A DNA stretch of 64,000 bases. Source: Lytechinus pictus. Lineage: Eukaryota. Below the pieces are notes generated by a model. The model was given only the letters and a program-made list of their open reading frames with translations, ran no database searches and was not told where the DNA came from. The stretch covers positions 19,654,001-19,718,000 of the forward strand of contig NC_087258.1 of the NCBI RefSeq assembly GCF_037042905.1, read 5' to 3'. Each line of letters starts with the position of its first letter. Positions within the stretch are counted from its first letter, which is position 1. Below, one piece after another: positions 1 to 64,000 of the stretch. The translations under genes were made by a program, and so were the position numbers.

Positions 1-537
1 AAGAAAGTTATGCATTTTTAAAAGTTGTAAATGTTGGGAATCACTATACCCATAGAGACTTGAAATTGGCCGCATATGGGATGTCATAGTGATGTAAGGC
101 AAGGACTACTCTTCCATGTACTCCAATACATATTATGGCTAAAATGTGAATTTTCCCAAAAGTTTTATTTCAAATTATATTTTTCTTTCATGAGGACATA
201 CAACAATATACTACCTGGGTTATATTTAGATTACTGCCCCAGGGGAATGGGTACTTAGGAGAAAACCACAAATCCCTGATAATAAAGTACATGGCCTATG
301 GGAAAGTTGTCCTTGCCCCTTGCCATAATTTACTTACCCAGTTGCCAATTTGAAATCTACATAGTATTAGTGATCTCAATTTTAAAGCAGCTATAACTTT
401 CTTATTGCTTGTCCGATTTCTTTCAAACTTTCACCATTCTGTTTAATTTACTTTTCTCCCTCCCAACACAACATTTTATGGCCAAGGCTAGATTCCCCTT
501 TAAATGTTCGTAGTCGTATGTTATGGTAAATAGGTAT

Positions 538-812
538 GGGGGCGTCGTGGTCTAGTGGTTAAGACTCTCGTCTTTCATTCTGTAGGACGTGGGTTCGATT
601 CCAAGCCATTGCGTGTTTTCCTTTAGCAAGAAATTTACCCACATTGTGCTGCACTCAACCCAGGTGAGGTAAATAGGTACTGGCAGGAAGTAATTCCTCA
701 AAAAGCTGTGCGGACCGGAATCGGTAGACTAGCTTAGCCGGGGTAATATAGGAGCGCCTTGAGCACCTAGAAAGGTGGATACCTGCGATATACAAATCCT
801 ATATTATTATTA
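538..812 (+). mobile_element. tRNA-derived SINE
   Basis: A-box (GTGGTCTAGTGG) and B-box (GGTTCGATTCC) head, core CACATTGTGCTGCACTCAACCCAGGTGAGGTAAA, (TAT)n tail; a related copy is at 55184-55475. Confidence 0.8.
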
Positions 813-1639
813 ATTCTAAATAGCATCGACGAAGCCTTTTCTTTTAAAATGTCCGAAAGCATGCATGGTATGCAAGACATTTTTTTTCTAAGGCGCTGGT
901 GGTGGGGAGAGGTGGCAAAATGTGTAAAATATTCATAAAGCAAGAAAGACAATGGTTGATACAAAATTATTTTTCTAGATAAATCTGGAAATGACAATAA
1001 AGCTGTCAACCAACACGATATGCGCATAAAAACGAAGTTGAAGAAAACACAATCATGAAATATGAAACAGATTAGACGCGACGTTAAAGAATAAACTGCA
1101 GTATACAGCGTCAATCCCGCTATTATACGAGCATTATTTCATGATTATGACGTCATAATTACAGTTACCATGGCAACACATCTATTATTCCTATTAAACT
1201 ATCAAGGACATGAAGGTTTGCGTATGAAGAGCCCCATGAAAATCGTTCACTCACCTCTGTTTAATCCTTCTTTGTTGTTTAATAACCCCTGCCGATTCTA
1301 AATGCAAGGCAGTCTTCTTTCACTGGCGTTAGTAATCATGTTGCTATGGCTATACTGTCTTGGTGTTAAGGCGCCCGCCTGTAAACCGAGCTAAGTGGGG
1401 GAGGGTGTTACAAAGTGGTGTCGAGGTTCGAGAATCGAGCCCTGGTCACGTCTTTCGGATGATGAAGTTAAAAGTCGGTCCCACAAATCAATAATCGAAT
1501 AATGATACATGTGTGAACAAAAACTCATTCACACGCCGGTTGTGAAATGGTTGTGAATGGTGAATAACGACCTGTCCAGAAAACAAATGGAATAGTATCT
1601 AAAACCAGCCCATATATATGTTTAAACTAGGAAGATTAA

Positions 1640-1780
1640 TACCTTGGTCACATTTGCTCTACGGCGGCCGTACGGCGAGTCGAAAACGCCGTTTTTTACC
1701 AACTACATACAGGTGGTTTGAATTAAAATTGATAAAACGGCTGTTTTCGACTCGCCGTAGAGCAAATGTGACCAAGGTAT
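1640..1780. mobile_element. Short palindromic MITE
   Basis: Inverted ends TACCTTGGTCACATTTGCTCTACGGCG / CGCCGTAGAGCAAATGTGACCAAGGTA. Confidence 0.7.
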
Positions 1781-4722
1781 AAGATTCGATTTAACAGTCT
1801 TTACCAAGAGAGGTCAACGATCTCCCGTAACATCACTTTTATGATTCATTTCATCAATTTGGCAGCCATGATATTAATTCATACTGAACGAAATGTTTGC
1901 TTTATGAAATCCGATCATCGCATTCCGGTTTGCCTGCACACCATTTATGGTATGTACCTTTTCCATATTATACATGAAATAATTAAAAACAAATATTAAA
2001 CCCAAAAGACTCCCAAGAGGATTTTTTTTTAAATGGTATGTGCCTTTGTGATGTGACTCTGTGACACCTTTTTTTTCATTTTGCGCACATTAGTTCCTGA
2101 AATTGATTATTTATTATGTATTTCACGCTATGAAACATTTACTCTTTTAAAATGATTTTTTTTCACACTTTTCGCCTTGAAGAGGGGCACGTACACAGTG
2201 CAGACAAGATAATTGGGTGAATTGTATCCAACGAACATTTATATGCCCCCCAAAGGAATTTGGCATCTCATTTTGATACCCTCGAAGGGTAGCAATATTA
2301 GGCCCTCCTACCTTTTACCCAACGACCCCAATTTCATTTAAAGGCGAAAAATTACATTTTCTGTTTGATTTTCGCGCTCACATTATTGATCTAGGATACC
2401 TAATTACTCATTCTTTTCATGACAAATCATGAATAGAGTGACCCGTTTTAAAATCTAAATCTCTTTTTTTCCGCTCACGCTTCGCGCTCGCATTGTGTAG
2501 TTATATGCCTATCCTGCCCATGATTACAAAGTATGCTTATAATTTCCATTTTATAGGTTGGAATGTCAAAAATTTTCACCTCACGCTTCGCGCTAATTTC
2601 CATGAAGACTATGCCCTTTTAGTATAATATCCATTTGGTCTAAAACCCATTGGTGTAATAAGTGTATACGGGTTTAGTTGAATGGTTGATTAACCAAATT
2701 TTAATTTGCCAAAGTAAAAAAAAGATAGGTAGATGAAATGGAAATTAATGCAAGTGGGTATTAGACTATAAAATGAGAACAATACTAAGCATGTTACATG
2801 GACCATTAAGACCAAGTGCAGTATAGATGGAAGGGCAATTATACCAAAGTAATATTACTGGTGTACATGTGGGAGTGGGGCTTGGGGGCCATGACCGCCC
2901 CCCATTCTTCCCGACCAAGAAAAAATAAAACAAAAAGAAAGCAAAGGAAAGAGAAGGGTGAAATAAGATATTATTTTCGGAATATAATGTCAAGCTCTAT
3001 CACAAAATTATACTTTTTGTGATGAAATATGTCAAATATTTTTGCTCGCTCGCTTTCCTCGCAACTTTGTTAAAATTTTGCCCAATACAGCATGTCTGGC
3101 CCCCCTCAGAATTTTTGGTTCATAACGCCACTGATTGATTTAGTTTACCCCACATGTCATTGGACTATCTGAGATTTAGATCAATTGCTCGAATATATAC
3201 CGAGTGAATATTAACCGATTCAGACACCATAATGTAAAGAGTCATCGCAGGAAAAAGAAATCCTCAAGCACAAACTCCAGACCTGTATGCTTCTCATAAT
3301 AATCTCTTTAACAAAATGCATATCAGCAAGACAATACGTATTGAAATTCATCTGCTATCATTTTTCTTAAAGTAATTTAATTTCAAGAAAGGTATTCGTA
3401 AATGCCCTTCGGCCATGTATACCTTTGTCTTTTATTTCTCACTTCCCTTACTCTATTTTCCTATGTGTATTCTGTCAATTTTAGAAGCGGGAATGGTTGG
3501 TTTTGCCATTCTTTAATTACGTCGGACAGTTCCGCGCGTTGATTATTGGATCGTTACTTTGCCTAAAGCCAAAATATTAAAAATTCAATAAAAGTATAGT
3601 ACCCTCTGCGTAAGAGTGACACACATTTTTTCTATGAAGGTTTTCCATAAAGCGGTTCATATAGTTCAATGTAGTGTCCTCCTTCTTAAAAGGAGGGGGG
3701 GGGGGGAAAGATTTTCCCTATCTGCGTTCAAAGTAAAAAACAATTGTCTCACTATAGCCTGGTGTCTGTAACCATACTTTTACCAAACATGTTTTTTTTT
3801 TCTTTTCATAACTTGGAAAATCTCAGGAAAATGGGTCGGGGCCCAGACAGCAAAGCATTTGTTTTTTATCTGGGATATCTGGGGGTTGATCTAAAAATAC
3901 GAATAGCTTTATAGACGCATGTCATAACAAAGGTGTAGGCTGGGTGTACACCCTCCCGCTGAGGCAGAAGAGTTCCGACACTGACAAGCAAAATGGAATT
4001 TGTACCCCTTCTTCTCCTGTCAACAGCTGATATTCCAAACTTAAGTTCCTCCCCCAGGATGTGCACCACCCCATGCTCAAACCAGCCTACGCCCTTGCAC
4101 AGAGAGTAAACAAAAATAAAAACCATTCTGATTTAAAGGGCACATACCGTAAGTCATAATTTGGTAGGACCTGACAATATTGAAAATTGCATATCATCGG
4201 TCGGCTTGGAGTCAGTTTGAAACTTTTTGCTGACATGACGGCAGCATTACAAACGTAACACAGTACTACGTAGCAATCAAAATATGATAAATACTAAATA
4301 CTAAAAAAATATATAAAGATTTTTTTTTTTCAAAATAACTTACATGTTGGAAAGTTAAATGCGTCCAAACAACAGAGGCGTTTTTTTTTGGTTTCCTATA
4401 AAGATTAACTTGCTTCCATTTTGACAAATTTCTTCATTTTTTGTAAACATGATTTTCGTAAAGAATATCAATATGTACAAGCTGTGTTTATAGAAGAAGG
4501 CGTAAGTCCCTACAGACGCAGACGTTTGCAACGGGATACGCCTGTAGAAAATAATTAGCGCGGAGGGAAGAAGGAATGGAACCGAGAGAGGAAGAAGTGA
4601 GCGGGAAGGCGGGCAAGAATTAATAAGGAAATCACACCATGGATCCATGATCATAGTTACAAAACAATGCTCGGCGTGTTGGATCAGCTGGTAGAGCGTT
4701 CACCTCACAACCGGGAGGTCAG

Positions 4723-4982
4723 GGGAGCGTTTCATGAAAGGACTTGTCAGATGTTTTATCCGACAGTTACTATGATAACAGTCAGTGGCGGACCGTGACC
4801 CGGATGAGACAAAGCATTGGAGGGGCACAGCATTGTTCACAAACAATACAGTGCCCCTCCAATGCTTTGTCTCCTCCGGGTCACAGTCCGCCACTGATAA
4901 CAGTGTCTCTCAGCCAATCATAATCAAGGAAAGTTGTCAGACCTGACAACTTGTCGGATGAATATGTTGATGAAACGCTCCC
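4723..4982. mobile_element. PIF/Harbinger-like MITE
   Basis: TIRs GGGAGCGTTTCAT / ATGAAACGCTCCC; 3-bp TSD CAG at 4720-4722 and 4983-4985. Confidence 0.75.
4783..4896. mobile_element. hAT-like hairpin MITE
   Basis: Near-perfect palindrome CAGTGGCGG...CCGCCACTG with 8-bp TSD ATAACAGT on both sides. Confidence 0.85.
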
Positions 4983-7017
4983 CAGGAGTTCAAACCCCGG
5001 TCGCGTCAGACCAAAAGACTTTAAAAGATGGGAGTTGCTGCTACCCTGTTTGGCATTCAACGATTAATAGATCAACGTCGATCTGGCGCTGCACAGCGGC
5101 TGCTGTGCCAACGATCAAATTGAGCAAATGAATTTTCGGAGTATTTCTGTTTCAGAATTAAATTTCTAACAATAAAATGTTAATTTTAATTTTTCGTGTT
5201 AAAGCTTTTTTCTTTCTTCAAAATAACGAACAATAACATAACAACAAACCCCCCAACCCATTAAAAACAGAATTTCCAAACAAAAATGACAAAAATGACC
5301 CTGGACAAATATAAAAAGATATACAGGTAAATGCAAACCTCATTTGAACCAAATTTTCACTATGGTGATATTGATTCAATTATTCGTTCGTTTTGTCTTC
5401 ACGATTGTATGAAATGCCATATAAATTCCATCTTTCATTGTATTCCATCGAATATACTTCCTATCATCCGACTCAAATCGCATTACCCTCGCCAAGGTCG
5501 AGGAAAAAGAGCATTTTCCTTCTCTTTCTCTCAAAATAGTTTGCCTCTCAATCTCTTATCACCATGGCAACCGTATATTATACAGACCTCATTCTGTCAG
5601 TGCTTGCCAAAATAGAGCGATGATTCTTTCTAATAACAATTTTGAGTAGAATGGGCTCTATTTATATTGTTTTGAATCCTTTCAAATTTATCACGGACAT
5701 TTAAAAGTGCATGAAAGTTGTTTATTTTTAACCCTCTTTTTCTTTCACTATATCACGCAATTTCACCCCAACGATTGGACCTTGATCTTAAAAAATTGTC
5801 ATTTGATTAGACAGTCATGAATACTAATCTTCTACGACCGCGTTTTGAACTTGATTGATGCGGAAATCATGAGTGAATGAAACTGATGTATTTACTGTTT
5901 GATAATGGGAATTAAACGTAAGTTGTTGTTGGTTAAACTTGATTTGTTCTGTTGTTGCGTCACTGTGTGTCGGTGTATGTGGGTATGTGGGTGCGGGTGT
6001 GCATCTGATTGTAAATGTGTTTACATGTTTTATGTGCGTGTATGAGTGTGGGTGTGTGTGTGTGGGTATGCGTGCTTTTCAAGAGTTGTGTGTATATGCA
6101 TGTGTGCTATTTAACGGGGGTCTGTAATACTTTATTCTGTTTATATATATTTAGAAGCTTTAATCAAAAATTTCTACTTAATATATTTTCAAACCAATAA
6201 TATAAATCATAAACAGCCCTCACCAAATTTAAATGCATTTAGAAATGAACAGAATTCTGTACTGCTCGTAGTTTATTTCAACGGTCTTGCAAACCGTTCA
6301 TATTCAATCGGTTTGAAGAATAAGCAATCACTTCTACATGCACGACATGTCAGAGCACTTTACATAATTCGAAAGAAGAGTCGAAGAGGGGGGACGGTAT
6401 TGAATCGGCGGATCGATCATCAACTTTACTCAGTAAGGACAAATCGATAAGGCAGCTACTCTATCAATTAATTAATCACTTGCTTTACCATGTTAATGGC
6501 CTTTGCTCAGCCAGCCATAGCATTTCCCTTCCTTTCCGAGCTGTGGACATGATGGAATCAACCTCACAGGGCGACTCGTTTTTTAATATCATTTTAACCA
6601 TTAAAGCATTCTATAGGATGATATATTCATAGGATGATGTATGATATATGAAATATGAAGCTTAATTTTCATATCCGTGCATGGTCAGTCACTTTGTTCC
6701 ACACTAAATTGATGTTACTGAGTAATTATCCTTGCTGAATTCAAGCCTGAATGTTGCTAACCTGGAACTTGCACTTTTCACGCGATTCGGGACATACGTA
6801 TACATGTACTAAATGATAATAGTAAAATTTGTTAGTACACGCATACCACCAAAATGTCTCTTTGAGTGGGAATCCAGATCAGAGATTGAGTTTGGGTTAT
6901 GTACAATATATAGGACCGTATTCTGTAATTCAAACCAAAGTACTTCTGATCGACGATCGAACTAGCACTTTGTAACTAATATTTTATCTTGATCGAATGG
7001 GTGTCAAATATTATGAA

Positions 7018-8353
7018 ACAAGTGGAATGCCTCTGGCGGTCTCACCTGCATCACGCGATTCAATATAGCAGCAGTGCTGACTTTGAAAACTACTATAAAA
7101 TAATTATAATGATACAATACTACGTTCATTGACATTTCACCTTGATCATGTGACTTAAAACTTGTCAGTGATACTTGATTACCCCTATATCCACATTTTA
7201 TACCCTATATCTATAAACTTTGAAAGTTATGCCAGCAATCTAATAATTACCTCTAAAATGGCCAAATTTCAATGACCTTAAATGACCTTTGACTTTGGTC
7301 GAGTGACCTGAAACTCGCATGAGATTTTAGTGATACTTGATGATTCTTATGTCCAAGTTTTATGAACTAGACCAATTTACTTAAAAAGTTATGGTAATTC
7401 AATAAATACCCCCAACATGGCCAAAGTCCATTGACCTTTGACCTTGGTCATGTGACCTGAACTCGCACAAGATGTTCAGTGATACTTGGTTACTCTTATG
7501 TCCATGTTTTATGAACTAAACCAGTACACTTACAGAGATATGATGGTAATTCAACAAATATCCCCAACATGGCCAAAGTTCATTGACCTTAAATGACCTT
7601 TGACATTGGTCATGTGACCCGAAACTAGGACGGGATGTTCAAAGATACTTGATTACTCTTATGTCAAAGTTTCATGAATCAGATCCATAAACTTTCAAAG
7701 TTATGATGGTAATTCAACAGATACCCCCCCCCTACATGGCGAAAGTTCATTGACCTTTGACCTTGGTCATGTGACCTGAAATTCACACAGGATGTTTAGT
7801 GATACTTGATTACTCTTATGTCCAAGTTTTATGAACTAGAGTCATAAATTTGAAAGTTTATTGGTCTAGTTACTAGACCAATAAACTTTCAAATTTATGA
7901 TGGTAATTCAACAAATACCCCCAACTTTGCCAAAGTTCATTGACCATAAATGACATATGACCTTGGTCATGTGACTTGAAACTCAAGCAGGATGTTTAGT
8001 AATTCTTGATTAACCTTATGTCGAAGTTTCATGAACTATGTTGATATATTTTATAAGTTATGATGACATTTCAAAAACTTAATCTTAGGTTAAGATTTTG
8101 ATGTTGATTTCCCCAACATGGTCTAAGTTCATTGACCCTAAATGACATTTGACCTTAGTCATGTGACCTGAAATTTGGGCAGGATGTTCAGTAATACTTG
8201 ATTTACCTTATGACTAAGTTTCATGAACTAGGTCTATATACTTTTTAAGTTATGCTGTCATTTCAAAACCTTAACCTTAAGATTTGGTGTTGACGCCGCC
8301 GCCGCCGTCGGAAAAGCGGCGCCTATAGTCTCACTCTGCTATGCAGGTGAGAC
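7018..8353 (-). mobile_element. Non-autonomous Helentron/DINE-like element with internal tandem array
   Basis: Subterminal inverted repeat GTCTCACCTGCAT (7039) / ATGCAGGTGAGAC (8341), (GCC)n microsatellite near one end, internal 150-190-bp tandem units (GACCTTTGACCTTGGTCATGTGACC), A/T-run flanks; second copy at 46102-47050. Confidence 0.65.
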
Positions 8354-8570
8354 AAAAATGATATTTGCTTTCCATTTCCCACTGCGGTTTGTGTTGTACC
8401 TCAGGAGTTAAACAATTAAAAAAAATCATAACAATAAGATAAAGACGAGGGATTTGAGTGACAGATGACAAAAGGTTAGCTTGCAAGTAGCCGCCCCAAC
8501 ATCAACATCGAATACTTTCTTTATAGCTAAGACGTTTTATTTCAATCTTTTAACTTTCTGTCATTCCCAG

Positions 8571-8781
8571 GTTTGCGTTTTCTACGAGCTCCTCACCGGA
8601 AGCTACCTCCCTCTTCTCGATTACGTCATCATCCGGGTCATCCTGGCGTCATCCATTCTGAACCCCATCGTATACGTCACATTCTCCCAGACCTACCGCT
8701 ACGGATACCAGCGCGTCCTGGTCAAACCCCTCCGTATGTGTGGGTACGAATGGCGGTCGAGGAAACCGCTGGGACTCACAG
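8571..8781 (+). CDS. Rhodopsin-like (class A) GPCR, exon encoding the end of TM6, ECL3, TM7 and helix 8
   Basis: Polypyrimidine-CAG acceptor and AG/GTAATT donor; translation VCVFYELLTGSYLPLLDYVIIRVILASSILNPIVYVTFSQTYRYGY contains NPxxY followed by F; phase-1 end matches the exon at 11781. Confidence 0.85.
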
Positions 8782-8790
8782 GTAATTACA

Positions 8791-9088
8791 CACAGCAAAA
8801 ACCATGATGTTAATTGGTGTATATATTCAGTCAGTTTACCAATTTACTCCGGTGTTCAATTTGGTGTAAGTTTAACACCTATGAGTGTTATCACAAGTTC
8901 GCAACACCTTTTGCTGTTACTTTGACACTCGTAGGTGTTCGGCAGTCATTTAAGTCCGGTGTTATTTTAAAACACCTTTGAGGGCTGTCAAAACACCCTT
9001 GGTTGTTATTTTTACACCCTTTGGCGTTCTTTTCAATACATGGGGGTTTAGTGTAAAACCCAGTGTCAATTTTTTTTATATACAGTGC
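8791..9088. repeat. CAC...GTG-ended MITE-like repeat rich in ACACC/GGTGT
   Basis: Begins CACAGCAAAAA, ends TTTTTTTATATACAGTG, with many internal ACACC/GGTGT motifs. Confidence 0.45.
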
Positions 9089-11780
9089 AATGGTGTATTT
9101 AATGGCAGCTTTACAATGGAGGTAGGCTCCTATGATTTTCAAGAATTAGAAAAAAGCGGAGAAAAAAGATGAAAAAGTGAAGAAAAAAAAAGAAACTAGA
9201 AGAGAAGCAATAAAACAAAAGATGTAGGTCATGTTACTCTGTACCTTGATATTCAACTGAGAAAATAATAACTTTCGGTCGTCTTATTTCTTCTCAAATA
9301 CCATGGCGCTGACCAAGTATATACGCCCAGGAAATCTATTTTGTCGGTTGGAATATGTTTCTATCAACACTTAATTTGAAAATTATATGTAAAACATAAT
9401 TGGAATTGTTTATATCAGCAGCTGAAGTTTCGATCTAATCAGAATAAAATCTGGTAGGTTACACGTTCATCTCGTAATCTGACATGAAGTCGTAGCTTTA
9501 TCTGGTCAAAGATGAGTAAAAAATGATAAAAAACAAGTCTAGGGGGGGGGGGGGCCACAAATGGCGTATGGGGAAAGTTAAAAACAAATTGATACAAAGA
9601 TCGTATTTGCGGTAGATTCTAAAATAATATTTAGAAAATACTATCATATTTTATCTTTCTCCTTTCATTTTCTCTGTTTTTTCTTATCGTGATTTTTTTA
9701 AATTTTATTTATTATCATTATTATTATTGTTTTTTGGGGGACCCAAAGCCCCTATCTGTACACCAGAGTCAAAGATGACGCATATATCTTAAGATTAAGG
9801 ACCCACATATCAACCTTATCATTCCCAAAAGTATTAAATCAAGCTAGGAGGAAAGTACAGCGATTGCCCTGACCATTTGAAAGAATTTGAAAAGAATGCG
9901 AATCAATCTGAGTGAGGGGGTTAACCGTCCTCTCCGGAACAGCCTTAATGCCCAATGTGACCCCCCGTTGAGAGATGCTTGGATTTGAACCATTAATGGT
10001 ACGGAATTCCAGTTACAACGATAGAGTTAATTTAAGATGATGTGTATAGTTATTATGGAATAGTCCTTGAAGTTTTGATAATTTGTTATTATAGTAACCA
10101 TATTCACATCTAACTTAGATCGGCAGTGCAGTAAGTGCCAATGAGCAGTCGGTGCCAACCATTCATAGGCAATATTACGCAATAGGTAAAATGAACATGC
10201 GGTCACGTGTACACACTTAACGATGGCATGACCGTAGCATAATTTTTTCGGGGAGGGTGGCAAGGTGCGTAAACATTTGAAAATGAAGGAGCGAAGCAGC
10301 CATGCTTGTCATGGGAGCGCTTTTGCATTTTCTAAAGTAAAATTAAAGGATTTCGTGTACACTTTTGGTGATTTTTGTGAAAAATTTTCGGTAAACAATT
10401 AAAGTTTTCAAAATTTTCTGGGGTGGGGGCACTCCCCGGCCTCCGCTGTGTACGGCCATGGACCGATTAAGGAACATGTGCTCCCCCAACTTAATGACTT
10501 AAAAAAAAGATTTCTAACACTTCGGGTGCTAAAACATCACGTAATGTGCTGCATTGCTACATTGAGCATCCAATGTGCTACTTTAAACACCACGGGTGCT
10601 AAAAAGGAAAGCACCTGAAGTGAAGCACTTTCTTTTTAAAGTGTACATTGTCAAATTACAATCATATTCGAAAAGCTAATTTAAACGCTTGTTGGAACTA
10701 CATAAATGTTTCTTCTTAGAACATCTGTTATTTTCATCAGACTCATACTGCTTTTCTTTTTATTTATATACTCATTAAATCGATTTGGGGGAACTGCCAG
10801 AGGCGTGGTATATACCATGCTAGGATTTTTATTGATCAGACATTGTCTGTAAACTCATCTCTCACGGAAAATATAGAACGTTGAACAAAAATAAAGACAG
10901 AAACATCTGAAATAGGTTCATTTCTGGTCTGCTATTCCCATGATACTTGCCCCAGGATATTTCCATTCGAAATAAACAAATCGAATGCTTCTACTTATGG
11001 ACAAGGATGGGGGCTTTGATCACTATTACTTTTTTGCCATGTAGTTTCTCTTTCTCTATTTCTTTTGTATCCCTTTTCACTTTCCCTTCTTCTTCAGTTT
11101 CTTCTTCTCCTGTTTTTTTCCATTACACTTCTCTTTTCCTCCTTTTCGTTCTTCTATTCACATGCACCGTTGCCTTTTTCTTCATCTTCACTTCTCCTCT
11201 TTCTTCTTCTACTTCTTCTTCTCCTTTTCTTTTTCTTCTCTTTCTCATCTTCGTCTTTCTCTTTCTTATTCTCCTTCCCCCATCTTCTTTTCCTTCCTCT
11301 TACAAAGTCTTGATTTTGATTGTAATATGCTATTAGAATTAAATGAAAATAATGTGACATATCCACATATTTCCAGGTGATATCAAACGGATCACTGCGA
11401 TATCCTTGTGTCCTACTTCTATCGGGAAAGGAAAAGAAGATTTGAATACAGTATATACGGGTCAAAAGTTTACAATTTGCATTCATATAGTCAGGTATTA
11501 TTCAGTGCAATTGAAGCCTTTATAGAATTTTTTTTTTTACAGTGAAGAGTTCAACAACAACAACAACAACAACAATGTATACAACGCACAAATTCACTAC
11601 TTTCAGTCCCAATGGGAATACAGACATCATTAAATATGAGAAATGTATTTTGTCTACTTCAGACCCGAAGGAAATCGATGAAGTTTAGAGATATTATGGA
11701 AAGAAAACAAATAAAGGAAAGAAATTGAATTTGACTGCAGATAAAATCCTTGTTTATTTGTTTGTTCTCATTTTGTGTAG

Positions 11781-13093
11781 GGAGTGAAATGCAAAAGATT
11801 TCTCACCGAATGGCTCTGGAAGAATGGGAGAGTCCCGGTTTGGTACGCCGGCAGTACAGCAAACGACGCATTAAGAAAAAGATCACCCGAATGCACCACG
11901 TTTACACGGTCAGCGAAAAAAACGGAAATGGCTATATCGACGGAAAGTGTGATGACGACCGTGCAGGGAGACGGAGGCGGTATCGGAAGAACACTTCAAT
12001 TGATGCGTCACGAGGAGCAGGCATCACTAGTGCGTCAGTAAAAGTAGCGCGGCGCAGACGGAACACTGGCCAGGAAAATCGCGGGCATGCTAAAGGCCCT
12101 TTCAAAAATGGGGACACAACCTTCGTCCAGCAGCAGATGGACTTCCCTGCATCGTCTCAAGTCCTGTCCAAGGACGAGAATGGGTCCGCGGTGTTATGTC
12201 AGAACTTGAGGGTGATCGGCTCTTTCCGTCAAACGGTTCGCAAGGATAGCAAATCGGCACCGTGTGAAGTGTTTCCTCTAGAATGCTCGGAATACGCATC
12301 AACCGGAAATGACGATATTCAAGTACAATCCAAAGATCCTTTGCCTCAACCAAAGAGGTATCTTCCGCAAACTCTGCAGGCACTTGCAGCATCGGCTGTT
12401 GAACTGGAAAAGTGTCAAACAAAAGGGCAGATAACAGTTTCTGAAGCATCACCTCCGGTGAGGGAGCGCGAGGATTGTGTTAGTATTCATGGTTCGAATG
12501 GGACGAGCGTTCTCCAGCCATTCGACAATTCAGCCGGGACCAACGCTCAAGGTCATGTCTCTATCCACTTAGAAGTGATCGAATATGTGAATAGAAACGA
12601 GATGAAACACAAAAATGGATCGCTTGTGAGCACAATTCGTAGGTGTCAACTGAAGGACAAATCACAGAAGACAACAGATGATGGGCAAACTGGACCATCG
12701 TTTGTCTTTTCCTTAAGGGAAAACCGCTTTCTACCAGAACAAATTCACCAGGAAAGCATCGACACCTTTTCCTATGAAAATGGTGAAGACACTTCATCAA
12801 ACTCCATTTTAACAAATGATGTAACGAATGGGGCTTTCGCTCCGATGCAAACTTCTGCAGACGTCTCTGAGAAAAATCAAGAATCTTCTCATACCTTGAG
12901 GGCTACCAAAGAACGACCGAAGAGGACAAGCGAGATCTTGCGCGAAAGTTCACGATATAGTGATGACATTGCTAAACTGAATGATTTGATGCTTCAGGAC
13001 TACAGTAGGAAGATGCACAAAACAACTCCAGTGAACTCCTTAGTATCGAGTAAAGGAAGTTCCCCAAACAATCATGAAACAGAAAACAAATGA
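11781..13093 (+). CDS. Terminal exon of the GPCR: long low-complexity cytoplasmic C-tail
   Basis: Acceptor TTTTGTGTAG at 11771-11780; G|GG completes a Gly codon in phase with exon 8571-8781; 1.3-kb stop-free ORF ending TGA at 13091-13093. Confidence 0.75.
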
Positions 13094-13811
13094 ACTGATT
13101 TCAAATGGTAATAAATTTGGTGTTCCATCCTGCTGAGAAGGAGATATGCAAGACTAAACTTTGCCCGGTACAGATTGCAAATGTTCGAATAATACATGTC
13201 ACAGGAAGTAGTTAAAGCGAAAAGAATTGGAATATTCAGGCATATGTATTTCCATTATGCCATACATGTGTTTATTTATTTGCTCAATCATTATTATTTT
13301 ATTTATTTATTTGTTGTTATTGTTATTATTAGTATCATAATTTTTTTTTTGGGGGGTAACAATACCCAAATTCTGTTGGCAAGAAATGATCGACATATTC
13401 GGCTAACATATTGATATCTCCAACCATGGAGAGGTAATCGATAGTCGGGGGGGGGGGGGGGTGAAGCGGTTGTGTCTTCTGCGCCATGGACACTATATCG
13501 TTGGATCACCGGGACGGGGAGGGAGAAATTATTGTCAATCTACTTCAGAAATGCTGAAATATCAATTGATTTAAGTGTTAGATTCTGAGTTTATATGCCC
13601 GTTATCTATATTTGCTTTACGTATACAATGTGTATTCTTTATCAAATAAGAGGAAGTATTTTGTTTTTGTTTGTCGGACTAAAATTCGTAATTCTAAATT
13701 TGTAATAAAGGGATCTTTCTCAAAGTAAATTTTACCCTGGTTTGTAAAAATTGTCATTGTACGGGGGGGGGGGGGGTTCATGAATTTTGTGTGTGTAAAG
13801 TTGAGTATGAC

Positions 13812-13914
13812 CATGGACCTATCCACAGAGGATTATCTATTGTTATTGGGGGTGCTGTGACAACGCTCAGCACCCCCAGTAACAATAGAATAATCCTCCG
13901 TGGATAGGTCCATG
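13812..13914. mobile_element. hAT-like hairpin MITE
   Basis: Palindrome CATGGACCTATCCAC...GTGGATAGGTCCATG with 8-bp TSD AGTATGAC. Confidence 0.85.
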
Positions 13915-14117
13915 AGTATGACTGTACAAACGAATGGGATATGACAAGTTAGTAGAGCCAAATTGTAAGGCAAAGTTTTTGAGATGTCGAGCAAAGTATG
14001 ACTGTTTTAAAACATAATCTCATTATCACCACCATTTATCAACTTAGGAGACAGTTTTTCAGCCTGGATTTATCGACATTAACAATATCGACAATCTGCA
14101 CACTTCACCTTCGACTA

Positions 14118-14534
14118 AAGGCGACCCCACACCTTACGATTGGTCTGCGACCAGATTTCAGAATAAAATGTAGTAGAATTTGATGCTAATATTGAGACTT
14201 GGAATATCTTACTGTGTAATGTTCGAAATCATCGTACGAATACCTATATTCAAATCTGGGACTATGCTCTCATCCTTAATAGAATAAAAGCGAATTTAAT
14301 ATCTAGTCGTAATGACGTCATAGCAGTCGTACGATTGGCTACGATTTGAAACTAATTGGGCCTTTACTCCAAAATAAAGGTTTGCAATCTTTCAAAATGG
14401 TTATATTATTATTCTTTCAATTAATTTTAACCTCAAATAAAATGATATGTTCCATTCACATTTTCAGAAAATTAGCAAAATGCTATTTGTTCCAAAATCG
14501 GGTCGCGAACAGTCGTAAGGTGTGCGGTGGCCTT
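14118..14534. mobile_element. MITE with imperfect TIRs
   Basis: AAGGCGACCCCACACCTTACGA ... TCGTAAGGTGTGCGGTGGCCTT. Confidence 0.6.
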
Positions 14535-16579
14535 AATGCAACTGAAGTATGTGAAATGGTCGGAAAACGTAATATGTTAGCCTTTCATATCCCAGTCTTT
14601 TGTAACGTCCGAACATCATTTACGAAACGGTCAAGGGATGATTTCTTTAGGTTCTTTAATATTTTCAAGGTCTAAGTTCTTGAACAAGTTTATTTTGTTT
14701 TTACATCGAAATAAATACAAACAAACACACAAACGAGCATGGCGCGCCGATTTTATAGGGGCACAATTCCACAAGACGTCTACATTGCAAAAATCGTCAA
14801 AATGCAATGCCGTTTTCGGGGAATTAGCTCTTATAAGAGAAAAGTTTTATTCAGGAATGCAATGAATATGATATAATTCAAGGATGGACGTCTGAGACTG
14901 AAAGACAACATAGGTGTTACGGGACTGTTAATAAATGGACTAAGGAGGAGAGGAGGGGGGGGGGGGTTGAGACGAAAGCGGGAAATAGATCGATGGTGGC
15001 TGAGAGATATGGCAAAGGTATAAAAAGCAAGAAAAATTGATTTTTCATTTTTCATTTCGTTTATTTATTCCAAATTCTCATTAAAAAAACATACAACATA
15101 CAAATCAAAGAATACACTATATACAAATAAAGATACAAAAATAGAAATACATTTAACAAGAGAATAATTGAGAATGTGAGGGAGCCAGCATAGGCCAATG
15201 CATGGCCTTTATAAGGCTGGGCTCCAGAGACCATAAAATAATCATAATAATTGTAGAAGAGAGAGAGAGAGAGAGATAATGTACGGGTGGATGATCATGA
15301 TGATAAGGCAATTACAACTTATTTTCAGATTTATTTATAGGCATCAATAAGGCATTTTTTATTGCTGTTTTTGAAAGAGGCAAGAGATGAGAGAGGAGAC
15401 AGTGAGGGACAGAAGACAAAGAGGGAGGGAGGGAGGGGGGGCATGGAGGGGGAGGGAGAGAGAACCAGGTAGAGTGATAGACAGACCTGTTGCCCCTGAG
15501 ACATCAAAGAGATATCGCTCCGCGATCTACGGAGGATTCAAGAACAGAGAAATTGTATTATCAAAAGCCCTTCAAGACAAAGAACCAAGAAGTCTTTGTC
15601 GAAAATTGGTGAATAAAAAACAGCAGGTACGTCCTTGACTCTGGACAAACGACATTCTTGCAATTTTTCGTCAGCTCCAAAACCCTGGGTCCGAAACTTA
15701 AGACGAAACGTATGTTCCGGTAAAAAAAAAAATCGAAAAAAAAAGACCTCCCAGCTGATCTATGTCATTTGACGGGTATTTTAATACATTTACTGTGTTC
15801 TTGAAACATCCGTACGTCGCGGAGTGCAAACTCACTATAACCACGATCTAGATCAACTACCCCAAAGAATACAGCCCTCTTCGGCTCTGAATTGCTACTG
15901 GGTCTACAACCACTTCGTCTACTTTCCATTTTTTTCAAGGTTTAATCCTCGTTCGTCTTTTAACTATTCGTGTACTTACCATTTGGTCTCATGGAAATCG
16001 AGCCCATTTTTCATTTTATCTGATTTCGATTTGCACTACAATTTTTAGTCTAATATCCACTTTGTCGCCACAATGTTATGTTATGAGATGAACTGTTTAT
16101 TGAAACAAATTTTAATTTGACAAGATAAAAATCAAGTAGACGGGGTTGGAATTTATAGACCATGTGGGCATGAAACTAAATATCAGTTTAGTCCATGTCA
16201 TGAGTCTTTGACCAAGTGATGGTTGGACCAACTAAGTTGATAGTACTCCATCTGGTTTTGTCCAACGGTGGTGGTAGACGATCTCCGTAGTGGACCACCT
16301 ACTTGTACACAAAGTGGAAATTTTTACAGGCATCAAAGTTAAAGGGGTACTCTGGCTTGAAAATATTTATATCTCAATAAATAGAGTAATATTCACAGAG
16401 CAAAATGCTGAAAATTTGATAAAAATCTGATATTAGATAGCGAAGTTATTGAATTTTAAAGTTTATCAATAAAGCGAGGTTATTGAATTCTAAAGTTTAT
16501 CAAACACTATCCGTATAGGATAACAACTCTCAAGTACAGATATATACCTCTGGACTAAATCCTACAGATTTGTACCTCT

Positions 16580-19500
16580 TGGGACAGGTACCCCAAGATA
16601 ACTACCCTGTGGGACAGGTAACCCAAGATAACTACCCTGTGGGACAGGTACCCCAAGATAACTACCCTGTGGGACAGGTAACCCAAGATAACTGCCCTGG
16701 GAGACAGGTACCCCGGGATAACTACCATGTGGGACAGGTACCCCAATATAACTAACCTGTGGGACAGGTACCCCAAGATAACTAACCTGTGGGACAGGTA
16801 TCCCCAGATAACTACCCTGTGGGACAGGTACTCCAGATATCTACCCCGTGGGACAGGTACCCCCAGATAACTACCCCGTGGGACAGGTACCCCCAGTTAA
16901 CTACCCTGTGGGACAGGTACCCCATGATAACTACCCTGTGGGACAGGTACCCCAAGATAACTGCCCTGTGGGACAGGTACTCCAAGATAACTGCCCTGTG
17001 ATACAGGTACCCCAGGATAACTACCCTGTGGGACAGGTACCCCAAGATAACTGCCCTGTGAGACAGGTACCCCAAGATAACTACGCTGTGGGACAGGTCC
17101 CCCAAGATAACTGCCCTGTGAGACAGGTACCCCAAGATAACTACCCTGTGGGACAGGTACCACAAGATAACTGCCCTGTGGGACAGGTACCCCATGATAA
17201 CTGCCCTGTGAAACAGGTACCCCAAGATAACTGCCCTGTGGGACACGTACCCCATGATAACTACCCTGTGGGACAGGTACCCCATGATAACTGCCCTGTG
17301 AGACAGGTACCCCAAGATAACTGCCCTGTGGGACAGGTGCCCCATGATAACTACCCTGTGGGACAGGTACCCCATGATAACTACCCTGTGGGACAGGTAC
17401 CCCATGATAACTACCCTGTGGGACAGGTACCCCATGATAACTGCCCTGTGGGACAGGTACCCCAGGATAACTACCCTGTGGGACAGGTATCCCCAGATAA
17501 CTACCCTGTGAGACAGGTACCCCATGATAACTGCCCTGTGGGACAGGTATCCCCAGATAACTACCCTGTGGGACAGGTACACCATGATAACTACCCTGTG
17601 GGACAGGTATCCCCAGATAACTACCCTGTGGGACAGGTACCCCATGATATCTACCCCGTGGGACAGGTACCCCCAGATAACTACCCCGTGGGACAGGTAC
17701 CCCCAGATAACTACCCTGTGGGAATGGTACCCCATGATAACTACCCTGTGGGACAGGTACCCCAAGATAACTGCCCTGTGGGACAGGTACTCCAAGATAA
17801 CTGCCCTGTGAGACAGGTACCCCAGGATAACTACCCTATGGGACAGGTACCCCAAGATAACTACCCTGTGGGACAGGTACCCCAAGATGACTGCCCTGTG
17901 AGACAGGTACCCCAAGATAACTACCCTGTGGGACAGGTACCCCAAGATAACTGCCCTGTGAGACAGGTACCCCAAGATAACTACGCTGTGGGACAGGTAC
18001 CCCTAGATAACTGCCCTGTGAGACAGGTACCCCAAGATAACTACCCTGTGGGACAGGTACCCCAAGATAACTGCCCTGTGGGACAGGTACCCCATGATAA
18101 CTGCCCTGTGAGACAGGTACCCCAAGATAACTAACCTGTGGGACACGTACCCCATGATAACTACCCTGTGGGACAGGTACCCCATGATAACTGCCCTGTG
18201 AGACAGGTACCCCAAGATAACTGCCCTGTGGGACAGGTGCCCCATGATAACTACCCTGTGGGACAGGTACCCCATGATAACTGCCCTGTGGGACAGGTAC
18301 CCCAGGATAACTGCCCTGTGGGACAGGTACCCCAGGATAACTGCCCTGTGGGACAGGTATCCCCAGATAACTACCCTGTGAGACAGGTACCCCATGATAA
18401 CTGCCCTGTGGGACAGATATCCCCAGATAACTACCCTGTGGGACAGGTACCCCATGATAACTACCCTGTGGGACAGGTATCCCCATGATAACTACCCTGT
18501 GGGACAGGTACCCCAAGATAACTGCCCTGTGGGACAGGTCTCCCCAGATAACTACCCTGTGGGACAGGTATCCCCAGATAACTACCCTATGGGACAGGTA
18601 TCCCCATGATAACTGCCCTGTGGGACAGATACCCCCAGATAACTACCCTGTGGGACAGGTATCCCCATGATAACTGCCCTGTGGGACAGGTACCCCCAGA
18701 TAACTACCCTGTGAGACAGGTACCCCATGATAACTGCCCGGTGGGACAGGTATCCCCAGATAACTACCCTGTGGGACAGGTACACCATGATAACTACCCT
18801 GTTGGACAGGTATCCCCAGATAACTACCCTGTGGTACAGGTGCCCCATGATAACTACCCTGTGGGACAGGTACCCCATGATAACTACCCTGTAAGACAGG
18901 TACCCCATGATAACTGCCCTGTGGGACAGGTACCCCATGATAACTTCCCTGTTGGACAGGTACCTCCAGATAACTACCCTGTGAGACAGGTACCCCGTGA
19001 TAACTGCCCTGTGGGACAGATACCCCCAGATAACTACCCTGTGGGACAGGTACCCCATGATAACTACCCTGTGGGACAGGTATCCCCAGATAACTACCCT
19101 GTGGGACAGGTACCCCATGATAACTGCCCTGTGGGACAGGTATCCCCAGATAACTACCCTGTGGGACAGGTATCCTCAGATAACTACCCTGTGGGACAGG
19201 TACCCCATGATAACTACCCTGTGGGACAGGTACCCCAAGATAACTGCCCTGTGGGACAGGTACCCCATGATAACTGCCCTGTGGGACAGGTACCCCAGGA
19301 TAACTACCCTGTGGGACAGGTATCCCCAGATAACTACCCTGTGAGACAGGTACCCCATGATAACTGCCCTGTGGGACAGGTATCCCCAGATAACTACCCT
19401 GTGGGACAGGTACACCATGATAACTACCCTGTGGGACAGGTATCCCCAGATAACTACCCTGTGGGACAGGTACCCCATGATATCTACCCCGTGGGACAGG

Positions 19501-22500
19501 TACCCCCAGATAACTACCCCGTGGGACAGGTACCCCCAGATAACTACCCTGTGGGAATGGTACCCCATGATAACTACCCTGTGGGACAGGTACCCCAAGA
19601 TAACTGCCCTGTGGGACAGGTACTCCAAGATAACTGCCCTGTGAGACAGGTACCCCAGGATAACTACCCTGTGGGACAGGTACCCCAAGATAACTACCCT
19701 GTGGGACAGGTACCCCAAGATGACTGCCCTGTGAGACAGGTACCCCAAGATAACTACCCTGTGGGACAGGTACCCCAAGATAACTGCCCTGTGAGACAGG
19801 TACCCCAAGATAACTACGCTGTGGGACAGGTACCCCTAGATAACTGCCCTGTGAGACAGGTACCCCAAGATAACTACCCTGTGGGACAGGTACCCCAAGA
19901 TAACTGCCCTGTGGGACAGGTACCCCATGATAACTGCCCTGTGAGACAGGTACCCCAAGATAACTAACCTGTGGGACACGTACCCCATGATAACTACCCT
20001 GTGGGACAGGTACCCCATGATAACTGCCCTGTGAGACAGGTACCCCAAGATAACTGCCCTGTGGGACAGGTGCCCCATGATAACTACCCTGTGGGACAGG
20101 TACCCCATGATAACTGCCCTGTGGGACAGGTACCCCAGGATAACTACCCTGTGGGACAGGTACCCCAGGATAACTGCCCTGTGGGACAGGTATCCCCAGA
20201 TAACTACCCTGTGAGACAGGTACCCCATGATAACTGCCCTGTGGGACAGATATCCCCAGATAACTACCCTGTGGGACAGGTACCCCATGATAACTACCCT
20301 GTGGGACAGGTATCCCCATGATAACTACCCTGTGGGACAGGTACCCCAAGATAACTGCCCTGTGGGACAGGTCTCCCCAGATAACTACCCTGTGGGACAG
20401 GTATCCCCAGATAACTACCCTATGGGACAGGTATCCCCATGATAACTGCCCTGTGGGACAGATACCCCCAGATAACTACCCTGTGGGACAGGTATCCCCA
20501 TGATAACTGCCCTGTGGGACAGGTACCCCCAGATAACTACCCTGTGAGACAGGTACCCCATGATAACTGCCCGGTGGGACAGGTATCCCCAGATAACTAC
20601 CCTGTGGGACAGGTACACCATGATAACTACCCTGTTGGACAGGTATCCCCAGATAACTACCCTGTGGTACAGGTGCCCCATGATAACTACCCTGTGGGAC
20701 AGGTACCCCATGATAACTACCCTGTAAGACAGGTACCCCATGATAACTGCCCTGTGGGACAGGTACCCCATGATAACTTCCCTGTTGGACAGGTACCTCC
20801 AGATAACTACCCTGTGAGACAGGTACCCCGTGATAACTGCCCTGTGGGACAGATACCCCCAGATAACTACCCTGTGGGACAGGTACCCCATGATAACTAC
20901 CCTGTGGGACAGGTATCCCCAGATAACTACCCTGTGGGACAGGTACCCCATGATAACTGCCCTGTGGGACAGGTATCCCCAGATAACTACCCTGTGGGAC
21001 AGGTATCCTCAGATAACTACCCTGTGGGACAGGTACCCCATGATAACTACCCTGTGGGACAGGTACCCCAAGATAACTGCCCTGTGGGACAGGTACCCCA
21101 TGATAACTGCCCTGTGGGACAGGTACCCCCAGATAACTACCCTGTGGACAAATAACCCCAGATTTCTAACTACCCTGTGGGACAGGTAACCCAAGAGAAC
21201 TGCCCTGTGGGACAGGTACCCCATGATAACTGCCCTGTGAGACAGGTACTCCAAGATAACTGCCCTGTAGGACAGTTACCCCCAGATAACTACCCTGTGG
21301 GACAGGTACCCCATGATAACTACCCTGTGGGACAAATACCCCCAGATAACTACCCTGTGAGACAGGTACCCCATGATAACTACCCTGTGGGACAGGTACC
21401 CCATGATAACTGCCCTGTGGGACAGGTATCCCCATGATAACTGCCCTGTGGGACAGGTACCCCATGATAACTGCCCTGTGAGACAGGTACCCCAAGATAA
21501 CTACCCTGTGGGACAGGTACCCCAAGATAACTGCCCTGTGGGACAGGTACCCCATGATAACTGCCCTGTGAGACAGGTACCCCAAGATAACTAACCTGTG
21601 GGACACGTACCCCATGATAACTACCCTGTGGGACAGGTACCCCATGATAACTGCCCTGTGAGACAGGTACCCCAAGATAACTGCCCTGTGGGACAGGTGC
21701 CCCATGATAACTACCCTGTGGGACAGGTACCCCATGATAACTGCCCTGTGGGACAGGTACCCCAGGATAACTGCCCTGTGGGACAGGTACCCCAGGATAA
21801 CTGCCCTGTGGGACAGGTATCCCCAGATAACTACCCTGTGAGACAGGTACCCCATGATAACTGCCCTGTGGGACAGATATCCCCAGATAACTACCCTGTG
21901 GGACAGGTATCCCCATGATAACTACCCTGTGGGACAGGTACCCCAAGATAACTGCCCTGTGGGACAGGTCTCCCCAGATAACTACCCTGTGGGACAGGTA
22001 TCCCCAGATAACTACCCTATGGGACAGGTATCCCCATGATAACTGCCCTGTGGGACAGATACCCCCAGATAACTACCCTGTGGGACAGGTATCCCCATGA
22101 TAACTGCCCTGTGGGACAGGTACCCCCAGATAACTACCCTGTGAGACAGGTACCCCATGATAACTGCCCGGTGGGACAGGTATCCCCAGATAACTACCCT
22201 GTGGGACAGGTACACCATGATAACTACCCTGTTGGACAGGTATCCCCAGATAACTACCCTGTGGTACAGGTGCCCCATGATAACTACCCTGTGGGACAGG
22301 TACCCCATGATAACTACCCTGTAAGACAGGTACCCCATGATAACTGCCCTGTGGGACAGGTACCCCATGATAACTTCCCTGTTGGACAGGTACCTCCAGA
22401 TAACTACCCTGTGAGACAGGTACCCCGTGATAACTGCCCTGTGGGACAGATACCCCCAGATAACTACCCTGTGGGACAGATACCCCCAGATAACTACCCT

Positions 22501-23430
22501 GTGGGACAGGTACCCCATGATAACTACCCTGTGGGACAGGTATCCCCAGATAACTACCCTGTGGGACAGGTACCCCATGATAACTGCCCTGTGGGACAGG
22601 TATCCCCAGATAACTACCCTGTGGGACAGGTATCCTCAGATAACTACCCTGTGGGACAGGTACCCCATGATAACTACCCTGTGGGACAGGTACCCCAAGA
22701 TAACTGCCCTGTGGGACAGGTACCCCATGATAACTGCCCTGTGGGACAGGTACCCCCAGATAACTACCCTGTGGACAAATAACCCCAGATTTCTAACTAC
22801 CCTGTGGGACAGGTAACCCAAGAGAACTGCCCTGTGGGACAGGTACCCCATGATAACTGCCCTGTGAGACAGGTACTCCAAGATAACTGCCCTGTAGGAC
22901 AGTTACCCCCAGATAACTACCCTGTGGGACAGGTACCCCATGATAACTACCCTGTGGGACAAATACCCCCAGATAACTACCCTGTGAGACAGGTACCCCA
23001 TGATAACTACCCTGTGGGACAGGTACCCCATGATAACTGCCCTGTGGGACAGGTATCCCCATGATAACTGCCCTGTGGGACAGGTATCCCCAGATAACTA
23101 CCCTGTGGGACAGGTACCCCATGATAACTACCCTGTGGGACAGATACCCCAAGATAACTACCCTGTGAGACAGGTACCCCAAGATAACTGCCCTGTGGGA
23201 CAGGTACCCCATGATAACTACCCTGTGGGACAGGTATCCCCAGATAACTGCCCTGTGGGACAGGTACCCCCAGATAACTACCCCGTGTTACAGTTACCCC
23301 CAAATAACTACCCGGTGGACAGATACCTCCAGATAACTACCCTGAGGGACAGATACCCCCAGATAACTAACTACCATGTTGGAAAGGTATCCCCAGATAA
23401 CTACCCTGTGGGACATGTACCCCCAAATAA
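16580..23430. repeat. 30-bp minisatellite (about 228 units) with higher-order duplications
   Basis: Unit GGGACAGGTACCCCAWGATAACTRCCCTGT; diagnostic variants recur at offsets of 1833, 1597 and 1627 bp. Confidence 0.97.
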
Positions 23431-25767
23431 CACAAAATACCCAGTCAATCACCCCAAAAGTTCAAGGATTTACTCCTAAAGGATAGTTAGCCAATGTCGT
23501 AGTTGTCAGGGTGGGGGTACGTTGTCTGGAGGGCGATTTTTCTAATCTAGGGAGATAGTTGAATGGGCTTGAGATTTATCCTAGGGGAGTTCATCATTGG
23601 GTCCACGAACCGCTTACCATTTTTAATATTAATATAATATTTTTTATAATTTTAATAAGGTCAATATAACTTGGCTAAGTACTTTATATTCCTTCTGAGA
23701 TAAACTGTAGTTCATATTTAATTGATGAAAACTGACAATTTCATATGGGATTTTCCTAATTACTACTCCCCTATCTTTCTCCAACACACACACAAACACA
23801 CACTCTCTCTCTCATCCCTCACTTTATCCTTATCTCTCTATTTTTTTATCTTTCTCTCTCTAATTCTCTTTTCTCCTATTTCTCCGTAGGATAACAAATT
23901 ATTGAGGGGGGAGGGGTGGGCCTTGGCTCCTCTCTAGATACAATGGGGGAAGGGTTCAGTTTTGCTAACATCGTTTAATCGCGGGGCTGGCACAAACAAC
24001 GGAAATCTGACTGCGGAAGGCTTGCCACGGGGAAGACTTGGGAAACTTGGAAAGGTAAACAGACGCAGGAAACAAGCCTATAGCCAAGGCCTATAGACGC
24101 TGGAAACCTCGATATGAATTTAATTAAGTCCCTATAATGACCCATATGTATGAATATGAGAATTCCCCAATAGAGGTCCAGATTAATTAGAGTATAGATA
24201 ATAGGTCTTGCTAGATATAAATTTTCTTAATAATTATTTTGGGCGAGCGACCTGAAGTAAATAGTCTAGGAATCAATCTCTTCGTATATATCGACGCCGG
24301 AATTAACAGACGTGGAAACGAATGTCGAGACTGGGAAGCTGGAAATAGAAGTTTTCTCTTAACAAGCTAGACGCCGGTTAGATTTGGAAAATTCTTATAC
24401 TTGGATGCCCAAAATACAAGTTTAATAAATAGTCCTTATATTCCTCTAATAACAAAAATATCTTAGAGCTTATTTGTAAATATTAGACATTGTTTACCTG
24501 TAACAGTGGCGAGTCAAGTAAAGTACATGTATATATATTTATGCAATTTGAATAATAAAGTGCACCATTATTTTTCTTTTTGCCATTGAAACTAAAATCT
24601 GAGTCACAAACCCCTGTGTCTTTTTTTGCTGTGTACCCCCGTAGTCATATATTTTGACGAAACGACCCTTGATTGCAAATAATCTATAGCGAGCCGCTCT
24701 AGCATTTTCTTCCACTCTTTTTACTATAATAATTCTCTTGGAAACTGCATGCTCGGAAGATATTGAGATAGACAAGAATGGAAATAGAGAAAAGCTCAGG
24801 TGATCCACCAAAGACTGAACACCATCCTGACGTAGAGATCGGAATGGAAGAAATAAGCGAGAGCGGCGGCCGCTACAAAACTTTAAATCTTTAAAAGATG
24901 AATACAATTGCTTTCTTTACCGTTATAACAGAGGAAAGATCCTATTAAACTGACGAACAGCAATCAGGGTAAACAACAAAAGTTCAAAAAGCTTCCCATA
25001 ACATTTAAGTTAAGTTGGAGTTCAGAAAACGGACCATAGAATGTATCGCAGTATTCTTCACTGGACTACGCTTACTCTTTCTTACATTCAAATTCCAATT
25101 TGGAGTACTCCTTCAACTCCTCCACTCTCGGCAACGTGACCAATATATAATAACAAAATTAAACTCAAGAAAAGAAAACAATTTCAAGTTCCTTCTGTCA
25201 ATACAGTGTATATGAATATATTTATTCTATAAACTCACATGAGTACTGATGTAAGGTTTTTACTATCCATATTCAATATCTTCATCATGATTATCAACAT
25301 CATCCCCCAAAAACAGTTTGTGGCAAATTACAATGGTTTTTGTAGTACATAATTTACTCACAATAAATATAATATATACATACATGTACAGATATATGTA
25401 TAGTAATTACTAATGTTATAAACATTATGAATTATAAACATCTGAACACTGTAAAAATATCAAATTACATTATTTTTCCACTAATGCTTAGCTTATTGAG
25501 AATGGCAAAATGTGTGCGTGATTTAAAAAACTTATGAATTACTAAACAGCAAAAATACAAAGTAAAACAAATTATATACGTTCATCAAATCACATGACAC
25601 AATTACAGCAACTTTCAACAATCATAACATTAATTTGTTATTACACTCTAAAAACAGTCTAGTCAAATAATTAACTACATTTCCCTGTCAAGTATAATTG
25701 ACTTGAAAATCAGTCAATTTCCAGTTAATTAGCTCCCTTTTACTATGTCTGTCATCGATGAATAACT

Positions 25768-26038
25768 AAGGGCCTTTTCACACGTGAATCTTGAATCATT
25801 GTAATGATGATTGCAATTTGTCTTTAGAATCATCGGACCTTTCACACGGAAAATTTGTACCGCAATTTGAGTGAAACTTAACTGGAATTCACCTCCGGAG
25901 TAGAATTTGAATTCGTGATTGTGATTAGCGTTCGTGATTCTTGTTTGATTTCACACGTGCTAAAAATTTGTCATTAGCCTTACTTTTCACTGGAATCATT
26001 CAAATTACAATTTTTTTCTACCGTGTGAAAGGGCAGTT
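25768..26038. mobile_element. Harbinger-like MITE
   Basis: Ends AAGGGCCTTTTCACACG / CGTGTGAAAGGGCAGTT. Confidence 0.5.
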
Positions 26039-27651
26039 AGTCCCAGTGCAAAAGTTATGTTTGACAGGTTTCCTTTAATGCGCTCAGGGAACAAGCGTGA
26101 TCGCTTATTGGCCAATTCCTATAGCTGTGTGCGCTGGGCAAAGCTAGCTAGCTGGGCCTGGGCTAGAATATTTGATTTATTCGTTTGATGGATAATTTTG
26201 TGAGGCAAATGCTGTTGGAATGAGGGATGAAGGAGTTGACAGACATTTTCAAGTGTAAGTTTAAACTGCATTAGGTCTTCCATGTAGTGCAGTTTTTCAC
26301 CTGCATGTGGTCGGACCTGACAAGTATTTTGAATTTGAAGAGAATTAAAAAAAGATATCCAAATATTTTTTATGATTTTGTTGATAAATCGCGGTAACTC
26401 GATATGACCAAAATATTGTCGATGAATTTTTTTTTTGGACAAACAAGTTCTGCTTTATATTGTTATAAATTTACACCAACTCGGAATTCCTGATTAAAGT
26501 TGGGACCCAAATGCCTGCTTTTCATGAACAAGCACAGATGAAAACCTTACTTTCATTTCCCCTTTCCCTATAATCTCACAGAATTGCAGCTCATTAATAA
26601 TGAATTTTCAGACTCGGTGATATACCATATTATATTTTGCTGGCAAAAACAAACTAATATTGACATCAAATATTGACTAGCACTAGTAGAGAAAATGTAT
26701 GCTTGGAGAGGACAGGTATCTGTCTTGTTATTTTGCAACATAATTATTGCGGATGTAACAAGTAGTATATTAGTGTTTTATAATTCAAGTGGGCCTATAT
26801 TACAAGACTACACTGATGGGAAAGGTGCATTATTGCCAGTGAACCATATGGAAAATAGTGTACATTCTCTATGGGAGACAAAATGTCCCATACATGTACA
26901 TTACTTGTCCTTATTTCATTTTATTTAGAGACTGTGATTAGATGGTTTTGCCATGTAACATTAAACTTGCCTTTGAGATACTTGAGTGCTATGAATTTCA
27001 TCACACTGAATTACAAGTTGTCAAATACAAGTTGTCAAGTATCGATAACAACCAACTGGGGACTGTCCTCTGTTGTGTGCTTGGAATGTGCGTGTATGAT
27101 TTAGGTTTGAACCTGGATGTATCTTTAACAATTCAAAAGAGGACTGTTATTGGGTGTATCGATAACACACATCCTCTAATGTATGCTTGGAATGTGTGTA
27201 AGGTTGGAACTTGGATATGCAGTACATTTATCTTGTACAATTCAACTGAGGACTGTCCTCTGTTGATCTCTCAGACGATGTCTTCATAAATGCTGATTTT
27301 TTTTTTAAATGAGCGGGTCGAGGGATCCTTTTCTGGTCAGATATGGATTGCCAGATATATATCCTATCCACTGGTTATTCGACCCCCGAATTTCATCCTT
27401 ATTTTTTATGAATTTTTTGAAAGTGCCAATTTTACACGCGATCGAGTCTATGGGAGATGAATTAGGCCTGTGATACCTATAATCCAAAATAGGGGAAAAT
27501 TTCAGTTTTCAGTATGTCGATGAAATATGCACTAAAACTTGTCAATAATAATTACTTTTCACTAATATTCATATTTCAATCATGATGTGATGCAGTAAAG
27601 AGGCTGAATTGGGCTATGCAGGTAACTGTAGTCTGCTGCTTGTATGTGGAT

Positions 27652-28910
27652 AGGCAAAACTTGTGTGTGTTGTAAGTTACATCCATATCTACCGACGATT
27701 ATGCTGTGCTAGCTGTGTTATTCTAGTTCGATCGTTACCAGCTATAGAGTTAGGTATATCGAGTGATAACTTGCGAAAAGATGGCTGTTGCAGTTGGAAG
27801 AGGAATGACGAGGAGTGAATTGAAGAATCTGACAGAAGACGAATGGTGTAAACTTTATGGGGATTATAGGCATAACTTGTGTGTGTTGTAAGTTACATCC
27901 ATATCTACCGACGATTATGCTGTGCTAGCTGTGTTATTCTAGTTCGATCGTTACCAGCTATAGAGTTAGGTATATCGAGTGATAACTTGCGAAAAGATGG
28001 CTGTTGCAGTTGGAGAGGAATGACGAGTGAATTGAAGAATCTGACAGAAGACGAATGGTGTAAACTTTATGGGGATTATAGGCATAACTTGTGTGTGTTG
28101 TAAGTTACATCCATATCTACCGACGATTATGCTGTGCTAGCTGTGTTATTCCAGTTCGAACGTTACCAGCTATAGAGTTAGGTATATCGAGTGATAACTT
28201 GTGAAAAGATGGCTGTTGAAGAGGAATGACGAGTGAATTGAAGAATCTGACAGAAGACGAATGGTGTAAACTTTATGGGGATTATAGGCATAACTTGTGT
28301 GTGTTGTAAGTTACATCCATATCTACCAACGATTATGCTGTGCTAGCTGTGTTATTCTAGTTCGATCGTTACCAGCTAAGTTAGGTATATCTAGTGATAA
28401 CTTGTGAAAAGATGGCTGTTGCAGTTGGAAGAGGAATGGCGAGGAGTGAATTGAAGAATCTGAAAGAAGACGAATGGTTTAAACTTTATGGGGATTATAG
28501 GCATAACTTGTGTGTGTTGTAAGTTACATCCATATCTACCGACGATTATGCTGTGCTAGCTGTGTTGTTCTAGTTCGAACGTTACCAGCTATAGAGTTAG
28601 GTATATCGAGTGGTAACTTGCGAAAAGATGGCTGTTGCAGTTGGAAGAGGAATGGCGAGTGAATTGAAGAATCTGACAGAAGACGAATGGTGTAAACTTT
28701 ATGGGGATTATAGGCATAACTTGTGTGTGTTGTAAGTTACATCCATATCTACCGACGATTATGCTGTGCTAGCTGTGTTATTCTAGTTCGATCGTTACCA
28801 GCTATAGAGTTAGGTATATCGAGTGGTAACTTGCGAAAAGATGGCTGTTGCAGTTGGAAGAGGAATGACGAGGAGTGAATTGAAGAATCTGACAGAAGAC
28901 GAATGGTGTA
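27652..28910 (+). repeat. Tandem array of six ~206-216-bp units, each containing the upstream region and first ~23 codons of the His-Me endonuclease ORF
   Basis: Unit marker AACTTGTGTGTGTTG at 27658, 27874, 28086, 28292, 28505 and 28718; the last unit runs directly into the ORF. Confidence 0.93.
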
Positions 28911-29258
28911 GACATTATGGGGAGAAGATTAGAGAGAAGCACAGTGGGTCTGAGGGGGACCAAATATCTCAGTGTTGGATTTTCCATTGGAGGAGCAAGA
29001 AAGGCTCAAAATACAAGTGTATGGATAGGCAAGACTGTGCGCGCAGCAAACAGGGTGGCCTATATGATCAGTATTGCCGGGTCTTGGTCCTTGCCATCTG
29101 AGCTTGAAGTGTCCCATTTGTGCTGTGAGCCTGCTTGTGTTAGACCAGCACATTTGGTACTTGAAAGCCATGAAGAAAACAAGTCTCGACGAAATTGCAA
29201 TTCTTTGCAAAGATGTCTTGGGCACGGAACCAGACCATTATGTATCTTTAAAGTTTAA
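28841..29258 (+). pseudogene. His-Cys-box / His-Me finger homing-endonuclease-like gene (I-PpoI type), one frameshift
   Basis: SHLCCEPACVRPAHLVLESHEENKSRRNC...CLGH...PLCI matches the zinc-binding loop motif SHLCHNxxCxNPxHLxxExxxxN; one extra G at 28954-28958 relative to copy 2. Confidence 0.85.
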
Positions 29259-30139
29259 CTTAGATCCATTAACTTAGTAAAAAAAGTTAGTATTGCTCCT
29301 TCCTTAGACTAGGTTCCCCCAGCCCAATAAGGTAGGCTTATGGTAGGCTGCAACTTTAGGCATAACTCTGTTTTATGTTACAATTATCTAGTACAACTTC
29401 ATGTGTTTATAGGCCTGATCTAAATCTAGACCGAATTGACCGTGGGCTAGATACCTAGAAGTTATAGGCCAAATAAGAGTTAGATTAGGTCAAGATCCAG
29501 ATCTATCCAGTCTCCATGGTCTAAAGTTAGGTCCATAAGAAGGTAGACTAGACCAGGTCTAACTTAGCAAAACAATTGCCTGTAAAAAAGTCAGGGAGAG
29601 CCTAATCACTATCACTCTCACTTATAGTGTTCAACAGGGTTCTATCATAGTTATGATCTATTGTCTTGTTCCAACTGTCCTTTCATATAGCATTCTTTCG
29701 AGTTTATGTCCATTCGCTTCCTCTCGTATAGTCTGAACCTATACAGGCGATGAAGAGCTCTTGCACGCTTGACATGAATCCTCTTTGATCTGTCCCTCCA
29801 ATAATCCCGTCTTTTCTGCATCTCTTTCAGTCTCTTCACGACTCTGGGACTTGTGAGACAGTCGAACCTTTGCTGCAGCAGTCTAGGATAGGATGGATGC
29901 CCCTGCTCCGTTATTGGTTAAGATAATAGCAGAATGGTCTCTACCTTCTTATGCATCGTCTGAAACCATCTGCTGTAACCAAATCAAGGCTTCTTAGCAC
30001 AACTCAGAAATACGAGTCGATGAATAGTGCATTTAGCACCACTTATCCAAAACATACTAAAACCTTTACCAGGAACTATGAAGGTAGAGACCATGCATAA
30101 GAACAGTCTGTATTCATTGTCGATCAACAAAGGTATTAT

Positions 30140-30635
30140 ATAATGGTACATGGGCACATTCTTTTCGTACAAAGAACTGTTACAAAGCTATTAATCGCTT
30201 TCAACATGTTGTTGATCCTACGGTACCAGAAAACGATGATGATCCATTGGCTAAAGTCCGGTATTTGATCGATCACATTAATTCAACGTGTGAACAGGTT
30301 TACCAGCCATTCCAAAACTTGGCGATTGATGAATGAATGGTATGTGCCAAGGGACGTTTTCGATTCCGCATGTTTATTCGGGACAAGCCAACCAAGTTTG
30401 GTTTTAAGTTGTGAATTTTAGCACAATCTAAAAACGGTTATACTTAATACAAGTTCGATGTCTATGCAGGTAGAAGAGTCATAGGGAAGTTGCAACACGG
30501 GTTTGCCTTTTAAGTTTTTACAAAATTTGTGTAGGGCTAGAGTGTCAAGGATATCATTTGTACTTCGATAATTTTTACACCACAGTGGGTCTTCTTCAAG
30601 AACTAAAGCATGAGGGATATTGGCATGTGGTACAG
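30140..30635 (+). pseudogene. piggyBac (PGBD4-like) transposase catalytic-core fragment
   Basis: DPLAKVRYLIDHINSTCEQVYQPFQNLAIDE*M...DKPTKFGFK...GYHLYFDNFYTTVGLL...ACGT with several stops and frameshifts. Confidence 0.9.
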
Positions 30636-30752
30636 CCCTTGCAACCATTATGCACAATGGATGCGATGCTTCTATTCACTCCCTGCCACAGAGATGTCTC
30701 AAGGAATATTGTGAATACCTTCTTCTTGAAGGAGTGGGTAACTTGTGAAAAG

Positions 30753-31124
30753 ATGGCTGTTGCAGTTGGAAGAGGAATGACGAGGAGTGAATTAAAGAAT
30801 CTGACAGAAGACGAATGGTGTAGACATTATGGGGAGAAGATTAGAGAGAAGCACAGTGGGTCTGAGGGGACCAAATATCTCAGTGTTGGATTTTCCATTG
30901 GAGGCGCAAGAAAGGCTCAAAATACAAGTGTATGGATAGGCAAGACTGTGCGCGCAGCAAACAGGGGGGCCTATATGACCAGTATTGCCGGGTCTTGGTC
31001 CTTGCCATCTGAGCTTGAAGTGTACAATTTGTGCTGTGAGCCTGCTTGTGTTAGACCAGCACATTTGGTACTTGAAAGCCATGAAGAAAACATGTCTCGA
31101 AGGAATTGCAATTCTTTGCAAAGA
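30753..31124 (+). pseudogene. Second His-Me endonuclease copy, 3'-truncated, catalytic His lost
   Basis: Near-identical to 28841-29214; SHLC changed to YNLC; flanked by a ~120-bp direct repeat (30621-30740, 31125-31243). Confidence 0.85.
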
Positions 31125-31539
31125 TGGCATGTGGTACAGCCCTTGCAACCTTTATGCACAATGGATGCGATGCTTCTATTCACTCCATGCCACAGATTGT
31201 CTCAAGGAATATTGTGAATACCTTCTTCTTGAAGGAGTGGGTAAAAAAATATTATGGGAATTGTTATGTACTATTGAAGAATCTATAAATAGAAGTGCCA
31301 GCTGTAATGTACAGTAATCTACATGCCATCCAATGACAATAGATGGATACCTGAATGGAATACCATTGACTATAAGAAGAATGTCTCTACTCAGAACTTC
31401 CAAGCAACTTCACCACTTAGCAGCCAAGCAGAGAACACCTACCTAAAGTCTCAGGTTAAGCATTCATGTTCATGTGTACTTAAGATATAATAGGAATAAC
31501 CAGAGATTATTCCTGTTATTCATTTGAACCGGAGATAAT

Positions 31540-31850
31540 GGAGGCAATATGAAGAGCAACATTTGCCCTTTCTTTGTCCAACACGTGGAGAATCAGAAGA
31601 AGATGCATGAAAGACATAGAAAAGAGGTGCTGTGAGATATTTTGCCTTATATTACAGACATCACAAGGCATTTTTACTGTTCACTCCAAATTACTGGTCA
31701 ACATGGAGAAGATATTCCTGCCTTCTCCCAATCAATGTCAACAGGAATCAATGGATACGGCTGGCAGCAGAAAAAAGGGAAGGGAGAGGTATTGATCCTT
31801 GATTCCATGTCCAACAAGGTAACAAGGGACTTCTATTTTGAAAAGTTCAG
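31540..31850 (+). pseudogene. Ulp1/SENP-like (peptidase C48) fragment
   Basis: LLPINVNRNQWIRLAAEK, then a frameshift to GEVLILDSM, resembling the P-x-N-xx-N-H-W...DS motif with His replaced by Gln; splice donor CAG/GTAATG at 31850. Confidence 0.55.
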
Positions 31851-32889
31851 GTAATGTTTCCGCCTTTAATAACTGTCTTTATTTTTCATATTTAATTTCT
31901 GTGCTTCGAATACTATCCTATTAATCTCTTGATTCCACGTATATAAAATGACAATGAATGATACACTACCAAATTTTGATCTCCTTTAAGGTGAAGTTCA
32001 GAGATTTTGTTCTCGAAAAGTAAACTTTCTGAGGATTAACCAACGTGAGAAATTCATGATGCAGCGTATATTAGGCTGGGGGTGATGACGCCCCTGAGCA
32101 TATAAAGTGAAGTACATGTAGATGGAGCATTCCAGCCTGCAACTTTTGAAGAAAATGAAGATGCAGCATCCCACTCTGACAGTCAGGAATAGGAAAATTC
32201 AGCAAAACAAGTAAGGAGTTAAACGCACTGGAGCACGGAATGCAAAAAGAAAACATAAATATTCCCTGAAATTCATATTGGGAGAAGCCAGCAAAAAGCT
32301 TCCAGGTTATTAAAGAAGTGGACAAATTTTTGAAAAAGAATCCCACTTTTCCAATCAGAGACTGGATGGTCATAAGGAGATGCATATTTTAACAGGAAAA
32401 TCACTGAGAGTAGGAGTATGGCTTGCAGCTTCATCTGTCTTTGAAAGCACGACATTCAACTTAATCACAGCAAAGACATGTGGATTCATGATTACCAAGC
32501 ATCAGATTGCCGAACTGAATAAAGAAGGCCAGATTCAGGAACGTCAAATGCAGTTGCAAAGACAGAAAATGCTTTCTCAAGAATAATGGCAGTCGATCTG
32601 AAGATCTTTTAAAGATTGAGCTGTCGCCATTTCCTCAAAGAAACAACTTCAGTAGACAAAACAATTGCAAAGTTTGCAGTGGCTTTAAATTCTGCCTCTT
32701 CTTGATTTATTCAATAAGAAAAAAAATCTTTATACAGGTGTTCTGTTTATCACCTTGAGCTTATTAAAAGGAATACAATAAAGAAATAAGTCCCTTCACA
32801 GGTGTTCATCTATTTTCTTGTACTTATTTCAACATTTAGTTACAGGTCGGCATTCTGTCTGAAATTATTTGATTTCCTTATTTAGGTTT

Positions 32890-33501
32890 TACTTCCCTTT
32901 TCAGTTTTTGCCAAGGAACGTGGGGCCATGGCAACTCCACCAAGGAATAGCCAACCTATTCTTTACTTTGGAACCGTTTTTTGACAAAGACATGATGAAC
33001 CACATAATGAGGGAGACAAACCGATATGCGGAGGCCTTGTTGGCAGATGAGTCAGTCATCGATTGGATCGAAAACCACCCACACTCCAGATTCAAGAAGT
33101 GGCCCGAAAATGGGGTAACTGCGGCACTTATCAGGAAATATCTTGGCTTGAGTCTGAATACGGGGCTAGTACGGAAGAAGAGCTTGGCACACTATTGGTC
33201 AACGCAGCCTAGTCAACCCACACCATTTTTCAATTCTGTTATGCCATTATTGCTATATGTTCTCATCAACAGAATGATTCATGTAAATGACAATGCTACC
33301 GAAGGGCAGAGAGGCGAAGAGGGGTTTGACCCATGGCATAAGGTGAGACCAGTACAGGACAGACTCAACGATACCCTCAAGAGGCATTATGTCCCCACAC
33401 AAAACATCAGCATCGCCCAGTCGATGATCGGAATGAAAAAACGTATTGTGTACATTCAGTACTTACCAAACAAGCTTCATGTCAAGTTTGGTATAAAATA
33501 G
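32890..33501 (+). pseudogene. piggyBac (PGBD4-like) transposase N-terminal-to-core fragment
   Basis: FFDKDMMNHIMRETNRYA...LGLSLNTGLVRKKSLAHYWS...TPFFNSVM...FDPWHKVRP...ISIAQSMIGMK...QYLPNK..KFGIK; the first catalytic DE has decayed to AQ. Confidence 0.9.
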
Positions 33502-34089
33502 TTCACGTTGTGTTGTGTGGGCAGGTATGCTACTGGCATGGTATTAGTCATCACTGGGGGAACCTTCTTTAATATGTCTCCTCACCTAAATCTTTTAACT
33601 TCTGAATGAAAAAGAATTTCTTTCATATAAATATTGTACAAATACGTTGTTGATATCATTTGTCCATCAGTTCCTATTCCTAAGGGTGGTGCATGTGGCA
33701 TATTTCTCAATATATTAAGCAAAATATATGAACTTCTAAAGGAAGCTTACACCCACAGCAAGCACTTATCTCTTGATCCCAAATACTGTCCATTGTGTTG
33801 ATTGCATCCCTTATTCCCTAAACAGCTTTAGGAAGCTGAGTCCCATAAGAACCTGCCTATTTATAATTAACTTTTCAAGGGTCACAGAAATGTACATACT
33901 ACATGTAGTATCATTCACTGTGCCGATTTCTTTTCTTTCTGTTTTTTTTTTTAAATCTTCATATACATCACATCTACCAGCAAAGAACAAGTGCCAGCAA
34001 TTAAAAGAAGGGACAGCTAGTCACAGGTTGACCCTTAAGAGGCAGATGACAGCGCCAAAATGCATGCCCTTCTCTTCCAGTGCCAAGGA

Positions 34090-35065
34090 TCGGCCTGGGA
34101 CTTTTGGGTATTTTTGTTTTCGGGTACCCGTGGCAATTTTCGGGCGGGTACCCGAAATTCATGTCGCATGAAATAAGACTGGTGGAAAAATCCCATAGGT
34201 GACGTCATCCAGCCACTGCGCCGCAAGCAAACTTATGAATGAAAATATAGTAAGCATGCGCAGTGCAAGCCTCCCGTGCCCCACGCAGTATTCCATCAAA
34301 ACAAGTCTGCAATACTCTGTCACCTCGTACCAAAATCGACCTAGAATTCCACTTTCTTATATTTCATATTAATTATGAAAGGTATTCTCAGAGAATCTGT
34401 TTTCTTACCGATATCACACAGGTAAGCAAATTTTGATTACTTCTTGCTTTTCCGTCAAAATCTTACGAAGTAGCGTCGATATTACATCATGTTCGTGAGT
34501 TTGTAGAATCTATCACTACATGCACAAAGTCAATTGATTTCCGGGTAGTTTCGGAGCGCCGAATGCGCCAGCCAATCACGATCGGGTTACCATAAGTTAT
34601 ATCGCTAATCAGAACCGCAATGCATCACGGGATCGAAAGGGGGGCCGTTAGCTAGCTCTGCAAGTGCGCAGAGCTAGCTAACGGCCCCCTTTTCGATCCC
34701 ATGATGCATTGCGATTCTGATTAGCGATAAACCTTATTTTGGGTTATGATGAACTGAAAATGGTAACACGAACGTGGTTGGCTGGCGCTTCGTATGCTCA
34801 AGCTGCAATTAAGCAACATGGCGACGATCGAACAATCTCAGTCACATCATCACTTGAAAAACTTGTATATTTATGGATATTTCGAGGTTAATTGGTGAGA
34901 TTCAAAATGAGACTTGTGTACTTTTGTGATGAGTTATAATCATGTCTTACACTACGCACTACGCAAATACGTAGCAATTTTCGGGTATCGGGTATTGATT
35001 TTTCTACCCGGGTACCCGATGAATCCGGGCGGGAACCGGATACCCGGGTTTTAGTCCCAGCCCTA
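34090..35065. mobile_element. Non-autonomous hAT element with internal long palindrome
   Basis: 8-bp TSD GCCAAGGA at 34082-34089 and 35066-35073; TIR TCGGCCTGGGACT / AGTCCCAGCCCTA; CGGGTA subterminal repeats; hairpin at 34600-34730. Confidence 0.85.
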
Positions 35066-35216
35066 GCCAAGGAGATTGAGCACACTAGAAGTTCCAAAGC
35101 ATCTATTCTGTCACCTCTGTGCCTGTCTTTGTAGGCAATGCTACAATAATTATTTACAGGGGTCAACACTCTACAAGCATTCGCTTCTTAGATCTTTATG
35201 TTAATGATAACGCTTT

Positions 35217-35850
35217 ATGGGTCATCAGGGTCTCTCCGTCCGCCGCCGCACCCACATCTCTCAACGCCTCCCAGATGATGTTGACCAGAAGGTGACAAAT
35301 TTTCAGAGATTCGTAATCAAGATGCATCGTCAGCATGACTACCCTCTTTCTAGGATCGGCAATGCTGACCAAACTCCTCTGACGTTTGACATCCCACGCC
35401 ACATCACCGTGGCTGCCAAGGGGTCGAAGTCTGTCAACATCACAACAACGGGAGATGAAAAGGATCGATTTACCGTGATGCTTTCCTGCACCGCGGATGG
35501 AAGAAAGTTACAGCCATACGTAATTTTCAAAAGGAAGACTCTGCCAAAAGACAAGTTCCCCACTGGCATCTTGAAAGATGAAAGATTTGTTGAAGATTGG
35601 GTCAAGTGTGTTTGGGGAAGCCGTGCAACGAGTCTCACCAAGCGACGCAGTCTTGTAGTTCTAGACGCGTTCCTGTGCCACAAGACGGAGGGAGTGAAGA
35701 CGACGATGCGGCGATCATACCTGGAGGTATGACCTCGATTCTCCAACCTCTAGATGTTCGTGGAGGGAGTCCACAATTTCACCAAGACGGGCCGGCAGTG
35801 GAAGGCAGATCTTCCAACTATCTGCACCTGGATCCTGGACGCAAATTTCG
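35217..35850 (+). pseudogene. pogo/Tigger-family (DDE_1) transposase fragment with internal deletions
   Basis: GLSVRRRTHISQRLP...IGNADQTPLTFD...TTGDEKDRFTVMLSCTADGRKL.PYVIFK...LVVLDAF..H...IIPGGMTSILQPLDV. Confidence 0.9.
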
Positions 35851-36892
35851 ACAGTAATTAATTACTGCTTATTTAGAGTTGAAAAGCTAGGGGAAAAAAA
35901 TGTGGCGCAAGTAAGGAACGTGCCGATTTGAATGGGTGATTTTCCCGGTAATGTTCAGGTCTTTTTTTTTTTTAAGTCCAAAAGTCGGGATGGGATGTGC
36001 CTTATAAACGCGTGCGCCATATACACAAACTTTATGGTATTTCAATATATTGTATCTGGTTTGAATCATAAATATTCAAACATCAATGTAATTCCTCTTG
36101 AATTTATCATAAAGCAATATACCCTACATAAATTAAATCATGTATGCTCATTGGTTTAAATAGCATCATGTGACCAGACCTATTCTCACTATTCTGTGAT
36201 GTTGAAAATGAAACGCCCACTGAAGAAAAATTGCTGTGACGTCAATGAGGGAATAGTGCACTATTCCATAATTGACGTCACAGATCGTGACGGCGCAGGT
36301 GTAGCATGTTTTTATGCCCAGGCAGTGAAAACGCCCGGAAATGCTAAGACGGAAAAAAAATGTCGTTCAGGCATTTCCGTCCGCCCGGACGTAAAAAACG
36401 TTTTTGCCCGCTGAAAATGTCTGTTTCCGGAAATTATGTCCGCATATATTTTTTTCAGCGACTGGAGTACAGGCTACGATTTTTTTTTGGCAACTGGAGT
36501 ACAGGCTACGATTTTTATGGGCGACTGGATCGGAAGCTATGATTATTTAGGGTGTCTGAATCACAGGCTATCTGGTAATGGTGTCCGTGGAGTGCTTGCG
36601 AGAAAGTAAGTCAATCATATGTTGTTTGAAGGTTTGCATGGTGGCATGTACAATCGCTGATGTGGTTTACGCTACACCATGTGGAGTATTATAGAAAACC
36701 GTGGATAGAAGAAAAAAGAAAAAGAAATGGATAGGAAAGAAAGTGGAAATTTGAGAGTTATCTTACTTGAATGTAGTCCTGAAAAGGACTGTAAACCAGA
36801 AGAGATTGATGAGTTGAAACAGCTTGAGTAGTAGGATGGATGAGGAGATGCTGGCTTGAGTCGGCGAGTAGAGATGATGAGCAGAAGCAGCC

Positions 36893-38272
36893 ATGGGATC
36901 ACCTCTCTCACCAATCATCGTTCACATCTTTATGGAACAATTCGAGCACCAAGCACTCAAGACTGCCAACAAACCTCCCTCACTCTGGCTCCGCTACGTC
37001 GACGACACCTTTGTCATCTGGCCGCACAGCACACCTGACCTTCACCAGTTTCTTAACCACCTCAACCACCAGCACCCCAGCATCAAGTTCACCATGGAGA
37101 CCCAATGTGACAACTCAATTCCTTTTCTAGACGTTCTCATCACCAAGACACCCTCTGGATTCCCGTCTCACCAAGTGTACCGGAAACCCACCCACACCGA
37201 CCGCTACCTCAACTTCCACTCGCACCACCACCAATCAGTCTCCGACACTCTCATCAGACGAGCTCACCAACTTAGCGACAAGGCACACCTTCAGCAGGAA
37301 CTCAAGCACGTCACCCATGCACTCACCACGATCAACCAATACCCCAGAAGAAGGATCAACACTCAACCTTCCCGTCATCAACCCAGCACCAATAGCACCG
37401 CAAACCCATCCAAAACCAAGCCTATCGCCACCATAGTACTTCCCTACATCGGCAAGACTTCACACCGACTACAACGTATCCTCCACTCTGCCAACATCCT
37501 CGTCAGACACCAATCCTCTCGCAAGCTACACTCCATCCTTCACTCTCACAAGGACAAGCACCCACCCAACAAGCAACCAGGCGTCTACAAGATCCCCTGC
37601 GACTGCGGCAAAGTCTACATCGGGGAAACCAGGCGAGACTTCGACACCAGACTCAAGGAATACAAGACCCACCACCGACGCAGCGACTGGGACAGATCTG
37701 CCATCGTCAAGCACGCACAACAAGAAAATCACCGCATAGACTGGGACAAGAGCCACCTCATGACCAACATCCGTCACTGGAATACCAGAAGGGTTCGGGA
37801 AGCCATCGAGATACACCAACACAACACTGTACCTCAAGACCCTGGCCTCCACATCAACAGCATCTGGCACCCAATCCTACGTCACCACCCAGCTTCCAAC
37901 CAATCCACAACCAACTCCACAAGCAACCCGCCGCCCACCGTCACTCTACCAAGCAAACCTACCCAGCACAACAGTCAAAGTGCACCACCTACCCAACCAG
38001 CGACTTCGCCGACGCACACACCACCGCCACCTACACCTCGCTGTAACCTCCGCCGACCAACATGCAGAGCGCCACCACTGATCAATCTACTATGCCGCCG
38101 ACAAACACACGCCGCCGCAACTCACCCTGCCGACACCACGTCCGCATACCACCGCCCACTTGTTCCCGCCAAAACCGCTGACTCACGCACAGAGCGCCAC
38201 CTACGTGCTTTCCCCCACGTCCGCACCTACTCCAAAAGTACCGCCGCACGCCGAGCGAACACTCACTCCTGA
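36893..38272 (+). CDS. Penelope-like RT (C-terminal half) plus GIY-YIG endonuclease, 5'-truncated
   Basis: MGSPLSP...WLRYVDDTF...IKFTME...PFLDV...VYRKPTHTDRYL (RT and thumb); GVYKIPCDCGKVYIGET.R...RLKE (GIY-YIG). Confidence 0.92.
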   Translation: MGSPLSPIIVHIFMEQFEHQALKTANKPPSLWLRYVDDTFVIWPHSTPDLHQFLNHLNHQHPSIKFTMETQCDNSIPFLDVLITKTPSGFPSHQVYRKPTHTDRYLNFHSHHHQSVSDTLIRRAHQLSDKAHLQQELKHVTHALTTINQYPRRRINTQPSRHQPSTNSTANPSKTKPIATIVLPYIGKTSHRLQRILHSANILVRHQSSRKLHSILHSHKDKHPPNKQPGVYKIPCDCGKVYIGETRRDFDTRLKEYKTHHRRSDWDRSAIVKHAQQENHRIDWDKSHLMTNIRHWNTRRVREAIEIHQHNTVPQDPGLHINSIWHPILRHHPASNQSTTNSTSNPPPTVTLPSKPTQHNSQSAPPTQPATSPTHTPPPPTPRCNLRRPTCRAPPLINLLCRRQTHAAATHPADTTSAYHRPLVPAKTADSRTERHLRAFPHVRTYSKSTAARRANTHS

Positions 38273-38305
38273 AGACGGACAGTCAACCTGCCCGAAACGT
38301 TGAGT
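38265..38305 (+). ncRNA. Minimal type-I hammerhead ribozyme in the Penelope pLTR
   Basis: ACTC-CTGAAGA-C-GGACAG-TCAAC-CTGCCC-GAAAC-GTT-GAGT: CUGANGA/GAAA core, stem I ACTC/GAGT, stem II with one mismatch, palindromic ACGT stem III. Confidence 0.75.
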
Positions 38306-38860
38306 CTCTCTACTGCTTCTGCTCATCAACTCTACTCGCCGACTCAAGCCAGCAACTCCTCATCCATCCTACTACTCAAGCTGTTTCAACTCATCAATCT
38401 CTTCTGATTTACAATCCTTTTCCGGACTACATTCAAGAAAGATTACTCTACTCTCAAATTTCCACTTTTTTGCATATCCATTTCTTTTTCTTCTTCTTCC
38501 ATCCACTGTTTTCTATAATACTCCACATGGTGTACGGTAAACCATTAAAGTCAATCATATTTTTTTCCAGATATTTGCTACTATATTTGTAAATTACAAT
38601 CCACTGTTTCTCGTAGGAGTTTTCTCCATCATGATATTCTAGTTGATTTAGTTTTTATTCTAGATTGATATGCAAGTACCTCGTGTTACTTGTTGCGTGT
38701 GAATGACTAGTTTGCCTTGGGTCCCACTTATGTGGTTGGCTATAGTATAGTATAGAATCGTTGAATCGCACATGCTCTGAGTCTCTGATTGATCACAAAC
38801 AGTCCACCAGCACCACATGTTTTCAAGTCATGGGCTTGCTAACGTTAGATCTTCTGCATC

Positions 38861-39113
38861 ATGTCTGAATTGGAGGAGTACGGGGATCTGGTAGAATGTA
38901 TTTACAAATACATCATTCACGGATCATACCCACATGGTGCCTGGCCTAATTTGAAAAGGCATATAAGGCGGCAGGCGAAGAGGTACGAAATCAGCGACAG
39001 CGGAGAAGGCGAAGCCATCCATTATCGGCATAAGAAATTTTGATTGCTGCCCGTTATAAAAAGCAGGGAGGAGCAGCAGGCCATTCTCATGACCTTGCAC
39101 AATGTGTCTGGTT
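38861..39113 (+). pseudogene. GIN/Ginger/Gypsy-like integrase N-terminal (zinc-binding) region fragment
   Basis: IYKYIIHGSYP...NLKRHIRRQAKRY...IHYRHKKF*LLPVIKSREEQQAILMTLHN resembles the region leading into the H2C2 zinc motif; in-frame stop; donor GTAAGT follows. Confidence 0.55.
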
Positions 39114-40038
39114 GTAAGTGATTCATGTAATTTGCTCTAACAACGGGCCTTGGCTAAATAGTGCTAGACAGCTGGCGGCCGTCTGTTTTGAGGAGTTTTT
39201 TACCATTTTAAATTTGTCTTTATTTTCTCCTCACACATAGACGTTTCGCGATCGTGCAGCCGCCATTAGGGGGTTAACAATGCAAATCCCCCCCCTCCGG
39301 CTGAATGTTTGTGTAGTTTATCAAGTTTCATAATTGTCAAATCAATTTTTCACTCAGTAGGTTTGCTATTTTAGTTTAAATCAGTGCATAAAGATAAAGA
39401 ATAATCACACATAAGCTACTTCAAGTCCTATTATAATTATTTAATGACATCCTTTTCTTATTCTGTTCTGAGTATTTTTTGTGGGGACACATATTTTCTA
39501 TATTTATCTTTACTTTACAGATGAAACCTATCATGTGCAGAAGACGCAACCACCATCCGAAGCACTTAGACAAGCTGGAAACATCACGTACAAAACTTTT
39601 TTATACCATTACAACATGAATTTTCATACCGTTTATGTTAAAGGCAATAGTTGCTTTCAGCATTTTCTGTTTTTTAATCCGTTTCTTATTGTAAAGATGG
39701 GCTAACCTGTGACAGACAATTGTTTTACAGTCCACAGTACGTACTATGTAAAACCACAGTTATTACTGGATTTAGCATGATGGATATTTGAAGAAAAAAA
39801 ATTGGCATGATAATCCAAGTATTAAGAACAATGAGTCTCCCATACAAGACAACAACAAAGAAAAGAATAGTAAGTGCTCATCTTTAGAATACGTAGGATC
39901 GAGCAGCCGGCCGTTCAACTACTACTAGTGCAGTGCTATCCATACTTCCGTAAACATTCGCTGAATCGTTGTTGAGTGGGCATAATATCTCGAAATAGAT
40001 CTACATTGTTTGAAAGTTACGGTTAGTTTAACTCCGTT

Positions 40039-41458
40039 ATGGGTATGGACACAATGGAAGGGGAAGGTGTAAAACCCTACTCTTTTGAACCGAAATACAC
40101 GGCAGAAGAAATTCTAGAGAGGCGACGCCGACGGCAAAGACAAAATGACGGCAGTGGTAATGGCAGTGCACCACCATCCTCACCGGCTCCAGATCCAGAG
40201 GGTGATCGACTTGCCACTAACGACTGGTGTTTTTGTGATGAATGCACACCAATGGAAACTGTGTTGCAATCTCGATGTTGTGTGGAGCCTGCAAACTGTC
40301 GAAAACATTTGAATGAAAGCATACCATGCATTACAGCCCACGCGGACTTCGTGAAAGTTTGCCTTGAAAAGGCAGTCCTGCGAACAGCACTGGTTGCTCA
40401 ACTTGATATGAGATGTCAGGAACATAACGGCTGAGCTTGAAAATGAGTAGGTCTAACTGTTAACTTCTCAATCTTTTTTTCAACATGTATTCTAGGGTTT
40501 GTAGGCAAATGGCAATGTTTGGGTGGTGCCAGCTACTGAGCTAGATATAAAAACTTGTCAAATGGGGTAGAATCTACATGAATGTACATGTAGATCTAGA
40601 CTCTAAGAGATCTATTATTGATTGTGGATCAGATCATTGAATTCACATATTAGTAATGAATGATTTCTTCAGTGATTCAAATTGTTTTGGTCATATGTGA
40701 AGGTGACATGGCCGAGTGATCTAAGGCGCCGGACTAGCACATGAAGGTCTGGAGTTCGATCCCTGGCCACACTAATGCCCTCGAACAAAGCATTTATTCA
40801 ACTGTGTTCTTTTATCATACCTTATAATAGTTGGAAATGCTATCTGCATTGTTTGAAACAATGTGTGTGTATTTGTTTTTTTTTAGTTTGGGTTTTTTTT
40901 TTCCAAAGGAAAAGTGCAAGGAAATAAAAAGGAAAAGCAAGGAAATAAAGTATTGAAAAGTGCCAGGAACCACATTAACTGTGGAATTAATCAGTGTTTG
41001 TGTTGCGGTTAACGCAAAAATAGGAGGTAAATTGCATACAGTTGTAATTTTTAAATATAAATCAGTACATGTACACTATCAACCTACGATATTCCCATAC
41101 ATGATATGATTTTAGTTGCATTTTTTTTTCTTTGGTTGCAGCAAACAAAAATTTCTTCTGCCTTTGGCTTCAAGTATTAAGCTGTACATGTAGATGTAGG
41201 CTGACTTCTTATTTATTGAAATGTCTTTTTCTCTAACCACCCCCCCCCCCCATCTACAGGTCGTATAGGTATTGTGGTTACAGAATGTTCACCTATTGGA
41301 TTCATGGAGTTCTAGGGCGACGTGTGAGGAGAGTGATTCCAGCTTGCTCTGTCCAACTGATTAGAGACACTTTCCCTTCAGCTGATGGACGTTATGTTGA
41401 ATTTCGCTTTGTACAGGAAGGAGAAGTTGAAGTAGTGCCAGAAGAATATGAAATATAA
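40039..41458 (+). pseudogene. Stand-alone P2X7-ballast-like cysteine-rich gene, copy 1 (exons 40039-40446 and 41260-41458)
   Basis: PYSFEP...WCFCDECTPMET..SRCC...CITAH.DF..VCL, spliced to SYRYCGYRMFTYWIHGVLGRRVRRVIPACSVQLIRDTFPSADGRY; 8-bp deletion frameshift near 40410. Confidence 0.85.
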
Positions 41459-42646
41459 ACAGTATTGCATCTACATGTATGAACCAAAAAAACTTATTTA
41501 GAATTGTGTATCGTAGACTTAATAAAATCACATTCATCCTCCATCATATATTTTCCTTCCTATCTCTTATAGCTCCCACATGTCTTAAAACATCTATCCG
41601 CTGTCAATAAAGGAGAAATACAGGAAGTTGGTAGATTGTATGAATTCACTTGATTACACACACACACTAAATTAAATTAAGGATACCTTTTTACCCTTAA
41701 CATACTGGGTAGATTTGGTAATTGCTAAGGCTAGATGTTGTTTATTCATTTGATATTAAACCATATTCTGACTGGGCGAAACAAGAGGAGATTTTGATGG
41801 GGGGGGGGACCCCCTGATATCTTGGCCGAGGATGGTCTGATGACCATGAAATTTTGTACATACGTTGTTGCACATTAATGGGTTTAACTGTTTTTGGTCT
41901 TCAAAAAAATATGTGATGCTATTCTCAAGAAATAACTTGAATTTTGATATTGTATGTTTATGTGAAACTAGGACTGAAACATTTCTGAATCACTTGTTCA
42001 TGAAGGGTCTAAATATAATTATAAAGAAAAAAACATCATGAACAGAGAAGAGGAATTTCACTAGAGTGACTGGCCATTCACAACCACGCCACTTCAGATT
42101 TATGATGGACCGTGACACAGTAATTGGTCACTTCAAAGGATTGAAGGGCCAGGAATGGCAACCTCTCATGGGTGGATTCTTGAAGCGTACTCAACAAGGT
42201 AAAGCCGTATGTCCCACTGGGAAGCCAGCACTTCAGTAATTGGTCATTTCAAAGGATTGAAGGGCCAGGAATGGCAAGCTCTCATGGGTGGATTCTTTAA
42301 GCGTACTCAACAAGGAAAAACCGTATGTCCCACTGGGAAGCCAGTGGGACGTACTATGTAAAACCAGTTATTACTGGATTTTGCATGATGGATATTTGAG
42401 AAAAAAAAATTGGCATGATAATCCAAGTATTAATAACAATGGGTCTCCCATACAAGACAACAACAAAGAAAAGAATAGTAAGTGCTCATCTTTAGAATAC
42501 GTGGGATTGAGCAGCCGGCCGTTCAACTACTACTAGTGCAGTGCTATACATACTTCTGTAAACATTCGCTGAATCGTTGTTGAGTGGGCATAATATCTCG
42601 AAATAGATCTACATTGTTTAAAAGTTAAGGTCAGTTTAACTCAGTT

Positions 42647-44062
42647 ATGGGTATGGACACGATGGAAGGGGAAGGTGTAAAACCCTACTCTTTTGAACAG
42701 AAATACACGGCAGAAGAAATTCTAGAGAGGCGACGCCGACGGCAAAATGACGGCAGTGGTAATGGCAGTGCACCACCATCCCCACCAGCTCCAGATCCAG
42801 AGGGTGATCGACTTGCCAATAACGACTGGTGTTTTTGTGATGAATGCACACCAATGGAAACTGTGTTGCAATCTCGATGTTGTGTGGAGCCTGTAAACTG
42901 TCGAAAACATTTGAAAGCATACCATGCATTACAGCCCACCCGGACTTCGTGAAAGTTTGCCTTGAAAAGGCGGTCCTGCGAACAGCACCGGTTGCTCGTC
43001 TTGATACGAGAGGGCTTGATGTCAGGAACATACCGGCTGAGCTTGAAAATGAGTAGGTCTAACTGTTAACTTCTCAATCTTTTTTTCAACATGTATTCTA
43101 GGGTTTGTAGGCAAATGGCAATGTTTGGGTGATGCCAGCTACTGAGCTAGATATAAAAACTTGTCAAATGGGGTAGAGTCTACATGAATGTACATGTAGA
43201 TCTAGACTCTAAGAGATCTATTATTGATTGTGGATCAGATCATTGAATTCACATATTAGTAATGAATGATTTCTTCAGTGATTCAAATTGTTTTGGTCAT
43301 ATGTGGAGGTGACATGGCCGAGTGATCTAAGGCGCCGGACTAGCACATGAAGGTCTGGAGTTCGATCCCCGGCCACACTAATGCCCTCGAACAAAGCATT
43401 TATTTAACTGTGTTCTTTTATCATACCTTATAATAGTTGGAAATGCTATCTGCATTGTTTGAAACAATGTGTGTGTATTTGTTTTTTTTTTGTTTGGGTT
43501 TTTTTTTCCAAAGGAAAAGTGCAAGGAAATAAAAAGGAAAAGCAAGGAAATAAAGTATTGAAAAGTGCCAGGAACCACATTAACTGTGGAATTAATCAGT
43601 GTTTGTGTTGCGGTTAACGCAAAAATAGGAGGTAAATTGCATACAATTGTAATTTTTTAATATAAATCAGTACATGTACACTATCAACCTAGGATATTCC
43701 CATACATGATATGATTTTAGTTGCATTTTTTTTCTTTGGTTGCAGCAAATAAAAATTTATTCTGCCTTTGGCTTCAAGTATTAAGCTGTACATGTAGATG
43801 TAGGCTGACTTCTTATTTATTGAAATGTCTTTTTCTCTTACCACCCCCCCCCCCCCATCTACAGGTTGTATAGGTATTGTGGTTACAGAATGTTCACCTA
43901 TTGGCCTCATGGAGTTCTAGGGCGACATGTGAGGAGAGTGATTCAGCTTGCTCTGTCCAACTGATTAGAGACACTTTCCCTGCAGCTGATGGACGTTATG
44001 TTGAATTTCGCTTTGTACAGGAAGGAGAAGTTGAAGTAGGGCCAGAAGAATATGAAATATAA
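42647..44062 (+). pseudogene. Stand-alone P2X7-ballast-like gene, copy 2 (exons 42647-43052 and 43865-44062)
   Basis: Tandem duplicate of copy 1 with different frameshifts (4-bp deletion near 42914, 1-bp deletion near 43945). Confidence 0.85.
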
Positions 44063-44514
44063 ACAGTATTGCATCTACATGTATGAACCAAAAAACTTAT
44101 TTAGAATTGTGTATCTTAGACTTAACAAAATCACATTCATCCTCCATCATATATTTTCCTTCCTATCTCTTATAGCTCCCACATGTCTTAAAACATCTAT
44201 CCGCTGTCATCACTGTCAATAAAGGAGAAATACAGTAAGTTGGTAATGAGATTGTATGAATTCACTAGATTACACACACACACACGTAAATTTGTTGATG
44301 TAACTTTAATAATTAAGGATACCTTTTAACCCTTAACATACTGGGTAGATTGGGTAATTGCTAAGGCTAGATGTTCATTCATTTGATACTTAACCCTATT
44401 CTGACTGGGCTATACAAGAGATTTTGACGGGGGGGGGGCAATTCCCCCCCCCCCCCCCGATATCTTGGCCGAGGATGGTCTGATGACCATGAAATGTAAA
44501 CTTGTTTCTCTCAT

Positions 44515-44832
44515 ATCGCATAGTAACCGGTGACAACAAGACGACAAGGAAGTTTCGACAGGAAGGGATCAATGCGCTCTGGGATACTTACCCTGGACCA
44601 GAGAAGGGAAGACCACGAATCCTGCAGGAGAATCGCCAAGACATTGAGTGGAAATGGCTCAACGAACGACACTTTTGTGTGAAGATTCCAGCCTGCAACT
44701 ATCAATCGAACTGTGTTGTCTGCTCGACTTCGAGGTCAAGGAAGCAGACCTCTCGTCAATGTCGCGAATGTCAGCTACCAATGTGCGAGGACTGCTTTAT
44801 CCGCTTTCATACTGTGAAGATTTATGAATTCA
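44515..44832 (+). pseudogene. piggyBac transposase C-terminal cysteine-rich domain fragment
   Basis: FRQEGINAL...LNERHF...CVVC...RKQTSRQCRECQLPMCEDCFIRFHT. Confidence 0.85.
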
Positions 44833-45239
44833 CTAGATTACACACACACACACGTAATTTTGTTGATGAAACTAAATTAAGGATACCTATAAACCCTTAA
44901 CCTACTAGGAAGATTTGGTAATTGCTAAGGCTAGATGTTGTTCATTCATTCGATATTTCACCCTATTCTGGCTGGGCGAATCAAGAGGAGATACTGATGG
45001 GGGGGGGGGGGACCCCCCCCTGATCTGATGACCATGAAATTCTATACATACTTCGCTGTACATGTACATTAATGAATTCAACTGTTTTTGGTCTTCAAAA
45101 AAAAATTATCTGATGCTATTCTCAAGAAATAACTTTAATTTTGACATTGTATGTTTATGTGAAACTAGGACTGAGACATTTCTGAATCACTTGTTCATGA
45201 AGGGTCTAAATATATTTATAAAGAAAAAAACATGAACAG

Positions 45240-45590
45240 AGAAGAGGAATCTCACTCGAGTGACTGGCCATTCACAACCACGCCACTTCAGATTTATGAT
45301 GGACCGTGACACAGTAATTGGTCACTTCGAAGGATTGAAAGTCCAGGATGGCAACCTCTCATGGGTGGATTCTTGAAGCGTACTCAACAAGGTAAAACCG
45401 TATGTCCCACTGGGAAACCAGCACTTCTTGAGCCCAATTTCACCAACATCCCACTGGAGAGACTGCTCTTGAAAGACCAAAGACTGGACTCTTCTTTTCT
45501 CTAGCGATGAAGAGTATGAGTGGTGGCAATCGTATCTGTCAAGCCTTGTTCAAGTTAATAGGGACAATGCCAGGAAAAGGAAGAGGTATA
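45240..45590 (+). pseudogene. Putative DNA-transposase C-terminal fragment (Sola/DUF7869-like, recalled motif)
   Basis: VTGHSQPRHFRFMMD..VIGHF...WQPL...PTGKPALLEPNF...EYEWWQSYL across frameshifts; partial duplicate at 42045-42345. Confidence 0.4.
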
Positions 45591-46101
45591 TGGCACAAAA
45601 TTAAATTTGGGCCATTCCTCATCCACCAACATATTCTCCACAAGACCTAGGCCGAGATGAGGAACCATCAGGACCAGCAATTGCCCCAGAAATTGCACAC
45701 AAACTGGCTTTGGAAATGGAAATCCCAAGTCACAAACTTATGGACCAAAATTCAGAATAACGGATCTTTCATAAAGCTGTTCGTAAGTCACAAGTGACAT
45801 TACAAACAACCTGTGATCCTTTCTTAGGAATTACGTCAATACCTATGAAAATCTGGTCATTCGTAAAGTCAACGGTAACCTAAAGAACAGCTTTATGAAA
45901 TAGCCACCTGGTATCTGTTATCTTTCTATTAGAGCTACTCTTTATGCCAACACAAGCGGATAAGGACAGACTGAAAAGGGACACTGCCAGCTACATGTAT
46001 ATTAAACAAAGAGCACTTTTGATGAATAAAAGGTGAGCTAGCTGTCTTTTAATTAATATTAGTCTAAAATTCAATTACAACGAAAAGGAACGTAACATTA
46101 C

Positions 46102-47050
46102 ACAAGTGGAATGCCTCTGGCCGTCTCACCTGCATCACGCGATTCAATATAGCAGCAGTGCTGATTTTGAAAATTACTATAACTCGCACAAGATGTTCAG
46201 TGATACTTGGTTACTCTTATTTCCACGTTTTATGAACTAGACCAATACACTTATAGAGATATGATGGCAATTCAACAAATACCCCCAACGTGGCCAAAGT
46301 TCTTTGACCTTACATGACCTTTGACCTTGATCATGTGACCTGAAACTCGCACAGGATGTTCAGTGATACTTGATTACTATTATGTCCAAGTTTTATGAAC
46401 TAGACCAACACACTTTCAAATTTATGGCTGTAATTCAACAAATACCCCAATTTGGCCAAAGTTCATTGACCCTAAATGACCTTTGACCTTGATCATGTGA
46501 CCTGAAACTTGCACAGGATGTTCAGTAATACTTGATTACTATTATGTCCAAGTTTCATGAATCAGATCCATAAACTTTCAAAGTTATGATGGTAATTCAA
46601 CAGATACCCCCAATTCGGCCAAAGTTCATTGACCCTAAATGACCTTTGACCTTGGTCATGTGACGTGAAACTCATGCAGGATGTTCAGTGATACTTGATT
46701 AACCTTATGTATAAGTTTCATGAACTAGGTCCATATATTTTCTAAGTTATGATGACATTTCAAAAACTTAACCTTAGGTTAAGATTTTGATGTTGATTCC
46801 CCCAACATGGTCTAAGTTCATTGACCCTAAATGACCTTTGACCTTGGTCATGTGACATGAAACTCAGGCAGGATGTTCAGTAATACTTGATTAACCTTAT
46901 GGCCAAGTTTCATGAACTAGGTCCATATACTTTCTAAGTTATGCTGTCATTTCAAAAACTTAACCTCAGGTTAAGATTTGGTGTTGACGCCGCCGCCGCC
47001 GCCGTCGGAAAAGCGGCGCCTATAGTCTCACTCTGCTATGCAGGTGAGAC
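46102..47050 (-). mobile_element. Non-autonomous Helentron/DINE-like element, second copy
   Basis: Same ends and subterminal inverted repeats as 7018-8353, with fewer internal units. Confidence 0.65.
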
Positions 47051-47289
47051 AAAAACAGAATGTTCCCGCGAAATTAGTTTAGATGAAAGGGTATGTGGTT
47101 AAAAAAGGTTCTTTGTTGGTATTTCTGAAATTCTTACATTTTTAATTTTGTGGTGAAATAAGCAAATAGATTGTGCATGTATGTTCTTAAACTAGTTGTT
47201 TCATTATTGATATAAAATTCAGGTGCCCGAATTTAGGACTATATATTTTTTTCCTCCTGTCCCCCTTCTCTCGTATACTGGAGAACTCC

Positions 47290-47690
47290 AGTGTGCCTAG
47301 TGACGTCACTCCCTGCCATCACGTCGTTACCTCTGCCACCACAGATGGACCAGCCACAATCGCCCGGCCAGAACCCCACAGGCAGCGTCCCGCCTTTCAT
47401 TCCACCTCCCAACGAAGAAGAAAAGCTGCAGGCGTCCCCGTCTCCTCAGGCTAGTGTTTCTGAGGGCTGCGACCAGTCGTATCTACGTGACATATCACAG
47501 AGCCAGAGGATATCCTGCAGACACCCCCATCCCCACCCTCAGATGATGTTACAAGCTACATGACCAATACGGCAGGACAATGGTGGTACTACACGGAAGT
47601 TACACCAACTGCTTCGAAGACGTTCTCGCCGGCCAAGGGCAAGAGAAGACCACGCAGGCAGCCAGCCTGGTCAAGAGACTACCTGCAGTA
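47290..47690 (+). pseudogene. Probable Gypsy-type pol C-terminal tail
   Basis: Pro/Ser-rich coding-like sequence ending KGKRRPRRQPAWSRDYLQ*, matching the R-x-R-R-x-P-x-W-x-x-D-Y terminus of many LTR-retrotransposon pol proteins. Confidence 0.5.
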
Positions 47691-48834
47691 GGGAGTCGTC
47701 GTGCATTGTTGATGGGTTCAGTTCAATCATTAATTTGTAAAAAGTGTAATTAAGTATGTTATATTTATGTCAATAATTCAATGTTATTGATTATTTTTTC
47801 ATTATAAAATTGTACATGCAACCCTTAAATATTGTCTGCTTCTCTTTGCATTATGTTCGTGTAAATATTAAGTGCAAGTGAAGGTTTGTGTGCATGGCCA
47901 AAATCTGTTTTTTTTACAGCAAAAAAACACCATCCGAAGCACCTAAGGCAAGCTGGAAACATCACGTAAGAAAGTTTTTTATACCATTACAATATTAAGT
48001 TAATTTTTATACAGTTTATGTTAAAGGCAATATTTGCTTTCAGAATTTGCTGTTTTTTTATCCATTTTTTATTTTACTACCTATGACAGACAATTGGTTA
48101 ACAGTCCACAGTACATGTACGTACATGTACTATGTAAGCCACAGTTATTACTGGATTTTGCATGATGGATATTTGAAGAAAAAACATTGGCATGATACTC
48201 CAAGTATTAATAACAATGAGTCTCCCATACAAGACAACAAATAAAAGAATATTTAAGTGCTCATCTTTAGCAAAGTATTATTGATAGGTGGACAATATTA
48301 GGCTAGATTTAATGTGAATGTAATTAAAATCACATTCATCCTCATAATAATCCTCCATCATATATTTTCCTTCCTATCTCTTATAGCTCCCACATGTCTT
48401 AATACATCTATCCGTTGTCAATAAAGGAGAAATACAGTAAGTTGGTAATGAGATTGTATGAATTCACTAGATTACACACACACACAATTTTGTTTGAACT
48501 AAGTTAAGGATACCTTTTAACCCTTAACATACTGGGTAGATTTAGTAAGTGCTATTAAAGGCTAGATGTTATTCATTCATTTGATATTTAACCCTATTCT
48601 GACTGGGCTAGACAAGAGATTTTGACGGAAGGGGGGGGGGGGGGGCATTTTGACCCCCCCCCCGATATCTTGGCCGAGGATGGTCTAATGACCATGAAAT
48701 TTTGTACATATTTCACTGCACATGTAAAGGGTATTGTTGATATGGTTTTCCCCAAAAAAATATGATATATTTAATTTTTGCTAATTTCTGCATACACATG
48801 TACTGCATGAAAATTAGATTCTAGTTATTATTTA

Positions 48835-49545
48835 TTAACTCTTTCAACACGTACTTCGCACCGATGCACGATCGGTGCCGCGCGAACTTCGAATTTCACG
48901 CTCAAACATTCAGTCCATTGTATTTGTGCGATTGTGTTGATTTCCCCGGAGGTGGCAGTTTTCGTTCAGCTTTTATTATCCACAAGGCTTTCGTATGGGG
49001 TCGTTTTCACTATAGATTTACATTGCAAATTTTGGAGAAATACACATATTTTCCAGCTCTTTTAGTATTGCCATCATGGCTCCGAGGAGGTTATTTTCCG
49101 TAGATGAAGCTCGCAAACTTATACTGGCCGGCTCTTCGGAGTCACCTGCTTTTGTCATGGATTCGGAGTCGGAGCATGATGAGCCCATGTCATCTCAACG
49201 CAGTCCCACCCATAGTAATACAGGTGGTGAGTTGGATATCGATGAAGATGAACAGTTTACTCAAGATTCGGACAGTGAGATTTAGGATGATGATGAACAA
49301 GAACAGAATGATAGGGATGATCGTGATGAGACTAATTGGATTGAGATTGGTGAGGGGGAGGAATGGTCTCCTTCATGGAATGAAGACTGCAAGTACTTGG
49401 AAGAAGCAAAACTTCTATTCGATATTAGAGAGAACATGGACCCTCTTCATTATTTCTACCAGTACTTTCCGGAACACTTATTCACTGTGATGACTGAGGA
49501 GACAAATATCTATGCAGAACAGTGTATTCAACGTCCCCTGTTTTG
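48835..49545 (+). mobile_element. piggyBac left end plus N-terminal transposase fragment
   Basis: TTAA-CTCTTT terminus; from 49076 MAPRRLFSVDEARKLI, an acidic tract with an internal stop, then DPLHYFYQYFPEHLFTVMTEETNIYAEQ. Confidence 0.8.
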
Positions 49546-50062
49546 TGGCAAGAGCATGTTCTAGAAGAGAGTACCGGTGGAAGACGAGGGTGACCTTGCA
49601 TGATCTGTCAGATTCAAACCATCTTTACAAGTCTCATCAAAATCAAAGCCTGGATGGAATGATCAGTTATCCTGTCACACAAAATTTGCCTTAATGCTAT
49701 ACTGCAGCTCGACATATAATAAACTTTTTCATAAAAAAGAAATCTTGTCAAGGGTCAGAACAAAACAAAAGAATGGATTGCACCAGTTTGTTGTTTTAAT
49801 CATCAAGATGATGATTTTATGTTGAATGAGCCAAGTGTTGGCCTTTTGGCCATGGTTGACAAATGGTATATTTTTTTCCTTTTATTAATGAGTTGGTCCT
49901 TACTATCCCATGGCGTTGCATGGACTAAACTAATCATTCGAAGGTGTTGAATTATTGTTTTAGTGGCCCAAACAAGGAGTAGTGTGTGCGCAACGCTTTG
50001 TAACCAATAGGAAAATGCACTATATCAAATGTCCATTGTATTGGATTGAATAGGAAAGAACA

Positions 50063-50693
50063 TTAAAAGCCAAGTCCACCCCAGAAAATTGTTGATTTGA
50101 ATCGATATAGAAAAATAAAACAAACATAACGCTGCAAATTTCATCAAAATCGGATGTAAAATACGAAAGTTATGACGTTTTTAAGTTTCGCTTATTTTTC
50201 ACAAAACAGTTAAACGCACAACTCGGCGATATGCAAATGAGAGAGTCGATGATGTCCATCACTCACTATTTCTTTTGTTTTTTATTGTTTGAATTATACA
50301 ATATTTCAATTTTTACATATTTGACAATAAGGACCAACTTGACTTAACCATAAACTGTTAAAATAATGGTAATTCCACATGTTCAGGGAGTAATTACAAT
50401 TTTGTTTCACAAGACAATGGGGAGAAAATTAGAATTTTTCATATTTCATATAATAAAATACAAAAGAAATAGTGAGTGGGTGACGTCAAGACATCAGTCT
50501 GCCAATTTGCATACCGTCCAGGATGTGTACAGTATATACATGTAACTGTTTTTGTGAAATTAAGCAAAATTTTAAAATGACATAACTTTCTTATTTTACA
50601 TCCGATTTTGATGAAATTTTCAGTGTTTTGCTTGTTGGATTTTTCTCCTTTTATTAAAATTAACTTTTTGGTGGGGGTGGACTTGTCCTTTAA
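50063..50693. mobile_element. TTAA-flanked non-autonomous DNA element (Kolobok-like ends)
   Basis: TTAA-AAGCCAAGTCCACCCC ... GGGGTGGACTTGTCCT-TTAA with long internal inverted segments. Confidence 0.7.
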
Positions 50694-51455
50694 AATTGGT
50701 AGGTGTACACCTAGATATACAACAAAAAGCATTTCAGTAATTCCAAATACGAACTGAACATACATGTGCAATTGGTGTTTGATTGAATAGCACTAACACT
50801 TATTTTCTATGCTTTTAAAACAAAAAAGATAAGTAGAAATAATTCTGCAAACATACACACAGATATCTGGCATCTCATATAATAGTCAACAAGTTCACAG
50901 TACTGCTTCATTTAGTATCACAACCATCAAATACACCATCCCATGAATTAAGTATTGTAAAAAAAAAAAATTACTGGCAAGACATTATTTTTATTGCCTT
51001 TAACAATACACATTTTAACCGTATCAGTTCGCATTTTAACCGTATCAGACATCTGAGCAACTTTGATACATTGTTGCCTGCTTTAGACTGTGATCGTGGT
51101 CGGTCAAGTTTCCACTTGTTTAACCACGGACAAATTTATTGCCCGCTCAGGAAAGTCTATGAAAAAATGTGTGGAAATGTAGCGGGCAATAAGGCAGAGA
51201 GCTAACATCCACGTATTCTACACGTTTTTGTACGAGTCCTTGAGTCGCGCAGTATGATACGTCACAATGCTAATCAAGTTGAGACAACGCTGGATACTGC
51301 GTCCCCAGGATGGGGACGCGTCATTTCAATTACATCACAACGGTAAAGTTCAGAGGCCCAGTCTGCTCAACATGAAAAAAAAATAGATTCCCATTATCAA
51401 ACTCTAAAATATCTTAATTTTAACGATTTTTGCTCTAGATGTCTGATTTGGTTAA

Positions 51456-51602
51456 TAATAGCAATATTGACTGGCCTGGGGGCGAAAGGACATATATCGC
51501 CCTCACTAAATTGATATCATCCTCGTCTACGACTCGGGCGATATAAATCTAGTTTGGGCGATATATGTCGTATCGCCCCGAGGCCAGTCAATATTGCTTT
51601 AA
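51456..51602. mobile_element. Palindromic MITE
   Basis: AGCAATATTGACTGGCCT...AGGCCAGTCAATATTGCT. Confidence 0.65.
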
Positions 51603-52377
51603 TAACAAAGGCCTTTCTGTGACCTTAATCTTGCACTATTGGTGAACCTGCCACGTTTATTACTGATGTATATAAACTGTATGATGTTTATTGAATAATC
51701 CAAAAAATATACATTTTGAGATAACCATCAATAGTACAGAGAATGAATTAGCCTATAATGTAATTCATATCAGGAAACTAAAATGTTTTTGAAAGGAAAG
51801 TACTTGTTTTTGGCAACATAATTATTATGGTATGAATGTATAGAGTCGTGAATTTAGTGTGTTATAATTCAAGTGGGCCTCCCTATATTACAAGTCTACC
51901 CGACTCAGAATGTTGCATTGTACTGGCCAGATGTCAGTAGCTGAGGACTCGAGCTGGTGCGATTAAAGCTGCTGGTTCGTAAACTGCTTTAACTTGATCA
52001 GACATGTGGTTTGAATGCCCACTCTAAACAAATTACCATACTAAGCTCAGATAGCCGAAGCGTGGAATTACGCGAGTACTTAAAACCACCACTCAAAAAA
52101 ATAATGCCATATTAGGCTTACAAAGCCTTAGTATGGCATTAACTTGACCTGGGTCCCGTAACACAAAGGTTAGCGATTGATCGTACGCTTGATTTTTACG
52201 ATTGATTGTACATTGTAGTCAATGGAATCAATCGTAGAAAAATGTTCTACGATCATTGCTAAGCTTTGTGGTACAGGCCCCTGAAGTAGCATCATGTTTC
52301 ATCGAAAGAAAAGCTTACCAGGAGTGGAATTCTTGCCTAGCTGAGGTAGGTCCAAGTCCTCTCTATGACGGGATGTT

Positions 52378-52495
52378 TCATGATGGGGCAATCTTGAGAC
52401 GAACGTTGTATATTTGACCCATTGTGTGCTGTATCCGAGATACCACCTCGTCGACTGCCTCCTGCCACGGGCCAGATCCTTGCCGTTTCACCGAT
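52378..52495 (-). CDS. REV1: DNA repair protein REV1, last coding exon (end of the C-terminal domain)
   Basis: TTTCAG acceptor; (R)SVKRQGSGPWQEAVDEVVSRIQHTMGQIYNVRLKIAPS*; phase matches the previous exon. Confidence 0.85.
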
Positions 52496-54361
52496 CTGAA
52501 ATGGATAGGCAAACTGACAACTTGATCTTTATTATATTTCAATTACATTTTTATTTATACTTTCCTTACAATACATAAGTACAAATCAATATGAGCATAC
52601 AATAATTTTGTTATACATTTTTCATAGTAATGTATATAACAAAAAGTACAGGAATGTTGTGTAATAAAGAATATGTAAAAATAAACAATCACCTTACAAA
52701 GGTACCCCTTGCAAAGTCTGAACTCGATCAAAATCACACATTATCGCATGTGAATGAATATCCTCTAGCAAACATCACTTGTCCTCTGAGTGAGGCACGC
52801 TTTGGTCTCTTAGGCCATGGGGTATCATGTGTGTAGGGTCTATACACTGGTGAATGGGGTTCAAACACATAGTCATGGCAAAAAAAATATCACTCTTCCA
52901 GTTTCCCTTCATCATCACTGATTGGCACCAAATAATACACATAATCCAATGAAATGCCATTCATCCGGTGTGTGAGGAACAATAAGATGGAGGGGGGAAA
53001 ACAGATTTAAAAAAAAAAAAACTCAAGTCACCTACCTTTCTAAAGGCAGCTCTACCGACCCTAGATTTAATTTTCAAAATGGCTTTAGAATAACTCAATC
53101 TCTGATTTCACTGCCCAAAATATATTGGAAAATTAATATCACCAGACCACTCAGACATAGGCAGACAGAATCATACAGCTACATGTAACACAACTGCACA
53201 GTTTTCCTGCTCGAGGGCGAAAGTGACATTTGGTCATCACGTGTCTCTCGTCTTTAAGCGGTGCTATTATTATTGCATTCTGTTTTGCTTTGCTACATCC
53301 TTAGGGGACAAGATGGAGTAGCAGGAAATAGACCAGGTCGTCTACAAAATTTCCCCTAATATTGGTGTCTTGTGTTTCGCCATCACTTGAAGTCGATAAG
53401 TGCCTCGGTTCTTTCCCAATCCTCCAATTCCCACTCTCGTTCTCTCTCTCCCACTTGTCCTCATTTAATTAGTCAGCATTCATGTTCTTTTCTTCTCTCT
53501 CATCCCATCTTGTTTTATAGACATATCGGTTTGCTATTTTTGTCTCTTTCTCTTTTCCCACTCTCTCTTTTTTAACATTTTCTTCCCTTTGTTTATATTT
53601 TGCCTGAAACAAATCACACGATTTCAAATTTGTATTGATTGATATTTTTAAAGCATAATCATAGGCACTGTTCTTCAAGAAATATACAAATCAAAACATT
53701 TTTCTTACGTTTCCAGACAAACCCCCCTAAACTTGTTCTAATCAATCCCTAATGTTGTTAACTATCGGTCTCCCTCACTCTTTTTTTTCTTTACTCTGTA
53801 TATGTGTAAGAATTACAATTTTATTACCTCTCTCTCTCTCTTTGTCTAACTCCTTCCCCTTATTTGTCTTCTTCCCATTGTACTTCTCACTTTTCTTCTT
53901 CTTTCTCCCTTCCTCCTTTTTTGTTTTGTTTTTGTTCCCCCTTTCCTTCCTCTTTTCTTTTCTTTCCTCCTTTCTCAAAAAATCTTTTTCATTCCCTCTT
54001 CTTTCTTAAATTCATTGTTTTTATTTCCCTTTTTTCTCTATATTTTCTTTTTCTTCCCCCTTCATTCTTTTTCTTCTTTCATCTTTTTTCCTCCTTTTCT
54101 TCTTCCCACTTCCTCAATCTATTTCTTCTTTCTCCTTCCTCTTTCTTATTCTATCCCCTTTTCTCCTCCTTCTTTCATAATTTTCTTCTTCATTGACTAT
54201 CATCATCACCATCATCATTCAGTATTACAATTCAGCATACAAAGCAAACCCAAGCGCTTTCAATAAAGAAAAAGATTAATGAATGCCGACTGTTCATGAT
54301 AAAGCTGCCTTGACAATAGAAAAAATAAAACAAATAGTTAACTACTAGTCTTGCTGCCCTG

Positions 54362-54516
54362 GGGCCTGTTTCATAAAGAGTTACAACTGTTGTAACTTTA
54401 CCATTATGGCAACTACCATGGTAACCTTGATTTTGATTGGCTGCTGAGCCCTGTTGCCATGGTAGTTGCCATAATGGCAAATTTACAACAGTTGTAACTC
54501 TTCATGAAATGGGCCC
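54362..54516. mobile_element. Harbinger-like palindromic MITE
   Basis: CTG-GGGCCTGTTTCATAAAGAGTTACAAC...GTTGTAACTCTTCATGAAATGGGCCC-CTG. Confidence 0.7.
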
Positions 54517-54549
54517 CTGATCTTCCAATGAAAAATATATATTTCTTAC

Positions 54550-54652
54550 CTAAAGAGACTTCTCATGACATGGTCGACCATTTCCAGGTTCCTGTCCAAG
54601 ATCAGCTCCCTCAAATACTGAACTATGAATCCTATATCCTCATCCACTGGAT
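54550..54652 (-). CDS. REV1: REV1 C-terminal domain exon
   Basis: DPVDEDIGFIVQYLRELILDRNLEMVDHVMRSLFR resembles vertebrate DPMEEDILQVVKYCTDLIEEKDLE; AG/GT boundaries in phase. Confidence 0.88.
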
Positions 54653-55153
54653 CTAAAAATAGGAGAGAAAAAAAAGAGGAAAATCCATCAATAACAGCAA
54701 GGACAGGTAAAGGGACCCATTTTCACAATACACATCCTGACATGTTACAATTGATATGGTCCTAAATAAGATCAGCTCCCTCAAATACTGAACTATGAAT
54801 CCTACATCTTCATCCATTGGATCTAAAAATAGGAGAAAAAAAAAGAGAAAATCCATCAATAACAGCAAGGACAGGTAAAGGGACCCATTTTCACAATACA
54901 CATCCTGACAAGTTACAATTGATATGGTCCTAAATAAGATCAGCTCCCACAAATAATGAACAATGAATCATATATCTTCATCCACTGGATCTAAAAATAG
55001 GAGAGAGAAAATCCATCAATAACAGCAAGAACAGGTAAAGGGACCCATTTTCACAATACACATCCTGACATGTTACAATTGATATTGTCCTAAATACGAT
55101 CAGCTCCCTCAAATAATGAACTATGAATCCTATATCTTCATCCACTGGATCTA
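54600..55153 (-). repeat. ~160-170-bp tandem repeat containing the splice acceptor and 5' half of a REV1 exon (about 3.3 units)
   Basis: GATCAGCTCCC recurs at about 54600, 54770, 54938 and 55099. Confidence 0.9.
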
Positions 55154-55183
55154 TCATAAAAAGAAAAGATAGTGCATCAATGT

Positions 55184-55475
55184 GGAGTGTTGTGGCCCAG
55201 TGGATTAGTCTTCTGACTTTGAAACAGAGGGTCGTGGGTTCGAATCCCAGCCATGGCCTAATTTCCTTCAGCAAGAAGTTCATCCACATTGTGCTGCACT
55301 CAAGCCAGGTGAGGTAAATGGGTACCCCGCAGGATTAATTCCTTGAATGCATGAGCGCTGAAACGCAGCTCCAGCTAAAGCCGGGGTAATAACAATACAA
55401 ATAATAATAAACGCGCCTCGGAATAGAATATTTCTTGATAGATGGTGCTATATTAATGCCTATTATTATTATAAA
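55184..55475 (+). mobile_element. tRNA-derived SINE (same family as 538-812)
   Basis: A/B boxes GTGGCCCAGTGG / GGTTCGAATCCC, shared core, (TAT)n tail. Confidence 0.8.
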
Positions 55476-55649
55476 TAATAGCTCTTTTCTTTATTCATCT
55501 CTTTATTTTTTGTGGAGCATTCCTGAGGCCCATGGTATAAAAGTTAAACTTTGCCATCCCATGGTAACTTCCCTGAAATCCTTGATTCTGATTGGCTGCT
55601 TAGCATTGTTACCATGGTAGTTACCATTAGATGGCAAATTTACTATACT

Positions 55650-56362
55650 TTAACCCTATCTAGGCCTCGGAGGCCCCCCCTCAACGAGTCGCGCAAATTT
55701 TTTTTACCGCGCTGCTCGTAGACATTTACTTTCAAGTCTTGCGCAACTTTTGAGACCAATTTTGTGTCACCTGTGTTCACCGTTCCGAAATTACGCAACG
55801 TCAGGTAAGTGCATGTCAGACCAAAAATTGCTCAAAAACGTGATTTCGTGTACAAAGTCAATGTAAATTGTGTTTTCAACCAAAAATCATAAATGTATGA
55901 TTATTTTTAGTTTTGCTGGTCTAAATGTATGTATTTAATGCTGTTTATGATCTTAGAAGAGTCCCCAACGAATTTCATTGAAAAAACAAGAAATACATAA
56001 GAAATTGCAAAAAACAGTATAATACATAAGAAATTGATCTGATATCACAATTTTTTTCATGTAAACTTACTCAGAACACCACAAAGAGTTTCTATGCCAA
56101 AAATTAGAACATTTGGAGCTATATTTATTTAAAGGAAAAAGTATGATTTCGCATACTAATTACGCATAAAGTAGCATAATTACTTAATAACAATTCGCAT
56201 GAAATAAATTACTATACACTTTTGTAGATTATATCCCAGACAACCTGCGTGCCAATTTTCGGCGCGATCGCGCGGTCGAAATCTCAAGGGGGGCCTTAGA
56301 GGCCCCCCCCCCCCCCCCCGGCCATATGAACTCCCAAAATACCCCGGCCTAGATAGGGTTAA
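55650..56362. mobile_element. piggyBac-type MITE
   Basis: TTAA-CCCTATCTAGGCC ... GGCCTAGATAGGG-TTAA; relatives at 59811-59980 and 62847-63626. Confidence 0.85.
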
Positions 56363-56483
56363 ATGGTAGCAACTGGGACCTGGCTAAAATTGTGTTGCTG
56401 CCTCGTAAGAGGGATGAAAATTCCTCTCAGATCTCATCTTCAATATTCCACAAGAAACAACATAATACCTCTTATTTGATTAA

Positions 56484-56760
56484 GGGTCGTGTGGTCCAGT
56501 GGTTAGAGCATTGGACTCATAATCGCAAGGTTGTGAGTTCGAATCCCAACTCTGCCATTGTCTCCACTTTGATAAAAAGGCCCGAGAGTGATATCTGTCG
56601 TCTATAACGTCAGCCACTATGACTGATTAACCTAGACGTAAAATGTTTCCTAGGTAATTGGTTATATACCAGCTTGGCGTTTACCAGCAAAAATGCTGTC
56701 CTGCCGAGTTCCTACGGGAGTTACCATAAACAGAAAACAGAAAACAGAAAAAACAGAACA
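56484..56760 (+). mobile_element. tRNA-derived SINE with (ACAGAAA)n tail
   Basis: Head GTGGTCCAGTGGTTAGAGC...GAGTTCGAATCCC, unique body, tandem tail. Confidence 0.7.
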
Positions 56761-56933
56761 ACTTTCCATCAATTACCGTTGGTTGATACTATCCATTCCT
56801 GCAAAAGTACTTTAACATCCCATAGCTCCACATCCCCACAAAGACTGACTTCTACATATTCAAAACTTATCCCCTCATCCTCTTGTCATTCTAACCTTTT
56901 TATCTGATCAAGAAACAACTTTCTGTCACTTAC

Positions 56934-57244
56934 CGCTGGTTGATGCTATCCATTCCTTCAGAAGTACTTTCACATCCCATAATTCCACGGCACCACAAAG
57001 ATTGACTTCCGAATCTTCAATATTTCTCTCCACTTTCTCCTCCTCCATCCTATTCTCATCTTTGAGATTCCTCTCTTCATTCATTTGAGGCCGAGGACCG
57101 CTGTTGCTAGGCGACATTGCCTCCTGTCGCTGATCTTCGGCTGATGGCTTGGGCGGAGTCTGGTTTCGAGTTATCATCTGTTGGATGTCCATCTGCCCTC
57201 GAGGTCGCTTGGGGTTGTTAGCTTTGCCAAAAGGACTTCCTTTC
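56934..57244 (-). CDS. REV1: REV1 exon (linker plus start of the C-terminal domain)
   Basis: ...VNLCGAVELWDVKVLLKEWIASTS resembles vertebrate NLAGAVEFNDVKTLLREWITT; boundaries in phase. Confidence 0.88.
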
Positions 57245-57527
57245 CTGAAAATTTAAAGTACAGTACATTGTTTATTACAGAGTTTTGCCAAGACTGTCAC
57301 AAGAAAAATAAATTCTTAAACATTCAGGAATTTATTCTTCTGCTTCATGACCCTGATCCCTAATATGTCTTGTGTACAAAATCTACAAATCATGTCATAT
57401 AAAACAGACAGGTCCACCTCCAAACTTACAAGCAAAGATTAATCACAACTATAAATGGAAGCAATTTCAGGGATTTATAGAGGGTTTTTGTACACATGAA
57501 AAAAACAAGATACTAGGAATATCTTAC

Positions 57528-57733
57528 TTTGGCCTTCCCCTTTTCCTGATCTTGAAAGGGCTCTTGGCCGGGCTGGGCTTAGCAGGTGATCTGTTCTGGG
57601 ATCTAGTTTCTATCTTCCCGACTTCTCTTTCTGGCTCTGGTTCGGGCCGACCAGTTGCCTGCTTCCCACGATAAGCGGATCTAAGCTCCTCTTGAAGATC
57701 GGCAGGGAGAGCCTCGAGACATGACGGATCAAT
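57528..57733 (-). CDS. REV1: REV1 exon with ubiquitin-binding motif (UBM2)
   Basis: IDPSCLEALPADLQEELRSAY...SPAKSPFKIRKRGRPK. Confidence 0.9.
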
Positions 57734-59454
57734 CTGAACGAAGAGATATTTCATGTTTGAAGGTTTGCATGGCAGTATGGACATTCTTGGAAGTGGATAG
57801 TCACATGCAGACCTGCCAACCTCTGGGAATGAAAAACTGTATTCTGTGATTTAAAAAAATTAATTTTTCCCCCAAAAAGTGTATTTCATAATAAAATGCT
57901 TGGCGCACTCGCTCATCGCGGCGCTCAAGCTGCATGCAAGCTAAAATGCGCACTGCTCTTCCAGATGAAAAAAAACCATTAAAACATGTGTATATCTTCA
58001 CCCTGGTTTGAACAAAATGATTGAAAAAAAAAACAAGTTACCTGAAATTACATTGATCTAATAACCATATTTGTGCATGTTTTATGAAATAGAGACATAT
58101 AGAGATTATTTATCTCAATAAATTACGATTTAGTAAAAAAAAAAAAAAACGTACTAAAAACAGCTAAAGGTCTGGCAGGTCTGCATATGGATAGTCCTAG
58201 AAATGTCAAGTCTTCTCTCATGCTCCTGCTCTACAACTCCATTTGCTGACTCACGCCAGTCTTCTCTCATCTCTCCGACTACTACTGCTTCTCAACTCTT
58301 CCTGGTTCACAGTCCTTTCAAGGGCGACACTCCTTTCTGAAAGATACTTTACTTTCTATAAAACCCCCACTTCTTAGCTTCTCCGTTTCACTTCTACCTT
58401 TATCTACTTTTCTTCGTCCTTTTTAGGATATTCACATGGTGTACCATAAACCACTTGGATGATGGGGAAGTTGAAAAGTGAGGTCGGTCTCATATAAACT
58501 CACACGTATCGGTCACACATACTAGTCTCACATATATACACCCCCATACTGGTATGCACAAGAGAAGGAAATCTGAAAGAAGTCAATTACACATCCATCA
58601 ATCCATCCATACATACACCCTTACTCAAAGGTACTCTTAAAATGCACTTCCTCCTCCCTTTCTAAAAATTCCTCATCTTAAAGACTTCATCCACAATTCA
58701 GAATCAACGACTATAAGAACCTACAAGTCAGCTTAAAGAGACTTTGTTACATTGTTTGACAAAGCAGATTCTAAGCTCGACCTGATAACTCTGTCAAAAT
58801 CATCAATAGCCAACACAAGTTAATTCAATGCAGAAGAAAATGTCGGAAGCTCACCCAAGAATGAGAAATGCATACATGCAAGTCCAGTGCCCCATTTTTC
58901 AAAGAGTTGCGATTGATCCTTTCAACCTCAACTATATGGAAATCCATCAATGTAATAATTTTTCCAACAGGAAATTTTGTACAATGTCCTTTGTAAACAA
59001 GGGAGAGCACTCTGAATTGTCAAGACAAGGGATGGATTTATGAGTATACATACTTTCTAGAAAACAAATTGAAGAAATATGCATTTCAGGGCCCCGTGAT
59101 CCAATCAATCATATCTCTATGGAAATCCATCAATGTCATGATTTTTTTCTACAGGAAACTTGCACAATGTCCTTTGTAAACAAAGGAGAATAAACCAAAT
59201 TGTCACGAACTCAATGAATTTATGGATATACGTTCATATGTAGAGAATTATTTTAAGACAAACATGCAATTCATATGTTGACTTTGCTGGCCATCCATAG
59301 TTGCGAATGATCGGATCAATCGTAACTCTTTGTAAGATGGGACCCTAGGTATTGACCTTGATGTCTTTCCACAGTTGTTTGTTGAGTGGATCAATTGCAA
59401 CTCTTTGTATTAAAGATGGGACCATGTTGATAAGATGATCAGTGGGCTTATTAC

Positions 59455-59626
59455 CTGAGAGAATGATGGAAGAGCTTCGACCACACCCAGTGACGACATT
59501 CCCTGGTTGGGATCATCCTGGATCAGTTCTTCTAAGATATGCGGAGGCACAGACCCGATCACACCATGGTCCCACCTGCTCGAATCTGTGATGCCAGATG
59601 AAGTGCTGGGTTCAGATGCGTCTCTG
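59455..59626 (-). CDS. REV1: REV1 exon between the UBMs
   Basis: NAGNAG acceptor; ends ALPSFSQ before the UBM2 exon; phases 2/0 fit both neighbours. Confidence 0.82.
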
Positions 59627-59810
59627 CTGTAACAAAACATGAAGATCATCAGTTTTCAATTACTGCATATTATTAAATGGTAATCTGAAATCTATTTTAT
59701 AAAGTCGTTCCTTTACGAACAGCTCTTTGTATTGTCCTTGCCTCCTTGTCTTTCATTTCTTGGTGTATACATATTTGTGTCTTCTGTCATTCATTGCGCC
59801 TTGAGCACTC

Positions 59811-59980
59811 TTAACCCTATCTAGGCAGGGGGGGGGGACCATGCCCCCCTCAAAGATTCACGCAATATTTTCACGGCGAATTTTTTTTTGACCGTGCCGC
59901 TCACTATTACTTTCACGTCTCTGAGGCCCCCTACCCCGGCCATATGATCTCCCAAAATACCCCAGCCTAGATAGGGTTAA
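59811..59980. mobile_element. Internally deleted piggyBac-type MITE
   Basis: TTAACCCTATCTAGGC...GCCTAGATAGGGTTAA. Confidence 0.8.
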
Positions 59981-60059
59981 GAGCGGATATGGTGCATCAT
60001 ATACCAATCTATTTTATCATAGTGGGGGGGGGGGTGAATCAAGAAACACTAAAACCTAC

Positions 60060-60151
60060 CTTGCAGAATAACTTGGTTTCTGTCCCTTGTAGCTCTCCAG
60101 GATCTGCTCCTGTATATCTTTTGGAAGTTCTTGTAGTACTGACATATCAAT
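60060..60151 (-). CDS. REV1: REV1 exon with ubiquitin-binding motif (UBM1)
   Basis: IDMSVLQELPKDIQEQILESY; CAG/GTAGG boundaries. Confidence 0.85.
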
Positions 60152-60511
60152 CTGTTGAGGAACCAAAATAGATGGAAGAAAATGATAGAATTATGATAAG
60201 AAAAATATGCATATAATAATCTTGATTATGTAGAAAGCTCTTGTGAGCATCCCCCTCCCCCCAAAAAATAAAGGCACCACATATAGAAGGATCAAACCCT
60301 TGTACAAGTACATGTGACCTGCCATTCTGAAACATCAAAGTGGCCAGGGGATGTTCTTTATAAATACCCAAAATAGAAATATAGTCTTCAAAAAGCAAAA
60401 ATTAGAGACTAAGCTTATCTGAAAGAGCAATTCTTATTCATGTTGTCAAAATGTGAAGTTATAAGAGTACAACCCACTTTTCATCCCTTGAGCATAGATC
60501 GATTACAATAC

Positions 60512-60910
60512 CTGAGAAGGGGATGGAAGTGCTAAGTTATTTGAGAGGTGACTGGACTTCGGCCCTGCAGGACCTGGCATAAACGGCAGGGGAGGAAGAA
60601 CCGACTTCCGCTTCTTCCGTGGTGTCTTTGAAGGAGATTCTGCAGCATCCGTCTTCTCGGCAACCGCTTCGGCATCTGCCGGCCGCTTGGAGACGAAGTT
60701 CAGCATGGTCCTGACTTTGGATTTGGAACCCGATGGAGTGGAGGCTGCGGCCGCTGCCGAAGGGCTGGTGGACTGATCGGTGACTCTCTGAGGATCAGGG
60801 TCGGGTGCGGTGTGTGCAGGCTTGGGTTTCGTCATGAAAGCGGCAATGGATTTACTAGGCAGGCTTCCTGCTTGGGTAGATGAGCTGAGCTTACTCAACT
60901 GAATACCAAC
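60512..60910 (-). CDS. REV1: REV1 exon (end of little-finger domain plus linker)
   Basis: VGIQLSKL...LALPSPSQ; 133 codons, phase 0/0. Confidence 0.88.
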
Positions 60911-61417
60911 CTGGGGAAAACATAGCAAGTTAGAGAAATAGCAAGAATAATTTTTTATCCACAGCTTGAACCTGAGAACAATCTCAACGAGGTCACCAAT
61001 CAATGGCAAGTTGTCATTCACTGACAATATCTGTGAAATTCTTGATTCTGATCGGCAAAGAGGCACTACTATTATGGCACCTGACTGTGAATGATAATTT
61101 GCCTGTGATGAAAAATGTATGAAAATTGGTTAGAAAAAAAAAAATTTCAGTTCAGTTTGACTTTCCATGGCATTTACTTAATCTTTGATTTTCTCAATTA
61201 CCAACCTTTTTTTTACCTGATGTATGTAAAAACTACTTTCTTAACAAGCATGAACAATTTTTCTTTGTACCGCATTTTACCCCTATGAAATCTAGAGCTG
61301 AGAATTTGAAACAAGTGGTATTTATTTATCTATTTTATTTATTTTTTTTTGGAAAGGGGAAGGCGAGGGCAAGACAGTATACAAGCTTCAAAGACCATTC
61401 CTTTCTTTACAACTCAC

Positions 61418-61591
61418 CCCTCTCATGTCCACAGCTGGGACCTGCAATTCCTTCAGGAGTTTCTTGCTCTCCCTCTGCAGTACTTGGACATCGTCAGTGG
61501 CTTGGCCTAGGGTACAGGACCTAGCCTTGTCCTCGCATATGCCGTGTCCCATGAACTTTGAAGTTTCCTTTGGCGCATCGGGGTGGCGAAC
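61418..61591 (-). CDS. REV1: REV1 little-finger/PAD exon
   Basis: VRHPDAPKETSKFMGHGICEDKARSCTLGQATDD...DMRG, a diagnostic REV1 motif. Confidence 0.95.
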
Positions 61592-61931
61592 CTGACAGGG
61601 GCACAACCAAGGAACGGGGCATAAATAAAGCAGGGATTACTTGAGAACACACTGCCTCACACATGAACTGTATCACTGGATGAATTTGTCTTGAACTGAA
61701 AATGATTCATCTCCAGCCACATGACTTGAATTAGAAAAAGGGAAAGATAAGACAAAGAACAAGAACAATACCCCCCCCCCCCCAAAATAAAAGAAAAAAA
61801 GAAAAGAAAAGAGGAAACGATAAGGAGAAAGACATTGCTCTCAAGATTGGGAACGAGAGCATGAAAAAGAGAGAGACAGATGAAAATGATGAGTACAGGA
61901 AAGTGGAAGATATGAATGCGAGATCTGATAC

Positions 61932-62033
61932 CTTTAATTTGATAGTGATAGTCCGAGCAAGCATCTTGATAGCCGTAAGTCTCTTGTGGACCTCTGCTGC
62001 TAGCTCTGTGATAAACTTCTCAGAGTCGGCCTC
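61932..62033 (-). CDS. REV1: REV1 little-finger/PAD exon (upstream exons lie outside the window)
   Basis: EADSEKFITELAAEVHKRLTAIKMLARTITIKLK; 34 codons with AG/GT boundaries. Confidence 0.9.
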
Positions 62034-62846
62034 CTGTAATTAATGATAAACCAACACAGAATGTTCAACACTGTCTGAAACAATGTACAATTGATTGATT
62101 GAATTTATTCTTCTTCATTTCAAACAAATTTACAAAGTAAGTATTTAAGAACAAATCAGAGTATGAATAACAGAAATGCAAAAAGGGAACTCACTGGAAA
62201 GCATCGCTTGTTTATGTGAGTCCCCTGAATTAAATAACTGATTAAAATTTATCAAATACAAATAGAAATTAACAATATTCAATTGAAAAATACTAATGGG
62301 GTAAAGCTTTGTATGTTTATGCACTATATAAAACTTAATCATACCCATGGTATACAAGTAATATACAAAACAACGATTCAGATAGTGTTTATAAAATAAA
62401 TTAGACAAGACAAGACGGAATATTAATAACAGAAAAAAAACAAAGACAGTGAACAGAGGACAAGACAGGACAAAAGAGGACAGAGAAACCACAAAAAACA
62501 CTACAGAAAACAATCCAAAAGACCAAAACAGACAAAACAAACAAGAAAACGTATCATGGAAATCATAGAAAATGTATAAAAAATATTTATATACTTCACA
62601 TTGAACTCATAACCCAGCTTTAAAGGGCTTAGCTTTATTTTGTGGTTCTAACCCGCAACTTTGCCATAATCAGCATTTAGATAAATAATGATCAAATAAT
62701 AGCTCTGGATTTGTTTCGCTTGGTCTCTGATTCAAGTCCAGAATAAATATATAGTTTTTAATGTTTCCTACTGACAACTTATTCAAAATGGAGTTTGTTT
62801 GTTGTGTGTGTTTACATTTCCGACATTTAAACATTCGATTACACTT

Positions 62847-63626
62847 TTAACCCTAAAATGGCCGGGGGGGGGGGGGGGGTTGAATCAACCCCCCCCCCCT
62901 CAACATTTTCTGCGATCATTCCTCCGTGCGAAATTTTTTGACCGCGCCACTCGCAGAGTTTATACTTTTGAGACCAAATTTACGACGCCCGGGTACGCGG
63001 TTCCGAAATTACGCAACATTTTGTAAGTGCATGTCAGACCATAAATTGTTCCAAAACTTGATTTTGTGTACAAAGTCAATGCAAATTGAGTTTTCTCATC
63101 TTATTCATAAAGATATGATTATTTTTACTTTAAAGTGCTGAAAGCAATTGATTTTAGCATAATTATGCTTCAAAAAGGTTGTGCAATAAATCTGGTGAAA
63201 AAAACAAAGAAAAACAAAAGGTAGAAAAACAAAAGGTTGAAAAACAAAGAAATACATAAGAAATTCATAAAACAATAAAATACATAAGAAATTGATTTCC
63301 AAACCGAAGTTTTTTTCAATTGCCATTGTTAAGAATGCTACAAAGAATATTTTTACCAAAAATTAACATTCTAGGAGCTTTATTTAGTGAATTAGAGCAA
63401 AAAGTATGATTTATGCATAAATTAGCATAATTAATTCATATAAAATAAAATCTCATTATTTTGGAAAATTTTACCATACAGCCTTGTAGATTACATCGCA
63501 CACTACCACCGTGCAAATTTTTGCGGCGCTCGCGCGATTGGCGGCCGAGATCTCAGGGGGGGGGGTTGAATCAACCCCCCCCCGGCCACAGAACAGCCAA
63601 AAAAGCCCGGCCTAGGTTAGGGTTAA
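62847..63626. mobile_element. piggyBac-type MITE
   Basis: TTAA-CCCTAA...TTAGGG-TTAA; interior similar to 55650-56362. Confidence 0.8.
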
Positions 63627-64000
63627 AACAATATTAACAAACCCCCCCCCTGAAAATTCTTTATGAGAAGATGGGACGTAACTTACTGATGTATAAATGT
63701 CGGAAATGAAGTTCTAGCCCATTTACATGATTTAGGGCTAGAACTTATACAGGGAAGTAGAAATCTGGGGGCAAAAGTTTTAATTTTGACCATCCTATAC
63801 GCACATGATATGGGCACAGTCCCTAGCACTGTGGAGAGTAAGCACACATTAGTGAATGATTTTTACTCTCTAGGAGCCTCCTGGCTTAGCATGTGAAGAA
63901 GGATGGGAATAAAAGCCAAATCTGCTACTTTCGGGATCCTTGATGTAGCCGTGGTTCCTTGGATGAAAAATTCTGATAAAATGGAGAATGATCAGAGCTG

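What the first reader, a model, noticed from the sequence alone, without database searches (positions are those of the whole stretch)
27600..49600. Strand-polarised graveyard of transposon genes downstream of REV1: candidate uni-strand piRNA cluster
Seen in sequence: about a dozen coding fragments from unrelated element classes are packed into 22 kb. They are a His-Me endonuclease, four piggyBac pieces, Ulp1-like, pogo, Penelope, GIN/Ginger-like, P2X7-ballast-like, Sola-like and a Gypsy tail. All are truncated or frameshifted, and all read on +. I recognised no transposase or RT fragments in the other ~40 kb. With ten independent insertions, uniform orientation has a two-sided chance of about 1 in 500. 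REV1 is transcribed on - and stops about 2.8 kb from the block, so read-through would copy every fragment antisense. Established: Drosophila flamenco is a uni-strand piRNA cluster of co-oriented, antisense, fragmented and internally duplicated TEs. Inference: this is a comparable TE-trap locus, unusually rich in DNA-transposon pieces, that may borrow a housekeeping gene's transcription.
Basis: partly seen in the sequence, partly recalled or inferred. Interest (0 to 1): 0.9.

Follow-up and report, generated by a model that had tools for sequence, protein, structure and literature searches.

The report
Same-strand transposon debris beside REV1
A 22-kb stretch between two sea-urchin genes is packed with broken transposon genes that all point the same way. 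That pattern is real but only moderately unlikely by chance, and sequence alone cannot show whether it makes piRNAs.

Summary
The window is Lytechinus pictus chromosome CM073239.1, about 19.654-19.718 Mb.

**Observation.** It is largely right.
- Every Pfam- or PDB-recognisable transposon fragment lies in 27.6-49.6 kb on the + strand: His-Me endonuclease x2, piggyBac x4, pogo, Penelope and P2RX7_C x2.
- None lies on the - strand, and none in the other 42 kb.
- REV1 is on the - strand and stops 2.8 kb from the block.
- Ulp1, Ginger, Sola and Gypsy pieces were not verifiable.

**Independence.** "Ten independent insertions" is overcounted.
- 42% of the block is internal direct repeat.
- The two His-Me copies and P2RX7_C copies A and B are local duplications.
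- About 7-9 independent units remain, giving p of about 0.016-0.004. This test was chosen after seeing the pattern.

**Context.**
- The block sits between convergent genes.
- It is present at the same place and size in L. variegatus, with content turnover.
- The one clearly recent insertion there, an LTR element, points the opposite way.
- The block is absent downstream of REV1 in Diadema.

**New clue.** Shared block sequence shows CpG hypermutability at least as strong as the REV1 gene body. The left gene shows none. This hints at germline methylation or transcription.

**Verdict.** This is most likely an ordinary, duplication-prone transposon graveyard. piRNA production is untested, at about 0.2. 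Public L. variegatus small-RNA data could settle it.

The parts
11735..13093 (+). Last exon and stop of the left neighbour gene (uncharacterised LOC129275737-like). It is convergent with REV1.
   Evidence: 93% identical to L. pictus LOC129275737 and 86% to L. variegatus LOC121427273; tblastn places residues 208-666 of P0388 here.
27650..28923 (.). 213-bp tandem array of 6 copies. Each unit contains the first 97 bp of the His-Me fragment. L. variegatus has one copy.
28821..29255 (+). His-Me (HNH-type) endonuclease fragment, copy 1. An orthologous copy is present in L. variegatus.
   Evidence: zf-His_Me_endon E 6e-12. L004 51617-51904 E 3e-12.
30088..30640 (+). piggyBac transposase middle fragment (profile positions 80-229), frameshifted. 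It starts exactly where synteny with L. variegatus breaks (30093).
   Evidence: E 1.8e-6 and 6.7e-4..
30621..31244 (+). His-Me fragment copy 2 (30732-31126) flanked by a 121-bp direct repeat. It is a local duplicate of copy 1 (97%).
   Evidence: E 2.6e-8.
32863..33498 (+). piggyBac transposase N-terminal half (profile 7-155), from a different family than the 30.1-kb piece.
   Evidence: E 5e-28; piggyBat transposase residues 140-268, E 1e-9.
35211..35854 (+). pogo/Tigger-type DDE_1 transposase fragment, frameshifted near 35700 and truncated.
   Evidence: DDE_1 E 1e-8, profile 1-97 of 177; the reading frame continues in another frame.
36663..38544 (+). 5'-truncated Penelope-like element. The ORF is 36881-38269 (end of RT plus GIY-YIG). 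It is flanked by 230-bp inverted repeats (36663-36890 and 38313-38544).
   Evidence: 1662 relatives, with full-length ones about 750-800 aa carrying RVT_1, HTH_animal and GIY-YIG.
39548..42344 (+). Element X copy A. It is an intron-containing P2RX7_C-domain gene (exon parts 40027-40431 and 41260-41455), frameshifted at the end of exon 1.
   Evidence: E 7e-7 and 1.4e-9..
42349..45427 (+). Element X copy B, a tandem duplicate of A (93.7% over 2.1 kb), frameshifted. It contains an inserted piece at 44495-44818.
44493..44897 (+). piggyBac C-terminal Cys-rich tail.
   Evidence: aa 70-111 align to piggyBat transposase 536-578 of 578, E 0.0084. Pfam gave only weak B-box hits.
46102..47055 (.). 163/192-bp satellite. 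It is also found at 7018-8358 and is absent at this site in L. variegatus.
47191..47750 (+). Unidentified frameshifted ORF remnant. In L. variegatus it is conserved as a 142-aa ORF on the same relative strand.
   Evidence: No Pfam hit.
47925..48764 (+). Element X copy C. It is internally deleted and 81-90% identical to A and B. It is absent at this site in L. variegatus.
49016..49561 (+). piggyBac transposase N-terminal fragment.
   Evidence: profile 1-28, E 0.04; the motif is also visible by eye.
52384..64000 (-). 3' half of REV1 (residues from about 624 to the end). The last exon is 52387-52524.
   Evidence: IMS_C, UBM. (tblastn). (XP_063965426.1, L. pictus).

Best explanation
The block is an ordinary transposon-rich intergenic tract, a 'graveyard'. 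It lies between two convergently transcribed genes: an uncharacterised gene on the + strand ending at 13.1 kb, and REV1 on the - strand ending at 52.4 kb.

SHOWN:
- It contains decayed pieces of at least six element families.
- It already existed, at the same place and about the same size (about 21 kb), in the common ancestor of L. pictus and L. variegatus.
- Since then it has changed by insertion, deletion and, above all, local direct (tandem) duplication, which copies fragments without changing their strand.

INFERRED:
- Insertions persist here because they harm neither gene.
- The uniform strand is a mixture of chance among about 7-9 independent events, propagation by duplication, and after-the-fact selection of a striking window.
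- The tract is methylated in the germline, like the adjacent REV1 gene body.

No function is required.
For: - Direct repeats cover 42% of the block against 3.6% for inverted repeats.
- His-Me copy 2 is 97% identical to copy 1, but only 89% to the L. variegatus orthologue.
- X copies A and B are 93.7% identical in tandem.
- The 213-bp unit has 1 copy in L. variegatus and 6 here.
- Both ends of the block are orthologous in L. variegatus at 83-91% identity, the same as REV1 introns (84-87%). That indicates neutral decay.
- A complete-LTR insertion specific to L. variegatus (SCAN-gag plus RT_RNaseH, E 1e-34) sits in the opposite orientation.
- In Diadema setosum the next gene is 7.4 kb downstream of REV1 with no transposon ORFs.
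- In S. purpuratus the first 10 kb downstream has no Pfam transposon hit.
Against: - After collapsing duplicates, 7-9 orientable units still all lie on one strand (p 0.016-0.004).
- An L. variegatus LINE fragment is also on that strand.
- Coding transposon fragments are confined to the block, although non-coding repeats occur elsewhere in the window.
- CpG hypermutability in the block (69% of CpG against 24% of GpC changed, ratio 2.8) exceeds that of the REV1 body (1.9) and contrasts with the left gene (1.1).
- In another echinoderm, intergenic repeats are only about 12% methylated against 44-50% in gene bodies (PMC12550476). The tract may therefore be germline-transcribed.
Confidence: 0.55

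Rival explanations
1. It is a small uni-strand piRNA source locus. A - strand transcript reads through the tract, either as REV1 read-through or from a promoter in the 49.6-52.4 kb spacer. It yields piRNAs antisense to the trapped fragments. Selection keeps antisense insertions.
For: - All verifiable fragments are antisense to the REV1 direction.
- The tract keeps its position and size in L. variegatus while about 3.7 kb of sampled interior is unrelated between species.
- A continuous domain of CpG hypermutability runs from REV1 through the block to about 23 kb, then fades towards the left gene.
- L. variegatus has gonadal and somatic piRNAs, and about 3500 small-RNA loci have been called (PMC12479628).
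Against: - No small-RNA or transcript evidence was obtainable.
- The tract is 22 kb, against 227-1085 kb for flamenco-like clusters, whose bias is carried only by Gypsy elements (PMC10643416). Here no Gypsy or LTR domain was found.
- The only datable young insertion in L. variegatus is sense to REV1.
- Listed L. variegatus small-RNA loci are 40-4800 bp and sparse, about 255 on a 59.9-Mb chromosome.
- Nine AATAAA/ATTAAA hexamers lie between the REV1 stop and the block, which is about chance level.
Confidence: 0.2
2. The tract lies inside an unannotated - strand transcription unit, such as a long REV1 3' extension or a lncRNA. Its strand bias is the well-known selection against sense-oriented transposons, whose polyadenylation and splice signals disrupt transcripts. 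No piRNA role is involved.
For: - The gene-body-like CpG decay signature is continuous with REV1 and absent from the left gene.
- Antisense bias of transposons inside transcription units is established general knowledge (stated from memory).
Against: - Known antisense biases are modest, about 60:40, and weakest for DNA-transposon fragments. They are not 100:0.
- The REV1 range reported by the look-up tool ends a few bases past the stop codon.
- A sense-oriented LTR element is tolerated in L. variegatus.
Confidence: 0.15
3. The block, or its 30.1-41.3 kb core, arrived as one unit. It could be a composite giant element, a Helitron-like carrier of captured fragments, or a segmental duplication. 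The fragments would then share one orientation event.
For: - Synteny with L. variegatus breaks exactly at 30093, where the first piggyBac piece starts.
- The interior could not be compared over 8.2 kb of unsampled L. variegatus sequence.
Against: - Both ends of the block (His-Me, element X, the 47-kb ORF) are orthologous in L. variegatus, so the block as a whole was assembled piecemeal.
- The exact Penelope ORF occurs once in the collection.
- No terminal repeats bracketing the core were found.
Confidence: 0.05

Closest known systems
Drosophila flamenco and flamenco-like uni-strand piRNA clusters (PMC10643416)
   Same: - Fragmented, internally duplicated transposon pieces lie predominantly on one strand.
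- They sit downstream of a protein-coding gene, and transcription from that side would be antisense to them.
- Position is kept between related species while content turns over.
   Different: - This tract is ten to fifty times smaller (22 kb against 227-1085 kb).
- It is dominated by DNA-transposon and Penelope debris, not Gypsy or ERV elements, which alone carry the bias in flamenco-like loci.
- No promoter, transcript or small-RNA evidence is available.
- A young sense-oriented LTR insertion is present in the sister species.
Transposon-rich intergenic 'graveyards' with nested insertions and tandem duplication (general genome feature)
   Same: - Truncated and frameshifted pieces of unrelated families are present.
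- 42% of the tract is internal direct repeat.
- Divergence between species is at a neutral level.
- The tract lies between convergent genes, where insertions are harmless.
   Different: - Strand uniformity among 7-9 independent units is stronger than such tracts usually show.
- The CpG-decay signature resembles a gene body.
Small-RNA and piRNA loci called in Lytechinus variegatus (PMC12479628 and preprint PMC12139959)
   Same: - They are in the same genus, and on the same assembly as the orthologous tract I fetched.
- More than half of those loci are piRNA-sized.
   Different: - Listed loci are 40-4800 bp.
- Whether any falls in CM031028.1:22,173,499-22,201,663 could not be read, because the stored file is cut.

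Membership tests
Uni-strand (flamenco-like) piRNA cluster | Dense, uniquely mapping 24-32-nt 1U piRNAs from one strand only, with phasing | not testable with these tools
   No small-RNA data could be mapped. The stored L. variegatus locus list stops before chromosome CM031028.1.
Uni-strand (flamenco-like) piRNA cluster | Transposon fragments predominantly on one strand, antisense to cluster transcription | tested here: inconclusive
   Strand uniformity is met: 12 Pfam-positive ORFs on the + strand and 0 on the - strand. The direction of transcription is unknown. The L. variegatus tract holds one young LTR element on the other strand.
Uni-strand (flamenco-like) piRNA cluster | Enrichment of Gypsy-family LTR elements, which carry the strand bias | tested here: not met
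   No LTR or Gypsy domain (rve, RVP, RT_RNaseH, gag) was found in any block ORF of 38 aa or more. The content is piggyBac, pogo, Penelope, His-Me and P2RX7_C.
Uni-strand (flamenco-like) piRNA cluster | Size of hundreds of kb (227-1085 kb in PMC10643416) | tested here: not met
   The block is 22 kb. The whole gene-to-gene interval is 39.3 kb in L. pictus and 28.2 kb in L. variegatus.
Uni-strand (flamenco-like) piRNA cluster | Syntenic position conserved while content turns over | tested here: inconclusive
   - The position and size (about 21 kb) are conserved in L. variegatus, with shared ends and an unrelated sampled interior.
- The first 10 kb downstream of REV1 in S. purpuratus has no Pfam transposon hit.
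- The tract is absent in Diadema.
- Any neutral tract would give the same picture.
Uni-strand (flamenco-like) piRNA cluster | Single long Pol II precursor transcript from a defined promoter | not testable with these tools
   No RNA data were available. CpG-decay evidence for germline methylation is indirect and not strand-specific.
Single multi-copy composite or giant transposon | The same ordered block recurs elsewhere and is bounded by terminal repeats | tested here: inconclusive
   - No bracketing terminal repeats were found.
- The exact Penelope ORF is found once.
- The ends of the block are orthologous in L. variegatus.
- The full L. pictus genome could not be searched.

The most novel reading that the evidence does not exclude
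A compact (about 20-kb) uni-strand piRNA source locus in a sea urchin. It would be fed by transcription running on from the housekeeping gene REV1, would trap mainly DNA-transposon and Penelope fragments, and would be kept at the same position in two Lytechinus species. I found no published description of a mapped echinoderm cluster with flamenco-like architecture.
Probability: 0.15. Interest if true: 0.65.

Novelty: new member of a known kind. Interest (0 to 1): 0.3.

Why it matters
If the tract does produce antisense piRNAs, flamenco-style transposon trapping would not be restricted to Drosophila follicle cells or to Gypsy elements. It would also show that a housekeeping gene's read-through can seed such a locus in a deuterostome.

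If it does not, the case is a useful caution. About 40% of an apparently multi-family, co-oriented block can be local direct duplication. A one-window binomial test also overstates significance.

The CpG-decay comparison between sister species is a cheap, sequence-only proxy for germline methylation. It flags this tract as unlike typical echinoderm intergenic DNA, and that is worth checking in a methylome.

Tried and rejected
- **REV1 exons via PDB.** Searches with short REV1 exon ORFs found nothing. I mapped REV1 instead with full-length urchin REV1 proteins.
- **Is the block inside a REV1 intron?** I rejected this. The terminal exon is at 52387-52524, and no REV1 homology lies to the left of it.
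- **Rfam and tRNA scans of the window.** No hits.
- **Walking further into the L. variegatus tract.** I looked for an orthologous Penelope gene call, but none lies on CM031028.1. 8.2 kb remains unsampled.
- **Transcript or assembly evidence via exact-ORF look-up of the pogo ORF.** It is not on record.
- **Published L. variegatus small-RNA loci for the orthologous interval.** The stored supplement is cut before that chromosome.
- **Strand composition (GC skew) as a transcription signature.** The left gene shows no skew and the block is patchy, so I did not use it.
- **polyA hexamers downstream of REV1.** They occur at chance density and are uninformative.
- **Is P2RX7_C copy A intact?** No in-frame GT-AG join exists, and exon 1 is frameshifted relative to copy B.
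- **An empirical genome-wide background for same-strand runs.** I could not build one, because no transposon library or whole-genome access was available.


Full report
**Origin of the window.**
- The exact 459-aa Penelope ORF of the window occurs once in the public collection, on GCA_037042905.1 chromosome CM073239.1.
- PMC11082199 cites that assembly as Lytechinus pictus.
- Window coordinate equals chromosome coordinate minus 19,654,000.

**Checking the observation.**
- I translated every stop-to-stop ORF of at least 60 aa on both strands. I scanned them against Pfam in four groups: block or non-block, crossed with + or - strand.
- Block + strand: piggyBac DDE_Tnp_1_7 x3, P2RX7_C x3, zf-His_Me_endon x2, pogo-type DDE_1 x1, and RVT_1 plus GIY-YIG x1 (Penelope).
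- Block - strand: only one chance-level hit, Omega-toxin at E 0.009.
- Outside the block: + strand ORFs gave only an artefactual Extensin match to a minisatellite. The - strand ORFs gave IMS_C and UBM, which is REV1.
- Extending the block census to ORFs of 38-59 aa added no transposon family on either strand.
- A Cys-rich ORF at 44493-44897 aligns to the last 43 residues of piggyBat transposase (E 0.008).
- ORF 49286-49561 matches the first 28 positions of the piggyBac profile (E 0.04). The four piggyBac pieces are therefore real.
- I could not verify the Ulp1-like, Ginger-like, Sola-like or Gypsy pieces.
- tblastn with urchin REV1 proteins places the last REV1 exon at 52387-52524 on the - strand. 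The L. pictus REV1 model XP_063965426.1 ends at window 52378.

**Independence of the fragments.** Self-comparison shows that the block is heavily built from local direct repeats.
- 9.3 of 22 kb (42%) lies in internal direct repeats, against 3.6% in inverted repeats. The inverted ones are hairpins and the Penelope flanks.
- His-Me copy 2 (30732-31126) is 97% identical to copy 1. It is bracketed by a 121-bp direct repeat.
- A 213-bp array of six units (27650-28923) is made from the start of the same fragment.
- The P2RX7_C gene sits in an approximately 2.7-kb element, which I call X. Copies A and B of X are tandem at 93.7% identity. A third, internally deleted copy C (47925-48764) is 81-90% identical to them.
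- After collapsing these, I count 7-9 independent orientable units: His-Me, piggyBac middle, piggyBac N-half, pogo, Penelope, X(A/B), X(C), piggyBac tail and piggyBac N-terminus.
- All on one strand gives a two-sided p of 0.016-0.004. This is nominally significant but was chosen after seeing the pattern.
- The genome is about 1 Gb and about half repeats, by my recollection for urchin genomes. H. scabra is 52% transposon-derived in PMC11082199. In such a genome, dozens of 22-kb bins could show this pattern by chance.

**Genomic context.**
- The left neighbour is an uncharacterised gene on the + strand: L. pictus LOC129275737 and L. variegatus LOC121427273. Its last exon ends at 13,093. The tract therefore lies between convergent genes.
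- The 7TM receptor gene next to REV1 is upstream of REV1 and outside the window.

**Comparison with L. variegatus.**
- The stop-to-stop interval is 28.2 kb, against 39.3 kb in L. pictus. Of the difference, 5.9 kb is the expanded 30-bp minisatellite.
- The left flank is collinear up to window 30093. It has one 213-bp unit and one His-Me copy (Pfam E 3e-12).
- The right flank is collinear from REV1 to window 41330. It includes the spacer, the unidentified ORF at 47.2-47.75 kb, and one X copy.
- Identity is 83-91%, the same as in REV1 introns.
- The block-equivalent spans about 21 kb.
- Missing at their sites in L. variegatus are the satellite at 46.1-47.05 kb and the 47.97-49.54 kb segment, which holds X copy C and the piggyBac N-terminus.
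- L. variegatus has its own 4.1-kb LTR element with both LTRs. Its 610-aa gag-pol ORF (SCAN E 3e-11, RT_RNaseH E 1e-34) is on the REV1-sense strand, opposite to everything else.
- It also has a LINE endonuclease fragment on the block's strand (E 0.007).
- The 3.7 kb of sampled L. variegatus interior is unrelated to L. pictus 30.1-41.3 kb. A further 8.2 kb could not be fetched.

**More distant urchins.**
- In S. purpuratus, the first 10 kb downstream of REV1 has no similarity to the block. Its six largest ORFs have no Pfam transposon hit.
- In Diadema setosum, the next gene lies 7.4 kb downstream on the same strand as REV1, with no transposon ORFs.
- The tract is thus at least as old as the two Lytechinus species, but not ancient.

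**A sequence-only proxy for germline methylation.** On the orthologous alignments between L. pictus and L. variegatus, I compared how often CpG and GpC dinucleotides differ.

| Region | CpG changed | GpC changed | Ratio | Test or CI |
|---|---|---|---|---|
| Left gene | 36% | 32% | 1.1 | not significant |
| REV1 body | 51% | 27% | 1.9 | p 8e-7 |
| Shared parts of the block | 69% (66/96) | 24% (37/152) | 2.8 | p 6e-12 |
| 23.4-27.6 kb | 80% (37/46) | 41% (26/63) | 1.95 | 95% CI 1.42-2.88 |
| 13.1-16.5 kb | 46% (31/67) | 30% (14/46) | 1.5 | 95% CI 0.93-2.66 |

- CpG sites changed more often in the block than in the left gene (p 2.5e-8) and than in REV1 (p 0.008).
- CpG observed/expected is 0.81 in the left gene, 0.52 in REV1 and 0.63 in the block.
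- Established knowledge: 5-methylcytosine deamination makes methylated CpG hypermutable.
- In the seastar methylome, gene bodies are 44-50% methylated, but intergenic DNA and its repeats only 10-12% (PMC12550476).
- Inference: the tract has been methylated in the germline, continuously with REV1. This fits germline transcription across it, but equally fits targeted methylation.
- The signal is not strand-specific and says nothing about small RNAs. Sample sizes are modest.

**Literature.**
- Flamenco-like clusters are 227-1085 kb. Their strand bias is driven exclusively by Gypsy elements (PMC10643416).
- I found no published piRNA-cluster map for a sea urchin.
- PMC12479628 sequenced L. variegatus gonad and tube-foot small RNAs and mapped them to the very assembly I used. 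It called about 3500 loci, more than half of them piRNA-sized.
- Its locus list exists as a supplement, but the stored copy stops before chromosome CM031028.1.
- On CM031015.1, the listed loci are 40-4800 bp long, with about 255 on 59.9 Mb. My rough prior that a 28-kb interval contains any locus is therefore 8-10%.

**Verdict.**
However, the independence count and hence the significance are overstated, and several family labels are unsupported.
- The piRNA-cluster reading is neither supported nor excluded.
- I rate an ordinary duplication-prone transposon graveyard at 0.55.
- I rate a piRNA source locus at 0.2.
- I rate a transcribed extension with orientation selection but no piRNA role at 0.15.
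- I rate a single composite insertion at 0.05.
- The decisive test is cheap: look at existing L. variegatus small-RNA data over CM031028.1:22,173,499-22,201,663.

Noticed in passing
window 16580-23431: A 30-bp minisatellite with about 228 copies, 88% matches, G+C 54% and a roughly 1833-bp higher-order period. It is open in most reading frames, which causes spurious Extensin hits. The orthologous array in L. variegatus is only 0.93 kb (L004 48236-49165), so it has expanded about seven-fold in L. pictus or contracted in L. variegatus.
   Followed up: partly
window 54525-55153 (- strand): The REV1 C-terminal-domain exon at 54525-54653 lies at the edge of a 168-bp tandem repeat (54598-55153). The repeat carries extra partial copies of that exon (54743-54823 and 55071-55151, with a further blastn-only copy near 54936-54996). 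These could act as cryptic exons.
   Followed up: partly
L002 28184-28383 (L. variegatus): In L. variegatus the terminal REV1 exon region is duplicated just downstream of the gene (92.5% to window 52280-52479). An ORF there ends in the same C-terminal peptide.
   Followed up: no
window 23.4-64 kb versus 1-13 kb: A domain of CpG hypermutability between the two Lytechinus species covers REV1, the spacer, the block and the flank down to about 23 kb. The left gene shows none. This implies a sharp germline-methylation boundary inside the intergenic region.
   Followed up: yes
window 7018-8358 and 46102-47055: A 163/192-bp satellite occurs twice in the window in the same orientation. It also occurs in an L. 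variegatus REV1 intron (L002 17302-17550) and an intron of the left gene (L004 15767-16555). It appears to be a dispersed satellite-carrying element.
   Followed up: partly
window 50063-50693: A 630-bp palindromic (foldback) element. It is absent at this site in L. variegatus, but copies exist elsewhere there (L002 8109-8720, L004 18370-18915). This suggests a mobile foldback or MITE-like family.
   Followed up: partly
window 39548-42344: The P2RX7_C-domain ORF has a genuine-looking intron, with a polypyrimidine tract and an AG acceptor at 41258-41259. Element X therefore carries, or is, an intron-containing gene rather than a typical transposase.
   Followed up: partly
L006 35032-36816 (S. 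purpuratus, - strand): A 595-aa ORF with a proline-rich repeat and a gag-like C-terminal half (judged by eye) lies 7.5 kb downstream of REV1 and antisense to it. It has no Pfam hit.
   Followed up: partly
window 29719-30093 versus L004 52345-52551: Three short segments next to the synteny break alternate between inverted and direct orientation in the two species. This suggests a small palindromic structure or rearrangement at the breakpoint.
   Followed up: no
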